Below, one piece after another: positions 1 through 64,000 of a stretch of DNA of 64,000 bases. The number at the start of each line of letters is the position of its first letter. Positions within the stretch are counted from its first letter, which is position 1. The stretch is taken from the NCBI GenBank assembly GCA_951406725.2, contig OX597815.1, forward strand, positions 121,334,001 to 121,398,000. Reading direction: 5' to 3'. The position numbers and the translations under genes are program-made. Below the pieces are notes generated by a model that saw only the letters and a program-made list of their open reading frames with translations, was not told the DNA's origin and did not search any database. Source of the DNA: Octopus vulgaris (Eukaryota).

Positions 1-501
1 AGGGAAATAAATGCTTGGTATAATTTTTTCCTTTTGTTTTTGATTTTATCTTTTTTTAAGTGAATGTATTTGTTTCCAGTTATAGTTGGCACGACTTTGT
101 TGAAGTGTCTGAATGAGACTAGAATAGTTTCATGTGTATTTGTTATTATGCACTTGTATCAATGAGAAGTGATTTAAAAAAAAAACACTGCTATGACAGT
201 TAATGTTGAGTAAACAAGAAATACCTCCCAAAGTTTTATTTAATAATTTGAGTGTGCTACCATTCCTGTTGTTGTTCTTATTTGACAAGTAAAGCTGATA
301 CATATAAAAACTATGGCTGACATAATGTTTAAAATATTACACACATGGCTGAGTGGTTAAGAAGTTCCATTTGAAATCACATGGCTTCAGGTTCAGTTCC
401 ACTACACACCACCTAAGGGAAGTGTCTTCAACTATAGCACCAGGCCAACCAATGCATTGTGACTGAAACTGATAGATGGAAATACATAGAGACCCATCAT
501 A

Positions 502-1245
502 TAGGGTGTGGTGAATAAACTGTCATCTAAATTATGCAAACATTAAAATAACAGTGATATCTCATTTTGAGTTATATTTACCAAAATTACATAAAAATAT
601 CTTGAAATACTAAAGAGTAAATTTGTTCAATAAAATCTCCATTGACTTCAACCATGACCTCCAGACGACTTTCGAATCTCATGCAATTCTTCTGGACAGT
701 CTACTTGTTTAAGTTGGTGAATGCTGCAATAATCTTTGCCTTCAGTTCATCTGTGGTGTTACAAGTTTTGTTGGTCTCTCACTGAACTGTGCCCTACACA
801 TAATAATCAAGGGGCTTGCATTCTGGGGAGTTAAGTGGCCAGATGTTAGGGATAATGGGGTCGCAGAAATTGTCTGACAGCCATGCCTGGGTTCTCCTGT
901 TTATGTGGCATGGTGCAAAGTCCTGTTGCCAGACGCAGGGCCTTCCAGCAGTCACCCTCTTGACTCAGGGCAGCACTACCTCCTCTAGACACTTGATGTA
1001 GGCCTCTATATTGAGTATGAGGCTATGTGGGAAGAGGAATGGAGGCATAACATCCAGTCCAAACACCGTGATGTTGACTGGATGTTTGATTTTTATCACT
1101 CTCAGTACATGTTCTTAGATTGCATTGTCCTCCGATTGACACCCAGACATTCTGAAATGTTCATACTGGAGCTTCCAGCGTCAATTCCAAGCAGAACAGC
1201 ATGATTAAAAATATAAAATGCCGACAATTTACCTATCGCACCCTG
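502..1245 (-). mobile_element. Internally deleted Tc1/mariner DNA transposon with a decayed transposase C-terminus
   Basis: Imperfect TIRs tagggtgtggtgaataaactgtca (502) and reverse complement cagggtgcgataggtaaattgtcg (ending 1245), flanked by TA. The minus strand near 780-840 reads WPLNSPECKPLDYYV*GTV, matching the Tc1/mariner WPPxSPDLNPLDY motif. Confidence 0.8.
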
Positions 1246-1259
1246 TATATATGTGTGTG

Positions 1260-1296
<37 letters not shown>

Positions 1297-1331
1297 AAAT
1301 ATTTGTGTGTATGTGAGAGAAAGCGTGTGTG

Positions 1332-1390
<59 letters not shown>

Positions 1391-1411
1391 CAACTGGTGG
1401 ACAGGTGTCAG

Positions 1412-1496
1412 TTAATTACAGCCGTTTCTAACGAATTTTTTAATAGATCAATGAGTACATTATATCAATATAAAAAAGCCTTTTCTTCAGATGAAT
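1412..1496 (-). ncRNA. Degenerate type I hammerhead ribozyme at the 3' end of a PLE remnant
   Basis: Minus strand: ttcat-CTGAAGA-(~55 nt stem II region)-GAAACGGCTGTA-attaa. Stem III is near-palindromic (ACGGCTGT) and stem I ttcat/attaa pairs at 4 of 5 positions. Confidence 0.6.
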
Positions 1497-1511
1497 ACAT
1501 GTATTTTGCAA

Positions 1512-2645
1512 TCAAGGACATTTAAAAAAAAATTTAATCCATGGCACATACATATTTAGTGAATCCACGACTAGCCCTTGTAGGTACATCCCCTTTAAGT
1601 GATTAGCATAAGTCGGAGCAACTTTTGTCCTCACTGCAATCCCATTGCCATTGAAGTAAAAAGAATGGTTTTCCAGAATAAATTTTAATCCTTCAGCAAT
1701 GAAAATCTTTTCAGTTCTATCTGGAATTTCGTGAGGTAATTTCTGAGGCCAGAAAGTTATTGCCTCTAGTCTATATTGGCATGGGATTGTGGTAGAGAGG
1801 TTTACCACATCAAAAGATACAATAGTGGTATCATTGTTTATCGATTTTGGGAGGTAGTTTAACAGGTCCAGGTTGTCGCTTATGAGACTTGTATGTATTT
1901 TAAAATAGGTTTCAGTAATATATCTAAAAAGTTACCGAGTCTGTGTGTTTCACAGTTCAGGCTTGCTATGATTGGTCTAAATTTAAGGTCAATGCAACAT
2001 TGTATGTTTATGCAACTTGAAGTTGGTTCTTTACATGCATTCATAACAGTTTGATTCTTTTAAGAGACTGTAGAAGTAGCTTGTCTTGCAATCAAAATGA
2101 GTTAGGTAGTCACATGCTTTGTTTGTTAAACCACCTTTTTGATGTCTGTGAATGAGTGTGTCCATTTTAATCATTATCTTTGATATTTGGTAATTATGTA
2201 CCTTTTCATTGCGGGTCATATCTTGTAATATAGATAGTATATCTCCTTGTAGTGTTCAGTATCCACAATAACTATAACACTCCCCTTATCTGCTTCCTTA
2301 ATTATAATGTCTTTATAGATTTTCAGTTCATGTATAATATCCCATTCCTTTCAACTGATATTGTGCTTGATTTAAGGGTGTGGAAGTTCTTTGTAAGTGA
2401 AGGTAGATATAAAATCGCAAAATTTATCTAAAGCTTTATTCTTACCTTTTGTAGAATTGTATTTGCTCTTGTTTCTTACAATTGGTTCGTCCCTGTTTTC
2501 TTTATCATACAATTCCTCTGTTAGGTGTAGTTTTCTGCAGAACTGTGAAATATCATTTGGTATTTCATTGAAGTTAGGGTGCTGTAGTGCTGGGATAAAT
2601 TTTAGGCCTTTTGACAGTCAATCGTATCAGCCTTCACTTGTGATG
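1512..2645 (-). mobile_element. Penelope-like element reverse transcriptase remnant (pseudogenised)
   Basis: ORFs 1512-1808 and 2031-2219 plus flanks give SFDVVNLSTTIP, FILENHSFYFNG and GIAVRTKVAPTYAN (PLE GxAMGTKxAPxYAN motif), and ADKG and RPII-like motifs upstream. Many stops and frameshifts. Confidence 0.8.
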
Positions 2646-3248
2646 TGAAACATTGTCACTTGATACTAACTCATGGATGCAGCAGGAAACTTACAAAAAT
2701 TTCTATGACCAGTCATGTGACTATCCTCTACCAATCAAACCCTATTCAAAACATATACTAATTTGAGCCTTGAACTCCCTATAAATATAAGGCAAGCTTC
2801 AAACACTAATCACAGCAAAAAAGCTGCAACATAAAGTACATCTTTCTATTTCAAATATTTGAAAATCAGTGTAAACTGTGAAACAGGTTAAATCTTTAAA
2901 TATAATAATGAAAAATATTTTAAATATTCTCTGTGCATTTTCAACTTCTATATTTCTTTTATTTCTATCCATATGGAATAAAATAACTTGAAGGCACACT
3001 GGTAAAATGTTGCTCCTCTACTTGGAAACTTTACCTGTCATTGTGGTTTTGTGACGTGAAGCAAAGCAGGCCTTACCATCCACTCAAGGAAACACATAGT
3101 AAATGATCCACAAGCACTTGAGCCAACTGAGTCCTCAACTTGTTTTCTTTGCCAAAAGGTTTGCAAGGCACCAGAAGGCCTCAAGAGACATGTGCATGTC
3201 CATAGAAAATGATTACTGCTTTATTTGTCATTCACAAAAGAATCCATC

Positions 3249-3307
<59 letters not shown>

Positions 3308-3436
3308 ATGTATGTATGTATGTATGTATGTATGTATGTATGTATGTATGTATGTATGTATGTATGTATGTATGTGTGTATGTATGTAATGTATGTATGT
3401 TGTGTGTGTCTGTGTGTGTGTATTTGCATGGGTGTG

Positions 3437-3597
3437 TAATAAATAAAGGGGGGAAATTGCACCAGCAAATGCTAAAAATAAGAGACAAAATTAAATCTGA
3501 AAGCCACAAGAACACTAACCTTTTTATGGCTTTCAGAGTTAATTTTGACTCTTATTTTTAGCAATCACTGGTGCTATTTTGCAACCTTTATTTATTA
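3437..3597. repeat. Foldback inverted repeat (~75 bp arms, short loop)
   Basis: gctaaaaataagagacaaaattaaatctgaaagccac...tggctttcagagttaattttgactcttatttttagc, extending outward to aataaataaagg / cctttatttatt. Confidence 0.8.
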
Positions 3598-4249
3598 ATT
3601 CCTTTTTGGTTTTTAATTGCTAGTGAGCCACTTATACTACAATGTGTTTAATATGCTTTAATATATTAATATATCATTGTAGTATCTTTTTGTGTTGATT
3701 ATGTTGTCTGCACCACCTGTCTTCGTCTTTTGATTTTTTGTGAATTCTTCCCCATATATATTTAATGTTGACTGTTGAAAGAAAGAGTACTTGATACCAT
3801 TGGAGAGAGTAATTATATTTCATTTTGGTCCATCCTGTCTCTTACTAGTCTGACCTTGTGCAGCCACAAGCAAAGCTCAGAGTAGCAAGAATCTGAATCA
3901 ATCAAACAGAATATTGTGTGTGTGCATGTTTTCGTGTTTGTACCTTGCCACTGCTTGACAACTGGTGTTGGTTTATTTACATTCCCATAATTTAGATTTA
4001 AAAAATAAATACTGGAGTTGGATTGTTTGACTAAAGCCTCCAAAGAAGTACCCCAACATGGCTGCAGTCCAGTGACTGAAACAAATAAAAAAACAATAAA
4101 AGACAAAAAATATACAAATTTCTGCATAGTTCATAGATTCAAACATTGAAAGAGGATTATGTACAACATGCTAGTTTCCACATAAAACATCATCATCTGG
4201 TGTATAGACTCTAATGTTTAGTTGTGGCTTCTCATCAATATTGGATTCA

Positions 4250-4450
4250 AATTTTCACACAAGACCAGCAATGTAGAGTAAATCAATTACATCGACCCCA
4301 GTGCATAACTGGTACTTATTTTATCGACCCCCAAAAGGATGGAAGGGTAATATCAACCTTGACAGAAATTGAACTCAGAATATAAAGACAGATGAAATGC
4401 CACCAAGCATTTTGTCCAATGGGGCAACGATTCTTTAGCTTGCCACCTTT
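4250..4450 (-). mobile_element. tRNA-derived SINE family B (representative; other copies at ~14710, 15725, 16430, 18360, 31940, 32224, 32495, 48696, 50000, 52908)
   Basis: Recurrent consensus ggcgagctggcagaatcgttagc...gagttcaaattccgccgaggtcgactttgcctttcatcctttcggggtcgataaattaagtaccag, with A- and B-box-like motifs. Confidence 0.85.
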
Positions 4451-5659
4451 GTAATAATAGTAATAATGGTTTAAAATTTTGGGCACAAAGCCAGCAATTT
4501 GGGAGGGAGTAAGTCGATTGCACTGATTTTATCGACCCTCAAAAGGATGGAAGGCAACATCAACCTTGACAGAATTTGGGCTCAGAACATAGACAGACAA
4601 AATGCTGCTAAGCATTTAGTCCAGTATACTAACAGTTCTGCCAAACCGCTGCCTTGCTTCTCATCAATATTAAAAGAAGAGTCATAAGGAGTCCATGCAT
4701 CAAAAGTACTATTTTTATCTTCATATTTTGTTAAGTTTTCATGTAATTCATCATCATTTTACATTTTAGTTGGGCAAGGTGCAAGATCTCTAAAATTTAC
4801 TGCATCTTTTCACCCACCATTGAATATAATAGATGCATAATATGGATTGGAATCAACTAGCTGATGTATTTGAACCACAGGATCTGTATTGAAATTGCGA
4901 AGCATGTTCTCACAAAATTAATCCTACTTCAGTCAGATTATATTCAAACAGGGATGGTTTCGCTATCTTGTTGTACATCATTATGAAAGAAAGAATCTTT
5001 TATTTGGTGTGCAGTCAATTATTATTGATAAGTGACCTCTTTAAATATAAAAGCTTTTAATCTGACTCCCTCTTGGATATATGAAGATTTGTAAGTCTTC
5101 AAAGCTAATTGTATAGCTTTCCACAGTCTAACATTATGTCATTTACATAGGCAATTCCTCTGTGGATTGTATGGATTATTGCAAGCTACAATGTATTCCC
5201 AAGTTTAATTAAAAAATTTAAGACTTCCAAAGACATAACTGAGATTCTTGGAAACTATGTACATAAGATGGAGTTCTAATTACCAAGTCACTGAGTCAGT
5301 AATTTAATCAGTATAGCAGCATTGCTTTCTGGGCATATGCAAATGTGAATCGTGAGTACTCATGAATAATGATAAAAATGCACTTATTATACAGGATTTC
5401 TTTTACATCATGAAGTCAATACAGTATCTCTCCTGTTATTGAGTAGCATAAAACTGTGGTTTAATATAGACAGAATCTTTACAAGTGGTACACACCTTCA
5501 TTTCATGATCTATGCTGAAACATAAATCTTTAGATTTCATATAGTGATAAAACCAGTAGGCAATAATAAGACTGGTTCGTGAATTTCCTCCTCCTCCTCC
5601 TTCTCATCATCATCATCGTCGTCGTCGTCATCGTCGTCATCATCACCACCACCACCACC

Positions 5660-5704
<45 letters not shown>

Positions 5705-5770
5705 GTCTTGTGAGTGGATTTGGTACACAGAAACTAAAAGAAGCCTGTTGCATATATATATATATATGAG

Positions 5771-6450
5771 CATATTTGCCAGTTAAATGTGACTAACCCT
5801 TAAGGGTGGACGCTACTGTATCTTTTAGCCCCAGGAAGACACCTCCTCTACCTGGCTATTGACACACTTTCTGTGCCCTATCAGTATTTGGAAAGGGAAG
5901 TCATCCTTCCCATCTTCAAACTGACGTGATACACACAGACCTGGGTTTCTGGATATTGACCCGTCATCAGCATTTGGCAATCATCGGTTGTTGATGTAAA
6001 GTGCTTTCCCGATGCAAATACATATATCCTTTTTCCAGTGACAATGTCATGCAGCTACTGTGTATACCTCGCTCAGAGATTTATTATTGCTTGTTTACAC
6101 TTTTTCGAGATCAGTGACTTTTCATCACTAGAAGAAGGATATATGTATTTGTATCGGGAAAGCACTTCACATCAACAACCGGTGATTGTCACATGCTGGT
6201 GATTGTCAATACTCAGAAACCCGGGTTCGTATGTATCACATCAGGTTGAAGATGGGAAGGATGACTTCCCTTTCCAAATACTGCTAGGGCACAGAAAGTG
6301 TGTCAATAGCCAGTTGGAGGAGGTGTCTTCCTGGGGATACAAACTACAGTAACATCCAACCTTAGGGGTTAGCCACATGTAAGTGGCAAATATACTTCAT
6401 GATGTTGTACAGCTACTGTGTGTACCTCACTCAGAGATTTATTATTGCTT
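5771..6450 (+). mobile_element. Non-coding HHR-bearing retrozyme-like element (~360 nt unit plus 5' inverted copy)
   Basis: 5771-6040 is the reverse complement of 6126-6395. cagctactgtgt..cagagatttattattgctt recurs at ~6052 and ~6410. HHR motifs lie at 5933-5975 (-) and 6191-6232 (+). Flanked by (TA)n inside a SINE. Confidence 0.8.
5933..5975 (-). ncRNA. Minimal type I hammerhead ribozyme
   Basis: aaatg-CTGATGA-cgggtcaatatcca-GAAACCCAGGTC-tgtgt. The partner copy at 6191-6232 has the palindromic stem III ACCCGGGT but CTGGTGA in the core. Confidence 0.75.
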
Positions 6451-7319
6451 ATATATATGTTTGTGTGTCTGTGTTTGCCCCACCTCCATCACTTGACAAC
6501 CGATGTTGGCATGTTTATGTCCCCATAACTTAGCAGTTTGGCAAAAGAGACCGATGGAATAAGTACTAGGCTTACAAAGAACGAGTCCTGAGGTCGATTT
6601 TCTTGAATAAAAGGTGGTGCTCAAGCATGGCCACAATCAGATGACGGAAACAAATAAAAAAAAAAAAGAAAAAGAATGTTTAGTGTTGGAAACAAGATCA
6701 TAGTTTCTTGATCTGTTCATTGTTAAAAAGGTTTGGAAGTGAACTACTGCCTCCTCTTTCTGGGATTTTCAATTCCAGCTAAGGTTTCTTGTTCAATTGA
6801 GGGAGGTTTATGATTATGAGCAATTAATCAACATCATCATCATCATCATCATCATCATCGTTTAACATCTGCCTTTCATGCTAGCATGAGTGGGATGGTT
6901 TCACAAGAGCCGGCCAGGCCAAAGCCTACTCTAAACTTCTGTGACTGTTTGGCAGGATTTTTACTACTGGATGCTCTTCCTAACACCAACCACTCAGCAG
7001 AGTAGACTTAGTACTTTTTACATGGCACAAGCACAGGCAAGGTCAGTTTTGACAAGTTTTTTACAGCTGGATGCCCTTCTGAACACCAACAACTTTACAA
7101 TGTGGACTACATGCTTTCAAGTGGCACCTGCACTGACAGGGTCACCAAGTACTTGCAAGACAAAAAAAAAGAAATTTTCAAGAGGGGAAAATTAGCTATA
7201 GTGCAGGCATAATTGTGTAATCAAGAAGCTTGCTTACCAACCACATTTTCTGCTTTATCTCTCTTGTGTAGCACCTTGGACAAGTGTCATTACCATAATC
7301 TCCATAATCTCTTGTGAAT

Positions 7320-7650
7320 CGACTGGCTTCCGTGCCGGTGGCACGTAAAAACCACCATCCGAATCATGGCCGATGCCAGTGCCACCTTGACTGGCTTCCG
7401 TGCCGGTGGCATGTAAAATGCACCAATCCGACCATGGCTGTTACCAGCCTCGCCTGGAACCTGTGCAGGTGGCACGTAAAAAGCACCCACTACACTCACG
7501 GAGTGGTTGGCGTTAGGAAGGGCATCCAGCTGTAGAAACACTGCCAGATCAGACTGGAGCCTGGTGCAGCCTTCTGGCTTCCCAGATCCCCGGTCAAACC
7601 ATCCAACCCATGCTAGCATGGAGAACGGACGTTAAACGATGATGATGATG
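7320..7650 (+). mobile_element. SINE or LINE-tail family C with internal ~55 bp tandem units and a (GAT)n tail (other copies at ~24900, 25330, 26620, 51960, 52395)
   Basis: Recurrent gtggttggcgttaggaagggcatccagctgtagaaac...aacccatgctagcatggaaagcggacgttaaacgatgatgat. The same sequence follows the RTE-like ORF end near 24800. Confidence 0.8.
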
Positions 7651-8649
7651 AGGTATGCATATATGGGTACAGGACATCACAAAACGTAAACAACATGAAA
7701 TACAAAGACAAACTTGGGTATGCGAACAACATGAGAAGCAATTGGAAAACAAGACAAGTAACATAAAAAACGACCCTTCATTAGTTGTCAGCTGTCCATC
7801 TACTTCTACTCGTCATTTGGAGCAATTATCAACAACAAGGCTTCAAAAAGGCAGTTGCTCCTGCAAACCAAAATATGATTTGGGATTTGCAGAGAGTCAA
7901 AGTGGTAACAAAAACAGGACAATGGAGACATACAACAAACCAAACAAAAACAAACATGGAGGGACGAGGTAAGGTAGCGAATGCTGGAGGAATATTGTCT
8001 TTGACAAGAGAAAAGATAGAAGAGTGTATATGTTTGTTGTCTGTGTTTGTCCACCAGCACTACTTGACAATCAATGCTGGTGTGTTTACGCCCCCATAAC
8101 TTAGTGATTCAGCAAAAGAGACTGGTAGAATAAGTACTAGGCTTACAAAGAATAAGTCCTGGGGTCAATTTGCTTGACTAAAGGCAGTGCTCCAGCATGG
8201 CTGCAGTCAAATGACTGAAACAGATAAAAGAAAGAAAAAAATATATTGTACGTAGGCATATGAGTGCATGCGTGTATATGTGTATGTGCGTGTAAATGCA
8301 TGTGTATATTTGTATGTGTTTGCGTGTGTGTGTGTGTGTGTGCGTGTGTTCGTCCGTCCCATGTCTTGGCATCACGTGATGGTTGTAAATGAGCATCAGT
8401 GTCATACAATAAATGTTATTCGTTTCCAATCCTTTGCAAAAGGCATGTCGAAACGGAGGAAAATATTACCTTACTTAAAAAGACATGTGAGAATGGGTAA
8501 CAGAAAAGGCATCCAGCTTGTAGACAATCTGACTCAAAAAATTCTGTCTGACTTCTGCAAATATGAAAACGTAAACATTGAACATTAAAACGATGATGAT
8601 AACAATGACAACAACGACAACAACGATTGGTGTTGATGATGGCAATGAT

Positions 8650-8887
8650 GATGGCGGCGGTGGTGGTGGTGGTGGTGGTGGTGGTGGCGGTGTCGGTGGC
8701 TGTGGCGGCGGCAGCGGCGGTGGCGGTGGCGGCCATAGCGGCGGCGGCGGCCATAGCGGTGGCGGCGGCGGCGGTAGCGGCGGCGGCGGTAGCGGCGGCG
8801 GCGGTAGCGGCGGCGGCGGTAGCGGCGGCGGCGGTAGCGGCGGCGGCGGTAGCGGCGGCGGCGGTAGCGGCGGCGGCGGCGGCGGCA

Positions 8888-8934
<47 letters not shown>

Positions 8935-9012
8935 AGCGGCGGCGGCGGCGGCGGTGGCGGCAGCGGCGGTGGCGGCGGCGGTGGAAGTGGTGATTGTGGT
9001 GGTAGCGGCGGT
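8650..9012. repeat. GC-rich (GGC)n / (GGCGGCGGCGGTAGC)n microsatellite
   Basis: Direct reading. It follows the (GAT/ACA)n tail of a SINE. Confidence 0.95.
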
Positions 9013-9869
9013 AATGATTTCACAGCAATATATCAGATATGACCATCTTAAAGGTATCAGTTTGAAGTAGAAATATTTCACACTTGACAAGTATTCTAAG
9101 TGTAGCTTAAAGAGCACAAGATTTGAGACTATAAAAATCACAGTTTTGTGATTGTATTAAAGAGAAATAAGAAATTGATAAAAGAGGCTTTACTTTACCT
9201 GAATAATGTGAATTCCACCTGGAATAGCATGAGAACATTTCCAGCAGCTTTTGAAGTGAGATTTTATTATTAAGGGAAGAATTCCTTAATACTTCTAACC
9301 TTTCTTGATCTGGCTTTAAAGTTCCATAAAGAATTTTATATCCCAGAATATGAATGGTTTGTACAGTTCATACACATATATATGATGTATATATGTACGT
9401 ATGTATGTATGTATATATGTATGTATGTATGTATGTGAATGTGTGTATGTATGTATGTATGTATGTATGTATGTATGTATGTATGTATGCAAGTGTGCAA
9501 GTACAAATATATGTACATATGTATATATGTATTTATGTATGTATTTATGTGTGTGTATGTATTTATATGTGTGTGTGTGTGTGTATAAATCATCATCATT
9601 ATTAATGTCTGTGGATGGTTCAGCAGGACTTAGAGACCTAAAGGCCTGTATCATGAGCTCCGAATGTAAGGGATTAGTAATATGGGCAAAATAATTCTTA
9701 AGCTCTTTGCCAATACAAATACACGAGGCTAACAAAAGGTTTAGGGATTGACATTAAATTTCAGGTAATCTGAAAGTGAAATCTGAATTTGAAATACATA
9801 ACCTGTAGATTTTGTAAATCCATGGTTGCATTACTGAGTTAACTTGGTATGTTTTCACAGAGTGGCATA

Positions 9870-10090
9870 TAAAAAAAGAGATACAGATAATGGGCTTTAT
9901 AGATTTATTTGTGCATTGTAGACTTACAGCTGTTTCTGATTTATATTTTAGGTGCATTCATGATTCAGTTTCTTCAATTGGTCAATTGAAAATGTAGAGA
10001 ATGCTCTTTAAAATGCATATCAGAAACAGCTGTAAGCCTACAATGCCCAAATAGATATATAAAGCAGATTATTTATACCTTTTCTTTAAG
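9870..10090. repeat. Foldback inverted repeat with an HHR 3' half (GAAACAGCTGTA) in both arms
   Basis: gcattgtagacttacagctgtttctgat (~9913) versus atcagaaacagctgtaagcctacaatgc (~10019). Central palindrome ttcaattggtcaattgaa. Confidence 0.75.
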
Positions 10091-10147
10091 ATATATATAT
10101 ATATGTATATATTAGAAGGTTTAGAGGTGATGTACAGGTATTATATA

Positions 10148-10380
10148 TTAGAAGAAATAAGGTACTCAGAAATCTGGATGGTTTTATATTTACAGATTTT
10201 TATTAATATGTCACATGTTTTTTATAAATCATATATTAACACTTGCATCTACTCTAGTGGAATCTGGAGAGTCTACTAGAGTAGATGCAAGCGCTAATAT
10301 AAGATTTATAAAAACATGTGACATATCAATAAAAATCTGTAAATATAAAACCATCCATATTTCTGAGTACCTTATTTCTT

Positions 10381-10385
<5 letters not shown>
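10148..10385 (+). mobile_element. Foldback element with ~110 bp arms centred on a degenerate minimal HHR
   Basis: Near-perfect palindrome between TA-rich flanks. The centre (10262-10298) reads at-CTGGAGA-gtctac taga gtagat-GCAA-GCGC-TA-at. Confidence 0.7.
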
Positions 10386-10417
<32 letters not shown>

Positions 10418-10465
10418 GTTTATCACTATGTGTCATAAGATTCCTGATGTGAAATCGTATGTTGA

Positions 10466-11688
10466 AATAGATGCTGCTGCATTTCAGGATAGTCATTTTT
10501 TCTTTCGCCAAAGAAACAAATGCACTATATATTTGTTCTTCACTTGTTTATTACTGTTCTTATTTTAACTCATGTTTATCGCCTGGAAATCTTTCGTCAC
10601 ACATCTGTGACCTCTTCAGCAACACTTTTCGTTTTTGTGTGTGCTCATACTCCACTTATTTCATTCTGCTCTTCTATGATGTGTATCCTTATGTGTGCAT
10701 GCATTTCTGTCTGTGTTTGTGTGTGCATGTGTGTGTGTGTGTGTGTGTGTATGCTTGTGTGTGTATCATTGTTCTTAGCAGTGTTTGTGTGTTCACCCAC
10801 AGTGTTGCCATCATAGTAGTTGTTGTTGTTATTGCCATCATTGTCACTGATGCTACTGCTGTTGCTGTTAGTCATGATATTTTTGCGGCCGTCCATAATG
10901 TCATTGTGTATGTGTTTGTGTGTGTTCACTTTGTATGTTGCTTGTATCCACGCCCTTCATATAGATATATTTATTTATTTATTTTGCCTATATTTCTTAT
11001 ATTTGTCACAGGTATGTGACAAATATATTTATCAATTTATTTATTTTTGCTTGTTTTTTATTTTTTTATTTTTTTATATTTATTTATCACTTTTTCTTAT
11101 ATATTTCACAGATATGTGCATATATGTCTATTGTGTGTGTATTATCCTGTTTGTATCTGTGTTTTATCTATAATTATTTTTCTTTTCTCTCTCTCTTCTT
11201 CTCCCTTCTATCTTTAGTCATGTGGTCTGGTGAGGTGATTGGTGCTGCTATTCCATTCATGTTTTCTATTTAGGCTCAGTCTGTCTACTGCTATGTGTGT
11301 AACTTCTGTGATCTAAGTGACATGTCAGTTCTATATAATGATAGGACAGCAACAGCACAGTGGAGTGAGGGGAAGGCCATACTGTTGCTAAGAACAATGA
11401 CACACACACAAGTATACACACATGCACACACACAAACACAGATGCAAACACATGTGCACATAAGGATACACATCATTGAGGAGCAAACGGGAGTAAGTGA
11501 AGCAAGAGCACGCATGAAAACAACAAGTGTTGCTGAAGAGATCACAGATGTGTGATGAAAGATTTCTGGGCAATGGACATGAGTTAAAATAAGAATAATA
11601 ATAGACAAGAGAAGGACAAATATATAGTGCATTTATTTATTTGACAAAAGAAAAAAACGACCATCCCAAAATACAACTGCATATATAG
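10466..11688. mobile_element. Older HHR-bearing non-coding element with ~320 bp diverged inverted arms
   Basis: ~10466-10800 is approximately the reverse complement of ~11375-11688. HHR motifs lie at 10581-10625 (-) and 11527-11570 (+). Confidence 0.75.
10581..10625 (-). ncRNA. Minimal type I hammerhead ribozyme
   Basis: gtgttg-CTGAAGA-g-GTCACA gatg TGTGAC-GAAA-GATT-TC-cag. The core is intact and stem II is a perfect 6 bp. Confidence 0.75.
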
Positions 11689-11691
11689 ATA

Positions 11692-11722
<31 letters not shown>

Positions 11723-11737
11723 CGATATGTATGTATG

Positions 11738-11786
<49 letters not shown>

Positions 11787-11834
11787 GTATATACATATAT
11801 CTATCTATATATATATAGAGATAGATACAGGCAG

Positions 11835-12330
11835 TGGTGGCCAATGGAACCACCTCAATGAAAACACAAATAGTGAGTAGTATTCTACAGAGCACTGTCT
11901 TGGGACAACTGCTTTTCATAGTGGCCCTCTCAGATATGCCCTCAACTGCCTGGATAGCCACCCTTGCTAGGTATGCAGATACTATGGAAGTCTCACAGAA
12001 AATACAGACCCCCAGTGATGTTGCACACCTGCAACAGGAGTTGAACTCAATTTACAGATGGGCTGAGGATAATAGCATGCAGTTTAATGCTGAAAAACTC
12101 CAAGCCCTCTGCTGCCAGCATCCAAAACTGACTATAAAACTTACAGGGTACACTGGTCCACAGGGGATTTCAGTCTCAGAGCCTAAATCAGTGAGGGACT
12201 TGGGTTAAACATGAGTGATGATACCTCTTTCCAAGTGCACATTACCAGGATGGCAACAAATTGTAGACAACTAGTTGGATGGATTCTGAGAACGTTCAGA
12301 ACCAGAGAGAAGGAAACCATGATGGTCCTC
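11835..12330 (+). mobile_element. CR1/L2-group LINE RT fragment
   Basis: [50 protein letters not shown]; decayed. Confidence 0.85.
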
Positions 12331-12567
12331 TGCCATTTATTGAAATTGATATTAAAGGCAAAGGTTATGCATCAGAAGATGTATATTGGTTAACTGTTTT
12401 TGAAATAATCAATCATCATTGTTAGTTTTTTTCACAATTAAAACCTGGATACTCTTTGGGGAGACATTAGTCTTTATCATACCAGTTTTCAATAAAGGAC
12501 TCGTTTTCAAAGAATAAAATGCTTATCAGTAAAGTATCAATTCATGCTCCTTTTGCCATTGCTTTAA

Positions 12568-12760
12568 CCCTTTTGTTACCATATTTCTGTTGGGATGCTC
12601 TGTGTTTCTTCCAATTATTTTAAATATAACAAAGAATTTACTAAAATAACTCAGTTATCATTAACATAAATTGTGGAAGATTTTAATTCAAAACTTATGA
12701 AAACAAGACATTTGTACTAGAGAGCCAGAGCCAGTTTCAGCCAGCTTGGTAATGAATGGG
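12568..12760. mobile_element. piggyBac-like MITE (TTAA TSD); a related copy lies in opposite orientation at ~53650-53876
   Basis: TTAA|cccttttgttacca ... tggtaatgaatggg|TTAA. Confidence 0.75.
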
Positions 12761-12766
12761 TTAAAC

Positions 12767-13021
12767 CAATCCTTCTCAACCATTTTTTATTTATGGGCCC
12801 CTTTGATTCATATTTTATTTGGGCGGCCCTTCATAACCAATTGATGTTTTAAAAAATCCTATTATATTTTTATTATTAAATATTATAAGAAATTGCGTAA
12901 AAATTTTTTTTTAACATCTTGTGTCTTGTAGAAGTACAAACAATTTATTGCACATAAATTTTAATGACAAAATTTTATGTGAATCCCCAAAGATCATGTG
13001 GACCCTGGTTGAGAACCACTG
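12767..13021. mobile_element. hAT (Charlie-like) MITE
   Basis: TIRs caatccttctcaacc / ggttgagaaccactg. Right flank ctctagac fits the Charlie NTCTAGAN target. Confidence 0.7.
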
Positions 13022-14904
13022 CTCTAGACAATGGCACAAAAATAATACAGATCACCATATTCTTGTTTGAATCATCTAGATTGTACTGAGAATGAATAGA
13101 TAACATTATCATTTGAATCCTTGTGTTTTGTGTGCACCTCATGAATTATTAAAATTTTTTTTTTTTTTTCAGAATAAAATTAACTAGGAATAATCTTGCT
13201 TCACGATTTTTATGAAAGCACTTAACAATTTAAGGAGAGTTTATAAGCATAGTAATTAGATACAAATTGAGAATGTAAGTAAAATGCTATTAGATATAAT
13301 CCCCATATTATTGGGAAGAAAGGCAAAACTTTGTCTCAGCTGTAAAAGTAAAAGTACACAAAGCTTATCTTTTGTTGAAACTTTGATGCTGTTATAATTA
13401 TAATAGTGAAGAGTAACTACTAATGGTAGTATCTCTTGTTATTTTCTTATGTTGAAGGAACCATAGCAATTATAGGGGATGTAGATTTAATCAAATTTAT
13501 ATTAATGACAAATGAGGTACAAGTAAGATTTTCTGTACTTTGTATTTCCTGAGTTGATTTATAATAATCATTATTATTTATTGTGGTTGTAACACTTGAC
13601 TTAGCAGTAGAATCTGAAGCAAACCACAAATGTTGTAAAAATGGCACTCAGAGACTTAGTATCATTGTTATAATTACTTTTATTTTATCAGTTTAGCACA
13701 CCTTTGAATAATGACTCTTTTCCCACGTGAATAACAAAAAGATTCTTTTCCAAAACAATTCTGCCATTTATGAATTTCCTCACAGTAAAAAAAAAATGTA
13801 TTTATAATCCTTCCTAATCACAGCACGATGGAGAGAATCATGAAAATTATGTGGATCCTATTGTGAAGGTCGAAAATTATGTGGATCATATTGTAAAGGT
13901 CTAATATCAAATTAACAGAAAATGTTGTTGATTGCAAATAATGGCAAATGGCAATCATCTGAGGCTGTTCTAATGCTAGCAATTGTTATATTGCATCATC
14001 TAACTTGAGTTTAGTATTTTCAAGTAAGCTTTGATATATAAACATTCTCTTGTTAACCTTTAATGAAGGCAACCTGTCTACTTTCTTCACAATATTCAAT
14101 GGTAACTACTATTTTAAAACAACAGTCTCAGCTTATATGTTACAAAGTGTAAATAAATTTTGTGAAAGATTCTGATGCTTGAGGTTTATCTGTTGCCAAT
14201 ATGTGATGGGCAAAACCAATATTTTGGGCATTTACTTTAGAGAGACTGTTCATTAATGAATGCAGTAAAAGCATTAAATTATGTATATTCATAACTGTTT
14301 ATTAATAAGAAATTCCTATTTTTCTCTGTCATTGTGACATTGCTTAAAAAAATCTTGAAATGTGTATTAGCAAAGTGACCACTTTACCTGAGCTTACAAA
14401 TTAGATGCAATGATATAAGATAATTTTGACTGTAAAACCGTGTCTATTATTTTGTGCTTAGCTGAAAGAGTTTGCTTCAGATCGTTTATATATCCTTGTG
14501 ACTATTACCTCACATTTGTATGCAAGATATGTCCTTCACTGACAATGTAGAAATCAAGCAGAAATTATTCCCATAGCAACACTACAACTTCTCGTCTTTT
14601 ATTGCTTGTATTAAAAAGGATTTTTCTATCCCTGTTTATCAGCAGTAACAACAGTGATAGTTGTAATAGTAACAATAGTAATTGTAATAATAATGATGTA
14701 TTTTTCTGATCTTGGCACGAGGTCAGGAATTTTGAGTGGCTGGGGAAGTTAATTACATCAACCCCAGTGCTCAACTGGTACTTATTTCATCGACCCTGTA
14801 AAGAGGAAAAGCAAAGTCAACCTCAGCAGCTTCTGAACTCAGAACAAAAAGCCAGACAAAATGCCACTAAACAGTTTGGTAAAGATTCTGACAGCTCACC
14901 ATAA

Positions 14905-14941
<37 letters not shown>

Positions 14942-15940
14942 AATAATAATAATAATAATAATAACAATAAGAAGAGTGCGGCTGTTATCAAATAAACAAT
15001 ATTTTAACACTTCGTGTGTCTTCCACAAGTTCAAAATAATCATTATTGTTTCTTTACTTTCTGGAGGAGTAACATCAATCCTTAAATATCATCAAAATGA
15101 TATTATTAATAATAATAACAATAATGATGATGATGATGATAAATACCCTGATGCAGTAACAGGCAGTGGTTCTCATGGCTATTGATCTTAACTGATTGGA
15201 AGTGCTATCATGCACATTGTTTTGTCTTAGTATAAAATATGGGCTACATCAAATATTCTGCTCAATACTACAGATTTGCTTGTCAGTTGCTTCATCTTAA
15301 CCAGTTGAGCATGTCCTTTAGTAGCTGATGATATGTGCATCTCTGATCAGGAGCAGAAGCAATGGGGGAGCATCATAGCCATGTGTTGAGAGAAATTCTT
15401 TGGGGCTTGGATAATTCTCGTTTGGAAACATGGGTATTTTGTTCATCATCCTTAAACAACCCTTATTCAAGGACCATTTGAGCAGGATGGGCTACTCAAC
15501 TTGAAGAAAATTCTAACTGGGCTCCACCTGCAAGGTCATGCATTGTTTATCTTGATATGAGATCACTATGTTGCACACATATAGTTGTGATGTATATGCC
15601 TGATGTACCCTTATTAGACGGATAGTCATGATGGGTATACTGAATTTCATATATTTTACCCTAGTTTCATTTTGATGGCATGCACTACTCTCTCATTCAA
15701 TAACAATAATGATAATAATCATTTCAAATTTTGGCATAAGGCCAGCAAATTCAGGGAGGGGATATGTCAATTACATCAACCTCAGTACTCAAGTGGTACT
15801 TATTTTATCGATCCCAAAATGATGAAAGGCAAAGTTGACCTTGGCAGAATTTGAACTCAGAACATAAGGATGGATGAAATGCTGCTAAGCACTTTGACCG
15901 GTATGCTAATGATTCTGCAAAGCTAACCATCTTAATAGTG

Positions 15941-16015
<75 letters not shown>

Positions 16016-16020
16016 GTAAC

Positions 16021-16064
<44 letters not shown>

Positions 16065-16087
16065 TAATAATAATGATAATAATAATA

Positions 16088-16385
16088 AAAAGTTGAGAGA
16101 TATAACAGGTTAGCTTGGGAAGTTAAGCAGTTGTGGTCAATGAAAAAGGTAGCAGTAGTACCAGTAATTGTCGGAGCCCTGGGAACTGAGTAAAAATCTC
16201 GAGAAATATGTGGAGCAAATAGAGGCTGCAATAAGGGTGGAGCACTTGCAGAAAACAGCACTGCTTGGAACCACTCAAATAGTCCAGAAGGTGCTAAAAA
16301 AATAAGAGGTGTTACTTTAGTTCACTGGTAGTGAACAGCTGACACTGTAGTACATCTCCAGTGTTAAAAACTGTGCAAAGACAAT
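16088..16385 (+). mobile_element. R4/Dong-like (restriction-like endonuclease) non-LTR 3' fragment next to (TAA)n
   Basis: Reads KVERYNRLAWEVKQLWSMKKVAVVPVIVGALGT, then LQKTALLGT. It follows a long (TAA)n. Confidence 0.75.
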
Positions 16386-16699
16386 GAGGATGATGATGAT
16401 GATGATGATGATAATGATAATATTTTCTACTGTAGGCACAGGGCCTAAAATTTGGAGGGAAGGGGCAAGTTGATTACATCAACCCCAGAGATAAACTAGT
16501 GCTTATTTTATCGATCCCAAAAGGATGAGAAACAAACTTTACCCCACTGGCATTTGAACACAGAGTGTAAAGAGCCAGAAAAATTGTTGCTAAGCATTTT
16601 GTCTGGCAGGATAACAACTCTACCAGCTCACTTCCTCAATAATAACACTAATGTTAATAACAATGACAGCAATGATGATGATGATGATGATGATGATGA

Positions 16700-16980
16700 T
16701 AGCCTAAATACAGAAACAATCCCTATAATAACAGGTGCATTAGGTATGATTAAAAAAACATTCAGACATACATAACCAAAACACCATGACTTATGAATAA
16801 ATAACATACAGAAAGTAGCACTACTAGGCATCACACACATCCTATGTAAAGCACTTTTAATACAGTGAAAATAACAACATCAAAACAAGCCACAGCACAT
16901 ACCCAAGGCACACAAATCTGCACTTGACAGTGCAGAGAAAGCATATGATAAAACTAAGACTACTGAATAATAATTATAAT
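16700..16980 (+). mobile_element. Second R4/Dong-like 3' fragment
   Basis: TETIPIITGALGMIKK ... IQKVALLGITHIL, ending in aataataat. Confidence 0.7.
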
Positions 16981-18599
16981 AAACTCCTTCATATGAATCC
17001 ATTGAAATGTCTAACAACTTGCTGAATAAATTACTACATAGAAAAAAATATTTCCAAATATTTTATTCTATGATTCAAGTCTGCTGTCATTCCTGTAAGC
17101 AATTCTTATTTGACTATCAAGTTAGTACATGCTTCTTCCTCTCCTCTTACCACATATACATATGCCTATGGCTAATATTATATTTAAAACTTTACAGACA
17201 TGCACATATGACAAATTTCACATTTCACAGCAGTTATGTCATTAATGTTTTCCCTGAAGAGATGAGTGATATAAGTAGAGTGAAATTGCTACACTTAGAA
17301 ACAGAATCTAGACTAAGACATACCTGAAACTTATGTTCCATCTGCATTATAATAATTAAATATTTATGTCCACTGCAAAACCAGTCAATGTAATTGCAAT
17401 AGTAAATTATATATTTCCAGAAAGTAAATATATTTTCTGAACCAAATGTAATAAAACGCTCCTTGTGTGAAATACTTTCAGAACTTACAACACATTTAGT
17501 TCATCCGATTATGGCTATTTTATTTGTACTTTACATCCATTTTGCCCATGATATTATTATCAATATAATTATTGATGTTGGAAGTTTTACAAATTTAGCT
17601 GATTCTGAAAAGACCTTTATAGGAGAATATACAATCTAAGGCCTAATTCTCAAATCAGTTGGCTATTAAATTCTTCCTTAACAATACAATGATTGGGTTT
17701 GGTTCCATGTTGTGAATGGATTTTTAGTTAGTATTACACTAAGTTTTATAATTCAGGATCTCTATCTCTGTAGTTTTATTTATATCAAATAAATAACCCA
17801 TTTGGTATAGGAGTACATTAAAATATTATAACCATTCAGTGTGTTAAGGAAATGTCACCTTGACAAAGACATTCCTATTTATCATGGCCAAGTTCAGAAA
17901 CACATTTAAAGAGCTTAAGTTTTAAGAATTTTTTCATAGTGACTGAGAATTAACTGATTGCTTTATGATATATAAGATAAGACAGTGATTCTGAATCTTT
18001 TTTATTTTCTGGTGTGATGGAGATTAAATAAAAAGAAAATTATTGGTTTACTTCACATAGAAAGTTTAAAAAATGAAGTTTTAAAGTGAAATATTAGAAA
18101 AAATATAGAGAAAAACTAATATCTACCTGTTTTATTAATCATGCTTCTGTGTAAAAAAAAAACTATTATAAATAACATACTTTTCACAACACCCAAATAT
18201 TAATATACATTTTTTAAAGCCTTAAATTCTATTTTTAAAAAGCCACCATGCCCCTTGATAATCATTACTGTGCATTAGTGCACAATAATGCTTCATTTGA
18301 GAACTACAAAAATTAGGTGTCAAGTGATTTGTGATAATGTTGTAATATTAAATATTATAAAGGTGATGAGCTGGCAGAATCATTAGCACACCAGACAAAA
18401 TGCTTAGCAGCATTTCTTCTAGTTTTATATTCTGAGTTCAGATTCTGCTGAGGTTGACGTTGCCATTCATCCTTTCAGGGTTGATAAACTAAGTACCACT
18501 TGAGCACTGGAGTCAGTGTAATTGACTAGCCCTCATCCTCAAAATTTCAAGCCTTGTGCCTATAGTAGAAAGAATCATCAAATATTACATTCTGTAAAG

Positions 18600-19465
18600 T
18601 AGAATAAAAAACTTCCGGAATTAAGACAGATACTACTTGAAAGAAAGGACTCATCTACACTAACAGAGAATGGAATGGAATGTGCCAAAGCAATAGATAC
18701 TAAAGAATTGCAAAAGGCCAAAAGCGGTTCAGATACACCCCAAACTCTGTCTTTTATTACAACTCACAACCCAAGTAAAACAGAAACATTCAGCATTATC
18801 CATCAGAACATTCTAAGAATGAAAAAAATCATTTGAGTCATGCAAAATAATCGAATCTAAAAGATGACAAAAATCCCCCCACCCCCAATGCTTACCAGTG
18901 CAAAACTACCAACTTCATACTCAATTCCAACAATTCAAAAGTGTAGCCACTCTAATTGTGGAACTTGTACCAATCTTATTGACAACACATCATATAAATT
19001 TAAATCAGGATAAGTTTTTATGGTGAAAAAACATTTTTCTTGTTCTTTAAAAAATTTGATATATACCTTCAAATGCATTGGAAGCAGTAAAGAATACAAT
19101 GAACATATCAAACACTTTAAAAATGAGATTAACAATTCATCAACAACAAATGCAAGATGCCTGGACTAGAAAAATCCCACTCAGTGCACATTTGGACACA
19201 TGCACAACAGCCAAATCTCATAAATTCCTAGTCTTCCCACTTTATCTATTACAGACCAAACACAAATAAATAAAGAGAGTTTGTTTATTAAAAACTAAAA
19301 GCCACAGCAGAACAGGCAATAAAACTATCATTAATATTCAATTTGCCATTTGCTATGGATGTTATCCATGGTTGTATTTTATATCCCTGCTGATGAAAAT
19401 GATTCATATCCCTCTTTTTAAGTTCATTAATTATACTTTGATTTTGATCATAGTAACTTTCAGTT
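18600..19465 (+). mobile_element. PLE remnant (linker, GIY-YIG endonuclease, 3' UTR with degenerate HHR)
   Basis: FITTHNP, CSHSNCGTC, KNLIYTFKC, LKMRLTIHQQQM..LSAHLDTC. 19387-19463 reads ctg-CTGATGA-aaatgat...atcata-GTAACTTT-cag. Confidence 0.7.
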
Positions 19466-19902
19466 GCCTTCATTTCTGAATGTCATGACATATCTACTGG
19501 AATAAAGTTTCGGCACAATCTTCTCACACAGCTGTCATATTACTATCCTCAACTAATCAATCTCTCCTTTAACTGATAGGAAACAGAGCCACATTCTCTC
19601 AATAAAAACAAATGATTTTGAAAACAATGGCTCGGAAAGATACAGTTTGTGACACACCTTCATATTCCTCATAATGTACACTTTTAAAAATCAACAAATC
19701 AACAGTTAAGCATGAATAAATATCCATATTTTAAAATTTAAATATATCTTTATGCATTCTCTATGCATTTTCAACTTCATTTATTTCTTCTAAACTACTA
19801 CTTGTTTGGATTAGCGACAATCCATATATGTATGTGTTTATATATACATATACGTATGTATGTATGCATGCATATATATATGTGTGTGTGTATGTATGTA
19901 TG

Positions 19903-19936
<34 letters not shown>

Positions 19937-19958
19937 TGTATGTATGTATGTATGTATG

Positions 19959-20009
<51 letters not shown>

Positions 20010-20177
20010 TCCATGCCAGCATAGAATGAGGATGTTAAACGATGATGATGATATATATATCATCGTCATTGTTTACACAAATGCACACACACACATGCAC
20101 ATATATATATATAAAATCATATATATATATATATATGTATGTGTGCTTGTATGTGTGTATGTATATAGATGTGCAAG

Positions 20178-20228
<51 letters not shown>

Positions 20229-20288
20229 CATATATATATACATATATATATACATATATATATATACATATATATATACATATATATG

Positions 20289-20347
<59 letters not shown>

Positions 20348-21426
20348 ATTTATATATTTATAGAGATATATGTGCATGTGTGTGTAGCAATAATGCCAGA
20401 GGAAGACCGAGGAAGACCAAAGAAAGCTAAAGACAGGGAAGGAAGTAGTGATGTCATATCTCAGGATATTGGTTTTCACAAACAAGATGACACAGGATCA
20501 AGCTTAGTTGAAATTTACTGTATTATAGAAACATCAAACCAGTGCAATCATATGAATATGCTGCTGCAGCTGCTGCTAATGACAACTATGATGATGATGG
20601 TGATGATGACAATGACAATGATTATGAATATGATGATGATGATGATAATGATGACAATGACGACGATGATGGCGACAACAACAACAACGACAATGATGAT
20701 GAGAAGGAGGAGGAGGAAGAGGAGGAGGAGGAGGATAAGATTCATGAACGTTGGTGCAGTGGTGATGATGGTGAGGAGGAGGAGGAGAAGCAGGAGGAGC
20801 AGAAGGAGTAGGAGGGATAGCCATGATGATGATGATGATGATGATGACCATGACAACAATGACAACATTGATGATGATGATGATGATGATGATGGTGCTG
20901 GTGGTGCTGGTGCTGCTGGTGGTGGTGGTGGTGGTGGTGGTAGCGGTGGCGGTAGTTGTGGTGATGTTTTGTTCTGTTTTATACATCATTAATCTCTCTT
21001 TCGCTATGTTTCAATTTTAGCTGATAATCATTTATAATCTGTTTACCTGTTGAAGTTTATTGTTCTACATTGTTCTGTGTAATCACACTATTACAAGATG
21101 TCTTATATGTTTCAGGCTTCTTAACTTTTGCTAAAGCTAGGAAACACTGGCCACCTTCTGCACTGTCTTTCATATTACATTGACGGCTATATCTTTGCCA
21201 GGCATGGCTGTGTGGTAGGAAGCTCGCTTCCCAACCACAAAGTTACTTGTTCAGCCCCACTGCATGGCACTTTGAGCAAATATCTTCTACTAGAGCACCA
21301 AGCTGACCAAATACTTGTGAGTTGATTTAATAGGCAGAAACTGAAATTAGCCTCCCGTATATATCTTTTATCGTTAACTTGTTTCAGTCACAGGACTGTA
21401 GCCACACTGGGTAAAAAAAGGACTGA

Positions 21427-21680
21427 AGTTCTATATTTAAGAGATGATGAATTATGTACATTATTTACATTATTTACATTTGATGGATATTTGCCCTTGT
21501 CTTGTTTGTTGTTAACACGACATTTCAGTTGATATACCCTCCAGCCTTTTTCTATATTTCTGATGAAGAGCTCCACTCGAAACATGAAATCATCTTTCTT
21601 TTCTTTCCTTTCCTGAGCATCGACTAACACTGTACTTATTTCACGTCCTTGCGCTGTAGTTTTTTCTTGTTTGTTCATAT
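21427..21680. mobile_element. Back-to-back fragments of two HHR-bearing repeat families
   Basis: 21427-21546 (-) is the 3' part of the 24050/33230 family (ggctggagggtatatcaact-GAAATGTC-gtgtt). 21556-21590 (+) reads attt-CTGATGA-a-gag ctcca ctc-GAAACATG-aaat, the same family as 44999. Confidence 0.7.
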
Positions 21681-21689
21681 TTAGATTGA

Positions 21690-21727
<38 letters not shown>

Positions 21728-22329
21728 GTATATATCTATGTATATATCTATGTGTGTGCCTGTTCCCTGCCACTGCTTTGCAACTGGATTTTATTCATTT
21801 ACATTACTGTAACATTACTATAGCAGTTTGATAAAGAAACTGATAAAATAATTACAGATAAGTACCAAACTTAAAAAACGAATAATTATTTGGGCTGAGT
21901 TGTTTGACAAAACACTTGAAGGTAGTGCCCCAGCATGACCACAGCTCAATGACTGAAACAAGTAAATGATAAAGGAATAAATAAATAAAAAATTAAATAA
22001 GTAAATGCAGAAAGAAACAAATTAGAGATTTCATTAACAATTACACGTTGAAAGAATAAACCATGAAAGTCAAGATTTTAAAGCCAGTAGCCAGGAAAGC
22101 AGGTGGTGGTGGTGCTGGCAGTAGTGGCACCCATGGCAGTGGCAGCCATAGCAGTGGCAGCAGTAGTGATGATGGTGATGGTGATGGTGGTGGCAGTGGC
22201 AGTGGTGGTAGTGGAAGTGATAGGGACTTTTTGATTTCGGGGACGTTGACATAAATTGCACAAAGGTGTCTTGCCAATTAGAACTCTTGCAGAACTCATT
22301 GTCGACAATGCAAGTCTTACAAGCAAGAA

Positions 22330-22640
22330 ATTTAATAAAGGCAACTTCCTATTATAGAACTACTTACTCAACCCAGATTGGCAATATACCAACATGATAA
22401 TGCTCCTGCTTATTCTGACAAATTAGTCAAAATTAGGATGTCGTTTTTAAACACTATTGAACATTTATAGTGGCAACTCCATTGAATTGCAGCTGAATTG
22501 AAGAGCTTTTCTAAAAATGCAGGTAATTTTTATTTGAAATAGTTCAGGAAGAATGGTAGGAATTAGGGTATACATTATTGAAAACACTTGCTGCTAGTAT
22601 GATTATAAAATATGAAAAGAGGATTATTGATAGAAGTGAA
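22330..22640 (+). mobile_element. Highly decayed Tc1/mariner transposase fragment
   Basis: caacatgataatgctcctgcttat translates as QHDNAPAY (compare the HDNAPxH motif). Little else is recognisable. Confidence 0.45.
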
Positions 22641-23222
22641 TAGAAGCATTGATAATTAAATTTTCGTTATGAAGAAACATTATTCCTGATTTTTTTTAAA
22701 ATTCTGAATACAATAAATGATTTGCTTTCAACAATTCTCACAAAAAAAGTGGACATTTAATTTTTTTTTTAATGAAGAATTTTGAAGGAAGAGAAAGAAG
22801 AGTCACACATGCACACACACACACATGCACACACACACACACACATACACACACATACACACATGCAACATATGCACATGTACATAGATACATATATTTT
22901 TTTATTTTCATTTTTTAAATTTTATCTAGTTTCAGCTCATGAGCTGTGGCCATGCCGGGGCACTACCACACACACACATATATATATATACACATACATA
23001 TATATACACATGTATTTGTACGTATATATATATATTATAATATATACCCAGTCATGGCAGTGTGTATAGTTAAGAAGTTTATTATGCAGTCATATGGATT
23101 CATATTCTTTCTCACTGTGAGACACCTTGAACAAGTGTCTTCTACTACAGCACTGAGCAAACCAAAGCCTTATAAGTGGCTTTAGTAGACAGAAACTCAA
23201 AGAAGCCTCTTGTGCAGGTGTG

Positions 23223-23285
23223 TCTGTGTGTGAACAAGCGAGTGAGTGTGTGAACAAGCGAGTGAGTGTGTGAACAAGCGAGTGT
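23223..23285. repeat. 20-bp minisatellite x3 (gtgtgtgaacaagcgagtga)
   Basis: Direct reading. Confidence 0.85.
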
Positions 23286-23930
23286 GTGTGTGCACAAGAG
23301 TGTATGTGTATATGTGTGTATGTGTGCATATGCATGTGTGTGTGCATGTGTTTGTGTGTGTGTGTGAATGCTTATGTGTGCGTTTGTGTGTATCTGTGTA
23401 CGTAAACGCTTATGTGTGTGTATATGAATGCTTATGTGTGTCAGTTTACGTGTGTGTGTATGAATGCTTATGTGTGTCAGTTTATGTGTGTTTGTGTGTG
23501 TGTGTGTTGGTGGGGGGTGCTGCAAGTTTGCATATATTTATGCCTCTGAAAAGTCAATGACCTACTACTGATGATGTCATTTTTCATGTCAGCAAATCTC
23601 TTGTTGAAGTTTCATCTTCAAAGAAGTGTGGAATAAGCATACCCTAACAAGAAAAAAAGATAAGGGTTGATGACAAGAAGGGTACCCAGCTTTAAAACAA
23701 TATCACAATAACATATTTGTCTAACTCATGCTGGCATGGAAAACAAACAAATAAAGGAAATTATATACACACGCGCATACATGTGTGTGTGTGTGTGTTT
23801 GCCTGTGTGAGCAATCGTTGGAAGATTATCCAAAAATGTAGGTTTCATACATGGTAGATGCACTGGGGAAGTTCATACTAACACACTGGAAACTGAGTCT
23901 CTTAAATGCCCAGACAACTCACTAGAATTA

Positions 23931-24214
23931 CAGTTCTATATTTAAACCCATGGGCATATGGCATAGTGGTTAAGAGCAAGGGCTACTAACCCCAAGATTC
24001 CAAGTTTGATTCCAGGCAGTGACCTGAATATTAATAATAATAATAATAATAATAACATTGAAAAATACCTTAGCAATGAGAACCCAGGTTCGGAATTTCC
24101 CCAAGACACCTGATAAACGCTGGAGGGTATATCAACTGAAACGTTGTGCTAACAACAAACACGATGAGGACAAATATCCATCAAATGTAAATAGTGTAAA
24201 TAATGTAAATAATG
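23931..24214 (+). mobile_element. tRNA-headed (Pol III) HHR-containing short retroelement with TSD
   Basis: TSD tcactagaatta (23919-23930 / 24215-24226). Short inverted 3' tail cagttctatatttaa, tRNA-like head 23952-24024 (A box TGGCATAGTGG, B box GTTTGATTCC), (TAA)n spacer, degenerate HHR 24105-24150. Confidence 0.8.
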
Positions 24215-24279
24215 TCACTAGAATTAGTTGATAGCTTTTGCTACTTGTGGAATGTAATTAACTAGGGAGATGGCTTCAC

Positions 24280-24810
24280 CAAAAGCATAGTAACCAGCAT
24301 ATGAAAGGGCTGGGAAAAGTTCAATCAGTTACTGCAGCTGTTGGCAATAAAGGTCTTTTCTCTCAGAGAGAAAGGCAGATTGTATGATACTTGTGTTAGA
24401 ATGGTAATGAGACATGGTAGTGAGACATGGGCCTTGAATACAGAGGGCAAGAAAAGACTTGAGAGAAATGAAACTAGCATGATCCATTGGAAGTGCAATG
24501 TAAGTGCATGGACATCATAGGATAAGTGCACAAAGAGCAAAGTTGGACATAAGAAGCATCAGATGTGGTGTCCAAGAGAGACAATGGCACTGGTATGATC
24601 ATGTGATGTGTATGGATGAGGACAGCTGTGTGAAGAAGTGTCACCCCCTAACAGTGGAGGGAATCTGTGAAAGAGGTAGACCCAGGAAGACATGGGATGA
24701 AGTGATGAAGCACAACCTTTAAACATTGGGCATCACAGAGGTAATGACAAGTGACTGAGACCTTTGGAGATATGCTGTGCTTGAGAGGACCCAGAAAGCC
24801 AAGTGAAATT
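24280..24810 (+). mobile_element. RTE-group LINE 3' fragment
   Basis: RLYDTCVR..HGSETWAL..RLERNETSMI..RQWHWYDHVMCMDEDSCVKKC..GRPRKTW, followed by the family C tail. Confidence 0.85.
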
Positions 24811-25544
24811 ATAGTCATGGTTGATGCCAGTGTCACATAAATGGCCCATTTAAAAGCACCCTTCAATCGTTGGGAAATATGCCATACTTGTGAAAACCTG
24901 TTGAACTGAGTGAAATCGTAGTTGTGGCCAATGCCAGTACCGCCTGACTGGCACCCATGCTGGTGGCACATAAAAAGCACCATTCGAGCATGGCTGATGC
25001 CAGTGCTGCCTGACTTGCACTCATGCCAGTGGTACGTAAAAAGCACCATTCAAGCATGACCAATGCCAGTGCTGCCTGACTAGCACATAAAAAACACCAT
25101 TCGAGCATGGCTAATACCTCTGCTGCCTGACTAGCTCCTGTGCCAGTGGCAAGTAAAATTAACCACTGCACTCTCAGAGTGGTTGGCATTAGGAAGGGCA
25201 TCCAGCTGTAGAAACCTTGCAAATTAAACTGGAATCTGGTGCAGCTTCAAACCGTCCAACCCATGGCAGCATGGAAAGCAGACGTTAAACGATGATGATG
25301 ATTATGATCATCATCATCCCCATCATCATTTAACATCTGCTCTCCATGTTGGAATGGGTTGGATAGTTTGACATGGAGTTGCTTGTTGAAGCATGGTTTC
25401 TACAGCTGGATGCCCTTCCTAATGCCAACCACTTAACTGAGTGTGCTGGGTGCTTTTTAAGTGGCACTGGCACCTGAAAGACAAACCTGTATGTGTGAAA
25501 GACAGCGATTTTACTTAGCTTATACATTTCTTCCACAGAAAAAT

Positions 25545-26588
25545 TACATTTATTATCATCTGTTCTATAGGGTCTTACTAATTATTTTGCAGGAAATCGA
25601 ATATATCTTGTTACTATCTTTTAGTGTCCAAATTAGTTTGCTAAGGCTAGTAGTATTCATTTTGTTCCTATGTCTAAACAAATTTGAATGACTGGCAATT
25701 TTTTGCTTAATATAACATGAGCTAGCTCCTATATAGAAGTACTCCCTATTCTCTGAGAAAACCTTATAGCTGTATATGATATTTTTATACCTACAATTAG
25801 AATTAAGCAGACAGACCCTGTTTTTTGCACAATCACATTTGATAGTTATTACTTTCATTAATAGCTTCTGCTTCAGCTTCACTAGAAATGATTTCTAAAT
25901 TCTCCTGTATATATTCTAAGCTATTACTCTTTCCCATATAGACAACATTCTGAGTTCTGTGCTTTTTAGGATTCACATCTTCCACTTCCTGGCTAATGCA
26001 AGAGTTTGCTCGGGTAGCTTCTGTTTTATTGGTTGTCAAAGCATAGTTCCTCTCCTCATACCTAGTTAGGTTACTTATGGCTTGTTTGTCAATGTTGACA
26101 TTGTTGCTATTTATTAATCTATAATTTGTTCTGATTACTTTTGTTGTTATTGTTTATATTGAAACTGTTTAATCTACTAGTGTTGTGTGCGGCTATAATT
26201 TGTACTAGATTTTTGGTATTAGAAAAGGCTAGTCAAATTCTAGGTTTATTAAATATTCTATAGTATTTACTGTCTTTTAGAAAATGTTTAGCCAATACCA
26301 AATAGAACAATTTTGGTATATTGGAAATTATTTGTTTTCCAAAGAGAATTATATACCACTCAATATTGCTAGAGATATCTATGTTATTGAGGTAGGTATT
26401 GCTATTTCTACCTAAACTTTTTGTATAAGTGGTTTTTATTTCAGCATTGGGTTTGTTTGCTATTATATTTGCCATGATATTTGTCAGTTATTTGTATAGT
26501 ACTATTGGCAGAGCTTATGTATCAGTTAGCTCCCCTATCTGAATAGGACTACTTGGTAGATCCATTCTTATCTAAGTCACTTAGCACT

Positions 26589-26621
<33 letters not shown>

Positions 26622-27215
26622 GTTTAATGTCCGCTTTCCATGCTAGCATGGGTTGGACGATATGACTGAGGTCTGGTGAACCAGATGGCTGCACCAGACT
26701 CCAATCTGATCTGGCAGAGTTTCTACAGCTGGATGCCCTTCCTAACACCAACCACTCCGAGAGTGTAATGTGTGCTTTTATGTGCCACTGGCACGAGGGC
26801 CAGTCAGGCGGTACTGGTAGCGGCCATGCTCAAATGGTGCTTTATTTGGCACAAATTCATGTAAATTTGTACTCTGCTTTTTGGTTCAAGGTACTCTATT
26901 GTTGTATTTTAATTGCACAGACTTTCTGTCTTTAACTCTTCCCACTGTCCATTCTTGGTGGTTAGTGGTGTTCTTCATGTTTATGCATTCTATTTTGATT
27001 ATTGTCAGAATGACACATTCCACTATGTTTATCATTTCTATTATTACTATTGTTAGAGAATTTAAATTTTTCTCTATATTCCACCTTCTCTAATGCTAAA
27101 TTATAAAAGTCCTCATTTAGTTCAAATACTTTCTCGTTCACTGAAGGGTAAGTAATGCAGATTGATGAATTTTCTATTATAGTCAGGTTATACATTTTGG
27201 GTGTTCTATTTTCCA
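25545..27215 (-). mobile_element. Older PLE remnant related to the 35-44 kb element, interrupted by a family C repeat (~26590-26845)
   Basis: CDCAKNRVC (CxCx5C), NIIYSYKV..FYIGASS..KQKIASH..TTSLSKLIWTLK. SVNEKVFELNEDFYNLALEKVEY parallels SSNEEIFNKHCDRYNAALLKAGY. Confidence 0.8.
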
Positions 27216-28235
27216 TGATGGCATGAGTTGGACAATCTGACCAGAGTTTGCAAGAGAAGAGCTGCACCAGATTCCAATCTGATTTGGCTTCTAGGTTCTT
27301 TTGTGTGTGTGTGTATGTGTGTGTGTGTGTGTCTGTGTGTGTCTGTGTGTGTGTGTGTGTGTGTAAAGGGAAATCCCAATCAATAAATCCCCCCATGTCA
27401 CTCTCTCCCCACACCATATTATCCACAGCAGCCACCTACCCCCATCCCAATTCCAATTTTTTCTCTCTGTTAACCAGAACCTCTTTATCCATTAAAATTG
27501 ATTTCCACAGTCTCATACATTATACCTGTTTTATCTCTCTACTCCATCCCTGAAGCCCACTCATAATGTTTCTTTTCTCTCTCTCTCTCTCTCTCCCCTC
27601 TCTCTTCCCCCTCTCTCTTTCTCTCTCTCTCTCTCACTCACTCTCCCTCTCTTCACCCTGTCAATGGTATCTATACTGCAAATATTCTTCTAGCTTCTCC
27701 AACCCTTTGTACCCCATCTCAATCAGTACAGATGTTTTCTACCTCCATTTCCTACTTCCTCTATCTCCTTCCCCATTCACTCTTGTAAGCCCTCATTCCT
27801 TCCACCCACTACTACACCTTCTACCAGAGGTGCCACGAGAACATCCCATCATCACTGTTTATCTCCTTGGAGATCACTAAAATTCATTCTCACTCTCTCC
27901 TAAATGTTAGTAGCCATATAACACTTCTACAAGAAGCTCCTCCCTACTCTATTACTTCCCCTATACATTAACCCCCATGTAACATAGAGAAGTAACATCC
28001 CCTCTCCTTGGGTTTGTTGACTTATGAGTGCATCATGACCTCAATAGTGTCAGTGGCATGAAACAAAGTACCCAGTCCATACTGTCATTTTGTTGGTGTT
28101 AGGAAGGGCATCCAGCTGTAGAAACCATACCAAAGCAAACACTGGAGTACAATGCAGTTCTTGACTTACTGGGTCCTTGTCAAACTGTGCAACCCATGTC
28201 AGTATGGAAGATGGATATTAAATGATGATGGTGAT

Positions 28236-28274
<39 letters not shown>

Positions 28275-28276
<2 letters not shown>

Positions 28277-28430
28277 GGTGGTTGTCTACTCCTTATGCAG
28301 AGTTTGACCACCTCCTGTACCTACACCTTAGAACCATCATGGCATCTGATGTGGCTTTTTAAACCAGACAAAGTTTTGAAAAGACACTCACATAGATTGC
28401 ATATCCAAGTTGGACCACCAAGAGCTGTGT
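28275..28430 (-). mobile_element. RTE-type LINE extreme 3' end with C2H2-like motif
   Basis: Minus strand WICNLCECLFKTLSGLKSHIRCH followed by a short UTR. Confidence 0.6.
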
Positions 28431-28496
28431 GTATGTATGCAGTGTATGTGATTGTGCATGTGTGTATGCGAGTATATATGTGTGTGTGCATATATA

Positions 28497-29495
28497 TACC
28501 TGTTGTTGATTTGGGGCCCTAATCTGTCTATGAGAATAGCCTCCTTTATTCTTAAATTTCTTTCTTTGGCCTCAATTGTGACTGTTATGCTTTTGTCAGT
28601 GTTCTGGCATCTGTCAAGATGTTTTCTGAAGGAGGAGGCTCTCATGTTCAGGTGTTCTTTGATGCAAATGTGTAACGGCCTTGTTGTGTTACCCACATAG
28701 AGCTTGTTGCATTTGTTACATTGTATTCTATACACAACATTTATCCATTGGCGTAAGTCTGCATCACGAATGGGATAGTTTGCTATTGTGCATTGATTGC
28801 TGTCCCTAACCTGTTTCCTTACGAGGTGTCTTCTCAGAGAAGTGCCGGAGTGGGCTAGTTGTATGTCTAGTCCTTTCCTTCTTATGGCTCTTCGGATGGC
28901 TGTAGTTATCCTCTCGCTAAAATGGAGTATTTCAAAGAAGTATGCATTGCTGGGTTTTTTGTGCATTTGGCATGTTGTTCATTTTGGGTACTTAAGCCGA
29001 TTTATAATGGCTATAGGGTACCCATTGGTTTTTAATATTTCTAGGAAGTATATAGTGTGGGCCACCTTATCCTCTGTCCTGCTGCATTTGCTCTGGATGC
29101 GTGCAAGTTCATTTCTGGCATATCCTAATTTGGCATCAAGTGGAAGTGCTAAACTGTAGTGGACAAATATATCTCTACTGGCTGCTTTCCTGTAGAACTC
29201 AGTATGGATTTCTCCTTCTTCCATTATTTTCAGTTGGAAGTCAAGTAGTGATAGTGATCCAGTGTTTTCAGGATGTTCTATAGTGAACTTTATGTTCATG
29301 TCCATGTTGTTGAACATCGTGAATATTCTGTCAGCCTCTTCACGGGAAGGATGTGAGTATGAGGATGTCATCTACGTACCTGGTGAATAAAGCGCATGAG
29401 CGGCAGATGTTGAGTGCTCGACGTTCCTGATGGTTCATACAGGTGATGGCTAGTAGGCCCGAGAGATTGGATCCCATGGGGAGACCTGTTGTCCA
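28497..29495 (-). mobile_element. PLE fragment (Penelope/Poseidon-like): RT C-terminal half plus GIY-YIG
   Basis: GLPMGSNLSGLLA..FTRYVDDI, IKFTIEHPENTGSLSLLD..FYRK, VVYRIQCNKCNKLYVGNTTRPL..IKEH..KEAILI. Frameshifted. Confidence 0.9.
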
Positions 29496-29823
29496 TTTTA
29501 TTTATATATACACACACACGTGTCTGTATGTGTGTGTATGTGTGTGTATGTGTGAATATATGTATGTGTGCGTGTGTGCATATATATATATATGTATGCG
29601 TGTGTGTATGTATATGTGTATGTATGTGTGAGTGCATATGCTTGTGTCTCCTTGTCTTGATGTTCTGTGATGGCATATAAATGAGTGTTACTATCATATA
29701 AGCAGTAACTTTCATTTCCAGTCTTCCACAAAAACATGTCTGTTTGTAAGAAATCTGTTTCAACAAATTCTGTCTGGCTTATTCAATTACAGAAAAGGGA
29801 AAACTGAAACAATGATAAAGTTG

Positions 29824-29867
<44 letters not shown>

Positions 29868-29871
29868 CATA

Positions 29872-30560
29872 TGTGCTAAGAAGGCTGAGGGTGTCTTGGC
29901 ATCACTCACCAAGTCCTTTGTGAGCCTCTCTCTGGCTATCTATCTACAGCTTTATATAGCTATGGTGTGACCTCACCTGGAATTTACATCACCAGTCTGG
30001 AACCCCTATCTTGCCCAGGATATTAATCATCTGGAAGCCGTTCATTGGCATGCAACTAAGAGAATACCCTCCATCAGGCATTTGCCATATTCTGAATGCC
30101 TTACTTCTCTGGGCATGGATACATTAAAACTCCGACATCTGGCAGCAGACTTGGCAGACACCCATAAAATTATTAACCATCTTACAAACAATAACTTTGA
30201 ACACCTTTTCAAACTCACCTGTCTAACACCCGTGGACATGTTTACAAGGTCAAAAAACAGCACAGCTCCTATGACTTTCAGAAACATTTTTTCATGCCAA
30301 GAGTTGCTGAAGCATGGAACAAACTGCCAGCATCAGTTGTTAGTTGTCGGAGCACTGCATCCTTCAAAACTTCCATGCTTCCTGAGATTCGCCAACACTA
30401 CACCTGATTTTCTACCCTCCATACACACGCAAGCATGTATCTGACTCATACACTGTTCACTTTCCAGACATTTGTACATTAATGCATATGCTTTATACGC
30501 ACTTTTGACAAGTAATGGTGCACCTGAGCACTGTATATAATAATTTCATTATCATTATTA
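29872..30560 (+). mobile_element. CR1 LINE 3' end
   Basis: PHLEFTSPVWNPYLAQDINHLEAV..ATKRIP..YSECLTSLGMDTLKLRHL..DL..THKII, then a 3' UTR and (ATT)n tail. Confidence 0.85.
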
Positions 30561-31703
30561 TATATACATATATTAAATTAGCTTTAGAAGGAGAGTAATT
30601 GATGTATAGATGTTACACATACATACACACACACAAACATACATATGCACACACACACACATGCATATACATACTCATATAGATAGACCGATTGATAGAT
30701 AGGTGGATGTATAGATAGAAAGATAGATACATACATACATACATACTTACATATGTACATACATACACACATGTGTACTTATACTTAGACTAACACAAAG
30801 AGAGAAATATATAGACAGGTGGATAAATAGACAGACAACCAGACAGACAACTAGATAGCTTGTAAATTTGACTAGACAGTTGTATGGCTTAAGAATTAAG
30901 ATGTAAAGCCAAATCTACAATGTCGAGGTATTTCACTTCTATAGTCATGATAGTTTGGTTATTAGTGCATTGCATGTACGGAATGACTGATTTGCTGGTG
31001 AACAATGAACATTATGACAAAACTGATTTAGTAACCACAAATAAATCAGTCACCTTTTTATCTTTTGTCTAATCATCTTCCTTCAATGATGATGTGCTCT
31101 GTTTCTTTCACTTCTTCTGACTTTTCTTCAGAAGGCATGAGCCAGTTCTGACACCTGACAACAATAATTTTGTTTGGCACAGTTAATAGCTATCCATTTA
31201 GTTCCATACAAACCTCATTTTGAAGTCTGAAGCAGCCTTTTATGATGTACTTTCTAAGAGTCATGTTTAGTTTCTATTTATAGCCTTTAAAACTCGATTA
31301 TAGAAATGTTTTAATACCCAGCTTTAGTTATATTCCTGTTAGCTTTATAATCGACACCAAACCTGATAGATTGCAGAGTAGCTATCAATTTAGCTCACTG
31401 ACACTCCTTTTTGCTTCCATTCACTTCTTCCTGTCTGAAAGTTTGAGCATAAACAAAAGCAATATGTATAACTATGATAAGATATCTTACATCTTTTATC
31501 TTTTTACTTGTTTCAAGTGTTGGATTGTGGCCACACTGGAGTACTGCCTTGAAAGGTTTAGTCAGACAAATTGACCACAGTACTTATTTAATCAGTCTCT
31601 TTTGCTGAACCACTAAGTTGCAAGGATGCAGGCAAACCAAAAAGGGTTATCAAGTAGTGGGGTGGACAAACATAAATACACACAGACACATTCATATATA
31701 TGT

Positions 31704-31738
<35 letters not shown>

Positions 31739-32152
31739 CATATAGGTGCCGATGCACCAGTATGGTAAGAAGTTTGCTTCCTAACCTCATGGTTCCAGGT
31801 ACACTTGAACTGCAGAGTACCTAGAGCAGGAATTGTCCACTATAGCTTCATCTGACCAAAGCCTTGTGAATGAATTTGGTAGACAGAAAATGAAATAAGC
31901 ATGTCATATTGATAGTTAGATTTGTTGTTGCTGTTGTTAAGGCAGCGAGCTGGTAGAATCGTTAGCACACCGGGCGAAATGCTTAACAGTGTTTCGTCAG
32001 ACATTACGTTCTGAGTTCAAATTCCGCTGAGGTTGACTTTGCCTTTCATCCTTTCGGAGTTGATAAATTAAGTATCAGTGAAACACTGGGGTTGATGTGA
32101 TTGACTGTCCCCCTCCCCACAAAATCCAGACCATGTACCTATTGTAGAAAGG

Positions 32153-32196
<44 letters not shown>

Positions 32197-32435
32197 CATT
32201 ATTATTATTATTATTATTAAATAAGGCAGTGAGCTGGCAGAATCATTAGCATGACAGGTGAAATGCTTAGCGGTATTTCGTCAGTCTTCATGTTCTGAGT
32301 TCAAATTCTGCTGAGGTTGACTTTGCCTTTCATCTTTTTGAGGTCAATAAATTAAGTACCAGTGGAACACTGGGGTCAATGTAATCAACTCATCCCCTCC
32401 CTCCAAATGACTGCCCTTGTGGCAAAATTTGATGC

Positions 32436-32486
<51 letters not shown>

Positions 32487-33231
32487 CATTATTCAGGTAG
32501 TAAGCTGGCAGATTCAGTGACACACTGGACAAAATGCTTAGTTGTATTTCTTCCACCAATACATTCTGAGTTCAGATTCCACCGAGGTTGACTTTACCTT
32601 TCATACTTTCAGGGTCGATAAATTAAGTACCAGTGAAACACTGAGGTCGATGTAATCAAAATGTCCCCTCCCCTAAGTTTCAAGCCTTGTGCCTTTAGTA
32701 GAAAGGATTATGATTATTATTATTAGATTGGAGCCTGGTGCAGCCTTCTGGCTTGCCAACCCTCAGTCAAACCATCCAACCCATGCCAGCATGGAAAGCA
32801 GATGTTAAATGACAATGATGATGATGATAATTGCTTAGTCAGGATTGAAGGCAATGCCCATAAACCCTTCTCAGGGCCTCTAAGATGGACATGAAGATAT
32901 CTTTAGGACAGTAGAAGGTATCTTCAAACTAGAGCAATAGTCCAGATGTTTGCAAACTAGTGGAATCTGCTGAAGGCACACAAGAATCAGGATCTGGTGT
33001 TAAACTGGGTGAATAATTAGTAAGCAACAGCAAGATTTGAAGTCAGAATGCAAAATATTGTTCAATGCCCAAGAGATTTTGCCAGTCCCTTACCCTAGCA
33101 TGGCACTTTATTTTTTTTTTTTACTCCAAAAGTGATCTCAATGGGATTTGAACTCAGAGGTGGAATATATAACACAATGCTCTAATGACTTCACCAATTT
33201 GCCACTGCAATTATATAAATGAAGGCAAGTC

Positions 33232-33490
33232 CTATATTTAAGAGATGAGGAATTATGTACATTATTTACATTATTTATATTTGACGGATATTTGTCCTCA
33301 TCTTGTTCATTGTTAACACGTTTCGGCTGATATACCCTCCAGCATTCATCAGGTGCCTTGGGGAATGAGAACCCAGGTTCAAAATTTCCCCAAGACACCT
33401 CATGAAGGCTGGAAGGTATATCAGTCAAAACGTGTTAACAACAAACAAGATGAGGACAAACATCCATCAAATGTAAATAATGTAAATAAT
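33232..33490. mobile_element. Inverted pair (5'-inversion insertion) of the HHR family seen at 24050, with TSD
   Basis: 33232-33363 (-) and 33360-33490 (+) arms; TSD aggcaagtc (33223 / 33493). Minus-arm HHR reads cac-CTGATGA-atgctggagggtatatcagcc-GAAACGT-gtt. Confidence 0.85.
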
Positions 33491-33605
33491 GCAGGCAAGT
33501 CATTAGTTAATGTTGATAAATTAAGTATCAGTGAAACACTGGGGTTGATGTGATCAACTGTCCCCCTCCCCACAAAATGCAGATCTTGTGCCTATAGTAG
33601 AAAGG

Positions 33606-33658
<53 letters not shown>

Positions 33659-33725
33659 TTAGGCAGTGAGCTGGCAGAATCATTAGCATGACAGGTGAAA
33701 TGCTTAGCGGTATTTTGTCAGCTAA

Positions 33726-33960
33726 CGAGGGTGGCGAACTGGCAGAAGCGTTAGTACGCGGGGCGAAATGCTTTGCAGTATTTCGTCTACCGTTACGTTC
33801 TGAGTTCAAATTCCGCCGAGGTCGACTTTGCCTTTCATCCTTTCGGGGTCGATAAATTAAGCACCAGTTACGCACTGGGGTCGATGTAATCGACTTAATA
33901 CCTATGTCTGTCCTTGTTTGTCCCCTCTATGTTTAGCCCCTTGTGGGTAATAAAGAAATA
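33726..33960 (+). mobile_element. Young family B SINE nested in an older copy, 17-bp TSD
   Basis: ggtattttgtcagctaa at 33709-33725 and 33961-33977. CpG dinucleotides are retained. Confidence 0.9.
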
Positions 33961-35119
33961 GGTATTTTGTCAGCTAAGTCCTTAACTATACTTATGTTTT
34001 CAGATTTATTGCTGCAAGTACCATACTGTAAGATATCAGCTTCTTGTGGATCTGCAACAGAAATTTAATTTCTGGATTATTTTTCTGTAACCAATGCCTT
34101 TAGGATATATATAAACACTACTAACCTCTTTTTGTTGAGGTGAAGCGATTCCTATTTTGAAGACAACAGGACTAATAATCCATTGGCAGACACTTCTGAT
34201 TTTTGCCTTTTTTTATAAAAATATTTTGCTTTAAAAAATACTTTTCAGTTTTTGTATGAAAAAAAAATTTTTACAAAATAATTTTATATTTCCTTCACAA
34301 AAACTTTTTCTTTTACCAAAATATTTTTTTACCAAAAATTTTTATTCTTTACAGAAATATTCTTTTACACAATTTCTAGTTTATGAAAACATTTTTTTCA
34401 TAAAAATATATATTTTTATGAAAATGCTTCTTTTTATGAAAATATTTTTTTACCCCAAGCAGATGAATCTTTCACCTTTTGCTGAAGATACTACTGATTT
34501 TAAGAAGTCTTTCATTTAACTAATAATTTTCAAGAGAGGTGTACTGTTGTTATTACTGTTATTATATCATTTTCATTTATTTTTAAATGTCATATTTCTA
34601 CATACACATTATTTGACAGTTCATACCTCATACGTTTCCCACCACAAAATGTCCAAGACAATCAGCATGTGCTTTATAAATAGGAGGCCAGAGTTACTGA
34701 CAATTGGTGCTTCAGGTGCTGCAGTATCCAATAAAATTTACTTGAAATATCTCTTAGAAAATTACTTCCAAGAGTTATGAGTATTTTCTGAAGTAAGGAT
34801 GTATAGCAATGTTGTATCAAATAACATCAGTCAGGAAATGTGTAGCAAGGCTTGACCATACACATAAACAAACTATCAGTCAGCTGCATACCAAACAGGA
34901 TATCCCTAAAGCTTACATGCAGTAAATATAACACTATGCATTTATAAAATTTACATAACATAGTGAAGTAAATAAACACAATAAGGTTTGAAACGTATGA
35001 ATATATATAGAATCATCATCATCGTTTAACGTCCGTTTTCCATGCTGGCATGGGTTGGACGTTTTGAATGAGGTCTGGAGAGCCAGCAGCTACTCCAGAT
35101 TCCACATATATATATATAT

Positions 35120-35258
35120 ATAAGCTTGCTTCCCAACCACATAGTTCCAGGTTCGGTCTCACTGCATGGCACCTTGGGCAAGTGTCTTCCACTATAGCCT
35201 CGGCCGACCAAAGCCTTGTGAGTGGATTTGGTAAATGGAAACTGAAAGAAGCTCATCG
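35120..35258 (+). mobile_element. tRNA-derived SINE family A, 5' half; its 3' half resumes at ~44125-44325 after the PLE (other copies at ~345, 21200, 23050, 44762, 45418, 48348, 57148, 58615)
   Basis: gcttcccaaccacatagttccaggttc...ccttgggcaagtgtcttc...gtgagtggatttggta..gaaagaagc, then (TA)n. Intact copies continue tgtttgtcccaccaccatcgcttgacaacc. Confidence 0.85.
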
Positions 35259-35274
35259 TATATATATATATATT

Positions 35275-35325
<51 letters not shown>

Positions 35326-35337
35326 CATATATATATA

Positions 35338-35391
<54 letters not shown>

Positions 35392-35757
35392 AATGAGATA
35401 GGGGTTGAAAATTCAACCCACCATGGGATAATATATATCCAATATACTGCTAGATAGGTACCCAACAAAATTAATACATAGATGTTAAAAATTGTCAAGC
35501 AATCAGTTCATCTATTGTATTAAATGGGTAAAGGTAATAATATTACCGTAAATTAATACTACAAAATTAGAGAATGGAGAAACATACTTAAATCAGTAAA
35601 ACATCAACTATCCGATGATACTCAATCCATACTTTAATACACCATTACATATGAGTAAAGGCAATATATAAAATGAAATGAGATATACAGTAATAGTAAA
35701 AGTAAAAAGATAAAGAGATATAAGTAAAAAATTTCAAATATAATATGCAAATAAATC

Positions 35758-35873
35758 AAAACTGACAGCTGTTTCGGCAGTGAGGACAGTCATACCTCAT
35801 TTAACCTATAAGCCATAAAGGCAGGTATAAATGAGGCATTAACAAAGATGCCCCACGGCCTCTTCAGAGAATT
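35758..35873 (-). ncRNA. Type I hammerhead ribozyme (inverted-arm copy)
   Basis: Reverse complement of 43731-43846. Confidence 0.8.
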
Positions 35874-36208
35874 AAATTAAATTTGTTATAATAGTGAAAA
35901 ATATTATATAATCATATACATATAAATATAAAAATATAAAAATGTAAAATATAAAAACTTATACATCATAATGCTACACTTGTATAATATAATACACATT
36001 TGTACAAAAAGGAAGGTAAACAGAACAAAATAAAACAAAATATATAACAGTGTATATATAATATTAATAAGTACCGATATCATACATATTTAGCTAATAG
36101 TTTTTTTTATAAAAAAAAGGGCTAACACATATGGAGATGAAAAATAATAATTAAATCCGTGGTACAGTTCATAAAATTCTAAAGCTATAAAAGTTAATAA
36201 AAATTACT

Positions 36209-36265
<57 letters not shown>

Positions 36266-37977
36266 TAAAAAATAATAAAAATAGATACAGTTAAGTTATC
36301 ACCAAGTCCATCCTTTCAAGATCGAAATAACTATGAGTTAAGAAATGCTGACCACTAGGTAAAGAAAATTTAGATTAATTCGATTGGCTATTGGTTTGAA
36401 ATTTAAATCACAAAAGAAAATTATACGGTTGGTTAGTCAGGGAACGCCAATATTCACACACGCATCTACAGATCAATCGCACATACACACATAGTTATAT
36501 GTATATACATACACTTATACATATACATAATCATAAGCAACAACTAACACTTAGATAAACAAAAGGGAAGCAACTATGCTAACATTTAAGTCCTTCAAAA
36601 TTATAACTGAGCCTCAATAACAAAAAAAGAACCATCCATGCATTCTATAAAATATTTAATTAAGATATAAATGTATTTTTAAATATCAGTATGTTACTAA
36701 TTCAGATAATTATTTCATGGGTAACTTAAAATTTATAACACCGGTTTGTTGCAGAGTAAACATACGGTTGTTAGGTTTATCGTAAGTTTGTTATGATTTA
36801 AAGTACGCTAAATTATAAAATATAAAATATAAAATATATTAATTTAGATATTATAAATAAGTCACTTATTAACTTAATAAATATAGTGCCAAATATACCA
36901 GTTTAGGCAATAAAAATAGAGGGGAAGTATTAATGTAAACGCTTATGAGAACATCACAGAAATTTTAAATAAATTTTATATTATAAAGACTTAAGATGAA
37001 AAGAGATAAAATAAATAAAAAGGAATAAATACGAAGGAATAAATACGGTTATACACATAATTATAAGTACAAACTAGTATATATGTATTCATATATTATT
37101 AAAATTAAATAAAAATAAATGATAGATATGTATGTATAAAACTACACCAGTATAAGTAAATAAGTAAAGAATAAATAGGTAACAAATTAAATGACTTGAT
37201 ATGTATGTAAACATCCACACTTAAATAGGCAAATAAATAAATAAATAGAAGACTAGATGCAAATATTGATAATATTACAATAAAATGGGAAATAAATAAA
37301 AATAAATAAAGTGAATATATATATTTTATATTGTTGAAAGTAAATATGTATGGAAGGATAGTTTAAAGTACAGATCCAGAGGACTATAGATATAAACTAA
37401 ATATATGAGGCTGGTAATAATTATAAAGCAAAATGCATGTAAATGAGAAAATGAAAAAAATGAAAAAGGTTTATCAGTGAATAGCATAAGATACAAATTA
37501 AGGTGAGTACAAAAAGACCAAATATATAATAAAAACCTTCCAAATCAGCACATACAAAAAACCTATAATCTCAACCTAAACCCACCAAACTCACAAAAGG
37601 CTCTCATATATTACATATTATACAATATCATTACATTATCCAGAGCTAGGTATCTAACCAAGATATACATATATACTATGCAATATACTATGCAATATTG
37701 GAAAACTTCAAAAATCACACATTACAAGGCAAATACCAAAATGAATATGTTATTTTATGTCATATTGCATTTCTCTTAAAAAACAAACAAAAACCCACAT
37801 ACAAAAACCAAGAAACCAATAATACTAGACACATCCATTAGTTATTATACAAATGTAGCTATAAAAATTATAAAATTATGAAATTTATAAATTGTATACT
37901 TTAGAATTATAGAAGACCACAGGTATATTTAGTTAAAGAAGGGAATTAAAAAATTATAATAGTGGAAGTGCTAAGTT

Positions 37978-39022
37978 CTATTTGAATCTAGAAAAGGTGA
38001 ACGGTAGCCTATGAATACAAAAGAAGTTTTTCTCATTAATGTTGTTAATAATTTGCCGACCCGCTTTAATAATGAAGAAAATTTCATTAATACATAGAGA
38101 GCATTTTTTATTTTTTCCATTATACACAGGTGCTGAAGTTAGTATTTTCCAGTTTAATCTAAAATCTAAGTTCTTACTTTTAAGTTCCCAAATATATGCA
38201 CTTAGCCCTGTAGAGTACATTCTATTTTTATTCCTAAAAGTATATCTATGATAATTCCATCTTTGTTTTATGCTATTCATAGTTGCCCCGATATACACCC
38301 TACTACTCAATTGTGTATCTACAGTGCATTGGTAAACTACCTCCTTCCTGAGGCATTGATTACCAAATACACATTTATTTTTATTTCTGCAATTACAAAG
38401 ATTAACAGAATGAGGAAATCTAAGATTGGACACCACCCCTATACTACTATTCACATTATAAGTGTTACAATTGTTATCATCATCCAAACCCAAAATCAAC
38501 GAATGAGTTAATTCCACATTATCGGCTATATTCCTATCACTAGTACTAGTATTGGTAGTAGTGGTATGATCTATTACATTTATATTATCTCTGACAGGTA
38601 TGGTGCACTCATTATTAGTAAGGAGGTTGCTCCCATTTGTTCCAAGAAAATTTCTATTCCTATTATTAATGAAGAGGGGCAAGTTTTCCTGGTCTAAATT
38701 CAATTTTCTATCCTTATAGAAGTGATCCAGTTTCTTGTTATTAAAAGAGGAGATGATGGTGGCTAGATTATGAGTAATGCTATATCCCACTCTAACAGTA
38801 CCGTTGTTAATTAAAGGACTAAATTTATTCCTATCCTTACCAAAATGCCTAAAAATAATATTATGCAAAGCTCTCACTATGTTTGTTTTAATCTGCATTG
38901 CATACGGGATAATCAACCAAAGAGTATCCTTATCAGAATTAGGATTGCCTATAGAATTAATGTTATTTGTAAAAATCCTATTCGTAGACCAACTCATAGG
39001 ATTACTATTCTTACCACTGTCA
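37978..39022 (-). pseudogene. Inverted duplicate of the PLE linker plus GIY-YIG coding segment
   Basis: Identical to the 40420-41613 protein from DSGKNSNP onward. The ORF-track N-terminus (up to 39090) is antisense of the RT start. Confidence 0.9.
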
Positions 39023-41613
39023 AAGTCTCCTCCACCAAATATACATCTAGACAATTTTGAACAAGAACTATGGGAGACTGTAAAAAACATAAAATTTAGA
39101 AATCATCCTTTAAGATATAACCCGCACAATATTAATTTTAATTAGAACTCTCAAAGGTAAGAGCGGCATTCTAACACATTCTGACAAAACTAACAACATC
39201 TACAACATTGACATTACTGCATATCATGATCTTCTACACAAGGAAATAACCAAGAAATACAAAGTAGTACCTTCTAGTACACTTAGAAAACTGAACCTGG
39301 AGATCAGAGAAATCATATTTGACTACTACCTAGAAGAAAAAACGGAACCCTACACCCCATCCAGACCGAGAATTACACTAAAGGATCATAAAGAGAATTT
39401 TCTTGGAAACACACAGGTCAGATTAATTTGCCCCACTAAATCTGACTTAGGCAGACTAAGTAAACTCATTCTAGATAAATATCTACCCACCATCCGCAAT
39501 AAAATCAAACTAAACCTTTGGAAGAATACTCAGGGTGCTTTGGATTGGTTTTCTGCCATTAAGGTCTGTGACAGTAACAACTTTAGCTATAATAGAAATA
39601 AATTTATACAATTCGATATACAGAATTATTACACTTCAATTAACCCTATTATATTAAATAAGTCCTTAATTTTTGCTAGAAAACACACTAAATTAAGTAT
39701 GGGGGAGATTAAGGTTATACTAACAGCCAGGAAAACTTTAATAGAGTTTGATAATAAACTTTGGGCTAGAAAGGACACACCCAACTTGTTCGATATCACA
39801 ATGGGATCGCCGGACTCAGCGGAGGTGACTGATCTAGTTGGGATGTATCTATTAGATAACTTTAGTAGGGAATTCCCTGAATTAAAAGGCGGATTATACA
39901 GGGATGACGCCTTATTTTGTGTTAGGAATACATCAAATAGGAGATTAGATCTTCTGAAAAAAAGAATAAACAAATTTTTTAAAAGCTTCGGCCTATCCAT
40001 TATCATTGAAAGTGAAAATTATTCTGCTAATTATTTAGATGTTAATTGTAACATTACTAATGGTTTACATGAACCCTATATTAAACCTAATTCTAACCTA
40101 ATATACATTAACCGTTCTAGTAATCACCCCCTCAAATTAAAAATGCACTAGTGCGTAGCATTAGTCAAAGAATTTCTAGTTTATCCTCAAACGAGGAAAT
40201 TTTTAACAAACACTGTGATAGATACAATGCAGCATTACTTAAGGCAGGATATAAAAGTAAGATTTGGTTTATACCTAAGGGGAACCCCCTAATGGAGGTA
40301 GAACTATCAAGAACAACACAAATAGATTTAGGATAATCAACAATATACATAAGAATAGTAAAAACAGAATATATGATAACACCTATAATAAATGTAGAAG
40401 TGACGTTAACCTTGGAAAGGTGAACGGTAGCTCAAATAGATCTAAACATACGAGTAGTAGTAGTAATATTAATAATAATATACGAATTAAAACTTATGGT
40501 AGACATGATAATGGTAAAGTTTACTTGCGCAATAACCATGGTAATATTGATATAGATAGACATAACAATGACAGTGGTAAGAATAGTAATCCTATGAGTT
40601 GGTCTACGAATAGGATTTTTACAAATAACATTAATTCTATAGGCAATCCTAATTCTGATAAGGATACTCTTTGGTTGATTATCCCGTATGCAATGCAGAT
40701 TAAAACAAACATAGTGAGAGCTTTGCATAATATTATTTTTAGGCATTTTGGTAAGGATAGGAATAAATTTAGTCCTTTAATTAACAACGGTACTGTTAGA
40801 GTGGGATATAGCATTACTCATAATCTAGCCACCATCATCTCCTCTTTTAATAACAAGAAACTGGATCACTTCTATAAGGATAGAAAATTGAATTTAGACC
40901 AGGAAAACTTGCCCCTCTTCATTAATAATAGGAATAGAAATTTTCTTGGAACAAATGGGAGCAACCTCCTTACTAATAATGAGTGCACCATACCTGTCAG
41001 AGATAATATAAATGTAATAGATCATACCACTACTACCAATACTAGTACTAGTGATAGGAATATAGCCGATAATGTGGAATTAACTCATTCGTTGATTTTG
41101 GGTTTGGATGATGATAACAATTGTAACACTTATAATGTGAATAGTAGTATAGGGGTGGTGTCCAATCTTAGATTTCCTCATTCTGTTAATCTTTGTAATT
41201 GCAGAAATAAAAATAAATGTGTATTTGGTAATCAATGCCTCAGGAAGGAGGTAGTTTACCAATGCACTGTAGATACACAATTGAGTAGTAGAGTGTATAT
41301 CGGGGCAACTATGAATAGCATAAAACAAAGATGGAATTATCATAGATATACTTTTAGGAATAAAAATAGAATGTACTCTACAGGGCTAAGTGCATATATT
41401 TGGGAACTTAAAAGTAAGAACTTAGATTTTAGATTAAACTGGAAAATACTAACTTCAGCACCTGTGTATAATGGAAAAAATAAAAAATGCTCTCTATGTA
41501 TTAATGAAATTTTCTTCATTATTAAAGCGGGTCGGCAAATTATTAACAACATTAATGAGAAAAACTTCTTTTGTATTCATAGGCTACCGTTCACCTTTTC
41601 TAGATTCAAATAG
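39023..41613 (+). CDS. PLE polyprotein (N-terminally truncated): RT, Asn-rich linker and GIY-YIG endonuclease, with three apparent frameshifts
   Basis: SDKTNNIY, RITLKDHKENF..VRLICP, FIQFDIQNYYTSI, FDITMGSPDSAEVTDLVG, GLYRDD, NYLDV, SNHP, CNCRNKNKC, VVY..VYIG..KQRWNYH, CSLCINE. Frame changes near 39130, 40130 and 40285. Confidence 0.9.
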
Positions 41614-43322
41614 AACTTAGCACTTCCACTATTATCAATTTTTTAATTCCCTTCTTTAACTAAATATACCTGTGGTCTTCTATAATTCTAAAGTATACAA
41701 TTTATAAATTTCATAATTTTATAATTTTTATAGCTACATTTGTATAATAACTAATTGGATGTGTCTAGTATTATTGGTTTCTTGGTTTTTGTATGTGGGT
41801 TTTTGTTTGCTTTTTTAAGAGAAATGCAATATGACATAAAATAACATATTCATTTTGGTATTTGCCTTGTAATGTGTGATTTTTGAAGTTTTCCAATATT
41901 GCATAGTATATTGCATAGTATATATGTATATCTTGGTTAGATACCTAGCTCTGGATAATGTAATGATATTGTATAATATGTAATATATGAGAGCCTTTTG
42001 TGAGTTTGGTGGGTTTAGGTTGAGATTATGGTTTTTTGTATGTGCTGATTTGGAAGGTTTTTATTATATATTTGGTCTTTTTGTACTCACCTTAATTTGT
42101 ATCTTATGCTATTCACTGATAAACCTTTTTCATTTTTTTCATTTTCTCATTTACATGCATTTTGCTTTATAATTATTACCAGCCTCATATATTTAGTTTA
42201 TATCTATAGTCCTCTGGATCTGTACTTTAAACTATCCTTCCATACATATTTACTTTCAACAATATAAAATATATATATTCACTTTATTTATTTTTATTTA
42301 TTTCCCATTTTATTGTAATATTATCAATATTTGCATCTAGTCTTCTATTTATTTATTTATTTGCCTATTTAAGTGTGATGTTTACATACATATCAAGTCA
42401 TCTAATTTGTTACCTATTTATTCTTTACTTATTTACTTATACTGGTGTAGTTTTATACATACATATCTATCATTTATTTTTATTTAATTTTAATAATATA
42501 TGAATACATATATACTAGTTTGTACTTATAATTATGTGTATAACCGTATTTATTCCTTCGTATTTATTCCTTTTTATTTATTTTATCTCTTTTCATCTTA
42601 AGTCTTTATAATATAAAATTTATTTAAAATTTCTGTGATGTTCTCATAAGCGTTTACATTAATACTTCCCCTTATATTTTTATTGCCTAAACTGGTATAT
42701 TTTGGCACTATATTTATTAAGTTAATAAGTGACTTATTTATAATATTTAAATTAATATATATTTTATATTTTATATTTTATAATTTAGCGTACTTAAAAT
42801 CATAACAAACTTACGATAAACCTAACAACCGTATGTTTACTCTGCAACAAACCGGTGTTATAAATTTTAAGTTACCCATGAAATAATTATCTGAATTAGT
42901 AACATACTGATATTTAAAAATATATTTATATCTTAATTAAATATTTTATAGAATGCATGGATGGTTCTTTTTTTGTTATTGAGGCTCAGTTATAATTTTG
43001 AAGGACTAAATGTTAGCATAGTTGCTTCCCTTTTGTTTATCTAAGTGCTAGTTGTTGCTTGTGATTATGTATGTGTATAAGTGTATGTATATACATATAA
43101 CTATGTGTGTATGTGCGATTGATCTGTAGATGCGTGTGTGAATATTGGCGTTCCCTGACTAACCAACCGTATAATTTTCTTTTGTGATTTAAATTTCAAA
43201 CCAATAGCCAATCGAATTAATCTAAATTTTCTTTACCTAGTGGTCAGCATTTCTTAACTCATAGTTATTTCGATCTTGAAAGGATGGACTTGGTGCTAAC
43301 TTAACTGTATCTATTTTTATTA

Positions 43323-43392
<70 letters not shown>

Positions 43393-43730
43393 AGTAATTT
43401 TTATTAACTTTTATAGCTTTAGAATTTTATGAACTGTACCACGGATTTAATTATTATTTTTTTCATCTCCATATGTGTTAGCCCTTTTTTTTTTAAAAAA
43501 AACTATTAGCTAAATATGTATAATATCGGTACTTATTAATATTAATATATACACTGTTATATATTTTGTTTTATTTTGTTCTGTTTACCTTCCTTTTTGT
43601 ACAAATGTGTATTATATTATATAAGTGTAGCATTATGATGTATAAGTTTTTATATTTTACATTTTTATATTTTTATATTTATATGTATATGATTATATAA
43701 TATTTTTCACTATTATAACAAATTTAATTT

Positions 43731-43846
43731 AATTCTCTGAAGAGGCCGTGGGGCATCTTTGTTAATGCCTCATTTATACCTGCCTTTATGGCTTATAGGT
43801 TAAATGAGGTATGACTGTCCTCACTGCCGAAACAGCTGTCAGTTTT
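43731..43846 (+). ncRNA. Type I hammerhead ribozyme with extended stem II in the PLE 3' UTR
   Basis: CTGAAGA (43737), ggccgtggggca...tgtcctcactgcc, GAAA (43829), palindromic ACAGCTGT, GUC triplet (43838-43840). Stem I is imperfect. Confidence 0.8.
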
Positions 43847-44069
43847 GATTTATTTGCATATTATATTTGAAATTTTTTACTTATATCTCTTTATCTTTTT
43901 ACTTTTACTATTACTGTATATCTCATTTCATTTTATATATTGCCTTTACTCATATGTAATGGTGTATTAAAGTATGGATTGAGTATCATCAGATAGTTGA
44001 TGTTTTACTGATTTAAGTATGTTTCTCCATTCTCTAATTTTGTATTATATATATATATATATATGTGTG

Positions 44070-44100
<31 letters not shown>

Positions 44101-44332
44101 GTATATATTTTTATGTGTGTGCTTATGTGTATCTGTTTGTCCCACCACCATCGCTTGACAACCAATGTTGGTGTGTTTATGTCCCCGTCACTTAGTGGTT
44201 CAGCAACAGAACCGATAGAATAAGTACTAGGCTTACAAAGAATAAGTCCTGGGATCGATTTGTTCAACTAAAGGCGGTGCTCCAGCATGACCACAGTCAA
44301 ATGAATGAAACAAAAGAATAAAAGAATATATG

Positions 44333-44400
<68 letters not shown>

Positions 44401-44929
44401 TATACATACATATACACATATATATATATAGGGATATATAGAGATAGAAAAACCAAATATATTCAAAAGATAAACACATATGTACAAGTATGTAGATATT
44501 TATATATATATTGTTAAATAAACTTACTTTTACATGTATAAAAGATACAGGAGAAAATAAAGATAACGAGAGAGGGCATAGATTTTTTACTTGACATCTG
44601 TTTCTTGGAGTTTAAAATTACATAACAGTGATAATGTTTATAATAAGCAAATGAAATGTGCAAAATGTCATAGCTATGCAACCGTTTCACATTGTAGTGT
44701 GAGAGATTATATATTAGCTAATAATCCATTTTATATGGGGATAAAAAAATAAATTTAATATAGGCGCAGGAGTGGCTGCATGGTAAGTAACTTATTTACC
44801 AACCATATGCTTCTGGGTTCAATCCCACTGTGTAGCACTTTGGGTAAGTGTCTTCTTCTATTGCCTCAAGCTGACCAAAGCCTTGTGAGTGGATTTGGTA
44901 GACAGAAACCGAAAGAAGCACGTTGTATA

Positions 44930-45088
44930 AATAACCACATGTGAATTGTTGGCAATTTTTTTTTTCCTCTGTCTTCCTTTTTTATTGGACTTTCCTCTGT
45001 TTCTGAAGAAGAGCTTTGCTCAAAGCATTTAAACCATCTTTCTTTCCTTCCCTGTTTTTTTTGTATTTGTTCTTCGTATTTTGGGATT

Positions 45089-45090
<2 letters not shown>
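44930..45090 (+). mobile_element. Short repeat with degenerate minimal HHR inserted in the TA-rich middle of a SINE
   Basis: 44999-45034 reads gttt-CTGAAGA-a-gagc ttt gctc-AAAG cattt-aaac. It shares the downstream catctttct with the 21556 copy. Confidence 0.6.
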
Positions 45091-45132
<42 letters not shown>

Positions 45133-46267
45133 GTATGTATGTATGCATGTATGTATGTATGTATGTATGTATGTGTGTCTGTGTGTATATATGTTTGCGT
45201 GTCTGTATTTGTCCTCTCCACCACCATCGCCTGACAACAGATATTGGTGTGTTTACGTCCCCATAATTTGGTGGTTCAGCAAAAGACACTGATAGAATAA
45301 GTACTAGGCTTACAAAAAATAAGTCCTGGGGTTGATTTGTTTGACTAAAAGGTGGTGCTCCAGCATGGCCACAATCAAATGTCTGAAACAAATAAAAGAA
45401 TAAAAGAAGATAGGAACAGGCACTGCCATGTGGTAAGAAGTTTGCTTCTCAACCACATGGTTCTAGTTTCAGTCCCACTGTGTGACACCTTGGACAAGTG
45501 TCTTCCACTATAGCCTCAGGCCAATCAAATCCTTATGAGTGGATATGGTAGATGGAAACTGAAAGAAGCCTGTTGTGTGTGTGTGTGTGTGTGTGAGTGT
45601 CTTTGTACTCTGTTTGTCCCCTATCACTGTTTGACAACTGGTATTGGTGTGTTTGTGTGGTTCGGCAAAAGAGACCAATGGAGTTAGTACCCGGCTAAAA
45701 AAATAAGTATTGAGTTGATTCATTTGACTAAAAAATTCTTCAAGATTGTGCTCCAGTGTGGCCATGGTCTAATGTCTAAAGCAAGTAAAAGTTAAAAGAT
45801 AACTTTATCAATTCAGATTTGATCTATACTTGTCTGTAAGTAGAGTAGTTTTGAGACAAAAATTCCATAAGAGATTTATGTAAGAACTTTTTATTGAGTT
45901 TTGTGTAAATTATTCCTCATGTTTTTATGATTACTTTTCTATGCTTGCTTAGGTCAGACAAGAATACACTGGGGAAGAGATTTTTCAAGTAGGTTGCCCT
46001 TCCTGTCACCAACCCCAATATCAAACAGCCTGGATGTGTTTTATGCAGACAACTGGAAACAAACAATATAACGAATGAGCCTTCTGTTTATGAAGATCAT
46101 GCAGTATGTCAAGACATGCTTCTGTGGTGGCATATTACAAGTTAATGACACTGGCAGGGATCGATCATCCAGAAACCAGTGGAAATAAGGGAAATATGAA
46201 CTCACTCACACAAACAGGCACACATGCACACAGACATACATTACACACACACACACACACACACACA

Positions 46268-46298
<31 letters not shown>

Positions 46299-46986
46299 CC
46301 CTCTCACTCTCTCTCTCTCACACACACACAAACATATGCACACATATGTATCAGGCAATGGGCCTTTATTTAGTTCCCAACAATCAAATCCACTCACAAG
46401 GCAGTGGTCAGTCAGGGATTATAGTAGAAGACACTTGCTCTGGTTGCTACATAACAGAACTGAACGATGCAGTTCGAAAGTGAAAGTGAATATCTTAGCT
46501 GTACGTGCATAAATAAAGTACAAGGGTGTTTTGTAAAACTATTTGGAATTCACTCATTTGAAAATTTGATTGAAACCCATAGGAAGGTGTATTTTAGTTA
46601 GAAATATAAAAACTAAAGGGTTAAGGTTTCTCAATGAGATTTTTTCAGTCAGATTTCATAACAATCTGGATACATCAAACTTTGAAATGACTTGATAGGT
46701 GAGAGAGCAATGAAAGTCAAGTGGAAACAGTTTTTGTTTTTTTTTTAAAAGAAACTTTCCAAGAAAAGATTTACCAAAATTAAGGTGTGTCTTGTAAATG
46801 ATTAAATTCAGAACAAATGTGTTTCAAATTTATTTTGAAATAGCTTCTGACATTATTTGAAAATATATTCTAAACAAAATCAGAAAACAATGAGATCATC
46901 TGGTCAACCTTTCTACTTTAATTTTAACTATTCAGAAAAACATACTTTAGCACATTAACTACATATTATATATCTCTATTCTTTAG

Positions 46987-47280
46987 TTTAAAATGCCAAA
47001 TTTATCTTTTTATGCCATACTAGGTCATCTTACTATCTCTATTTTACTGTGTTTTACCCTATTTATTTTAAGTCATTGTTTGTCTAGCTCATTAATCTAG
47101 GTTGCTGCATATTATAACTGCATAATATATGCATCTACTCCTTAATTTAAAATCTCAAATTTATCTCTTTAAGCTACAATAGGTCATCTTACTAATTCTT
47201 TTAGTATTATGCTTTACACTGTCTATTCTAAGCCATTATGTTTTGGCCAGCTTGTTAATCTAGATTGTTGTTCAGTATTT
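46987..47280. repeat. Diverged tandem duplication, ~160 bp period
   Basis: caaatttatct..taggtcatcttacta..ttaatctag occurs twice (~46997 and ~47156). Confidence 0.7.
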
Positions 47281-47789
47281 TGTAGTGTGTTAAAAAGATA
47301 TGCAAATTATATCAATTTATTTTCTGATGTTGTTACTTAACCCTGTCAACAATAGCTAGGAATTTCTTTTTGATAGACATCATTTTCAAGGTCATCGTCA
47401 GATTTTGATTTTCCTCAAATGAGCAAACTGTAATTGCATATGAAAAAAAAACTCTCCCTTTACTTGTAAGGTTTATCTTGATCCAGTTGTTGAAAGTAAA
47501 CCAATCTGCAATTCTTTCAACTTTGTTTATGTACATTATGACTTCTTCTACTTTTCTACCCTCGCCAGTCCCTCGGGGCCTTTCATAAATCTTTCAGTCT
47601 GCTCACATAGTTTACTTAGTTTGAATCTTAACTACACTTCACAAGGGATAACCCCAGACATAGCTCAAAGGTCAGTAAGCTTAATGTCCAAACATTAGGT
47701 ACATCACATAGTTTTCAAAGACTTCCATGCCATAATTGAGAGGTTTTGTCCAAGGTATGCATTCCATACCATAAACTTGAACAAGAAAT

Positions 47790-47875
<86 letters not shown>

Positions 47876-48310
47876 GCATGGCTGTGTGGTAATAAGATTG
47901 CTTCCCAATCATATAGTTCTAGATTCAGTCCCACCAACTTAGCAGTTCAGCAAAAGAGACTGACAGAATAAGTACCAGGCTTAAAAAAAGTAAGTACTAG
48001 GGACTATTCATTTAACTAAAAATTCTTCAAGGTGGTGCCCCAGATTATTTATAACAAAAGGGATTATTGAAGATTATGAGATATTTAGCAATTCTTATAT
48101 TCTTTTACTTGTTTCGGTCATTTGACTGTAGCCATGCTGGAGCACCACCTTTAGTCGAATGAATCAACCCCAGGACTTATTCTTTGTAAGCCTTCTACTT
48201 ATTCTATTGGTTCCTTTTGTTGAACCACTAAGTTATGGGGCCGTAAACATACCAACATCAGTTATCAAGCAATGGTTGGGGGACAATCATAGACACATAG
48301 ACACATAAAC

Positions 48311-48347
<37 letters not shown>

Positions 48348-50847
48348 ACAGGCTTCTTTCAGTTTCCACCTACCAAATCCACTCACAAGGCTTTAGTTGG
48401 CTGGAGGCTATAGTAGAAGACACTTGCCCAAGGTGCTATGTAGTGGGACTGAACCTGGAACCATGTGGTTGGGAAATAAGCTTCTAACCAAACAGCCATG
48501 CCTAGCTGTGTAGCCTAGAGGATACTTTGTTGGGCACACAGTCATGGGTTCAGTTCCTGGATTGAGTGGTGTGTTGAGTCCTTGAGCAAGACACTTCATT
48601 TTATGTTGCTCCAGTCTGATCAACAGAAAAGGAATACCAGCTACATGCTGGCACAGCCATCTATCCTTTCAGCTGTAATATTCATAATGTTCTCAGGCGG
48701 CAAGCTGGCAGAAATGTTAGCATGCCAGGCAAAATGTTTAGTTGTATTTCATCTGTTTTTATGTTCTGAGTACAAGTTCGGCCAAGGTCGGCTTTGCATT
48801 TCATCCATTTGGGGTCAATAAATTAAGTACCAGTTGTGTACTGGGGTTGATCTAATTGACTGGCCCCCTCCCCAAGGTTTTGGGACTTGTGCCTAGAGTA
48901 GAAATGAATATTCTTGATGTTCTGCTGGATCAAGAGTGGGAATACTAAGAGAGTTCTACATCTGCTTGTGACTACACAAGCACTTAAAACAATTAGTGAG
49001 AGTATGGTATACATGTTAGCAAGTTTCACAATGGTTATCCTTTTTCTTTTGTTCATAAGTATGAAGGGTGCAGCGAAGTCCCTCAAACACAAACCAATAG
49101 TCTTATGTGAGGCAACCAATTTCAATGTTGGTGACATTTACGTAAAGTGGACTCAGTGGTGATTCATCTGTCTAAGAGTGTTTGTGACTAGCAGTGACAA
49201 TGATTAAGCATATTACATCCTGAAGGATGAGTGTGAGGGACATGATCAAACTCTAAATATATTAGATTTGGTATAATGAAGATCAGAGAAGGTCTTGTTG
49301 ATAAAAAACTGTCATGGGGCAGTTTTACAGAAAATATCTGATCCAATAAATGTCAGTTCTAAACAAGCAGACCAATTGATCAAAACGTTGTAGCTTTGAC
49401 TATCTAGTTTTTCATTTTATTATTTTCTATTTTTTTGTATATCCAAACTGTTCTTCCTATTTTAAGATGGTAAAGTGTAATTTAAGGGAATATATCTATT
49501 ATTTCTAGCCTGCTGGCTGACTGGATAGAGGGTGTTATTTTGTTTTGTTAAGCAATAATTAGACAACATAGGATTTTCCCCTGTCAGGCAAGTTTAGAAG
49601 CTTGGTTACTGTCAGGGCAACAATATTGGTTTTTACCCAAGTTCTCTAGTGTGAAGGACTGTTGGTTAGTGTATGAGAGACAAGTGTCCATGAGATCTGA
49701 CTCTACAAACTGTACTGATGATTACCATGTATTACAGCAAAAACGTTAGCAATGAATTCTTGCTATTGGTTAAAAGGTGTCTGTTTATGCTGCCTTCATT
49801 CAAAACTATCAGTTGTAATCAATCTGAAGACATACTCCAACAGAAATTAGTTCACAAACTTCCCTTCTCCGATAGCTAAGATGCCAAAATAGTCTCACAT
49901 AGATGATGCTATGACTGCTAATATCTGCTTGGCACATATTGTAGGTTACATTGTAGGGTGCATCTTTCAATGAAGGTTGATATCTAAAAGTTAGGGTTGC
50001 AAACTGCCAGAACAAAATGCTCGGTAGCATTTCATTCATCTTTGCATTCTGAGTTCAAATTCTGTCAAAGTCAACTTTGCCTTTTATTCTTTTGGGGTCG
50101 ATAAAATAAGTACCAGGTGAAAACTGGGCTCAATGTTATCAACTTACTCCCAGCCTCAAACTTACTAGCCTTGCGCCAAAATTTGAAACCAATATTTAAA
50201 AGTTTTATTGTTGATTGTTTGGGTGAAGCACTCGGATGAGAGCTACAGGATTGTCTAAGGTTGACTGCATTTTACAAGAAACAACAAATCCTAAAGTCAA
50301 TGAAAACCTTTATGAAAATAAAAAAAAAGAACTACAATATTCCTTTCACTTGATTTAGTTATTAGACTGTGCCCATGCCCATTACAGAGATGTAAACAAA
50401 CTAACACTGGTTGTCAAGCAGTGGTGAGGGACAAACACACACAAAGACGCATGCACACACACACACACACACACATACGAACAAAGACACAAAGACATAC
50501 ACACACAAAAGCACACACACACACATACAAAGACACAAAAACACACATACAAAGACACAAAAACACACATACAAAGACACACAAAGACACAAACACACAA
50601 AGACATGCACATGCAAAAACACATAAACACACACACACATACATATTCAAGAAGATAAAAATCATCTTAAGATATGAAAATCCAGGAAGTCTGGAGAGAT
50701 CTCATACAAAATGCAAGTTCTCTTACTATTGATTACTTAGTAGTTCACTGTCTGTAGTATGTAAAAATCAAATTACCTAATACAGGAAGTTGATACTACA
50801 TTGTCAATAACATGTCTGTCACATTGAGGTTTTGATATATCTCTGAT

Positions 50848-50904
<57 letters not shown>

Positions 50905-53269
50905 TTTCAATGTCCATCTTTTCTGATGGCATAGATTAAATGATTTGACAAGGTTGGACAAGGTGGAGGACTGCATCATGCAGTAATGTCCACTTGGGCA
51001 TGGTTTCTACTGCTGGGTGCCCCTCCTAATGCCAAACACATTACGGAGTGTACAGAGTGATTCTTTTCCTCCATGGCACCAGTAGTAGTGATGATCACCT
51101 TGTAATTCACAAGGCTAAAGGTCTAAAGTGGCCCTTGTAACTGAGAAAAGTGGAGGGTGATTTTTAGGCAGAGAGATGAGGGAATGGCCAACCAAAAGGG
51201 ATCTTGGAAGTATATTGAGAGAAAAGGAGTTAGACAGGGTTGAGAAAAAGGGAAGGGTTGAAAAATTGATGTGGTGTGTTTGTGTAAGGAGGGTGGTCTA
51301 GCTCTACCCAACATTGTAAGGGTTAAGTATGCACAGGTGTGGGGGAAAGAGGACAGGCAGGGAACAGTAGACTTAGGTGGTGATGAATCTTGAGTGAGTC
51401 ATGGAAGGAAAGAAGAGTAGGGGTTCATGGTAGGGGGCAGAGGAAGGAGATGAGAAGGGGTGTTGGGGTGTTAAGGTTGTGGGAGGAGAGGATTGTGAGA
51501 GAAAAGGAGGCAGAGAGAGAGTGAGAGAGAAAGTAATTAGGGTTTGAAGAACTAGTAATGCTGTGCGTGTGTGTGTGTGTGCACATGTACATAAGTGAGT
51601 GTACATCTGTGAGTGTATGCATGTGTGAATGTGTGTGTCTACGTGCATGAGTATGTGTGTGTACGTATGTGTACGTCTGTGAGTTTGTGTATGTGTGTTT
51701 ATGAATATGTGTGTATATGTATGTGTGAGTATGTGTGTGTGTTTGTATGCATGTCTGTTGTTATGCTTTTCAGCTTGGTGACATTTCATGTGGTACAGAA
51801 AGAGCCAACAGCTATGATTCATAAAAATCAACAAGTACAGATATGGTTAGATTTTTTCCAACTTATTACAACATGATGCACGTTTGATTAAATTAATATT
51901 TCTTCTTACTCTAGGCACAGCCTGAAATTTTGTTATGAGAGAATTGCATCAATCCCAGTGTTCAAATCAAATTCGATGACTGGCATCTCTGCTGGTGGAG
52001 TGCTAAGAGCACCATCTGAGCGTGATCGTTGCCTGAGCAGCAACTTGGCTTCATTACCTGCGTTGCCTTACTGGCACTTGTGCCGGTGGTACGTGATAAA
52101 AACATTTGAGCAAGGTTGTTACCAGTGTTGCTGGACTGGCTTCTGTGCAGGTGGCACATAAAAAGCACCATTTGAGCATGGCCGTTGCCAGTACCGCCTG
52201 ACTGGCCCTCATGCCAGTGGCACGTAAAAGCACCCACTACGCTCTCGGAGTGGTTAACATTAGGAAGGGCATCCAGCTGCAGAAACTTTGCCAGATCAGA
52301 TTGGAGCCTGGTGCAGACATTTGGTTCACCAGTCCTCATTCAAATCATCCAACCCATGCTAGCATGGAAAGCGGACGTTAAACGATGATGATGTGCCAGT
52401 GGCATGTAAAAAGTACCATTTGAGTGTGGTTGATGCCAGTGCAGCCTGACTGGCTTCCATGCTGGTGACACATAAAAAGCACCATTTGAGCATGGTCAAT
52501 GCCAGTACTGCCTGGCTGGCACCCATGCCAGTGGCATGTAAAAAGCACCATTTGAGCATGGTTGATACCAGTGCTGCCTGATTGGCCCCAATGCACCCAC
52601 TACACACTCAGAGTGGTTGGCATTAGGAAGGGCATCCAGCTGTAGAAACCTTGCCATATCAGATCGGAGCCTGGTGCAGCCACCTGGCTTGCCAGTTCTC
52701 AGTCAAACCAACCAACCCATGCCAGCATGGAAAGCGGACATTAAAAGATGATGATGAGGGAGATGATATAGGGATGGAAGGAAATGTCAACCTCAGCAGA
52801 ATTTGAACTCAGAATGTAAAGTCAGAAAGAAATGCCCCTCAGCCTTTTCCAACATGCTAATGGTTCAATCAGCTTGCCAGATTAAATTAATATTAGTGGT
52901 GTGAATAAGGCAGGGAACTGGCAGAACTGTTAGCATGCTGGGCAAAATGCTTAGCAACATCTTGTTCATCTTTACTTTCTGAGTTCAAATTCTGCCGAGA
53001 TTGACTTTGTCTTTCTTCCTTTCAAGGTTGATAAAATAAGAACCAGTTGAGTACTGGGGTCGACATTTTGGGCTTCTGCCAAAATTTGAAACCAATACTG
53101 GTGGTGTGAATAAAAACATTGGTAAGAAGTGTAGTCATTATAACAAAAATGCATTGTAAACAAAGAAGTCATCTCGAAAATAGCTTTCTTGGGGATAACT
53201 TTTAATTCCAATCCTTTTTAGCCTTAGAGATCAGGATTATTATATTTTCCTTTTATCATTAGCATTAAA

Positions 53270-53610
53270 GGGTAAAAGCCCCCATCATTCATGAACAACC
53301 ATGGGATTGCACCTAGAAAGTTACCCTCCGAGGCACAACTCCAAGCAAGGTTGTTTATGGAAGACCAGCAGTTGCTCATGCATACCAGCCTCCCCTCTCC
53401 ATACCACCAATGTTATCCAAGGGAAAAGCAATGGCTGTTACAGCCTGGCACCAGTGATGTCGCAACTCATTTCTACAGATGAGTGAACTGGAGCAACGTT
53501 AAATAAAGTGTCTTGCTCAAGAACACAACAGACAGCCAAGTCTGGAAATCAAACTCACTATCTCCCGATTGTGAGCCCTATGCTCTAACCACTGAGCTAT
53601 GCATCTTCAC
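53270..53610 (-). mobile_element. tRNA-derived SINE family D
   Basis: Minus strand gcatagctcagtggttagagc...gagtttgatttcc...ttcttgagcaagacacttta. Related heads at ~58868 (+) and ~62590 (-). Confidence 0.7.
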
Positions 53611-56025
53611 TATTATTATCACATATACCTTGATATTTCAAGTCATTAACCTTATTACTACCAAACCAACCTGAGACCACCCTTAGCTCTATGATACAAA
53701 CATTCCATTTTGAAGTGATCTAAATTAAAATCTTCCATCAAAATGTCATGTTAATTCATATCCCAAACTGCTGCTTGCTTAATAATGATAAATTCATTTT
53801 ACTAAAATCTTCATTATTTTTTAAATTACTTGAAACAATGACAGTCTATTTCAACAGAAATATGGTAACAAAAGAGTTAATGTTTATGAAATTAACACTA
53901 TTTACTACACTAGAGCTAAGAATAAAAAAGCAATTATCTTTTTTATGATTTTTATTGTCAGCCTAAACTCTCAGGACTCATTGCTGCAATTTTGGCCTTA
54001 TAAAAGACTTTCATGACTTTGGTGGGATTTAAAAACCAATAATTAAAAGCAATAAAAGAATTCTTTATTGCACACTATTTTCTACTTCTCAACTAAGTAC
54101 ATTATGTCTTAACCTTATAATTAGCTTTCTAGTTATGACCACATTTTAACTCCCTTCTCCTCCTCTTCCTCATCACCCTAAAGGTTGTTGGTAGCAACAG
54201 CAGCAGCAGTGATGCTACTACTGCCACTACTACCACGGCCACCATAACCACTGTTGTTATCATCACCATCACCAAGTTCACTATCACTATCATCGTTATG
54301 AAATCCTACTATTATTACCAGCATATCACTATCTCTTCCTGTGAGCTCCTTTTTTGTCTTATCTGTTAGATTCTAATTCCTGAAATTTTACTTCACCACT
54401 TCTTCCTGTGTCTTTCTCTGTCTTCTAAAATATGTACCTTCATTTGTCAGCACTCAAGGTTTTTCACCCTTCACTCATTACTCATATGTATTAACAATCC
54501 CAGTATATTCATGTTTCCTATATACTTCAGGTGTTGTTTCAAATGCTCTGTTGCTCACTCTTTCAGCTCCTTTGTGATTCAGTTTTTATTCACTTATAAA
54601 AAAAAAAACTCATTTAGATTACTTTTACACATCCAGTAATTTCTACCAAAGTGATTTCTCTTCAACCTTCATAAGTTTGTTATACTCTACTGTAGCAGGT
54701 CTCTGCCACAGTTTGAGCCCAGACTGTTTTCTTTCAATTAAAAGGTTACCACAAACAAAAACTAAACCTTTTAAAACTGAATGATGTCATGAAATAACTA
54801 ATAAGTGATATCATTATTCAATCAGCCAAAACTCTGACTGTTGTTTAAGAAAAATTTCCTAATTGTAAACCAAAAGGTCCAGTGTTCAAATCAACATATA
54901 GACCTGGTATATCACTACTGCTTCATCAGCATACAACCCCAGACTACTATATGCTTCATACACTCTGCTATTGTTGCTGAACAAGATAATAGCTCTCTAA
55001 ATGTCTTCCTCTTTTGTACACTTATTCTTCACCTTCACTACAATCACCTCCTGCATTAATTATTTCCTCCAGTCCACACTGTAAAGTAGTTGGCATTTGG
55101 AAGGGTATCTAGCTGTAAAAAAAACCATGCCAAAACAGACACTGAAGCTTGGAGCAGACTTCTACCAAGCCAGCTCCTGTTAAACTGTCCAATTCATGCC
55201 AGTATGAAAAGCAAACATTAAATGATGATGAGAGTGATGGCGATGATGATGATCATCATCATGATGATGACGACGACGACGACAATGACGATGATGGCAA
55301 CGATGACGAAAACAATGATGATGGTGATAATGATGATGACGATGATGATGACGAGAGGGAGGAGGGGGAGAAGAGGGAGGAGGAGACAAACTATGGACTA
55401 TATTTCATGGACTGTCTGAATCAGTTATATAGGTTTTTCCCACTGCTGGTGGTTATTATTTCATCAACCATAATATCATATGCGATACCACGGTTCTCCA
55501 TCAATTTGTCAGAAACTCTGCTGCACTTTTCTGTACCTACTGTTTGCATGCAGTGTGTAGTTTGAATTCCATCCTACTCTCTTCTACCTATACATTGAAC
55601 AAAAATCATTTCACAAAGAAAACTGATTTAGCTTTCCAACCACATGGTTTCAGGTTCAGTCCTGTTGTATGGTAACTTCTACTATAGCCCTGAGCTAACC
55701 AAAACCTTATGAATGGATTTGGTAATGGAAACTGAAAGAAGCCTGTCACATGCATATATTTGTATTTGGGTTTTTCTTTTACTTGTTTCAGCCATTTGAC
55801 TGTGGCCATGCTGGAGCACATCCTTTAGTTGAACAAATCAACCCCAGGACTTATTCTTTGTATACCTAGTACTTATTCTGTTGGACACTTTTGCCAAACT
55901 GCTAAGTTATGGAGACGTAAACATACCAACATCAGTTGTCAAGCAATGGTGGAGGGGGACAAACACAGACAAACAAGCATACATACACACACACACATAT
56001 ATATGTGCATACGTATGTATATATG

Positions 56026-56065
<40 letters not shown>

Positions 56066-56084
56066 TACATACATATATATATAA

Positions 56085-56945
56085 AGAGAGAGAAGAATAC
56101 AGTGTACGTTCAAACACAAAAGAGATACCCGAAGAATAGGATATCTGACTCACTAGAAAGAGCAGTTAAAACTCCAAGCCACCAATTGTTGTAATTCCGA
56201 AAGTGATTGAAAAATAAAAATTTTTACCTTAATCCTATACCCTGCAAGGTTTCTGCAGACTTACATACATATTGAAATAAGATAAATTCAGTCTATATCT
56301 GGCACTGCTTCTTCAGTAGGTTGCCAGGATCTAACACATAGACAAGGAGCAATAATAACCCGCCACATGTCTATAGGTTCTAATTTTTCGAATCTATCGT
56401 GCAGATGCAGAACTCAACCAGCACTAAATAAATAAATTGTCAATTTTCTTCCAGAATTAGCCAAAAACCATTTTATCATTAATTAAAATCTTAAGGTAGC
56501 AAGAATATTCATCGAAAAATTCTTAGTTACCAGTGGTCTAGCAAGAAAGAAAAAATTAGTCAATAGACTATATATTATTCAGAGAAGAATACAGTGTACA
56601 TTCAAACACAAAAGAGATACCCAAAGAATAGGATATCTGACTTGTTAGAAAGAGCAGGTTAAAACTCCAAGCCATCATTTGTAATTCGAAAGTGATTGAA
56701 AAATAAAAACTTTTACCTTAATCATAGACCCTGCAAGGTTTCTGCAGAATTACAACAATTGGTGGCTTGGAGTTTTAACTGCTCTTTCTAGCGAGTCAGA
56801 TATCCTATTCTTCGGGTATCTCTTTTGTGTTTGAACGTACACTGTATTCTTCTCTGAATAATATATAGTCTATTGACTAATTTTTTCCTTTTTGCTAGAC
56901 CACTGGTAACTAAGAATTTTTCGATGAATATTCTTGCTATTTTAA
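56085..56945 (-). mobile_element. Retrozyme-like element: ~490 nt unit in partial tandem plus a 5' inverted segment
   Basis: agagaagaatacagtgtac at 56089 and 56581; 56749-56945 is inverted. Full HHR at 56234-56320 (-) and an HHR 3' half at 56723-56748. Flanked by (TA)n inside a SINE. Confidence 0.85.
56234..56320 (-). ncRNA. Type I hammerhead ribozyme
   Basis: ccta-CTGAAGA-agcag..(46 nt)..ctgca-GAAA-CCTTGCAGGG-TA-tagg. Perfect 4-bp stem I, near-palindromic stem III, GUA triplet (GUC in the second copy). Confidence 0.8.
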
Positions 56946-57012
56946 TGATATATATATATATATATATATATATGCATACATATATATATATATGCATACA
57001 TACATACATACA

Positions 57013-57103
<91 letters not shown>

Positions 57104-57114
57104 GCATACATACA

Positions 57115-57147
<33 letters not shown>

Positions 57148-57731
57148 GATGGGCTTCTTTTCAGTTTTCCACTGACAAGACTTTGGTCAGCCCAGGGCTG
57201 TAGTAAAAGATGCTTGCCCACGCAATGGGACTGAACCTGGAACCATGTGATTGGGAAGCAAGCTTCTTCCCTCACTGCCATGAATGAATGCATGTATGTT
57301 TGTTTTGACCTCACGTGATTGTTGTAAATAAATGTCATTCATTTCTAATTGTCTGTGAAACATGTCTAGCCACAGGGAAATATTACTTCGCTTGCAGACA
57401 GGTAAGGGCTGACAACAAGAAGAGCATCCGACCATAGAAAATCTACTTTGATAAACTTCATCCAGACCGTGCAAGCATGGAAAAGTAGACATCAAAGTGG
57501 TGGTGGAGATGGTCGTGGTTGAGGTGGTCGTGGTGGTGGTCATCGTCGTTGTCGTCATCATCATTGTCATCATCATGGTCATGGTGGTGGAGGTGATGGT
57601 GGTGGAGGTGAAGGTGGTGGTGGTGGTGGTCATCGTCGTGGTGGTGGTGGTGGTTGTCGTCATCATCGTTGTCATGGTGGTCGTGGTGGTCGTGGTGACA
57701 GCAATGATGATGGCAGTGGCCAAAACAACAT

Positions 57732-57802
<71 letters not shown>

Positions 57803-59357
57803 TTACTTCTTAGAACTTCAGTATATTGTTTAAGTTAGGCTACATGATTGATTTGATGAATGCAGAAGAGATGGTTATAATGTGTAAGTCCATAAAAATG
57901 GTAGGTAAAAATTTAGTTTCTGTATCAGGTCAAACAATGTTCATAATAATTGATTTGCTGGCTCATGTGTATACATTGTACTGGATAAAATATAGCTAAA
58001 GTAATCAACTCTAGCTCAACATTTGGAGGAGTTGCATGTGTGATAAGCACATCTCACAGAGCTTTCTCTTCTGATAATAGAGAACATCTTTCCCTAAGTC
58101 TTTTAACTATAATACAGAAAGTCTAAACTGGAAAAATTCCAGTAATTGCTCAATATCAAAATTTACTGACTATGGTCCTAAATGTTATTAATTTCCTTTG
58201 CTTGTCAATCTAGATATAAGCTTCTATCTCTTTTTATAATGAAGCATACTTAAAGTACAGATATAATAGCTTCAATCTAAGAAAATGATCTTGTGAACTG
58301 GAGATAGTTCGACATGCATCTTAATTTCATATATAATTTCCCAATGTTGTCATGTACTAAATTTTATTCACCAAGCAGCAGAGTTAAGTAGCAAATGTAC
58401 TCTATAATAAGCAAACACTACAAAATATTCATGTCAAAAGTAATTTTCTAAATCAATTCTAGCAGTTACTTAAGTGTCAGTGATAAGGTGTGTCTGAAGA
58501 AAGCTAATGGAATAGAAATTAGAATTGACTAAATAAGACTGACAGATATGAGAACTATTGAATATAACTAACAGAAATGGGGAAGGGAATGAAAAACTAA
58601 GTAAAATGAATAGGAGCAGGCATGGTTGGGTGGTAAGAAGTTTTCCTACCAATACACGGTTCTGGGTTCAGTCCAACTGCATGGTAACTTGGGCAAGTGA
58701 CTTCTACTATAGCTTTGAACCAACCAATGCTTGTCAGTAGATGTGGTAGACAGAAATGGAAAGAAGCCCATCGTGTATGTGTGTGTGTCTGATCCAGTGT
58801 TTGTCCTCCACCACTACTTGACATCCCGTGTTCATGTATTTAAATCGTCATAACTTGTTCAGTGAAGGTGCATAGCTTAGTGGTTTGGGTATTTGGCTCA
58901 TAATCATAAAATCATGCATTCAATTCCTGGTTTCACATTGTGTCCTTGAACAAGACACTTTTTTTGACATTGGTCCAGTCCACTCAGCTGGCAAAAATTA
59001 TTAGTACCTGTATTTCAAAGGGCTAGCCTTGTCACATTCTGTGTCACACTATATCTCCCTGAGAACTACATTAAGGATACACATGTCCGTGGAGTGCTCA
59101 GCCACTTACACATTAATTTCCTGAGTAGGCTGTTCTGAAACTCTTGCTGTAACCAATTGAGTGCCAACTTAGTGGTTCAGCAAAAGAGACAGATATAATA
59201 AGTACCAGGCTTAAAAAGAAAAAGATACTGTGGTCAATTCATTCAACTGGAATTCTTCAAGATAGTGTCCCAACATGGCTACAGTCTAATGGCTGAAACA
59301 AGTAAAAAAAAAGAAAGAATAATTGGTTGTTACAATGAAATAAGCATGAAAATTTAA

Positions 59358-59577
59358 CCCTTTAGCATTCAGATTACTCTGTCAAATATAATTCTTATTT
59401 ATTCAGATTATCTTTGATTAGTCATCAATTACCTTGTAGCTTTGAGACTTCAATGATGTGATTGTTTAATTTTAGAATGATATTGTAGTGTAGGAGTGAG
59501 AGGCTGGATCTGGCCAGTTTAAAGATAAAACAGTTAGATTATTTTGGCTGGATATGGCCGGTTTAAGGGCTAAAGGG
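59358..59577. mobile_element. piggyBac-like MITE
   Basis: TTAA|ccctttagc ... gctaaaggg|TTAA. Confidence 0.75.
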
Positions 59578-61465
59578 TTAAGGAAAGGAAATAGGAAGTT
59601 GTAGTAGTTGAGACACAATTACTCCAGTAGGAATTACAGACATGGCTTCTACTTGGAATCAAGACTGACTTCTTGTCATCAAGAACTTATCTCTACTCTT
59701 TGGTACATAATGAAGAAAACGTGGGAAACAAAAATTACCTGAACAATTTATGAATTAATCATATCTTCACATCCAGCACATTATATTTTATTTGCAATTT
59801 GAGTTTCTTCAATTGATTGTCGAAAAAGTAATAAAGCAGTAATTTATAATTCCAGATGATTTTTAAAACTTACTTTTGGGGTAAATTTTGATAAACATGG
59901 TGTTCCTACTTCTTAAGTTCAGAACAGTTGAATCATAAAATTTATGCCAAATAAGTGTGTGTGTGTGCACGTGTGCATGTGTGTGCATATGCATGTGTGT
60001 GTATATCTTCCCATTGGCACTGCTTGAATAAATAATGCTGTCTGCACTTATATCCTGTGACTTTGCTGTGTGACAAATAAAGATCACTAAAATAAGTACT
60101 GAAGCTAATATATGATTAACCAAAAGCCAGCATCACCACAGTCCAATGAACAAAACAAGTGAAAGAGTAAACAAGTAAAAGAGTTTGATAACAACTTCAT
60201 CCAGTTTAGAATATTAACAATTAAAAGTTGATGAAATCTATTTTTCATTATTAACCTCAGAAGAATATAAAATGAAAGCTCATAGATGATTGTCAGTTTA
60301 AACTGTTAATTAATAAAATATCTTAATTTTGAGTAGCATCTGCAATTAATATCTGAGTTACCAATGAAAATAAGAAACAAAAACAAAAAAAATCAAAACA
60401 ATATTTTCATTTGTAATTATTCTTGAATCACAAAGCATTTAATTTTATTTGGCAACTTTACTTTATATGTTATAGCTATGTGTTTCTATAATTATTTTAG
60501 GTCTGTGGCTTGTATAAATTATAATGATTTCAACTTACTGAGAGGTTTATATAAACAAAAATAACTTCAGTTTCATTGTGGATTCAGTCACATAAAAATT
60601 CACACATAATATAAAGATTTCTTTTTAGTTAAATAAAGATAAACATGAGCATGTCATTATATGCAGAAGCATTTGATTAATTATCATCATCATCATCATC
60701 ATCATTTAATATCTGGTTTCTATCCTTGCATGGGTTGTATGGTTTGACTGGATCTGATGATTTGGAGAAATGCATCATAAAGCAACGTCTACTTTGATGT
60801 GGTTTCTATATCTGGATGCCCTTCCTAACACTATACAATGTGTACAGGCTGCTTCTTCTTTTGTGGTACCAGCACTAGTGATAATCACCTTGTAACTTGC
60901 AATGTTAAGGCCCTAAAGATAAGAGAGATGTAGAAAGAGGTAGAAACTGTGAGTAAATGAATGCAAGTGACTCTTCCATGGTAAAGTTTATAAATTAGCA
61001 GTAGTTTCAGCTATTTGTGTTGCAGACTATTCATGTTGAAAAGTCAGGCTGTCAGATGATGTCTAATATTAAATATCACCTGACTTAAATTCATGATTGC
61101 ACCAGCATTCCATTCTTCTGCCTACTCTTCTCTCAGGTCTAATCTTTTCTTGTTTTCAATCTCTCAAGTCGAGTTAACTTGATTGATTTGTAATCAACAA
61201 CTCTGATTTGTTACTACAATGGTGACATTAACATTCCATTTCAAAGATCTGGTTTTTGTTTATGAAGATTTTCCTAATTTGAAAAAAAAGTTTGATTCAC
61301 TGGTCTAAGGGGACTTCGAGGTACTGTGGTGTTTCAACATCATTGTGGGTCTCTTCAGTCAAAGCTACTCTGGACTGATGAATCTGACGAAGGTACAAGC
61401 TCTTGTTTATAAGAATCAGCAAACAAACTATTTGTTGCTACATCCAGGTACCTAACAAACAGATA

Positions 61466-61700
61466 ATAATTCATGAGCTGCACACAGAACAGTAAGATTC
61501 CAAACAATAAGATATCTATTCATTCTTAATACGTTCTGTCAGATTTGAATGTGAATCTTTGATCGATGTTGTTTTTCTCCACCAGAGATGGAGCATTCTC
61601 TGATCAAATATTCTCATTTGAATCTGCCAGAAGGTATTAAGAATGAATAGATATATTATTGTTTGGATATTTGCTGTTCTGCATGCATCTCATGAATTAT
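61466..61700. mobile_element. Foldback / MITE-like element with ~100 bp inverted arms
   Basis: ataattcatgag..ccaaacaataagatatctattcattcttaatac versus gtattaagaatgaatagatatattattgtttgg..ctcatgaattat. Confidence 0.75.
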
Positions 61701-64000
61701 ATTTTTATTCTTTTTCCTAAATTTATAAAATTTCTGTTTGAAGTGGTCGTGATGATGGGAGATGGTCTTTGTCAGAGGAAGAATGGTAGTGCCTATGACC
61801 TTTTACAGGGCCTCTAAAACAAGTGGAAAGAAGAAAGAATGATTTCCATTAAAGATATCCAAGGGTTTTTAATCATTTCATCAATTCTAAGACACTAATA
61901 ATGTTGATATTAAGGCTATAATGAAATAATTCCAGTGACTAAGATAAATCAATTTAGAATTAATTTCAAGAGCAGCAAATAAAATTGCATTCGCATATTG
62001 GAGTCTCATGAATGTCTTTTACTATAATGGATCCAAGCAAATATCTGAAATATATTCCTGCTGCTGTTTGTTGTATCTTGTATATTAAAGAGAATAATGA
62101 CAACTTACTATCACCACTACTTGTATTGCCATTACTGTCATTTGTTAATCTTCAAGAATATCAATATCTTGCCAGCTTTTAATTATCATTATTGTTTGTG
62201 TGATGAGATAATTGCTCACCTTGATTTATATTTCCAAATGAAGAAATTTGAATCACATTTTAGAAGTTACTTACTAGTTAGAGAAGGTGTATGGCTTAGG
62301 GATTAGATGTTTGACATATGATTATGGCCAGTCCCTCAGTTAGTTACAATGGTGAGTGTACTAGTTGATGCAATAAATGGAACAGCCTGCATGCATACCC
62401 TTTACATAGTTCTCACGGAAATTCAGTGAAACACAGAATGTGACAAGGTTGGCCCTTTGAGTTACAGGTACAATTCATCTTTGCCACCTGAGTGGACTGG
62501 AGCAATGTGGAATAAAGTGTCTAGCCAGGAATTGAGCTCTCAACCTTATGATTGTGAGTCAAATACCCTAACTACTAAGCCATGCACCATCACTTCTTAT
62601 GATCCTAAGGTCATAGATTCAGTTCTTGGACGCGATAGCATATTGTATCCTAGTACAAAACATTTCATTCCATATGGCTCCAGGCTACTCAACTGAAATG
62701 ATTAGCAGCCAGATGGCAGTGCAGCCCTCTCTTCTTCCAGCCATCACATCCTGAATATTCTGCTGAATCAAAACTGAAGAAGGAAAGGAGTCTATAGTCT
62801 GCCAGCAATTGCATATCTATCTAAAAACAATTAGTAAAAGCATGATACATCCTACTTAGTTACACTCACTCACTTACAAATAACAGCTGGTTGTAATTTT
62901 AATTACTAATAACTGAAGGAAAGAAAGATCCAAAATTTACAAAATTTATTAGTATTAATATAATGCAATGGAATAAATTACAAATTGCACATTTGTATTA
63001 ATGTTTAAATGAAACTGTGTTCATCTAGTTCACATTGATATGCTCTTTCTATACTGGTCTTGTTCTCTGGATCACATTTTAAAACTAAAGAAGTACAACA
63101 GTATATTTTTTTACAGGAATAGGAAAACAAAAGATTAAAACTTAAGTCTGTAGACATATTTGTCATTTTAACAAATGTACAAACATGACTGTGAGATTAG
63201 GATGTTCACTTTGCAATTATTGGTCCTGGGCTTGCTCCCATTGCATAGTACCTTAGTCTAGTGAGACCATAAAACTGCATCTGGAAAGTCTTGCTTTGAT
63301 CTCACTGGCAGAGAAGCATCTGCTGTGACTGTTGAGACTCTCATTAGAGTGACAGCCCTTGTTAGAGTTACATCATATGAAGGTGTTGTATGTCAGTCTT
63401 GTCTGAGTATGATTTTACCATAAATTTGGTTTTTTCATCACAAGCTTCAGTCTCTCCTCTCATCTTTTTTAACTTGGCCAGTATCCAGTGGGACCCCCTT
63501 CTTCCCTATATATGCTGTTGAGGCCAGCAAGTTGTTGGCACGATGGCCACAAGTAGGTGAAAGCATTACTGCAAAGCAGCCTCTTTGTAATCATTTGACA
63601 AGCAAGAAATAGTAGCCAAATATCCTTCAAATCATAGTATACTAGGAATCATTAGATGATGTAGTTCTACATACACTTAAAAAGATAGGGTGGTCATGGG
63701 CAGAATGCATTCCTGTTACACAACAACTATGGACTATGTACTAAATCACTCTGTAACACAGACACACACATGAGCATACAGACACACACATACACACATA
63801 TATATATATATATATACATGCACACACATCATACATACATATACATACATACCTACATACATACATGCATTCACTCATATTTACATGCACACTCATACTC
63901 ATACATACACACACACTCATGTATGTGCATATATGTGTGTGTGTGTGTGTGCGTGTATTGTATTATGTATGTATGTGTGTATGTATGTATGTATGTATGT

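Follow-up and report, generated by a model that had tools for sequence, protein, structure and literature searches.

The window, that is, the whole stretch of Octopus vulgaris DNA analysed here (64,000 nt; contig OX597815.1, positions 121,334,001 to 121,398,000 of the forward strand), contains one young Penelope-like element (PLE), two PLE remnants and short repeats with hammerhead ribozyme (HHR) motifs. The short repeats were labelled as families A (23931, 33232 and 21427), B (21556 and 44999), C (5771), D (10148), E (10466) and F (56085). The clade names used for PLEs here (Hydra, Neptune and Poseidon) are based on motifs, compared in part with those in the accessible text of Craig et al. 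2021 (PMC8557442), not on trees. The features are as follows.

1411..2620, minus strand: broken Neptune-type RT remnant, then a hammerhead (1411-1496)
5769..6455, plus strand: C, an ORF-less, circularly permuted 359-nt unit with both hammerhead copies mutated; inverted arm 5769-6049, direct unit 6064-6421 and the start of the next unit
10106..10385, plus strand: D, inverted and direct copies of the last ca. 150 nt of a Neptune-type PLE 3' UTR; HHR-like motif with a GCAA core and a weak stem I
10468..11691, plus strand: E, inverted arm 10468-11334 (ca. 860 nt of 3' UTR) and direct arm 11366-11691; hammerheads at 10619 (minus) and 11533 (plus)
18590..19470, plus strand: old Neptune-type linker/GIY-YIG remnant with a CUGAUGA half-core only, at 19390
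21427..21548, minus strand: A copy, 5'-truncated inside the hammerhead, with tail; abuts the next B copy head to head
21549..21692, plus strand: 5'-truncated B copy, 77% to the B majority sequence; hammerhead at 21560 damaged, (TA)n end
23931..24214, plus strand: A copy with an inverted tail fragment (23931-23946), a tRNA-like head with A and B boxes (23947-24024, plus strand), then (AAT)n and the hammerhead body; core at 24110 with one change, direct arm without tail; 12-bp target duplication at 23919-23930 and 24215-24226
33232..33492, plus strand: A insertion with two arms, the inverted one (33232-33380) bearing a tail and the direct one (33362-33491) lacking it; both hammerheads damaged; target duplication of 9 bp at 33223-33231 and 33493-33501
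35391..44048, plus strand: young PLE with Hydra-clade motifs (DKT, CxCX5C linker); inverted arm 35556-39022 (3.5 kb, 99% identical) whose end is longer; direct arm 39023-44048 containing RT (39114-40151), GIY-YIG (40279-41613) and a frame break between them; hammerhead 43735-43842 with an 85-nt stem II region and a 2-bp stem I
44927..45093, plus strand: B copy with a damaged hammerhead at 45003, an internal deletion and a (TA)n end
56085..56945, minus strand: F, an ORF-less unit of ca. 493 nt in partial tandem (56090-56536, 56582-56752) between (TA)n tracts; inverted arm 56747-56945; hammerhead at 56316 (minus) with a 56-nt stem II region and a 12-nt palindromic stem III

A genome scan for minimal type I hammerheads, as suggested in a preliminary description of this DNA, was run on 600 kb (60 unselected 10-kb stretches). 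The strict descriptor gave 29 matches, in 17 of the stretches, and 1 match in ten block-shuffled versions of the same sequence, which excludes chance at the genome level. Within the window, only the copy at 56316 (minus) passed this descriptor, and that at 43737 passed a relaxed one with a 2-bp stem I. The preliminary description had reported a type I layout in repeats at all the named places, the stem III palindromes ACGU, AGCGCU, ACCCGGGU, AGAUUU and ACCUUGCAGGGU, and core substitutions in some copies. All of these were recovered, the window hammerheads of A, B and C being mutated or damaged, but a full core was lacking in D and at 19387. Among the 30 best genomic copies of each family, the core nucleotides were intact in 23 (A), 14 (B), 28 (C), 0 (D), 23 (E) and 29 (F). 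In the majority sequences of A, C and F, the CUGANGA, GAAA and UH core is accompanied by stems I and II and by a stem III that is palindromic; core and stems are also present in B1 (with the CpG of stem III restored), E (bulged stem I), the 1412 family and 43737. In D, GCAA replaces GAAA in 13 of 17 further segments and stem I has merely 2 bp. Similar motifs had been ascribed to three coding PLEs; they were found at 1412 and, with the relaxed descriptor, at 43731, but 19387, in an alignment of 15 old loci, contained CUGAUGA without the GAAA half.

Several majority sequences are non-canonical beside or within the core. The G10.1-C11.1 closing pair of stem II is absent in C (C.A) and F (A.A), A, B and E have the usual 10.1-11.1 pair after one extra nucleotide, and CCGA occurs in the majority core of the commonest B subfamily and CUGUGGA in a B relative. 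Such cores would fit hammerheads that are mostly non-catalytic relics or protein-binding folds, with C and F being ribozyme-independent PLE deletion derivatives or local satellites that require just a tail and an RT-binding site. In the accessible text on the anole Poseidon element, ribozyme mutants were unimpaired in insertion in vitro (PMC11167929), metazoan minimal HHRs have low activity, and one of nine Xenopus retrozyme dimers cleaved. We regard this explanation as unlikely, because complete motifs are strongly enriched over shuffles and because, across the C clan, stems I and II and the C3-G8 pair show compensatory changes. In this clan (eight sequences, few and related, and the one group in which covariation was counted), both partners differ in 7 of 13 stem pairs, among them C3-G8, which becomes U3-A8; none of 500 shuffles reached the score, and slid controls were far lower. 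Self-cleavage is here a prediction from folding energies only. The computed hammerhead fold of the F dimer is the cofold minimum (-70.7 kcal/mol), that of C lies at -23.9 against a minimum of -27.6 kcal/mol, and that of B is 14 kcal/mol above the minimum.

The preliminary description had read the repeats as six mutually unrelated non-coding families. Elsewhere in the genome, A, B, D and E run upstream into contiguous RT/GIY-YIG frames and are therefore the 3' ends of coding PLEs. A forms the 3' UTR/pseudo-LTR of a Poseidon-type element: among 15 Poseidon copies picked by RT alone, 10 end in an A unit, the ORF passes directly into the A head at four loci (L301, L307, L321 and L322), and an inverted A unit lies on the 5' side in four of five copies read upstream. 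A 5,969-bp tandem PLE of Neptune type has one B subfamily as its pseudo-LTR; at L501 and L504, a B2 unit is followed by Neptune-type RT, linker and GIY-YIG, with a second B2 match 5,969 bp on, and an upstream extension is common to 9 of 46 B 5' ends. For D, a linker and GIY-YIG lead through a ca. 1.3-kb UTR into the D end (L288 and L290). The coding PLE to which E belongs has a linker and a GIY-YIG at its C terminus, and E's own coding region lies at most 1.5 kb upstream in 6 of 30 loci. The hammerhead at 1411-1496 is well formed in the majority of 15 loci, with an upstream RT at the window's own locus only. Consequently, the six-family reading stands for the ORF-less C and F. D and E, and in part A and B, proved to be 3' UTR fragments of autonomous PLEs, so that the reading is refuted for D and E and, as far as separate non-coding status is concerned, for A and B.

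These observations indicate that the named repeats are probably Penelope-type insertions of two kinds: hammerhead-motif-bearing 3' ends (pseudo-LTRs) of protein-coding PLEs (A, B, D and E), and ORF-less tandem units that PLE enzymes likely copy in trans (C and F). The proposed mobilisation of non-coding RNAs in trans would accordingly concern C and F alone. Alternatively, all six could be independent non-coding ribozyme RNAs moved in trans, plausibly by the 43731 element. All six are high-copy with PLE-type architecture at least in part, and F shares its layout of long stem II and palindromic stem III with Hydra-type ends. This is nonetheless very improbable, because A, B, D and E adjoin their own PLE ORFs and the 43731 element, which corresponds to the Hydra-clade description in its motifs (DKT, CxCX5C linker, C-terminal EN, HHR and (TA)n target; no tree), has a 3' end that gave no BLAST DNA match when tested against C, F and further short units. 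It likewise had no match to the remaining families in a self-BLAST of the whole window. The element is also younger than B, C and F, since its 40 best copies were 100% identical among the matches listed, whereas the 30 best copies each of B, C and F were 86-97% identical to their majority sequences.

Under the two-kind reading, C and F appear, from their DNA, to fit the definition of non-LTR retrozymes, namely ORF-less tandem or permuted units of a few hundred nucleotides with a type I HHR. Their periods are 358-359 nt (C) and about 490-497 nt (F), the 3' tail equals the 5' head in both, and no same-strand PLE frame lay upstream in 30 C loci or 30 F loci. A C relative (L181) forms a 359-nt array with five direct and two inverted hammerhead matches. 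A 5' inverted copy, reported for most families, occurs in 17 of 30 A loci, 18 of 30 F loci and 11 of 30 C loci, but in none of 30 selected B loci; partial tandems are frequent in F (18/30) and found in just 6 of 30 C loci. The location in (TA)n held for several families, with (TA)n downstream in 21-27 of 30 loci for each of B, C and F. As to a coding partner, none of 52 EN remnants ended in C or F, and neither did any of 50 Hydra-type ends, save for one weak C-like match interpreted as an insertion of its own.

The suspected link to the Penelope machinery is supported, and in A more firmly than the preliminary description could show, as this family combines a one-end tail, target duplications and 5' inversions. 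The tail (25-32 nt) is usually at one end only, and direct 3' ends fall at 156-162 in 11 of 30 copies and at 185-187 in 18, with one between. Target duplications measure 8-14 bp, reaching at least 8 nt in 12 of 17 loci compared with 11 of 272 mismatched pairs. The short forms of A and of B are over-represented and begin at a fixed point. In A, this point lies at a tRNA-like head carrying a predicted Pol III promoter; the head has its A box at +13 and its B box at +56, which none of 50,000 shuffles matched, and resembles this genome's tRNA-Arg genes (alignment z 7.7-7.8; 0 of 1000 shuffles). Short A copies with a PLE tail, 5' inversion and target duplications suggest that A behaves like a PLE-driven SINE; the tRNA-related 5' head, the canonical A/B spacing and the 3' end common to the Poseidon-type PLE are further SINE features.

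A could be a true SINE-like parasite, in which Pol III would start at the head of a solo copy and make a short RNA spanning the hammerhead and the tail, which the Poseidon protein would copy in trans, so that solo copies beget solo copies. We give this somewhat under an even chance. Head and body lack a TTTT run. Outside the extension-selected set, 36 segments contain the head and 20 reach +5, of which 15 stop at -3 to +5 and none passes -52, unlike the 30 extension-selected copies, whose 5' ends spread from -40 to beyond -440. In run X15, summed contig depth, a rough measure, was about tenfold higher over the A body than over the ORF end. On the other hand, the Rfam tRNA score of one copy was 15.8 bits against a cut-off of 29, no tRNA match at gathering score was found across 20 loci, and ARAGORN detected the head solely at threshold 65; the low covariance-model score is of the kind that a degenerate head gives. 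Divergence is similar in the coding and the short copies, which gives no sign that the latter propagate independently. In one RNA run, A reads came from both strands and 81% continued into unlike flanks, with no pile-up of read starts or ends, no read ending at the predicted cleavage site and no discrete short RNA.

The short A and B copies might instead be cis by-products of an ordinary tandem transcript, without a non-autonomous life cycle, an explanation that we hold to be possible but rather tentative. The RT would prime at the tail after the upstream pseudo-LTR and run off the RNA 5' end, or it would fold back at the 12-nt palindrome at the A 5' boundary, or, in B, pair through (TA)n microhomology. 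The accessible text on anole Poseidon describes RT starts internally just past the pseudo-LTR (PMC11167929), a tandem parent is known for B, and the inversion junction lies at the head start in many A copies. B 5' ends are sharp, within a TCATTC motif, and 14 of 20 young ones lie 1-5 nt upstream of where B usually begins, in most cases beside (TA)n. However, a cis origin leaves unexplained why the A boundary lies ca. 5 nt before tRNA position 1 and why the boxes are retained. At least one solo A copy (L231) starts at the head with a unique flank and no inversion, and none of the five Poseidon copies read upstream was a tandem parent with a direct upstream pseudo-LTR.

For both kinds of insertion, a common route can be proposed after the anole Poseidon work in vitro (accessible text of PMC11167929). 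The RT/GIY-YIG protein would bind RNA near the pseudo-LTR/ORF junction and nick AT-rich or (TA)n DNA; reverse transcription would begin at either of two sites ca. 25-32 nt apart, the interval corresponding to the tail, and the inverted arm would arise from priming a second time. Copies of D and E would be ordinary 5' truncations, and short A and B copies may derive from RNAs of an internal pseudo-LTR promoter, predicted to be Pol III in A and Pol II initiator-like in B. For C and F, dimeric hammerheads would cut multimer transcripts, and reverse transcription of the products, perhaps after circularisation, would yield partial tandems.

The architecture agrees with known PLE clades in its partial tandems, inverted 5'-truncated arms and one-end tails, and the 43731 element shares DKT and CxCX5C with the Hydra clade (accessible text of PMC8557442). 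That text also describes (TA)n targeting by linker-bearing clades and non-autonomous derivatives such as Chlamys MRC1; MRC1-type elements belong to a clade mostly without canonical HHRs, unlike the families here, and for octopus it gives Naiad remnants only. A resembles the Anolis Poseidon element PAc (Frangieh et al. 2024, PMC11167929), which has an optional 30-40-bp tail, an AT-rich target and an HHR near the pseudo-LTR end, but the accessible description of PAc includes no tRNA-like head. The SINE-like SM-alpha and Sj-alpha of Schistosoma also join a Pol III-type promoter and a hammerhead in a short retroposon; in the part of the review consulted (PMC6765202), the SM-alpha promoter lies 3'-terminally in the cleaved unit, which makes tandems necessary, and no partner RT is named. 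In A, the head lies 5' of the hammerhead, and both form the 3' end of an identified Poseidon-type ORF. Our literature search found no tRNA-headed pseudo-LTR. The TRIMs Helenus, Ajax and Cassandra (Kojima 2024, PMC10886601) carry a small-RNA-derived predicted Pol III promoter within a terminal repeat; as they are LTR elements without ribozymes, A would be their Penelope-side counterpart.

C and F resemble metazoan retrozymes in their ORF-less tandem units with type I HHRs (Cervera and de la Pena 2020, PMC7229834; Li, Clavereau and Pollet, bioRxiv 10.64898/2026.07.22.740005). For those elements, which also occur in a mollusc (mussel), PLE mobilisation and a pseudo-LTR origin have been proposed. 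The likeness seen here concerns DNA, not circular RNA; the HHRs of C and F are minimal rather than canonical, most of their copies are scattered monomers or partial tandems that have a PLE-type inverted arm and lie in (TA)n, and F exceeds the retrozyme range of 170-400 nt. Minimal type I HHRs in PLE pseudo-LTRs were published by Cervera and de la Pena (2014, PMC4209133), whose accessible text shares with our results the extra nucleotide after A9, the palindromic stem III, the U3-A8 variant, many consensus families and thousands of solo or inverted motifs per genome, ascribed there to truncated PLEs. The preliminary description knew of no account of this diversity in cephalopods, and our search found no octopus account of PLE-end or retrozyme hammerheads (the octopus SINEs OK, OR1 and OR2 being considered by name and citation only), but the general idea of hammerheads in PLE ends and of PLE-moved retrozymes is already known (PMC4209133; PMC7229834; bioRxiv 10.64898/2026.07.22.740005). 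Unlike the 2014 study, whose accessible text names no cephalopod, the present analysis traced the coding parents of four families and found that stem II variants of 54-85 nt accompany Hydra-type ends.

Four of the six hammerhead ribozyme (HHR) families in the window proved to be contiguous with coding frames of Penelope-like elements (PLEs), which encode a reverse transcriptase (RT) and a GIY-YIG endonuclease (EN). The preliminary description had treated all six as non-coding; this held for C (window copy at 5771) and F (56085), which are ORF-less, and failed for A (23931, 33232 and 21427), B (21556 and 44999), D (10148) and E (10466). Family A directly abuts the 3′ end of a Penelope/Poseidon-type ORF: 10 of 15 RT copies chosen by protein alone terminated in A, and four of five Poseidon-type copies read upstream carried an inverted A arm. 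A Neptune RT adjoining A at one locus (L002) was rejected as its parent, being seen at 1 of 30 loci. The long form of B accounted for 9 of 46 5′ ends, and at C5:71755358 a unit of its subfamily B2 was followed by a Neptune-type RT, a linker and GIY-YIG, with a second B2 match 5,969 bp further on; a sister of the B end (66% similar) was located on another Neptune-type family. Upstream of E, a GIY-YIG and RT frame was reached across a long UTR (within 1.5 kb in 6 of 30 loci). At one E locus (L241), the active site of the RT was present together with an inverted 3′ arm, and the window E insertion included approximately 860 nt of the UTR of its coding parent. At two D loci (L288 and L290), a UTR with internal repeats was found, with a cysteine linker and GIY-YIG further upstream; the same coding part at L281 brought the total to 3 of 25 UTR-selected loci. 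Copies of D and E would be products of ordinary 5′ truncation. Earlier readings of A as a free-standing SINE and of B as a free-standing 205-nt element were dropped on finding these coding parents. Pfam searches of nine frames returned little beyond GIY-YIG (E = 6e-4) and an unrelated RT, and the clade names used here are based on motifs (partly from the accessible text of Craig et al.) rather than on a tree.

The CUGANGA sites and palindromes quoted in the preliminary description were found where it had placed them in the window, which lies at G000:C2:121334001–121398000. A strict minimal-hammerhead descriptor was applied to 60 stretches of 10 kb at round positions (600 kb of the 2.8-Gb genome), and 29 matches were obtained in 17 of the 60 stretches, compared with one in 10 block-shuffled versions. 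Extrapolation gives a rough figure, inflated by arrays, of approximately 100,000 intact minimal HHR motifs genome-wide. Within the window, F alone passed the strict descriptor (56316, minus strand), the other copies being mutated; an earlier strict scan requiring a fully paired stem II gave no window matches, and the Rfam models gave only microsatellite artefacts, with no hammerhead family, among the 150 of 181 matches listed. First-look candidates numbered 1,123–3,794 per family, and these values, which are not copy numbers, indicate that each family is high-copy; the 600-kb sample contained 4 sites of A, 14 of B, 3 of C, 1 of D, 2 of E and 2 of F. Core letters were intact in 23 (A), 14 (B), 28 (C), 0 (D), 23 (E) and 29 (F) of the best 30 copies per family, sets that were selected by similarity to the mutated window copies. 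Family D, with a GCAA core and a 2-bp stem I, is not a canonical hammerhead, the commonest B subfamily has the core CCGA, and C and F have a mismatched pair adjoining the core. A comparison of five subfamilies within the C clan showed changes on both sides in 7 of 13 stem pairs, among them C3–G8 to U3–A8. Monomer minimum free energy folding was uninformative apart from stem II at 43737 (z −4.2); of the seven stretches folded together with it, L062 and L046 did not contain the motif and were left out.

Non-canonical cores were also observed in two successful families. Subfamily B2 (L456–L475) is young and abundant, with 96%–100% identity among the top matches and the core CCGACGA, and a related Neptune-type end (L326–L345) has the majority core CUGUGGA. 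More HHR families were present in the 600-kb sample (L182, L204, L205, L212, L214, L231, L234, L235 and L238), some with a U3–A8 core and some with stem II regions of 48–58 nt, and their periods included 362 (L231), 535 (L235) and 1335 nt (L212).

The unit of family A consists, in order, of a head of 78 nt, an (AAT)n stretch, an HHR-bearing body and a tail of 25–32 nt. Within the head, the A and B boxes lie at +13 and +56, respectively, an arrangement reproduced in none of 50,000 shuffles, and the top alignment of the head was to the tRNA-Arg genes of this genome (z 7.7–7.8; eight tRNA loci scored). The head reached only 15.8 bits against the Rfam tRNA model, no tRNA was detected by ARAGORN in the window, and TTTT is absent from the unit. 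Outside the set of copies selected for sequence upstream of the head, 36 segments contained the head and 20 of them reached +5; 15 of these 20 terminated between −3 and +5, and none extended beyond −52. The 5′ ends of the extension-selected copies were scattered across > 400 nt. The resulting boundary lies approximately 5 nt upstream of tRNA position 1, which would correspond to the expected Pol III start, and is spanned by a 12-nt palindrome that could favour fold-back. Similarly, B has a preferred start within TCATTC, which we take to be an initiator-like motif, and 14 of 20 young B copies ended 1–5 nt upstream of the usual start.

The direct 3′ ends of A were bimodal (n = 30; tail absent in 11, present in 18), and in copies with two arms the tail was usually confined to one arm. 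Of 17 loci whose two ends were defined, 12 had target duplications of 8–14 nt, versus 11 of 272 mismatched pairs; two window copies had such duplications as well. Pieces of A lay within or adjoining B copies at three places (window 21427–21692, L036 and L210), which suggests that A inserts into T-rich parts of B. According to the accessible text of PMC11167929, a PLE protein nicks AT-rich DNA and starts reverse transcription internally on the RNA, at two positions that bound the tail, and in vitro insertion was not blocked by mutating the ribozyme. Short A and B copies would arise from templates starting at a pseudo-LTR (PLE terminal unit) promoter. For A, such templates may come from solo copies, acting in trans, a reading to which we give just under an even chance; alternatively, the upstream pseudo-LTR of a tandem might supply them in cis for both A and B, which is possible and leans towards the doubtful side. 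RNA reads on A (7,180) fell on both strands, 81% continued into unlike flanks, and there was no read-end pile-up in one raw RNA run (approximately 6% read, possibly from another species); this pattern argues against free A RNA. Tentatively, and at rather less than an even chance, we propose that A originated as a SINE within a Penelope element: a Pol III promoter resembling tRNA-Arg, located in a Poseidon pseudo-LTR just 5′ of the HHR, would let this pseudo-LTR of approximately 270 nt propagate itself with the Penelope RT and GIY-YIG, reaching about ten thousand copies or more, beside the roughly 100,000 intact minimal HHRs, including several young retrozyme arrays.

Families C and F are ORF-less, retrozyme-like units. 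In C, the 5′ head is repeated by the 3′ tail with a period of 358–359 nt, and F has a tandem period of about 490–497 nt. No same-strand PLE frame was found upstream of either in 30 loci each; inverted 5′ arms were present in 11 (C) and 18 (F) of 30 loci, and termination in (TA)n in 21 and 27, respectively. The dimer hammerhead fold was the predicted cofold minimum for F and lay within 4 kcal/mol of the minimum for C. Neither a partner nor a coding parent was detected for C or F in the two sets of endonuclease remnants inspected (52 and 50). The long stem II of F resembles that of Hydra-type ends in layout only. Both families would run a retrozyme cycle on borrowed PLE enzymes, with predicted catalytic steps. 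Two relatives of C form arrays. One (L231) has a period of 362; the other (L181:2300–4520, G000:C1:20002300–20004520) is a near-perfect 359-nt tandem array, 66% similar to C, with canonical minimal HHRs, comprising five direct strict matches 359 nt apart and two inverted ones. Judged from its sequence, the latter is the best candidate in this survey for an active retrozyme.

By motif, at least three PLE clades are represented by fragments in the window, together with other repeats:

35391–44048: young Hydra-type PLE, a single frame break separating RT from EN
25565–27435 and 28388–29371, minus strand: broken PLE remnants, Hydra-type and Penelope/Poseidon-type
11825–12208 and 29971–30444, plus strand: non-PLE LINE-type reverse transcriptase fragments (weak RVT_1 match for the first)
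31938–32764, 18359, 33727 and 48693; 21197, 35122, 44760, 45417 and 58610: two further repeat families, abundant and dispersed, of SINE-like size

The HHR attributed to the coding element at 43731 was borne out: its stem II region spans 85 nt (z −4.2), and its stem I has 2 bp. The 43731 site forms the 3′ end of an inverted-plus-direct insertion of 8.6 kb, whose DKT and CxCX5C motifs match the Hydra clade. The best 40 genomic matches listed were at 100% identity, many over 301 nt, and the family is very young; several copy pairs, in tandem or inverted, were separated by 5.6–6.3 kb. Comparing this element with C, F and the remaining short units tested gave no DNA match. A protein search with a different Hydra-type EN gave 11,596 first-look candidates, indicating that this “minor” clade is abundant in the genome. 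The motif at 1412 was well formed in the majority of 15 loci, among which an upstream RT occurred at the window locus only, and the supposed HHR at 19387 amounted to half a core. No hammerhead was found downstream of the two broken remnants. One of the two families of SINE-like size forms a 284-nt partial tandem.

Previous studies, as far as their accessible text goes, have reported thousands of solo and inverted minimal HHRs per metazoan genome, probably derived from truncated PLEs (Cervera and de la Peña 2014; PMC4209133), and retrozymes of 170–400 nt in coral, mussel and axolotl, with PLEs as proposed mobilisers (Cervera and de la Peña 2020; PMC7229834); “octopus” and “cephalopod” do not occur in the accessible text of the latter. 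A bioRxiv preprint, likewise in its accessible parts, argues that retrozymes of animals derive from PLEs and are non-autonomous, and reports cleavage in one of nine dimers (Li, Clavereau and Pollet 2026), and 235 Rfam hammerhead-1 matches are given for the giant squid genome (accessible text of PMC6962438). Comparisons with SM-alpha (via the review PMC6765202) and Helenus/Ajax (PMC10886601), and other literature (PMC4758252, PMC8848866), were drawn on to the same extent. The accessible text of a 2026 O. vulgaris repeat annotation (PMC13282606) gives 893 recently active “unclassified SINE” families, and its main text does not contain the word “ribozyme”; therefore, some of these families may be PLE ends. 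Neither an account of A–F in octopus nor a tRNA-headed PLE pseudo-LTR was found in the literature searched, which comprised main texts and few subscription papers; cephalopod motifs or families may be listed in supplements.

Overall, the reported HHR mini-elements were confirmed in part, and their interpretation as non-autonomous RNAs mobilised in trans by PLE enzymes was also partly supported. Our results mostly represent known biology, HHRs in PLE ends and retrozymes, in a new host, the octopus; for one variant, the Poseidon pseudo-LTR that carries a tRNA-like head and is separately over-represented, no description was found in that literature. For the role of PLE HHRs, young material is present in the near-identical Hydra-type family, the young B subfamily and the near-perfect 359-nt array. 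If the proposed origin of A is true, A would be a SINE partnered by a PLE instead of a LINE. Such a tRNA-headed pseudo-LTR would extend the concept of a SINE to include partners of the Penelope type, and A would show, inside one family, a non-autonomous element arising from a pseudo-LTR.

Follow-up and report, generated by a model that had tools for sequence, protein, structure and literature searches.

How a locus in the Octopus vulgaris genome came to hold two near-identical inverted arms, and to what kind of element they belong, was analysed in a window of 64,000 nucleotides of contig OX597815.1, whose numbering is used throughout. Self-BLAST of the whole window revealed one long inverted match, 40569-44048 against 39022-35556, with 98.995% identity over 3483 columns; the next-longest inverted or self matches were of about 520 nt or less. 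By self-BLAST and alignment, the left arm (35556..39022, minus strand) is an inverted, 5'-truncated copy comprising the linker, the endonuclease and the 3' region, and the right arm (40569..44048, plus strand) finishes at a short 3' end. Between them lies a unique spacer of 1546 nt (39023..40568, plus strand) with a 5'-truncated reverse transcriptase (RT) and the thumb. These values bear out the first-pass annotation, which had described arms of about 3.47 kb around a 1.55-kb RT spacer. In the pairwise alignment the arms differ by 15 substitutions and 14 indel events in 3464 aligned positions. Ten of the substitutions were transitions and five transversions, three of the latter at indel or arm edges, and counting substitutions alone the arms are 99.6% alike.

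The two arms do not finish at the same point. Beyond the position at which the right arm gives way to (TA)n, the left arm runs on for about 170 nt; this 3' tail (35388..35558, minus strand), already reported as an extension of the inverted arm, occurs once in the window, shows five predicted hairpins with a fold z of -4.6 and was covered by contigs in all four sequencing runs compared. Both element ends close in a similar pyrimidine-rich word with TA as the last letters. The tail is absent from the right arm and the RT spacer sequence from the left arm, so neither arm can be a copy of the other. As each arm has sequence missing from its partner, two primings are needed and a simple fold-back is excluded.

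The insertion is flanked on the left by the 5' half of a SINE (35119..35257, plus strand) and a (TA)n tract (35258..35387), which conceals any target-site duplication, and on the right by a second (TA)n tract (44046..44104) and the 3' half of the SINE (44105..44330, plus strand), both halves having the same orientation. Among the 12 and 11 half-matches examined in the window, the halves were joined directly by a 38-nt (TA)n at one other place (48486-48091) and lay 269-395 nt apart at two further places. The proposed splitting of a SINE at its (TA)n was thereby supported. An artefact of assembly or library, either a read folded back on itself or two separate family copies fused into a chimera, was weighed here. 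The junction 39022/39023 was bridged by no contig among those listed from the independent data, which are short-read contigs not expected to show it; many homopolymer indels are present between the arms and in the frame, and, with a SINE this abundant, two family copies could each have landed in it. However, a fold-back can neither make the tail nor leave the SINE halves non-inverted and correctly ordered, the arms differ by 10 transitions against 2 clean transversions, and private variants are common to both arms. An artefact is therefore highly improbable, and the tail, the spacer and the ordered SINE halves uphold the earlier argument against a fold-back. Some consensus error in the window is suggested by the 14 indel differences and by frame breaks of one base within homopolymer runs.

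The coding region was compared with 120 homologs. In the spacer, the RT motifs DKT (39183-39191) and GLYRDD (39891-39908) are on the plus strand. The C-terminal frame with its stop (40279..41613, plus strand) contains two Asn-rich linkers, CxCx5C (41194-41220), GIY-YIG (41251-41304), CxxC (41488-41499) and CxH (41572-41580), and the linker and GIY-YIG endonuclease are also in open frame in the left arm (37978..39022, minus strand). The tblastn search with full-length homologs gave the RT, thumb, linker and endonuclease in the order of a Penelope-like element (PLE), with the RT followed by a C-terminal GIY-YIG. The element reads HSDKTNNIY, with DKT instead of DKG, as in 101 of the 120 homologs; G.YRDD was found in all 120 and RW[KR] in 82, the N-terminal RWK region of the element itself being lost upstream of the 5' truncation. 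By eye, DITMGSPDSAEVTDLVG and GLYRDD agree with the Hydra rows of Fig. S7 and not with the Penelope, Nematis or Neptune rows. Three frame breaks near 39135, 40126 and 40284, not described in the first-pass annotation, all lie within the spacer; they are absent from the family contigs, so the frame is open in other copies. At two of the three breaks the frame continues in the Octopus sinensis protein XP_029653623.1, whose identity is 92-100%. In RefSeq, one copy of the family carries the annotation of a GATA zinc-finger-like gene. Pfam returned no family for four element frames or three homologs and is thus blind to the clade; it also recognised no host-gene exon among 24 window ORFs, picked from 206 candidates of 502 ORFs.

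These features were used to place the element among the known PLEs. The N-terminal endonuclease, DKA and lack of a canonical hammerhead of Naiad/Chlamys contrast with the C-terminal endonuclease and DKT seen here, and DKG, the CCHH endonuclease and Y[VI]DD of Penelope/Poseidon, Neptune and Nematis are likewise missing. The Hydra clade (Craig et al. 2021, PMC8557442) shares with the element DKT, ITLKDHK, a divergent RT4(B), GLYRDD and the absence of the insertion-in-fingers domain. It also shares the linker CxCx5C (CNCRNKNKC at 41194), the absence of CCHH (a single Cys lies between the GIY and YIG halves), and CxxC-E and CxH (CSLCINE and CIH) next to the conserved E and N. Further likenesses are the (TA)n target, a 3' hammerhead motif with palindromic stem III, the inverted 5'-truncated copy and an octopus host, as Hydra-1_Obim (2507 bp) is already listed from Octopus bimaculoides; by protein and hammerhead, compared by eye, the latter is a different family. 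In an RT tree of 35 rows, which has no published clade references and a single long-branch outgroup (the search of other clades yielded three proteins, one of them usable), the element fell in a five-row group (100/100) among DKT-type homologs. A young, 5'-truncated PLE with the testable Hydra-clade motifs is supported, in agreement with the earlier assignment from DKT, GLYRDD, CxCx5C and the endonuclease CxxC, to which CxH is now added.

The largest differences from the clade are at the RNA end. The 3' non-coding region (41614..44045, plus strand) is 2.43 kb long and AT-rich with 24% GC, and its left-arm equivalent was covered in all bins in the four runs. One type I hammerhead motif per arm, absent from the first-pass annotation, was found at 35764..35867 (minus strand) and, identical to it, at 43737..43840 (plus strand), with a CUGAAGA core, a palindromic stem III and a predicted cut after 43840. 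Stem I is irregular and the active monomer fold lies 5.2 kcal/mol above the minimum. The distance from stop codon to hammerhead is 2.1 kb compared with 29-515 nt in the Hydra clade, and stem II is 85 nt (43744-43828) compared with 10-25 nt in the clade and, by our reading, no more than 24 nt in 26 listed rows. The element, of at least 5.6 kb and thus about double the usual size, also exceeds the 1.1-3.0 kb of 27 listed families, although the length below 3 kb is a descriptive and non-diagnostic trait, and its two Asn-rich linkers are about 100 aa longer. The structured tail of about 170 nt compares with 30-40 nt in other PLEs. The stop-to-hammerhead distance, stem II, tail and linkers are departures from the known Hydra elements. 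Rfam at the gathering threshold gave no match over the whole window and did not recover the hammerheads, and a narrow literature search found no published retrotransposon hammerhead with an extended stem II; as such a hammerhead is missed by Rfam and by short-stem descriptors, families of this kind are probably under-counted. The earlier suggestion that the element drives other hammerhead families was not supported, since the other hammerhead repeats in the window matched its 3' region over 13-27 nt at best, mostly in simple repeats, which is chance similarity. Non-LTR retrozymes (bioRxiv 10.64898/2026.07.22.740005) share a type I hammerhead of PLE origin and differ in that no tandem hammerhead repeat derived from the element was seen in the window.

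Family copies were traced in contigs of the independent runs. Contigs of all four runs (four studies) link 40568 on one strand to 39022 on the other, the ordinary continuity of spacer and arm, and run upstream past 39022, for 408 nt in X1, with loose ends at 39022 in X14 and X19. With these 408 nt the element measures at least 5602 nt. In X14, contigs stop at 35556, the short end, into TA-rich letters, in keeping with the Hydra-type (TA)n target. The family is thereby shown to be multi-copy, with the short 3' end common to other copies. At 35596, 35846 and 37169 the two arms agree with each other against the majority letter of the family, which points to one source. Splicing of the long 3' region was looked for in X1 contigs, and no joint skipping it was found. 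Thirteen of the 20 runs with matching contigs were guessed, and none recorded, to be RNA. In the guessed-RNA run X1, T>C accounted for 29 of 89 changed places, compared with 13/65, 13/67 and 13/59 in DNA runs (Fisher p 0.07-0.19); this excess was rejected as evidence of A-to-I editing, since the individuals differ and the majority of the listed sites are variable in DNA too.

The locus probably arose in one event, when a long PLE of the Hydra type recently inserted by double priming into the (TA)n tract of an octopus SINE. In this model the symmetric (TA)n would be nicked on each strand by the RT-endonuclease, and uncleaved element RNA would serve as template for two cDNAs primed at internal start sites separated by about 170 nt. 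The first would start at the tail end and halt after 3.6 kb, the second at the short end and halt after 5.0 kb. Their truncated ends would then be joined head-to-head with almost no homology, giving a dead-on-arrival, outward-pointing pair. The junction (39022..39023) has only 1 nt in common with the natural upstream sequence of the family. This model is borrowed from a Poseidon-clade protein and not a Hydra one: PAc of Anolis carolinensis cuts and extends both strands, which fits a head-to-head product, and initiates at two internal sites by which the tail is defined, with no need for hammerhead cleavage (PMC11167929). In Poseidon PAc, too, the 3' end can fall at either of two positions downstream of the hammerhead, and the target is AT-rich, but the short tail lies inside the ORF start. 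Here no ORF-start match was obtained against a profile of 82 homolog N-termini, and in related loci the next ORF starts 200-231 nt after the hammerhead core (nine tandem junctions, eight loci). The tail, about five times the known length, counts against double priming.

Two other routes to the same structure were considered. In a two-step origin, the first copy would have received a second one next to or inside it, or the asymmetric spacer would be what remained once a deletion had removed the centre of a longer head-to-head pair. Joining of the ends of a deletion would also give the 1-nt homology, at the arm-differing sites 36058, 36588 and 38299 the family contigs contain both letters, which makes two templates possible, and the anole protein cuts its own pLTR (PMC11167929). 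This route is nevertheless unlikely, as the junction has no TA tract or duplication, the arms are so alike when just 116 of 653 X14 contigs reach 99% identity with the left arm and spacer, and an inverted truncated 5' copy is a regular PLE outcome (PMC8557442). Self-priming on an antisense transcript, proposed by Arkhipova et al. (2013) for head-to-head PLE repeats with palindromic junctions (PMC3846280), could give an inverted pair in one pass. The present junction has neither a palindrome nor usable homology, and a single self-primed template gives no 1.55-kb spacer on the tail-less copy, so there is little chance that self-priming formed it.

The layout is an ordinary one: 5' truncation, an inverted truncated 5' copy and a tail at one end are typical of PLE insertions (PMC8557442 Fig. 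2; PMC2377424 Fig. 1C), and the Hydra family Penelope-13_HM was previously catalogued with an inverted 5' copy of 966 nt (PMC8557442). The arm had been called very long; this length follows from the long 3' region of the element. Penelope of Drosophila virilis, which belongs to another clade (DKG, CCHH endonuclease) and has a 34-bp tail, also forms large inverted terminal repeats of variable size (PMC2377424, PMC3681739, PMC3136932). Pen1-Pen4 of Adineta vaga (PMC3846280) show Asn-rich ORF insertions, spacers of 0.9-1.5 kb ahead of the 3' repeat and long tandem or inverted structures with a tail on one inverted repeat. They are Penelope-type with spacers varying by copy, whereas the 3' region here is common to many copies, and the Adineta tails, like those of the anole, differ from the present one in their ORF-start match.

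The hairpin at 35388..44045 is only a potential structure. A 3.5-kb stem would be possible only if the pair were transcribed through or single-stranded; as the antisense arm is made first in either read-through direction, the single sense hammerhead would be zipped into duplex. We infer double priming, end joining, ribozyme activity and any RNA hairpin. A giant inverted PLE as a source of dsRNA is known biology at a larger size, siRNAs mapping exactly to Penelope inverted regions having been reported in transgenic D. melanogaster (PMC3681739). A more speculative and rather doubtful proposal is an octopod Hydra PLE lineage with a rebuilt RNA end, whose routine multi-kb inverted repeats act as ADAR and Dicer substrates silencing the family. 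If true, the rebuilt end would consist of the structured 170-nt tail between two similar start words and the 85-nt, pre-microRNA-sized stem II, and the long 3' region would let ordinary double priming routinely generate inverted repeats that are nearly perfect and several kilobases long. Read-through of these, inward or from the host, would then provide ADAR and Dicer with major substrates in animals whose A-to-I editing is extreme. The two proposed start sites, 170 nt from each other and outside the coding region, make the choice of internal initiation by a PLE RT easier to test, and the same spacing helps the study of head-to-head copy formation. If transcribed, such hairpins would add to the long-dsRNA load of the octopus.

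Comparison of the 64-kb window with itself revealed a single long inverted repeat, in which the right arm (40569-44048, +) matches the left arm (39022-35556, -) with 98.995% identity over 3483 columns around a spacer of 1546 nt. The left arm exceeds the end of the right arm by a tail of ~170 nt (35388-35558), which occurs only once within the window. A SINE flanks the insertion, with its 5' half on one side and its 3' half on the other, in correct order and not inverted; the halves are directly joined by bare (TA)n at 48486-48091 and separated by 269 and 395 nt at two further places in the window. The first-pass annotation had described this arrangement accurately. Alignment of the arms (3464 positions) showed 15 substitutions, of which 10 were transitions, and 14 indel events, with just one difference in the 1045-nt coding part. 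The arm divergence of 0.35-0.43% indicates an age of roughly 0.5-0.6 million years by the calibration quoted in PMC13282606, an estimate which sequence errors would inflate and gene conversion would lower. The element is a real, young and atypically long Hydra-type Penelope-like element (PLE) in the standard inverted layout.

Clade membership was analysed using the Hydra-clade criteria of Craig et al. 2021 (PMC8557442). The element carries DKT, a divergent RT4, GLYRDD, CxCx5C, CxxC and CxH, lacks CCHH and targets (TA)n, while the position of the RWK motif lies upstream of the truncation. Inspected by eye against Fig. S7, the RT resembles the Hydra rows rather than those of Penelope, Nematis or Neptune (PMC8557442). 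In a 35-row tree, built without published reference rows and with a single outgroup on a long branch, and hence not a formal placement, the RT falls in a supported 5-row group with an Argonauta protein and three unnamed rows, among DKT-type homologs. Hydra elements are described as generally <3 kb (PMC8557442), whereas the element here is at least 5.6 kb. Its sequence features mark it as very probably an atypical Hydra-clade member; the proposed assignment stands on motifs and target, and size is where it departs.

The + strand copy begins abruptly at 39023, within the N-terminal region, and encodes RT, thumb, linker and GIY-YIG endonuclease up to a stop at 41613. Three frame breaks, near 39135, 40126 and 40284, all lie within the spacer. 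Contigs of the family differ from the window there by small indels that keep their frame open, at the two homopolymer sites in all four sequencing runs (in X19 at 40284 as a minor share) and at the first break in the listed pieces of X1 and X13. The Octopus sinensis protein XP_029653623.1, another copy of the family with 92-100% identity in three segments, reads through two of the three breaks. These may be mutations of the window copy or consensus errors. The O. sinensis protein carries the annotation 'GATA zinc finger domain-containing protein 14-like'. Searching longer proteins yielded 165 matches among 2062 candidates; in the 120 of 165 listed, length ranged from 589 to 824 aa (median 703), the closest homologs, an Argonauta hians protein among them, were 44-47% identical, and the motifs G.YRDD (120/120), DKT (101), CxCx5C (103), CxxC-E (114) and RW[KR] (82) were found. 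Two linkers exceed those of the homologs by ~110 and ~100 residues, with 24% and 19% Asn; Asn-rich linkers were also found in relatives, one of them from O. bimaculoides.

The tail is present only on the left arm and the RT spacer only on the right copy, which means that neither arm was copied from the other at the DNA level. Fold-back of one cDNA predicts the tail on the longer copy, and the opposite was observed. The earlier argument against a simple fold-back is borne out, with the tail on the shorter copy and the SINE halves not inverted. None of the contigs listed bridges the junction (39022/39023), which short-read contigs are not expected to do, and an artefact at the inverted locus is considered improbable. 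At three listed sites the two arms agree with each other where the family majority differs, and 1 nt at the junction is shared with the sequence naturally found upstream. The simplest account would be double priming and end joining, in which two primings from opposite (TA)n strands, at two internal RNA sites, would give two cDNAs that are then end-joined. It is modelled on a protein of another clade: the PLE protein of the anole cuts both strands and extends them, two internal start sites define the tail, the protein is modelled as a dimer, and ribozyme cleavage is not required (PMC11167929). Since the two ends lie 204 and 374 nt downstream of the predicted hammerhead cut, the template would have been uncleaved.

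Each arm contains a type I hammerhead core with a palindromic stem III, and Rfam did not detect the hammerheads of either arm. Stem II is 85 nt (z -6.4), compared to 10-25 nt in 40 relatives with a hammerhead and a maximum of 24 nt among 26 published Hydra hammerhead rows (PMC8557442); two Selaginella PLE hammerhead motifs in that source have longer loops. The predicted active fold of the monomer lies 5.2 kcal/mol above the minimum-energy fold, in which the core is paired, and the stem III palindrome could form an 8-bp dimer helix. These predictions fit PLE ribozymes described as dimer- or protein-dependent (PMC4209133).

The distance from stop codon to hammerhead is 2.12 kb. In 66 of 77 related loci the end of the endonuclease could be recognised, and in 40 of the 66 a hammerhead follows 29-515 nt past the stop, distances biased by short contigs; where 2.2 kb or more past the stop was available (11 loci), the ribozyme was within 200 nt in nine and not found in two. 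The long 3' region is a family trait, as 30/30 bins are covered in 4/4 runs (123 to 3986 contigs). The tail, well covered by contigs in all runs, has a predicted fold of five hairpins (z -4.6); of 42 sense windows, just three have z below -3, all of them from tail and hammerhead. No match was found between the tail and the ORF start. The short end, at the 3' end of the right arm, is common to other copies, because three X14 contigs stop there in TA-rich letters; the long end, that of the tail, has thinner support, with a single loose end in X1 (35394) at the margin of the region compared. By eye, both 3' ends (44017-44045 and 35388-35402 on the - strand) show pyrimidine-rich, splice-acceptor-like words ending in TA, perhaps because TA pairs with the target or because an intron end was retained. 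At nine tandem junctions of Hydra-type relatives (L022, L025, L028, L033, L045, L048, L057, L068), the N-terminal motif of the next ORF follows 200-231 nt past the hammerhead core, a near-constant distance compared to 29 to 195 nt from stop to core. An X19 contig lacks 1700 nt (37252-38953), which suggests an internally deleted, possibly non-autonomous family copy elsewhere.

The window holds further elements. At 25574-27231 (-) lies an older Hydra-like PLE remnant, now broken, which spans thumb, linker and endonuclease, contains a SINE and has 27-36% protein identity to the element. A non-Hydra PLE remnant (GLPMGS, RYVDD, GIY-YIG) at 28391-29480 (-) is 62-76% identical to proteins of O. bimaculoides, including two chimeric gene models. 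These matches, with the family copy in O. sinensis, mark the host as an Octopus. A decayed head-to-head inverted pair (79%) at 10467-10780 and 11386-11686, with a short hammerhead-like motif in each arm, probably represents an old pair of inverted pseudo-LTRs from a different family. An imperfect palindrome (80%) at 5751-6396 carries, at 5970 (-), a hammerhead-like motif. LINE reverse transcriptase-like fragments lie at 11825-12390, 24305-24719 and 29971-30441, only the first with a Pfam RVT_1 match, which is weak. The other hammerhead-like repeats of the window have no real similarity to the element, and its suggested role as driver of hammerhead families finds no support; the derivation of retrozymes from PLEs is a general link (bioRxiv 10.64898/2026.07.22.740005).

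With both copies 5'-truncated and facing outwards, an RNA hairpin would require an inward promoter or read-through from the host. For Adineta, a bidirectional pseudo-LTR promoter has only been suggested, and comparison with Pfam of 24 window ORFs, chosen from 206 candidates among 502 ORFs, recognised no host exon. X1 contigs, guessed to be RNA, follow the normal, longer element across both junction points, and their T>C excess was not significant. The putative role as a long-dsRNA source has a precedent in Drosophila, where siRNAs are reported to match Penelope long inverted repeats (PMC3681739, PMC3136932). Editing of the element would be expected rather than surprising, as octopus hyper-editing and an edited lizard Penelope are published (PMC5625713).

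The usual PLE insertion includes an inverted 5'-truncated copy with the tail on one end (PMC8557442; PMC8969392; PMC2377424), and the Hydra family Penelope-13_HM has a 966-nt inverted copy (PMC8557442). The arm, called very long in the first-pass annotation, is indeed long, but at ~62% of the element unit (at least 5.6 kb) its length is explained without a new mechanism. Hydra families already include one from O. bimaculoides (PMC8557442), and Adineta vaga PLEs have already been described with Asn-rich inserts, extended 3' spacers and long inverted structures (PMC3846280). In incompletely covered literature, no paper was found on this family or on such a long stem II. The features differing from what is known are the long 3' region, the 85-nt stem II, the ~170-nt tail and the two longer Asn-rich linkers. 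For O. vulgaris, 329 recently active Penelope insertions add up to 1,795,539 bp (PMC13282606); at ~5.5 kb each, they show that PLEs both long and young are no rarity in this species.

Follow-up and report, generated by a model that had tools for sequence, protein, structure and literature searches.

A two-armed, non-coding hammerhead repeat of the non-LTR retrozyme type in Octopus vulgaris, probably inserted in the manner of Penelope-like elements

The non-LTR retrozymes of metazoans are low-GC, non-coding tandem units with a type I hammerhead ribozyme and a palindromic stem III, dispersed as monomers and short multimers in genomes that also carry autonomous Penelope-like elements (PLEs) (Cervera and de la Pena 2020, PMC7229834; Li, Clavereau and Pollet 2026, 10.64898/2026.07.22.740005; accessible text of both), and they have already been proposed to be non-autonomous PLE derivatives (10.64898/2026.07.22.740005). 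PLE insertions are marked by partial tandems, an inverted truncated copy, a tail on one side only and a bias towards microsatellites (Craig et al. 2021, PMC8557442), and most PLE copies are 5'-truncated (PMC8557442; 10.64898/2026.07.22.740005). In vitro, the protein of an anole PLE cuts and extends both target strands, and two internal start sites on the RNA match the tail (Frangieh et al. 2024, PMC11167929). In the available parts of these sources, the re-insertion of animal retrozymes and the in-vivo cutting of PLE-tied hammerheads stand as open questions (PMC8557442, PMC11167929, PMC7229834, 10.64898/2026.07.22.740005).

The element described here lies in a 64,000-nt stretch of the Octopus vulgaris genome (GCA_951406725.2, contig OX597815.1, forward-strand positions 121,334,001–121,398,000), hereafter the window, whose own numbering is used throughout. 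It is a member of this known class, with all the retrozyme features listed above, and what is added here is a likely footprint of cleavage, a contrast between sister ribozymes and (CT)n at insertion ends. We hold with good confidence that it is an aged copy of a dispersed, protein-free non-LTR retrozyme, likely pasted by a PLE enzyme into (TA)n from both target strands. A preliminary description, made from the letters of the window alone, had also called it retrozyme-like, non-coding and inserted in PLE style, and both the layout of the family and the insertion scar bear this out.

The unit of 489 nt falls within the 51–972 bp range of Li et al. (2026) and is longer than the 170–400 nt circles cloned by Cervera and de la Pena (2020, PMC7229834), from whose retrozymes the family also differs in its 56-nt stem II and in the A·A or C·A at positions 10.1/11.1. 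Li et al. reserve "active" for loci with two complete ribozymes, whereas the window copy has one; nor was a matching PLE pseudo-LTR found among the PLEs compared. With EN+ PLEs (PMC8557442; PMC11167929) the family shares the partial tandems, the inverted 5'-truncated copy, the one-sided tail, the microsatellite targets, two internal start sites and a hammerhead upstream of them, but it has no ORF, and its tail is ~100 nt long instead of 30–40. Two-armed insertions or ends at the cut site are not described in the accessible text of PMC7229834 or 10.64898/2026.07.22.740005, and the word "ribozyme" is absent from the main text of a 2026 octopus repeat annotation (PMC13282606). Our literature search, outside which subscription papers and supplements mostly lay (that of the 2026 preprint may list relatives), found no paper on cephalopod retrozymes.

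Table 1. Coordinates of the insertion, its parts and flanks in the window, and of the sister family loci
Feature	Position	Strand	Remarks
Whole two-armed non-coding hammerhead repeat (non-LTR retrozyme type)	56085..56950	.	Both 3' ends outward into (TA)n
Arm I: unit ~469-489, full unit 1-489, unit 1-146	56089..56747	-	3' end = start zone I
489-nt unit, cut site to cut site, without ORF	56238..56726	-	
Copy A of unit 1-146	56577..56726	-	~7-9 private changes vs copies B and C
Copy B of unit 1-146, terminal part of arm I	56089..56237	-	
Arm II (copy C): unit ~41 to ~253	56747..56950	+	3' end = start zone II
Complete type I hammerhead (predicted)	56234..56320	-	Cut between 56238 and 56237 at GUA
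Truncated upstream hammerhead	56723..56747	-	3' stem II strand, GAAA, stem III, GUC
Two extra CT units past templated UCUCU, arm I end	56085..56088	-	
Left target half, (TA)n/(TATG)n	55993..56084	.	
Right target half, (TA)n/(CATA)n	56951..57147	.	
Left half, host repeat (presumed SINE-like)	55781..56000	.	82% identity to several other window copies
Right half, host repeat (presumed SINE-like)	57141..57300	.	
Sister family loci	L231:1396-1983; L217-L236; L317-L356		

The insertion (Table 1) had been placed within the (TA)n of a repeat that we take to be SINE-like, and its flanks are indeed the two halves of a repeat found whole at 48107–48500, with a short (TA)n in its middle. Arm I contains the 1.35 tandem units first described (56089–56748) and reads through the predicted cut site twice; the folding z of the 489-nt unit is -1.86. 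The arms join in a 2-nt GA overlap and pair as 56491–56663/56773–56945 (94%) and 56089–56197/56747–56855 (99%). Arm II, within which there are small deletions, ends ~100 nt beyond the end of arm I, leaving a PLE-type tail; the inverted arm and tail had been recognised, with the end set at 56945, and we extend it to ~56950. In agreement with the original reading, no ORF above 60 aa, stop to stop, lies wholly inside the element. The insertion had also been judged young, which the data do not support. Its direct repeats, indels aside, disagree at 9 of 145 aligned positions, and among the 40 scored of 1,922 DNA-search candidates the closest other copies are 89–92% identical (92–94% with a more central query). 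The window copy is aged and probably inert.

On the minus strand, two predicted cleavage triplets, GUC (56729–56727) and GUA ending at 56238, lie 489 nt apart, exactly as reported. The downstream hammerhead comprises CCUA (56320–56317), CUGAAGA (56316–56310), GAAA (56253–56250), stem III CCUUGCAGGG (56249–56240), UA and UAGG. It is complete, as claimed, although the "perfect stem I" of the claim amounts beside the core to only 4 bp (CCUA/UAGG). Stem III is a quasi-palindrome, self-complementary if G·U pairs are admitted, as had been observed, and the stem II region spans 56 nt, with A·A at 10.1/11.1. The upstream hammerhead, described as cut off at the inversion junction, does end at ~56747 without a CUGANGA half. 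Its stem I strand is mutated to UAUG, so that a monomer cut at both sites would carry a mismatched stem I; with a single complete ribozyme at the locus, the notion of a monomer delimited by two cleavage sites is not upheld. As only one ribozyme is complete, the locus is probably a dead end. Of the 89 ribozymes whose triplet can be read, GUA is found in the window copy alone, and almost all the others have GUC.

The assignment to the hammerheads rests on motif, folding and covariation: the core, the three stems and the NUH triplet are all present in the unit. Ninety-two ribozymes were collected, and two damaged copies were excluded from the fold count. In the remaining 90, pairing is kept in 95.6% of the cells, the changes being mostly wobble-compatible. 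Between 10 copies of the family and 5 of a sister family, 5 of the 13 core pairs are changed on both sides (cells, not independent events), so the predicted fold appears to be backed by compensatory changes. The motif itself is not due to chance, as the exact ribozyme 23-mer has 79 matches in the genome and its reversed control none. No Rfam hammerhead was found at the gathering threshold over the window, at E<=10 over 56000–57000, or at E<=10 in one family and one sister locus; the long stem II is probably the reason.

In the 82 intact cores the following base is A (58), C (20) or T, so that G10.1-C11.1 is lost, and an A stands directly before GAAA in all 89 readable copies of the family. Mismatches at this position are known in hammerheads, in the form of U·U (PMC3088659; PMC7229834), for example in HHR_Amex2 of the axolotl (PMC7229834). 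The family shares a 4-bp helix I, a larger helix II, an unpaired base after A9 and a palindromic helix III region suited to dimers with the minimal PLE hammerheads (Cervera and de la Pena 2014, PMC4209133), which cut slowly (PMC4209133). As far as the accessible text goes, however, the latter keep G10.1-C11.1 directly before GAAA, whereas in the octopus family another A precedes GAAA and helix III is a full 4 bp long. Relative to the minimum fold, the active fold lies at +8.0 kcal/mol in the window copy and +6.1 to +6.6 kcal/mol in three other family copies, against +2.3 kcal/mol in the sister family. For stem III, the computed energy of a self-duplex is -18.9 kcal/mol, versus -1.7 kcal/mol for a hairpin, which makes dimer pairing through this stem plausible. 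A second palindrome, UCUGCAGA (56252–56259, minus strand; self-duplex -13.1 kcal/mol), coincides in part with stem II and GAAA, so that it might interfere with formation of the active fold.

The sister family, traced from contig sequence of sequencing runs with family-like pieces, is likewise a closed unit, with a spacing of ~453 nt; it is 68–80% identical to the family of the window over the matched stretches and has 133 exact motif matches. Its hammerhead has a 7-bp stem I and a perfect palindrome in stem III, and keeps G10.1-C11.1 in 19 of 20 copies. The two families therefore offer a ready natural comparison of sister ribozymes with and without this pair.

For the family as a whole, 96 non-redundant loci were compiled (duplicates dropped), namely the window's own and others chosen not randomly but by similarity or exact motif, including all 79 ribozyme matches. 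The exact 19-mer of the tail has 250 matches in the genome (control, 0). Corrected for the fraction of copies in which the motif is intact, the exact matches correspond, as a rough estimate, to ~165 arms with the ribozyme and ~570 with the tail. The ends of the family are permuted, without the terminal layout of LTR retrotransposons, and three subfamilies can be distinguished; along its whole length the window copy shows the markers of a single one. Repeats within one locus differ by 4.4–6.4% (9.0% between loci); the family is old. Terminal copies of the unit proved no closer to the majority sequence of the family than internal copies did (private changes, 59 vs 53).

The preliminary description had itself named the unit's being the pseudo-LTR of a longer coding PLE as what would overturn it. 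On this account the unit would be the 5'-truncated end of such an element, made of the pseudo-LTR and a 3' untranslated part, with the ORF elsewhere. All the insertion marks are PLE-like and most PLE copies are 5'-truncated, as this account would have it, and a 2,402-nt contig (from X6, a run guessed to be RNA) matches 147 nt of the unit and then continues into further sequence. Yet in none of the 96 loci, which cover all 79 exact ribozyme matches, does a PLE ORF adjoin the unit. The three protein matches among them (L129, L083, L102) are on the opposite strand or past a microsatellite, and 15 further loci gave a single one, beyond a microsatellite plus another repeat. In 35 arms with a length of one unit or more, the sequence runs back into the same non-coding unit and not into an ORF; one locus (L002) has about three units in tandem, and the sister unit is closed as well. 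Because the arms return to the same unit and no PLE frame continues, the unit is a non-coding repeat closed on itself, rather than one end of a coding element; we consider the coding-PLE origin very improbable.

The retrozyme reading is joined to PLEs by the form of the scar. Two head-to-head arms are present in 52 of the 96 loci, and 118 of 148 3' ends lie next to a microsatellite. These ends fall mainly into two zones, 62 at unit 119–160 and 64 at unit 226–265. Both ends lie in a zone in 41 of the 52 two-armed loci, and in 36 of the 41 there is one end per zone (unit 91–160 and unit 226–265), where 20.5 would be expected (p=4e-7). The sister family has the same two 3'-end zones. In the family, the starts are spread over broad zones, with ends at TA or CT that match the flank; the anole PLE, by contrast, started without homology (PMC11167929). 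The element thus combines a PLE-type scar (partial tandem, inverted copy, tail, microsatellite target) with the absence of an RT and GIY-YIG ORF, and it behaves as PLE insertions do, although it is no autonomous PLE. Such insertions offer countable genomic marks, both of two-strand priming of PLE type at two zones and of cDNA run-off at the cut.

A coding PLE-like insertion at 35388–44048 of the window, also in (TA)n, leaves a scar of the same form. Its 3.48-kb inverted arms are 99% identical, the left one being longer by ~170 nt (the tail), and the insertion is young. It has an RT-like frame (39114–40151, with YRDD) and a GIY-YIG-like frame (40279–41613) with an inverted copy; the RT-like frame had no Pfam or PDB match, and a pattern search found no hammerhead in the insertion. 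Elsewhere the genome carries young 781-aa RT + GIY-YIG frames. When the unit DNA was compared by BLAST with 20 GIY-YIG loci (from 148 listed matches; 6136 candidates), with 9 longer PLE stretches and with the window PLE, no meaningful similarity emerged. As no PLE examined shares DNA with the unit, it is from the insertion scar that we infer the Penelope class of the enzyme.

Several other PLE remains were seen. A broken fragment at 28388–29371 (minus strand) has a GIY-YIG match just below the Pfam cut-off, and another RT-like fragment lies at 1512–1931 (minus strand). At L051–L054 there is a young PLE family with an intact 781-aa RT + GIY-YIG frame and many near-identical matches, in which a second frame of >300 aa precedes and short tandem repeats follow the 781-aa frame.

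The 5' ends were traced in 93 distinct arms with an exact 27-mer (94 genomic matches), a procedure that counts some deletions as ends. Fourteen of the 93 stop at -1 to +2 of the predicted cut, compared with 35 over the other 80 positions between -45 and +40 (p=4e-6). Once an internal deletion among the 14 is discounted, 13 of the 63 arms reaching the site end at it. In a second set, of 69 arms, 3 of 17 stop there (p=0.37 alone; 0 of 11 before loci were added), and in the two sets together 16 of 80 arms reaching the cut stop at it, the rest reading through. An earlier BLAST look at 22 loci selected by their tail had shown no 5' ends at the cut; the anchored tracing of larger sets differed. In the sister family, 7 of the 36 arms reaching its own cut site stop at it (67 arms, p=0.001). 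We regard these pile-ups as the likely footprint of in-vivo cleavage that affected some of the templates, about equally often in the two families. If so, a hammerhead with a 56-nt stem II and without G10.1-C11.1 would cut as well as its canonical sister. Frangieh et al. (PMC11167929, accessible text) report no RNA reads that end at the ribozyme site of their PLE, whereas the genomic 5' ends of the octopus family cluster there. A higher yield of run-off ends from the canonical sister ribozyme was considered after an early count of 5/11 and was dropped when the totals came to 7/36 versus 16/80 (p=1.0).

The pile-up could also be read as an effect of microhomology, with the ribozyme a decayed, non-cutting passenger on an ordinary non-autonomous PLE derivative. 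The unit begins with TAGG, so that TA or TAGGAT microhomology, which blurs several junctions, could inflate the count at the cut, and the second set of arms has no significant pile-up. The loss of G10.1-C11.1, where nearly every copy pairs A or C against A, and the unfavourable active fold would also suit a dead ribozyme. In the accessible reports, moreover, PLE insertion in vitro proceeded unimpaired with mutant ribozymes (PMC11167929), and 8 of 9 Xenopus retrozyme dimers showed no cleavage (10.64898/2026.07.22.740005). The cluster, however, holds 13 ends, against 0–6 at other TA sites (the 6 being at unit 21–24), and the sister family shows the same rate at a site whose first base is C, to which TA microhomology does not apply. 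In two loci (L187, L194) both arms start at the cut, and wobble-compatible and compensatory changes dominate the stems. A passenger of this kind is, in our judgement, unlikely.

If the ribozyme does cut, the insertions could have arisen as follows. Read-through transcription of a source locus would give RNA of more than one unit, of which the ribozyme would cut only a part, probably aided by dimer formation or a protein. A PLE protein would then nick both (TA)n strands, and reverse transcription would start inside the RNA, at unit ~120–160 from one strand and at ~230–260 from the other. About one in five of the cDNAs that reach the cut site would run off there and the others would read through, the two cDNAs being finally joined at their far ends by microhomology.

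The template of the window insertion itself had been taken to be a circular RNA, on the grounds that copying one would produce this layout. An uncleaved linear RNA of several units gives the same layout, and the copies diverge unevenly. Over window unit ~41–146, the private events of copies A, B and C stand at ~9:1:0 (p=0.001), at 7:1:0 in a conservative count (p=0.008) and at 5:1:0 with substitutions only (p=0.054). Copy A is therefore far from the near-identical B and C, which argues against a monomer circle for this insertion. A chimera of two subfamilies was rejected as the source of this divergence, in view of the single set of markers mentioned above. We lean towards an uncleaved linear RNA with two already different units as the template of this insertion, ahead of a monomer circle or jump, which seems rather improbable here. 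In vitro, unprocessed RNA is the dominant PLE substrate (PMC11167929, accessible text).

As a general route, a template made of one self-cleaved monomer deserves more weight, whether it was religated to a ~489-nt circle or copied with a template jump from its 5' to its 3' end, since several observations across the family suit it. The direct repeats of a locus share derived changes as arm pairs do (2.2% and 2.5%, versus 0.8% between loci), which indicates one source per insertion and suits a circle or a uniform tandem. Direct repeats differ by 6.4% and arm pairs by 5.1% (p=0.07), which is compatible with a circle. Some 80% of the arms at the cut read through although cleavage seems to occur; most templates were thus continuous there, whether as uncleaved multimers, religated circles or by a template jump. 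Only 1 of the 96 loci has two complete ribozymes in one arm, which makes multi-unit sources scarce, and the retrozymes of coral, mussel and axolotl accumulate as circles (PMC7229834, accessible text). A monomer would nevertheless give three equal copies at the window locus, where A has diverged, unless B and C were later homogenised by conversion. We place the monomer template somewhat behind its competitor, as a possible explanation.

Contigs from four sequencing runs that are RNA only by our guess match the family in pieces, none of which spans the locus; the joint in them that goes back 489 nt is also expected from a genomic tandem. Four further runs (organisms A, C and D) hold family-like pieces, which cannot date the window insertion.

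The 3' ends at unit 142–150, where the template reads UUCUCU, carry an unbroken (CT)4 or longer in 11 of 19 cases, a count that includes two templated units, and (CT)n in 14 of 19 if interrupted runs are counted by eye. It is found at 0 of 129 other 3' ends of the family, at 13 of 792 unrelated (TA)n ends and at 0 of 48 zone-I ends of the sister family, which lacks the UCUCU stretch. In nine two-armed cases the far flank has no leftover CT. These ends suggest that the PLE reverse transcriptase may stutter in the manner of its relative telomerase, and we would give about even weight to the extra (CT)n being such a stutter at initiation on UCUCU; a seed might instead have grown later by slippage, or (GA)n primers might have been selected and the remainder lost. 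The search of the literature, with most subscription papers and supplements outside its reach, found no report of repeat stutter by a PLE. That the genomic copies record both in-vivo cleavage (~20%, in two sister families) and a telomerase-like PLE stutter that seeds (CT)n is accordingly a tentative proposal, which we hold with less than even confidence.

At L086:1804–2060 (G000:C12), which lies ~250 kb inside the contig end, the unit's own CCCTAA closes an arm, and a few CCCTAA-like telomeric repeats come after it; this single case might reflect priming on a telomeric end or stutter.

The base changes of the family show a small excess of A>G (2.62%) over T>C (1.76%) overall. Among shared changes the counts are 13:9 vs 25:57 (p=0.02; per site p=0.15), and the excess is explained equally well by wobble tolerance in stems as by A-to-I editing. 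At L156:1986–2954, a piece of the unit (~198–261) is repeated several times within a longer local tandem, and on contig C1 two pairs of insertions (L161/L162 and L169/L171) are near-identical including their flanks, apparently as segmental duplications. Two further types of hammerhead were seen: the first, whose stem II measures 59 nt, lies next to a GIY-YIG PLE fragment (L039:445–545, with an inverted copy), and the second is compact and sits within a small inverted element (L052:4660–4745).
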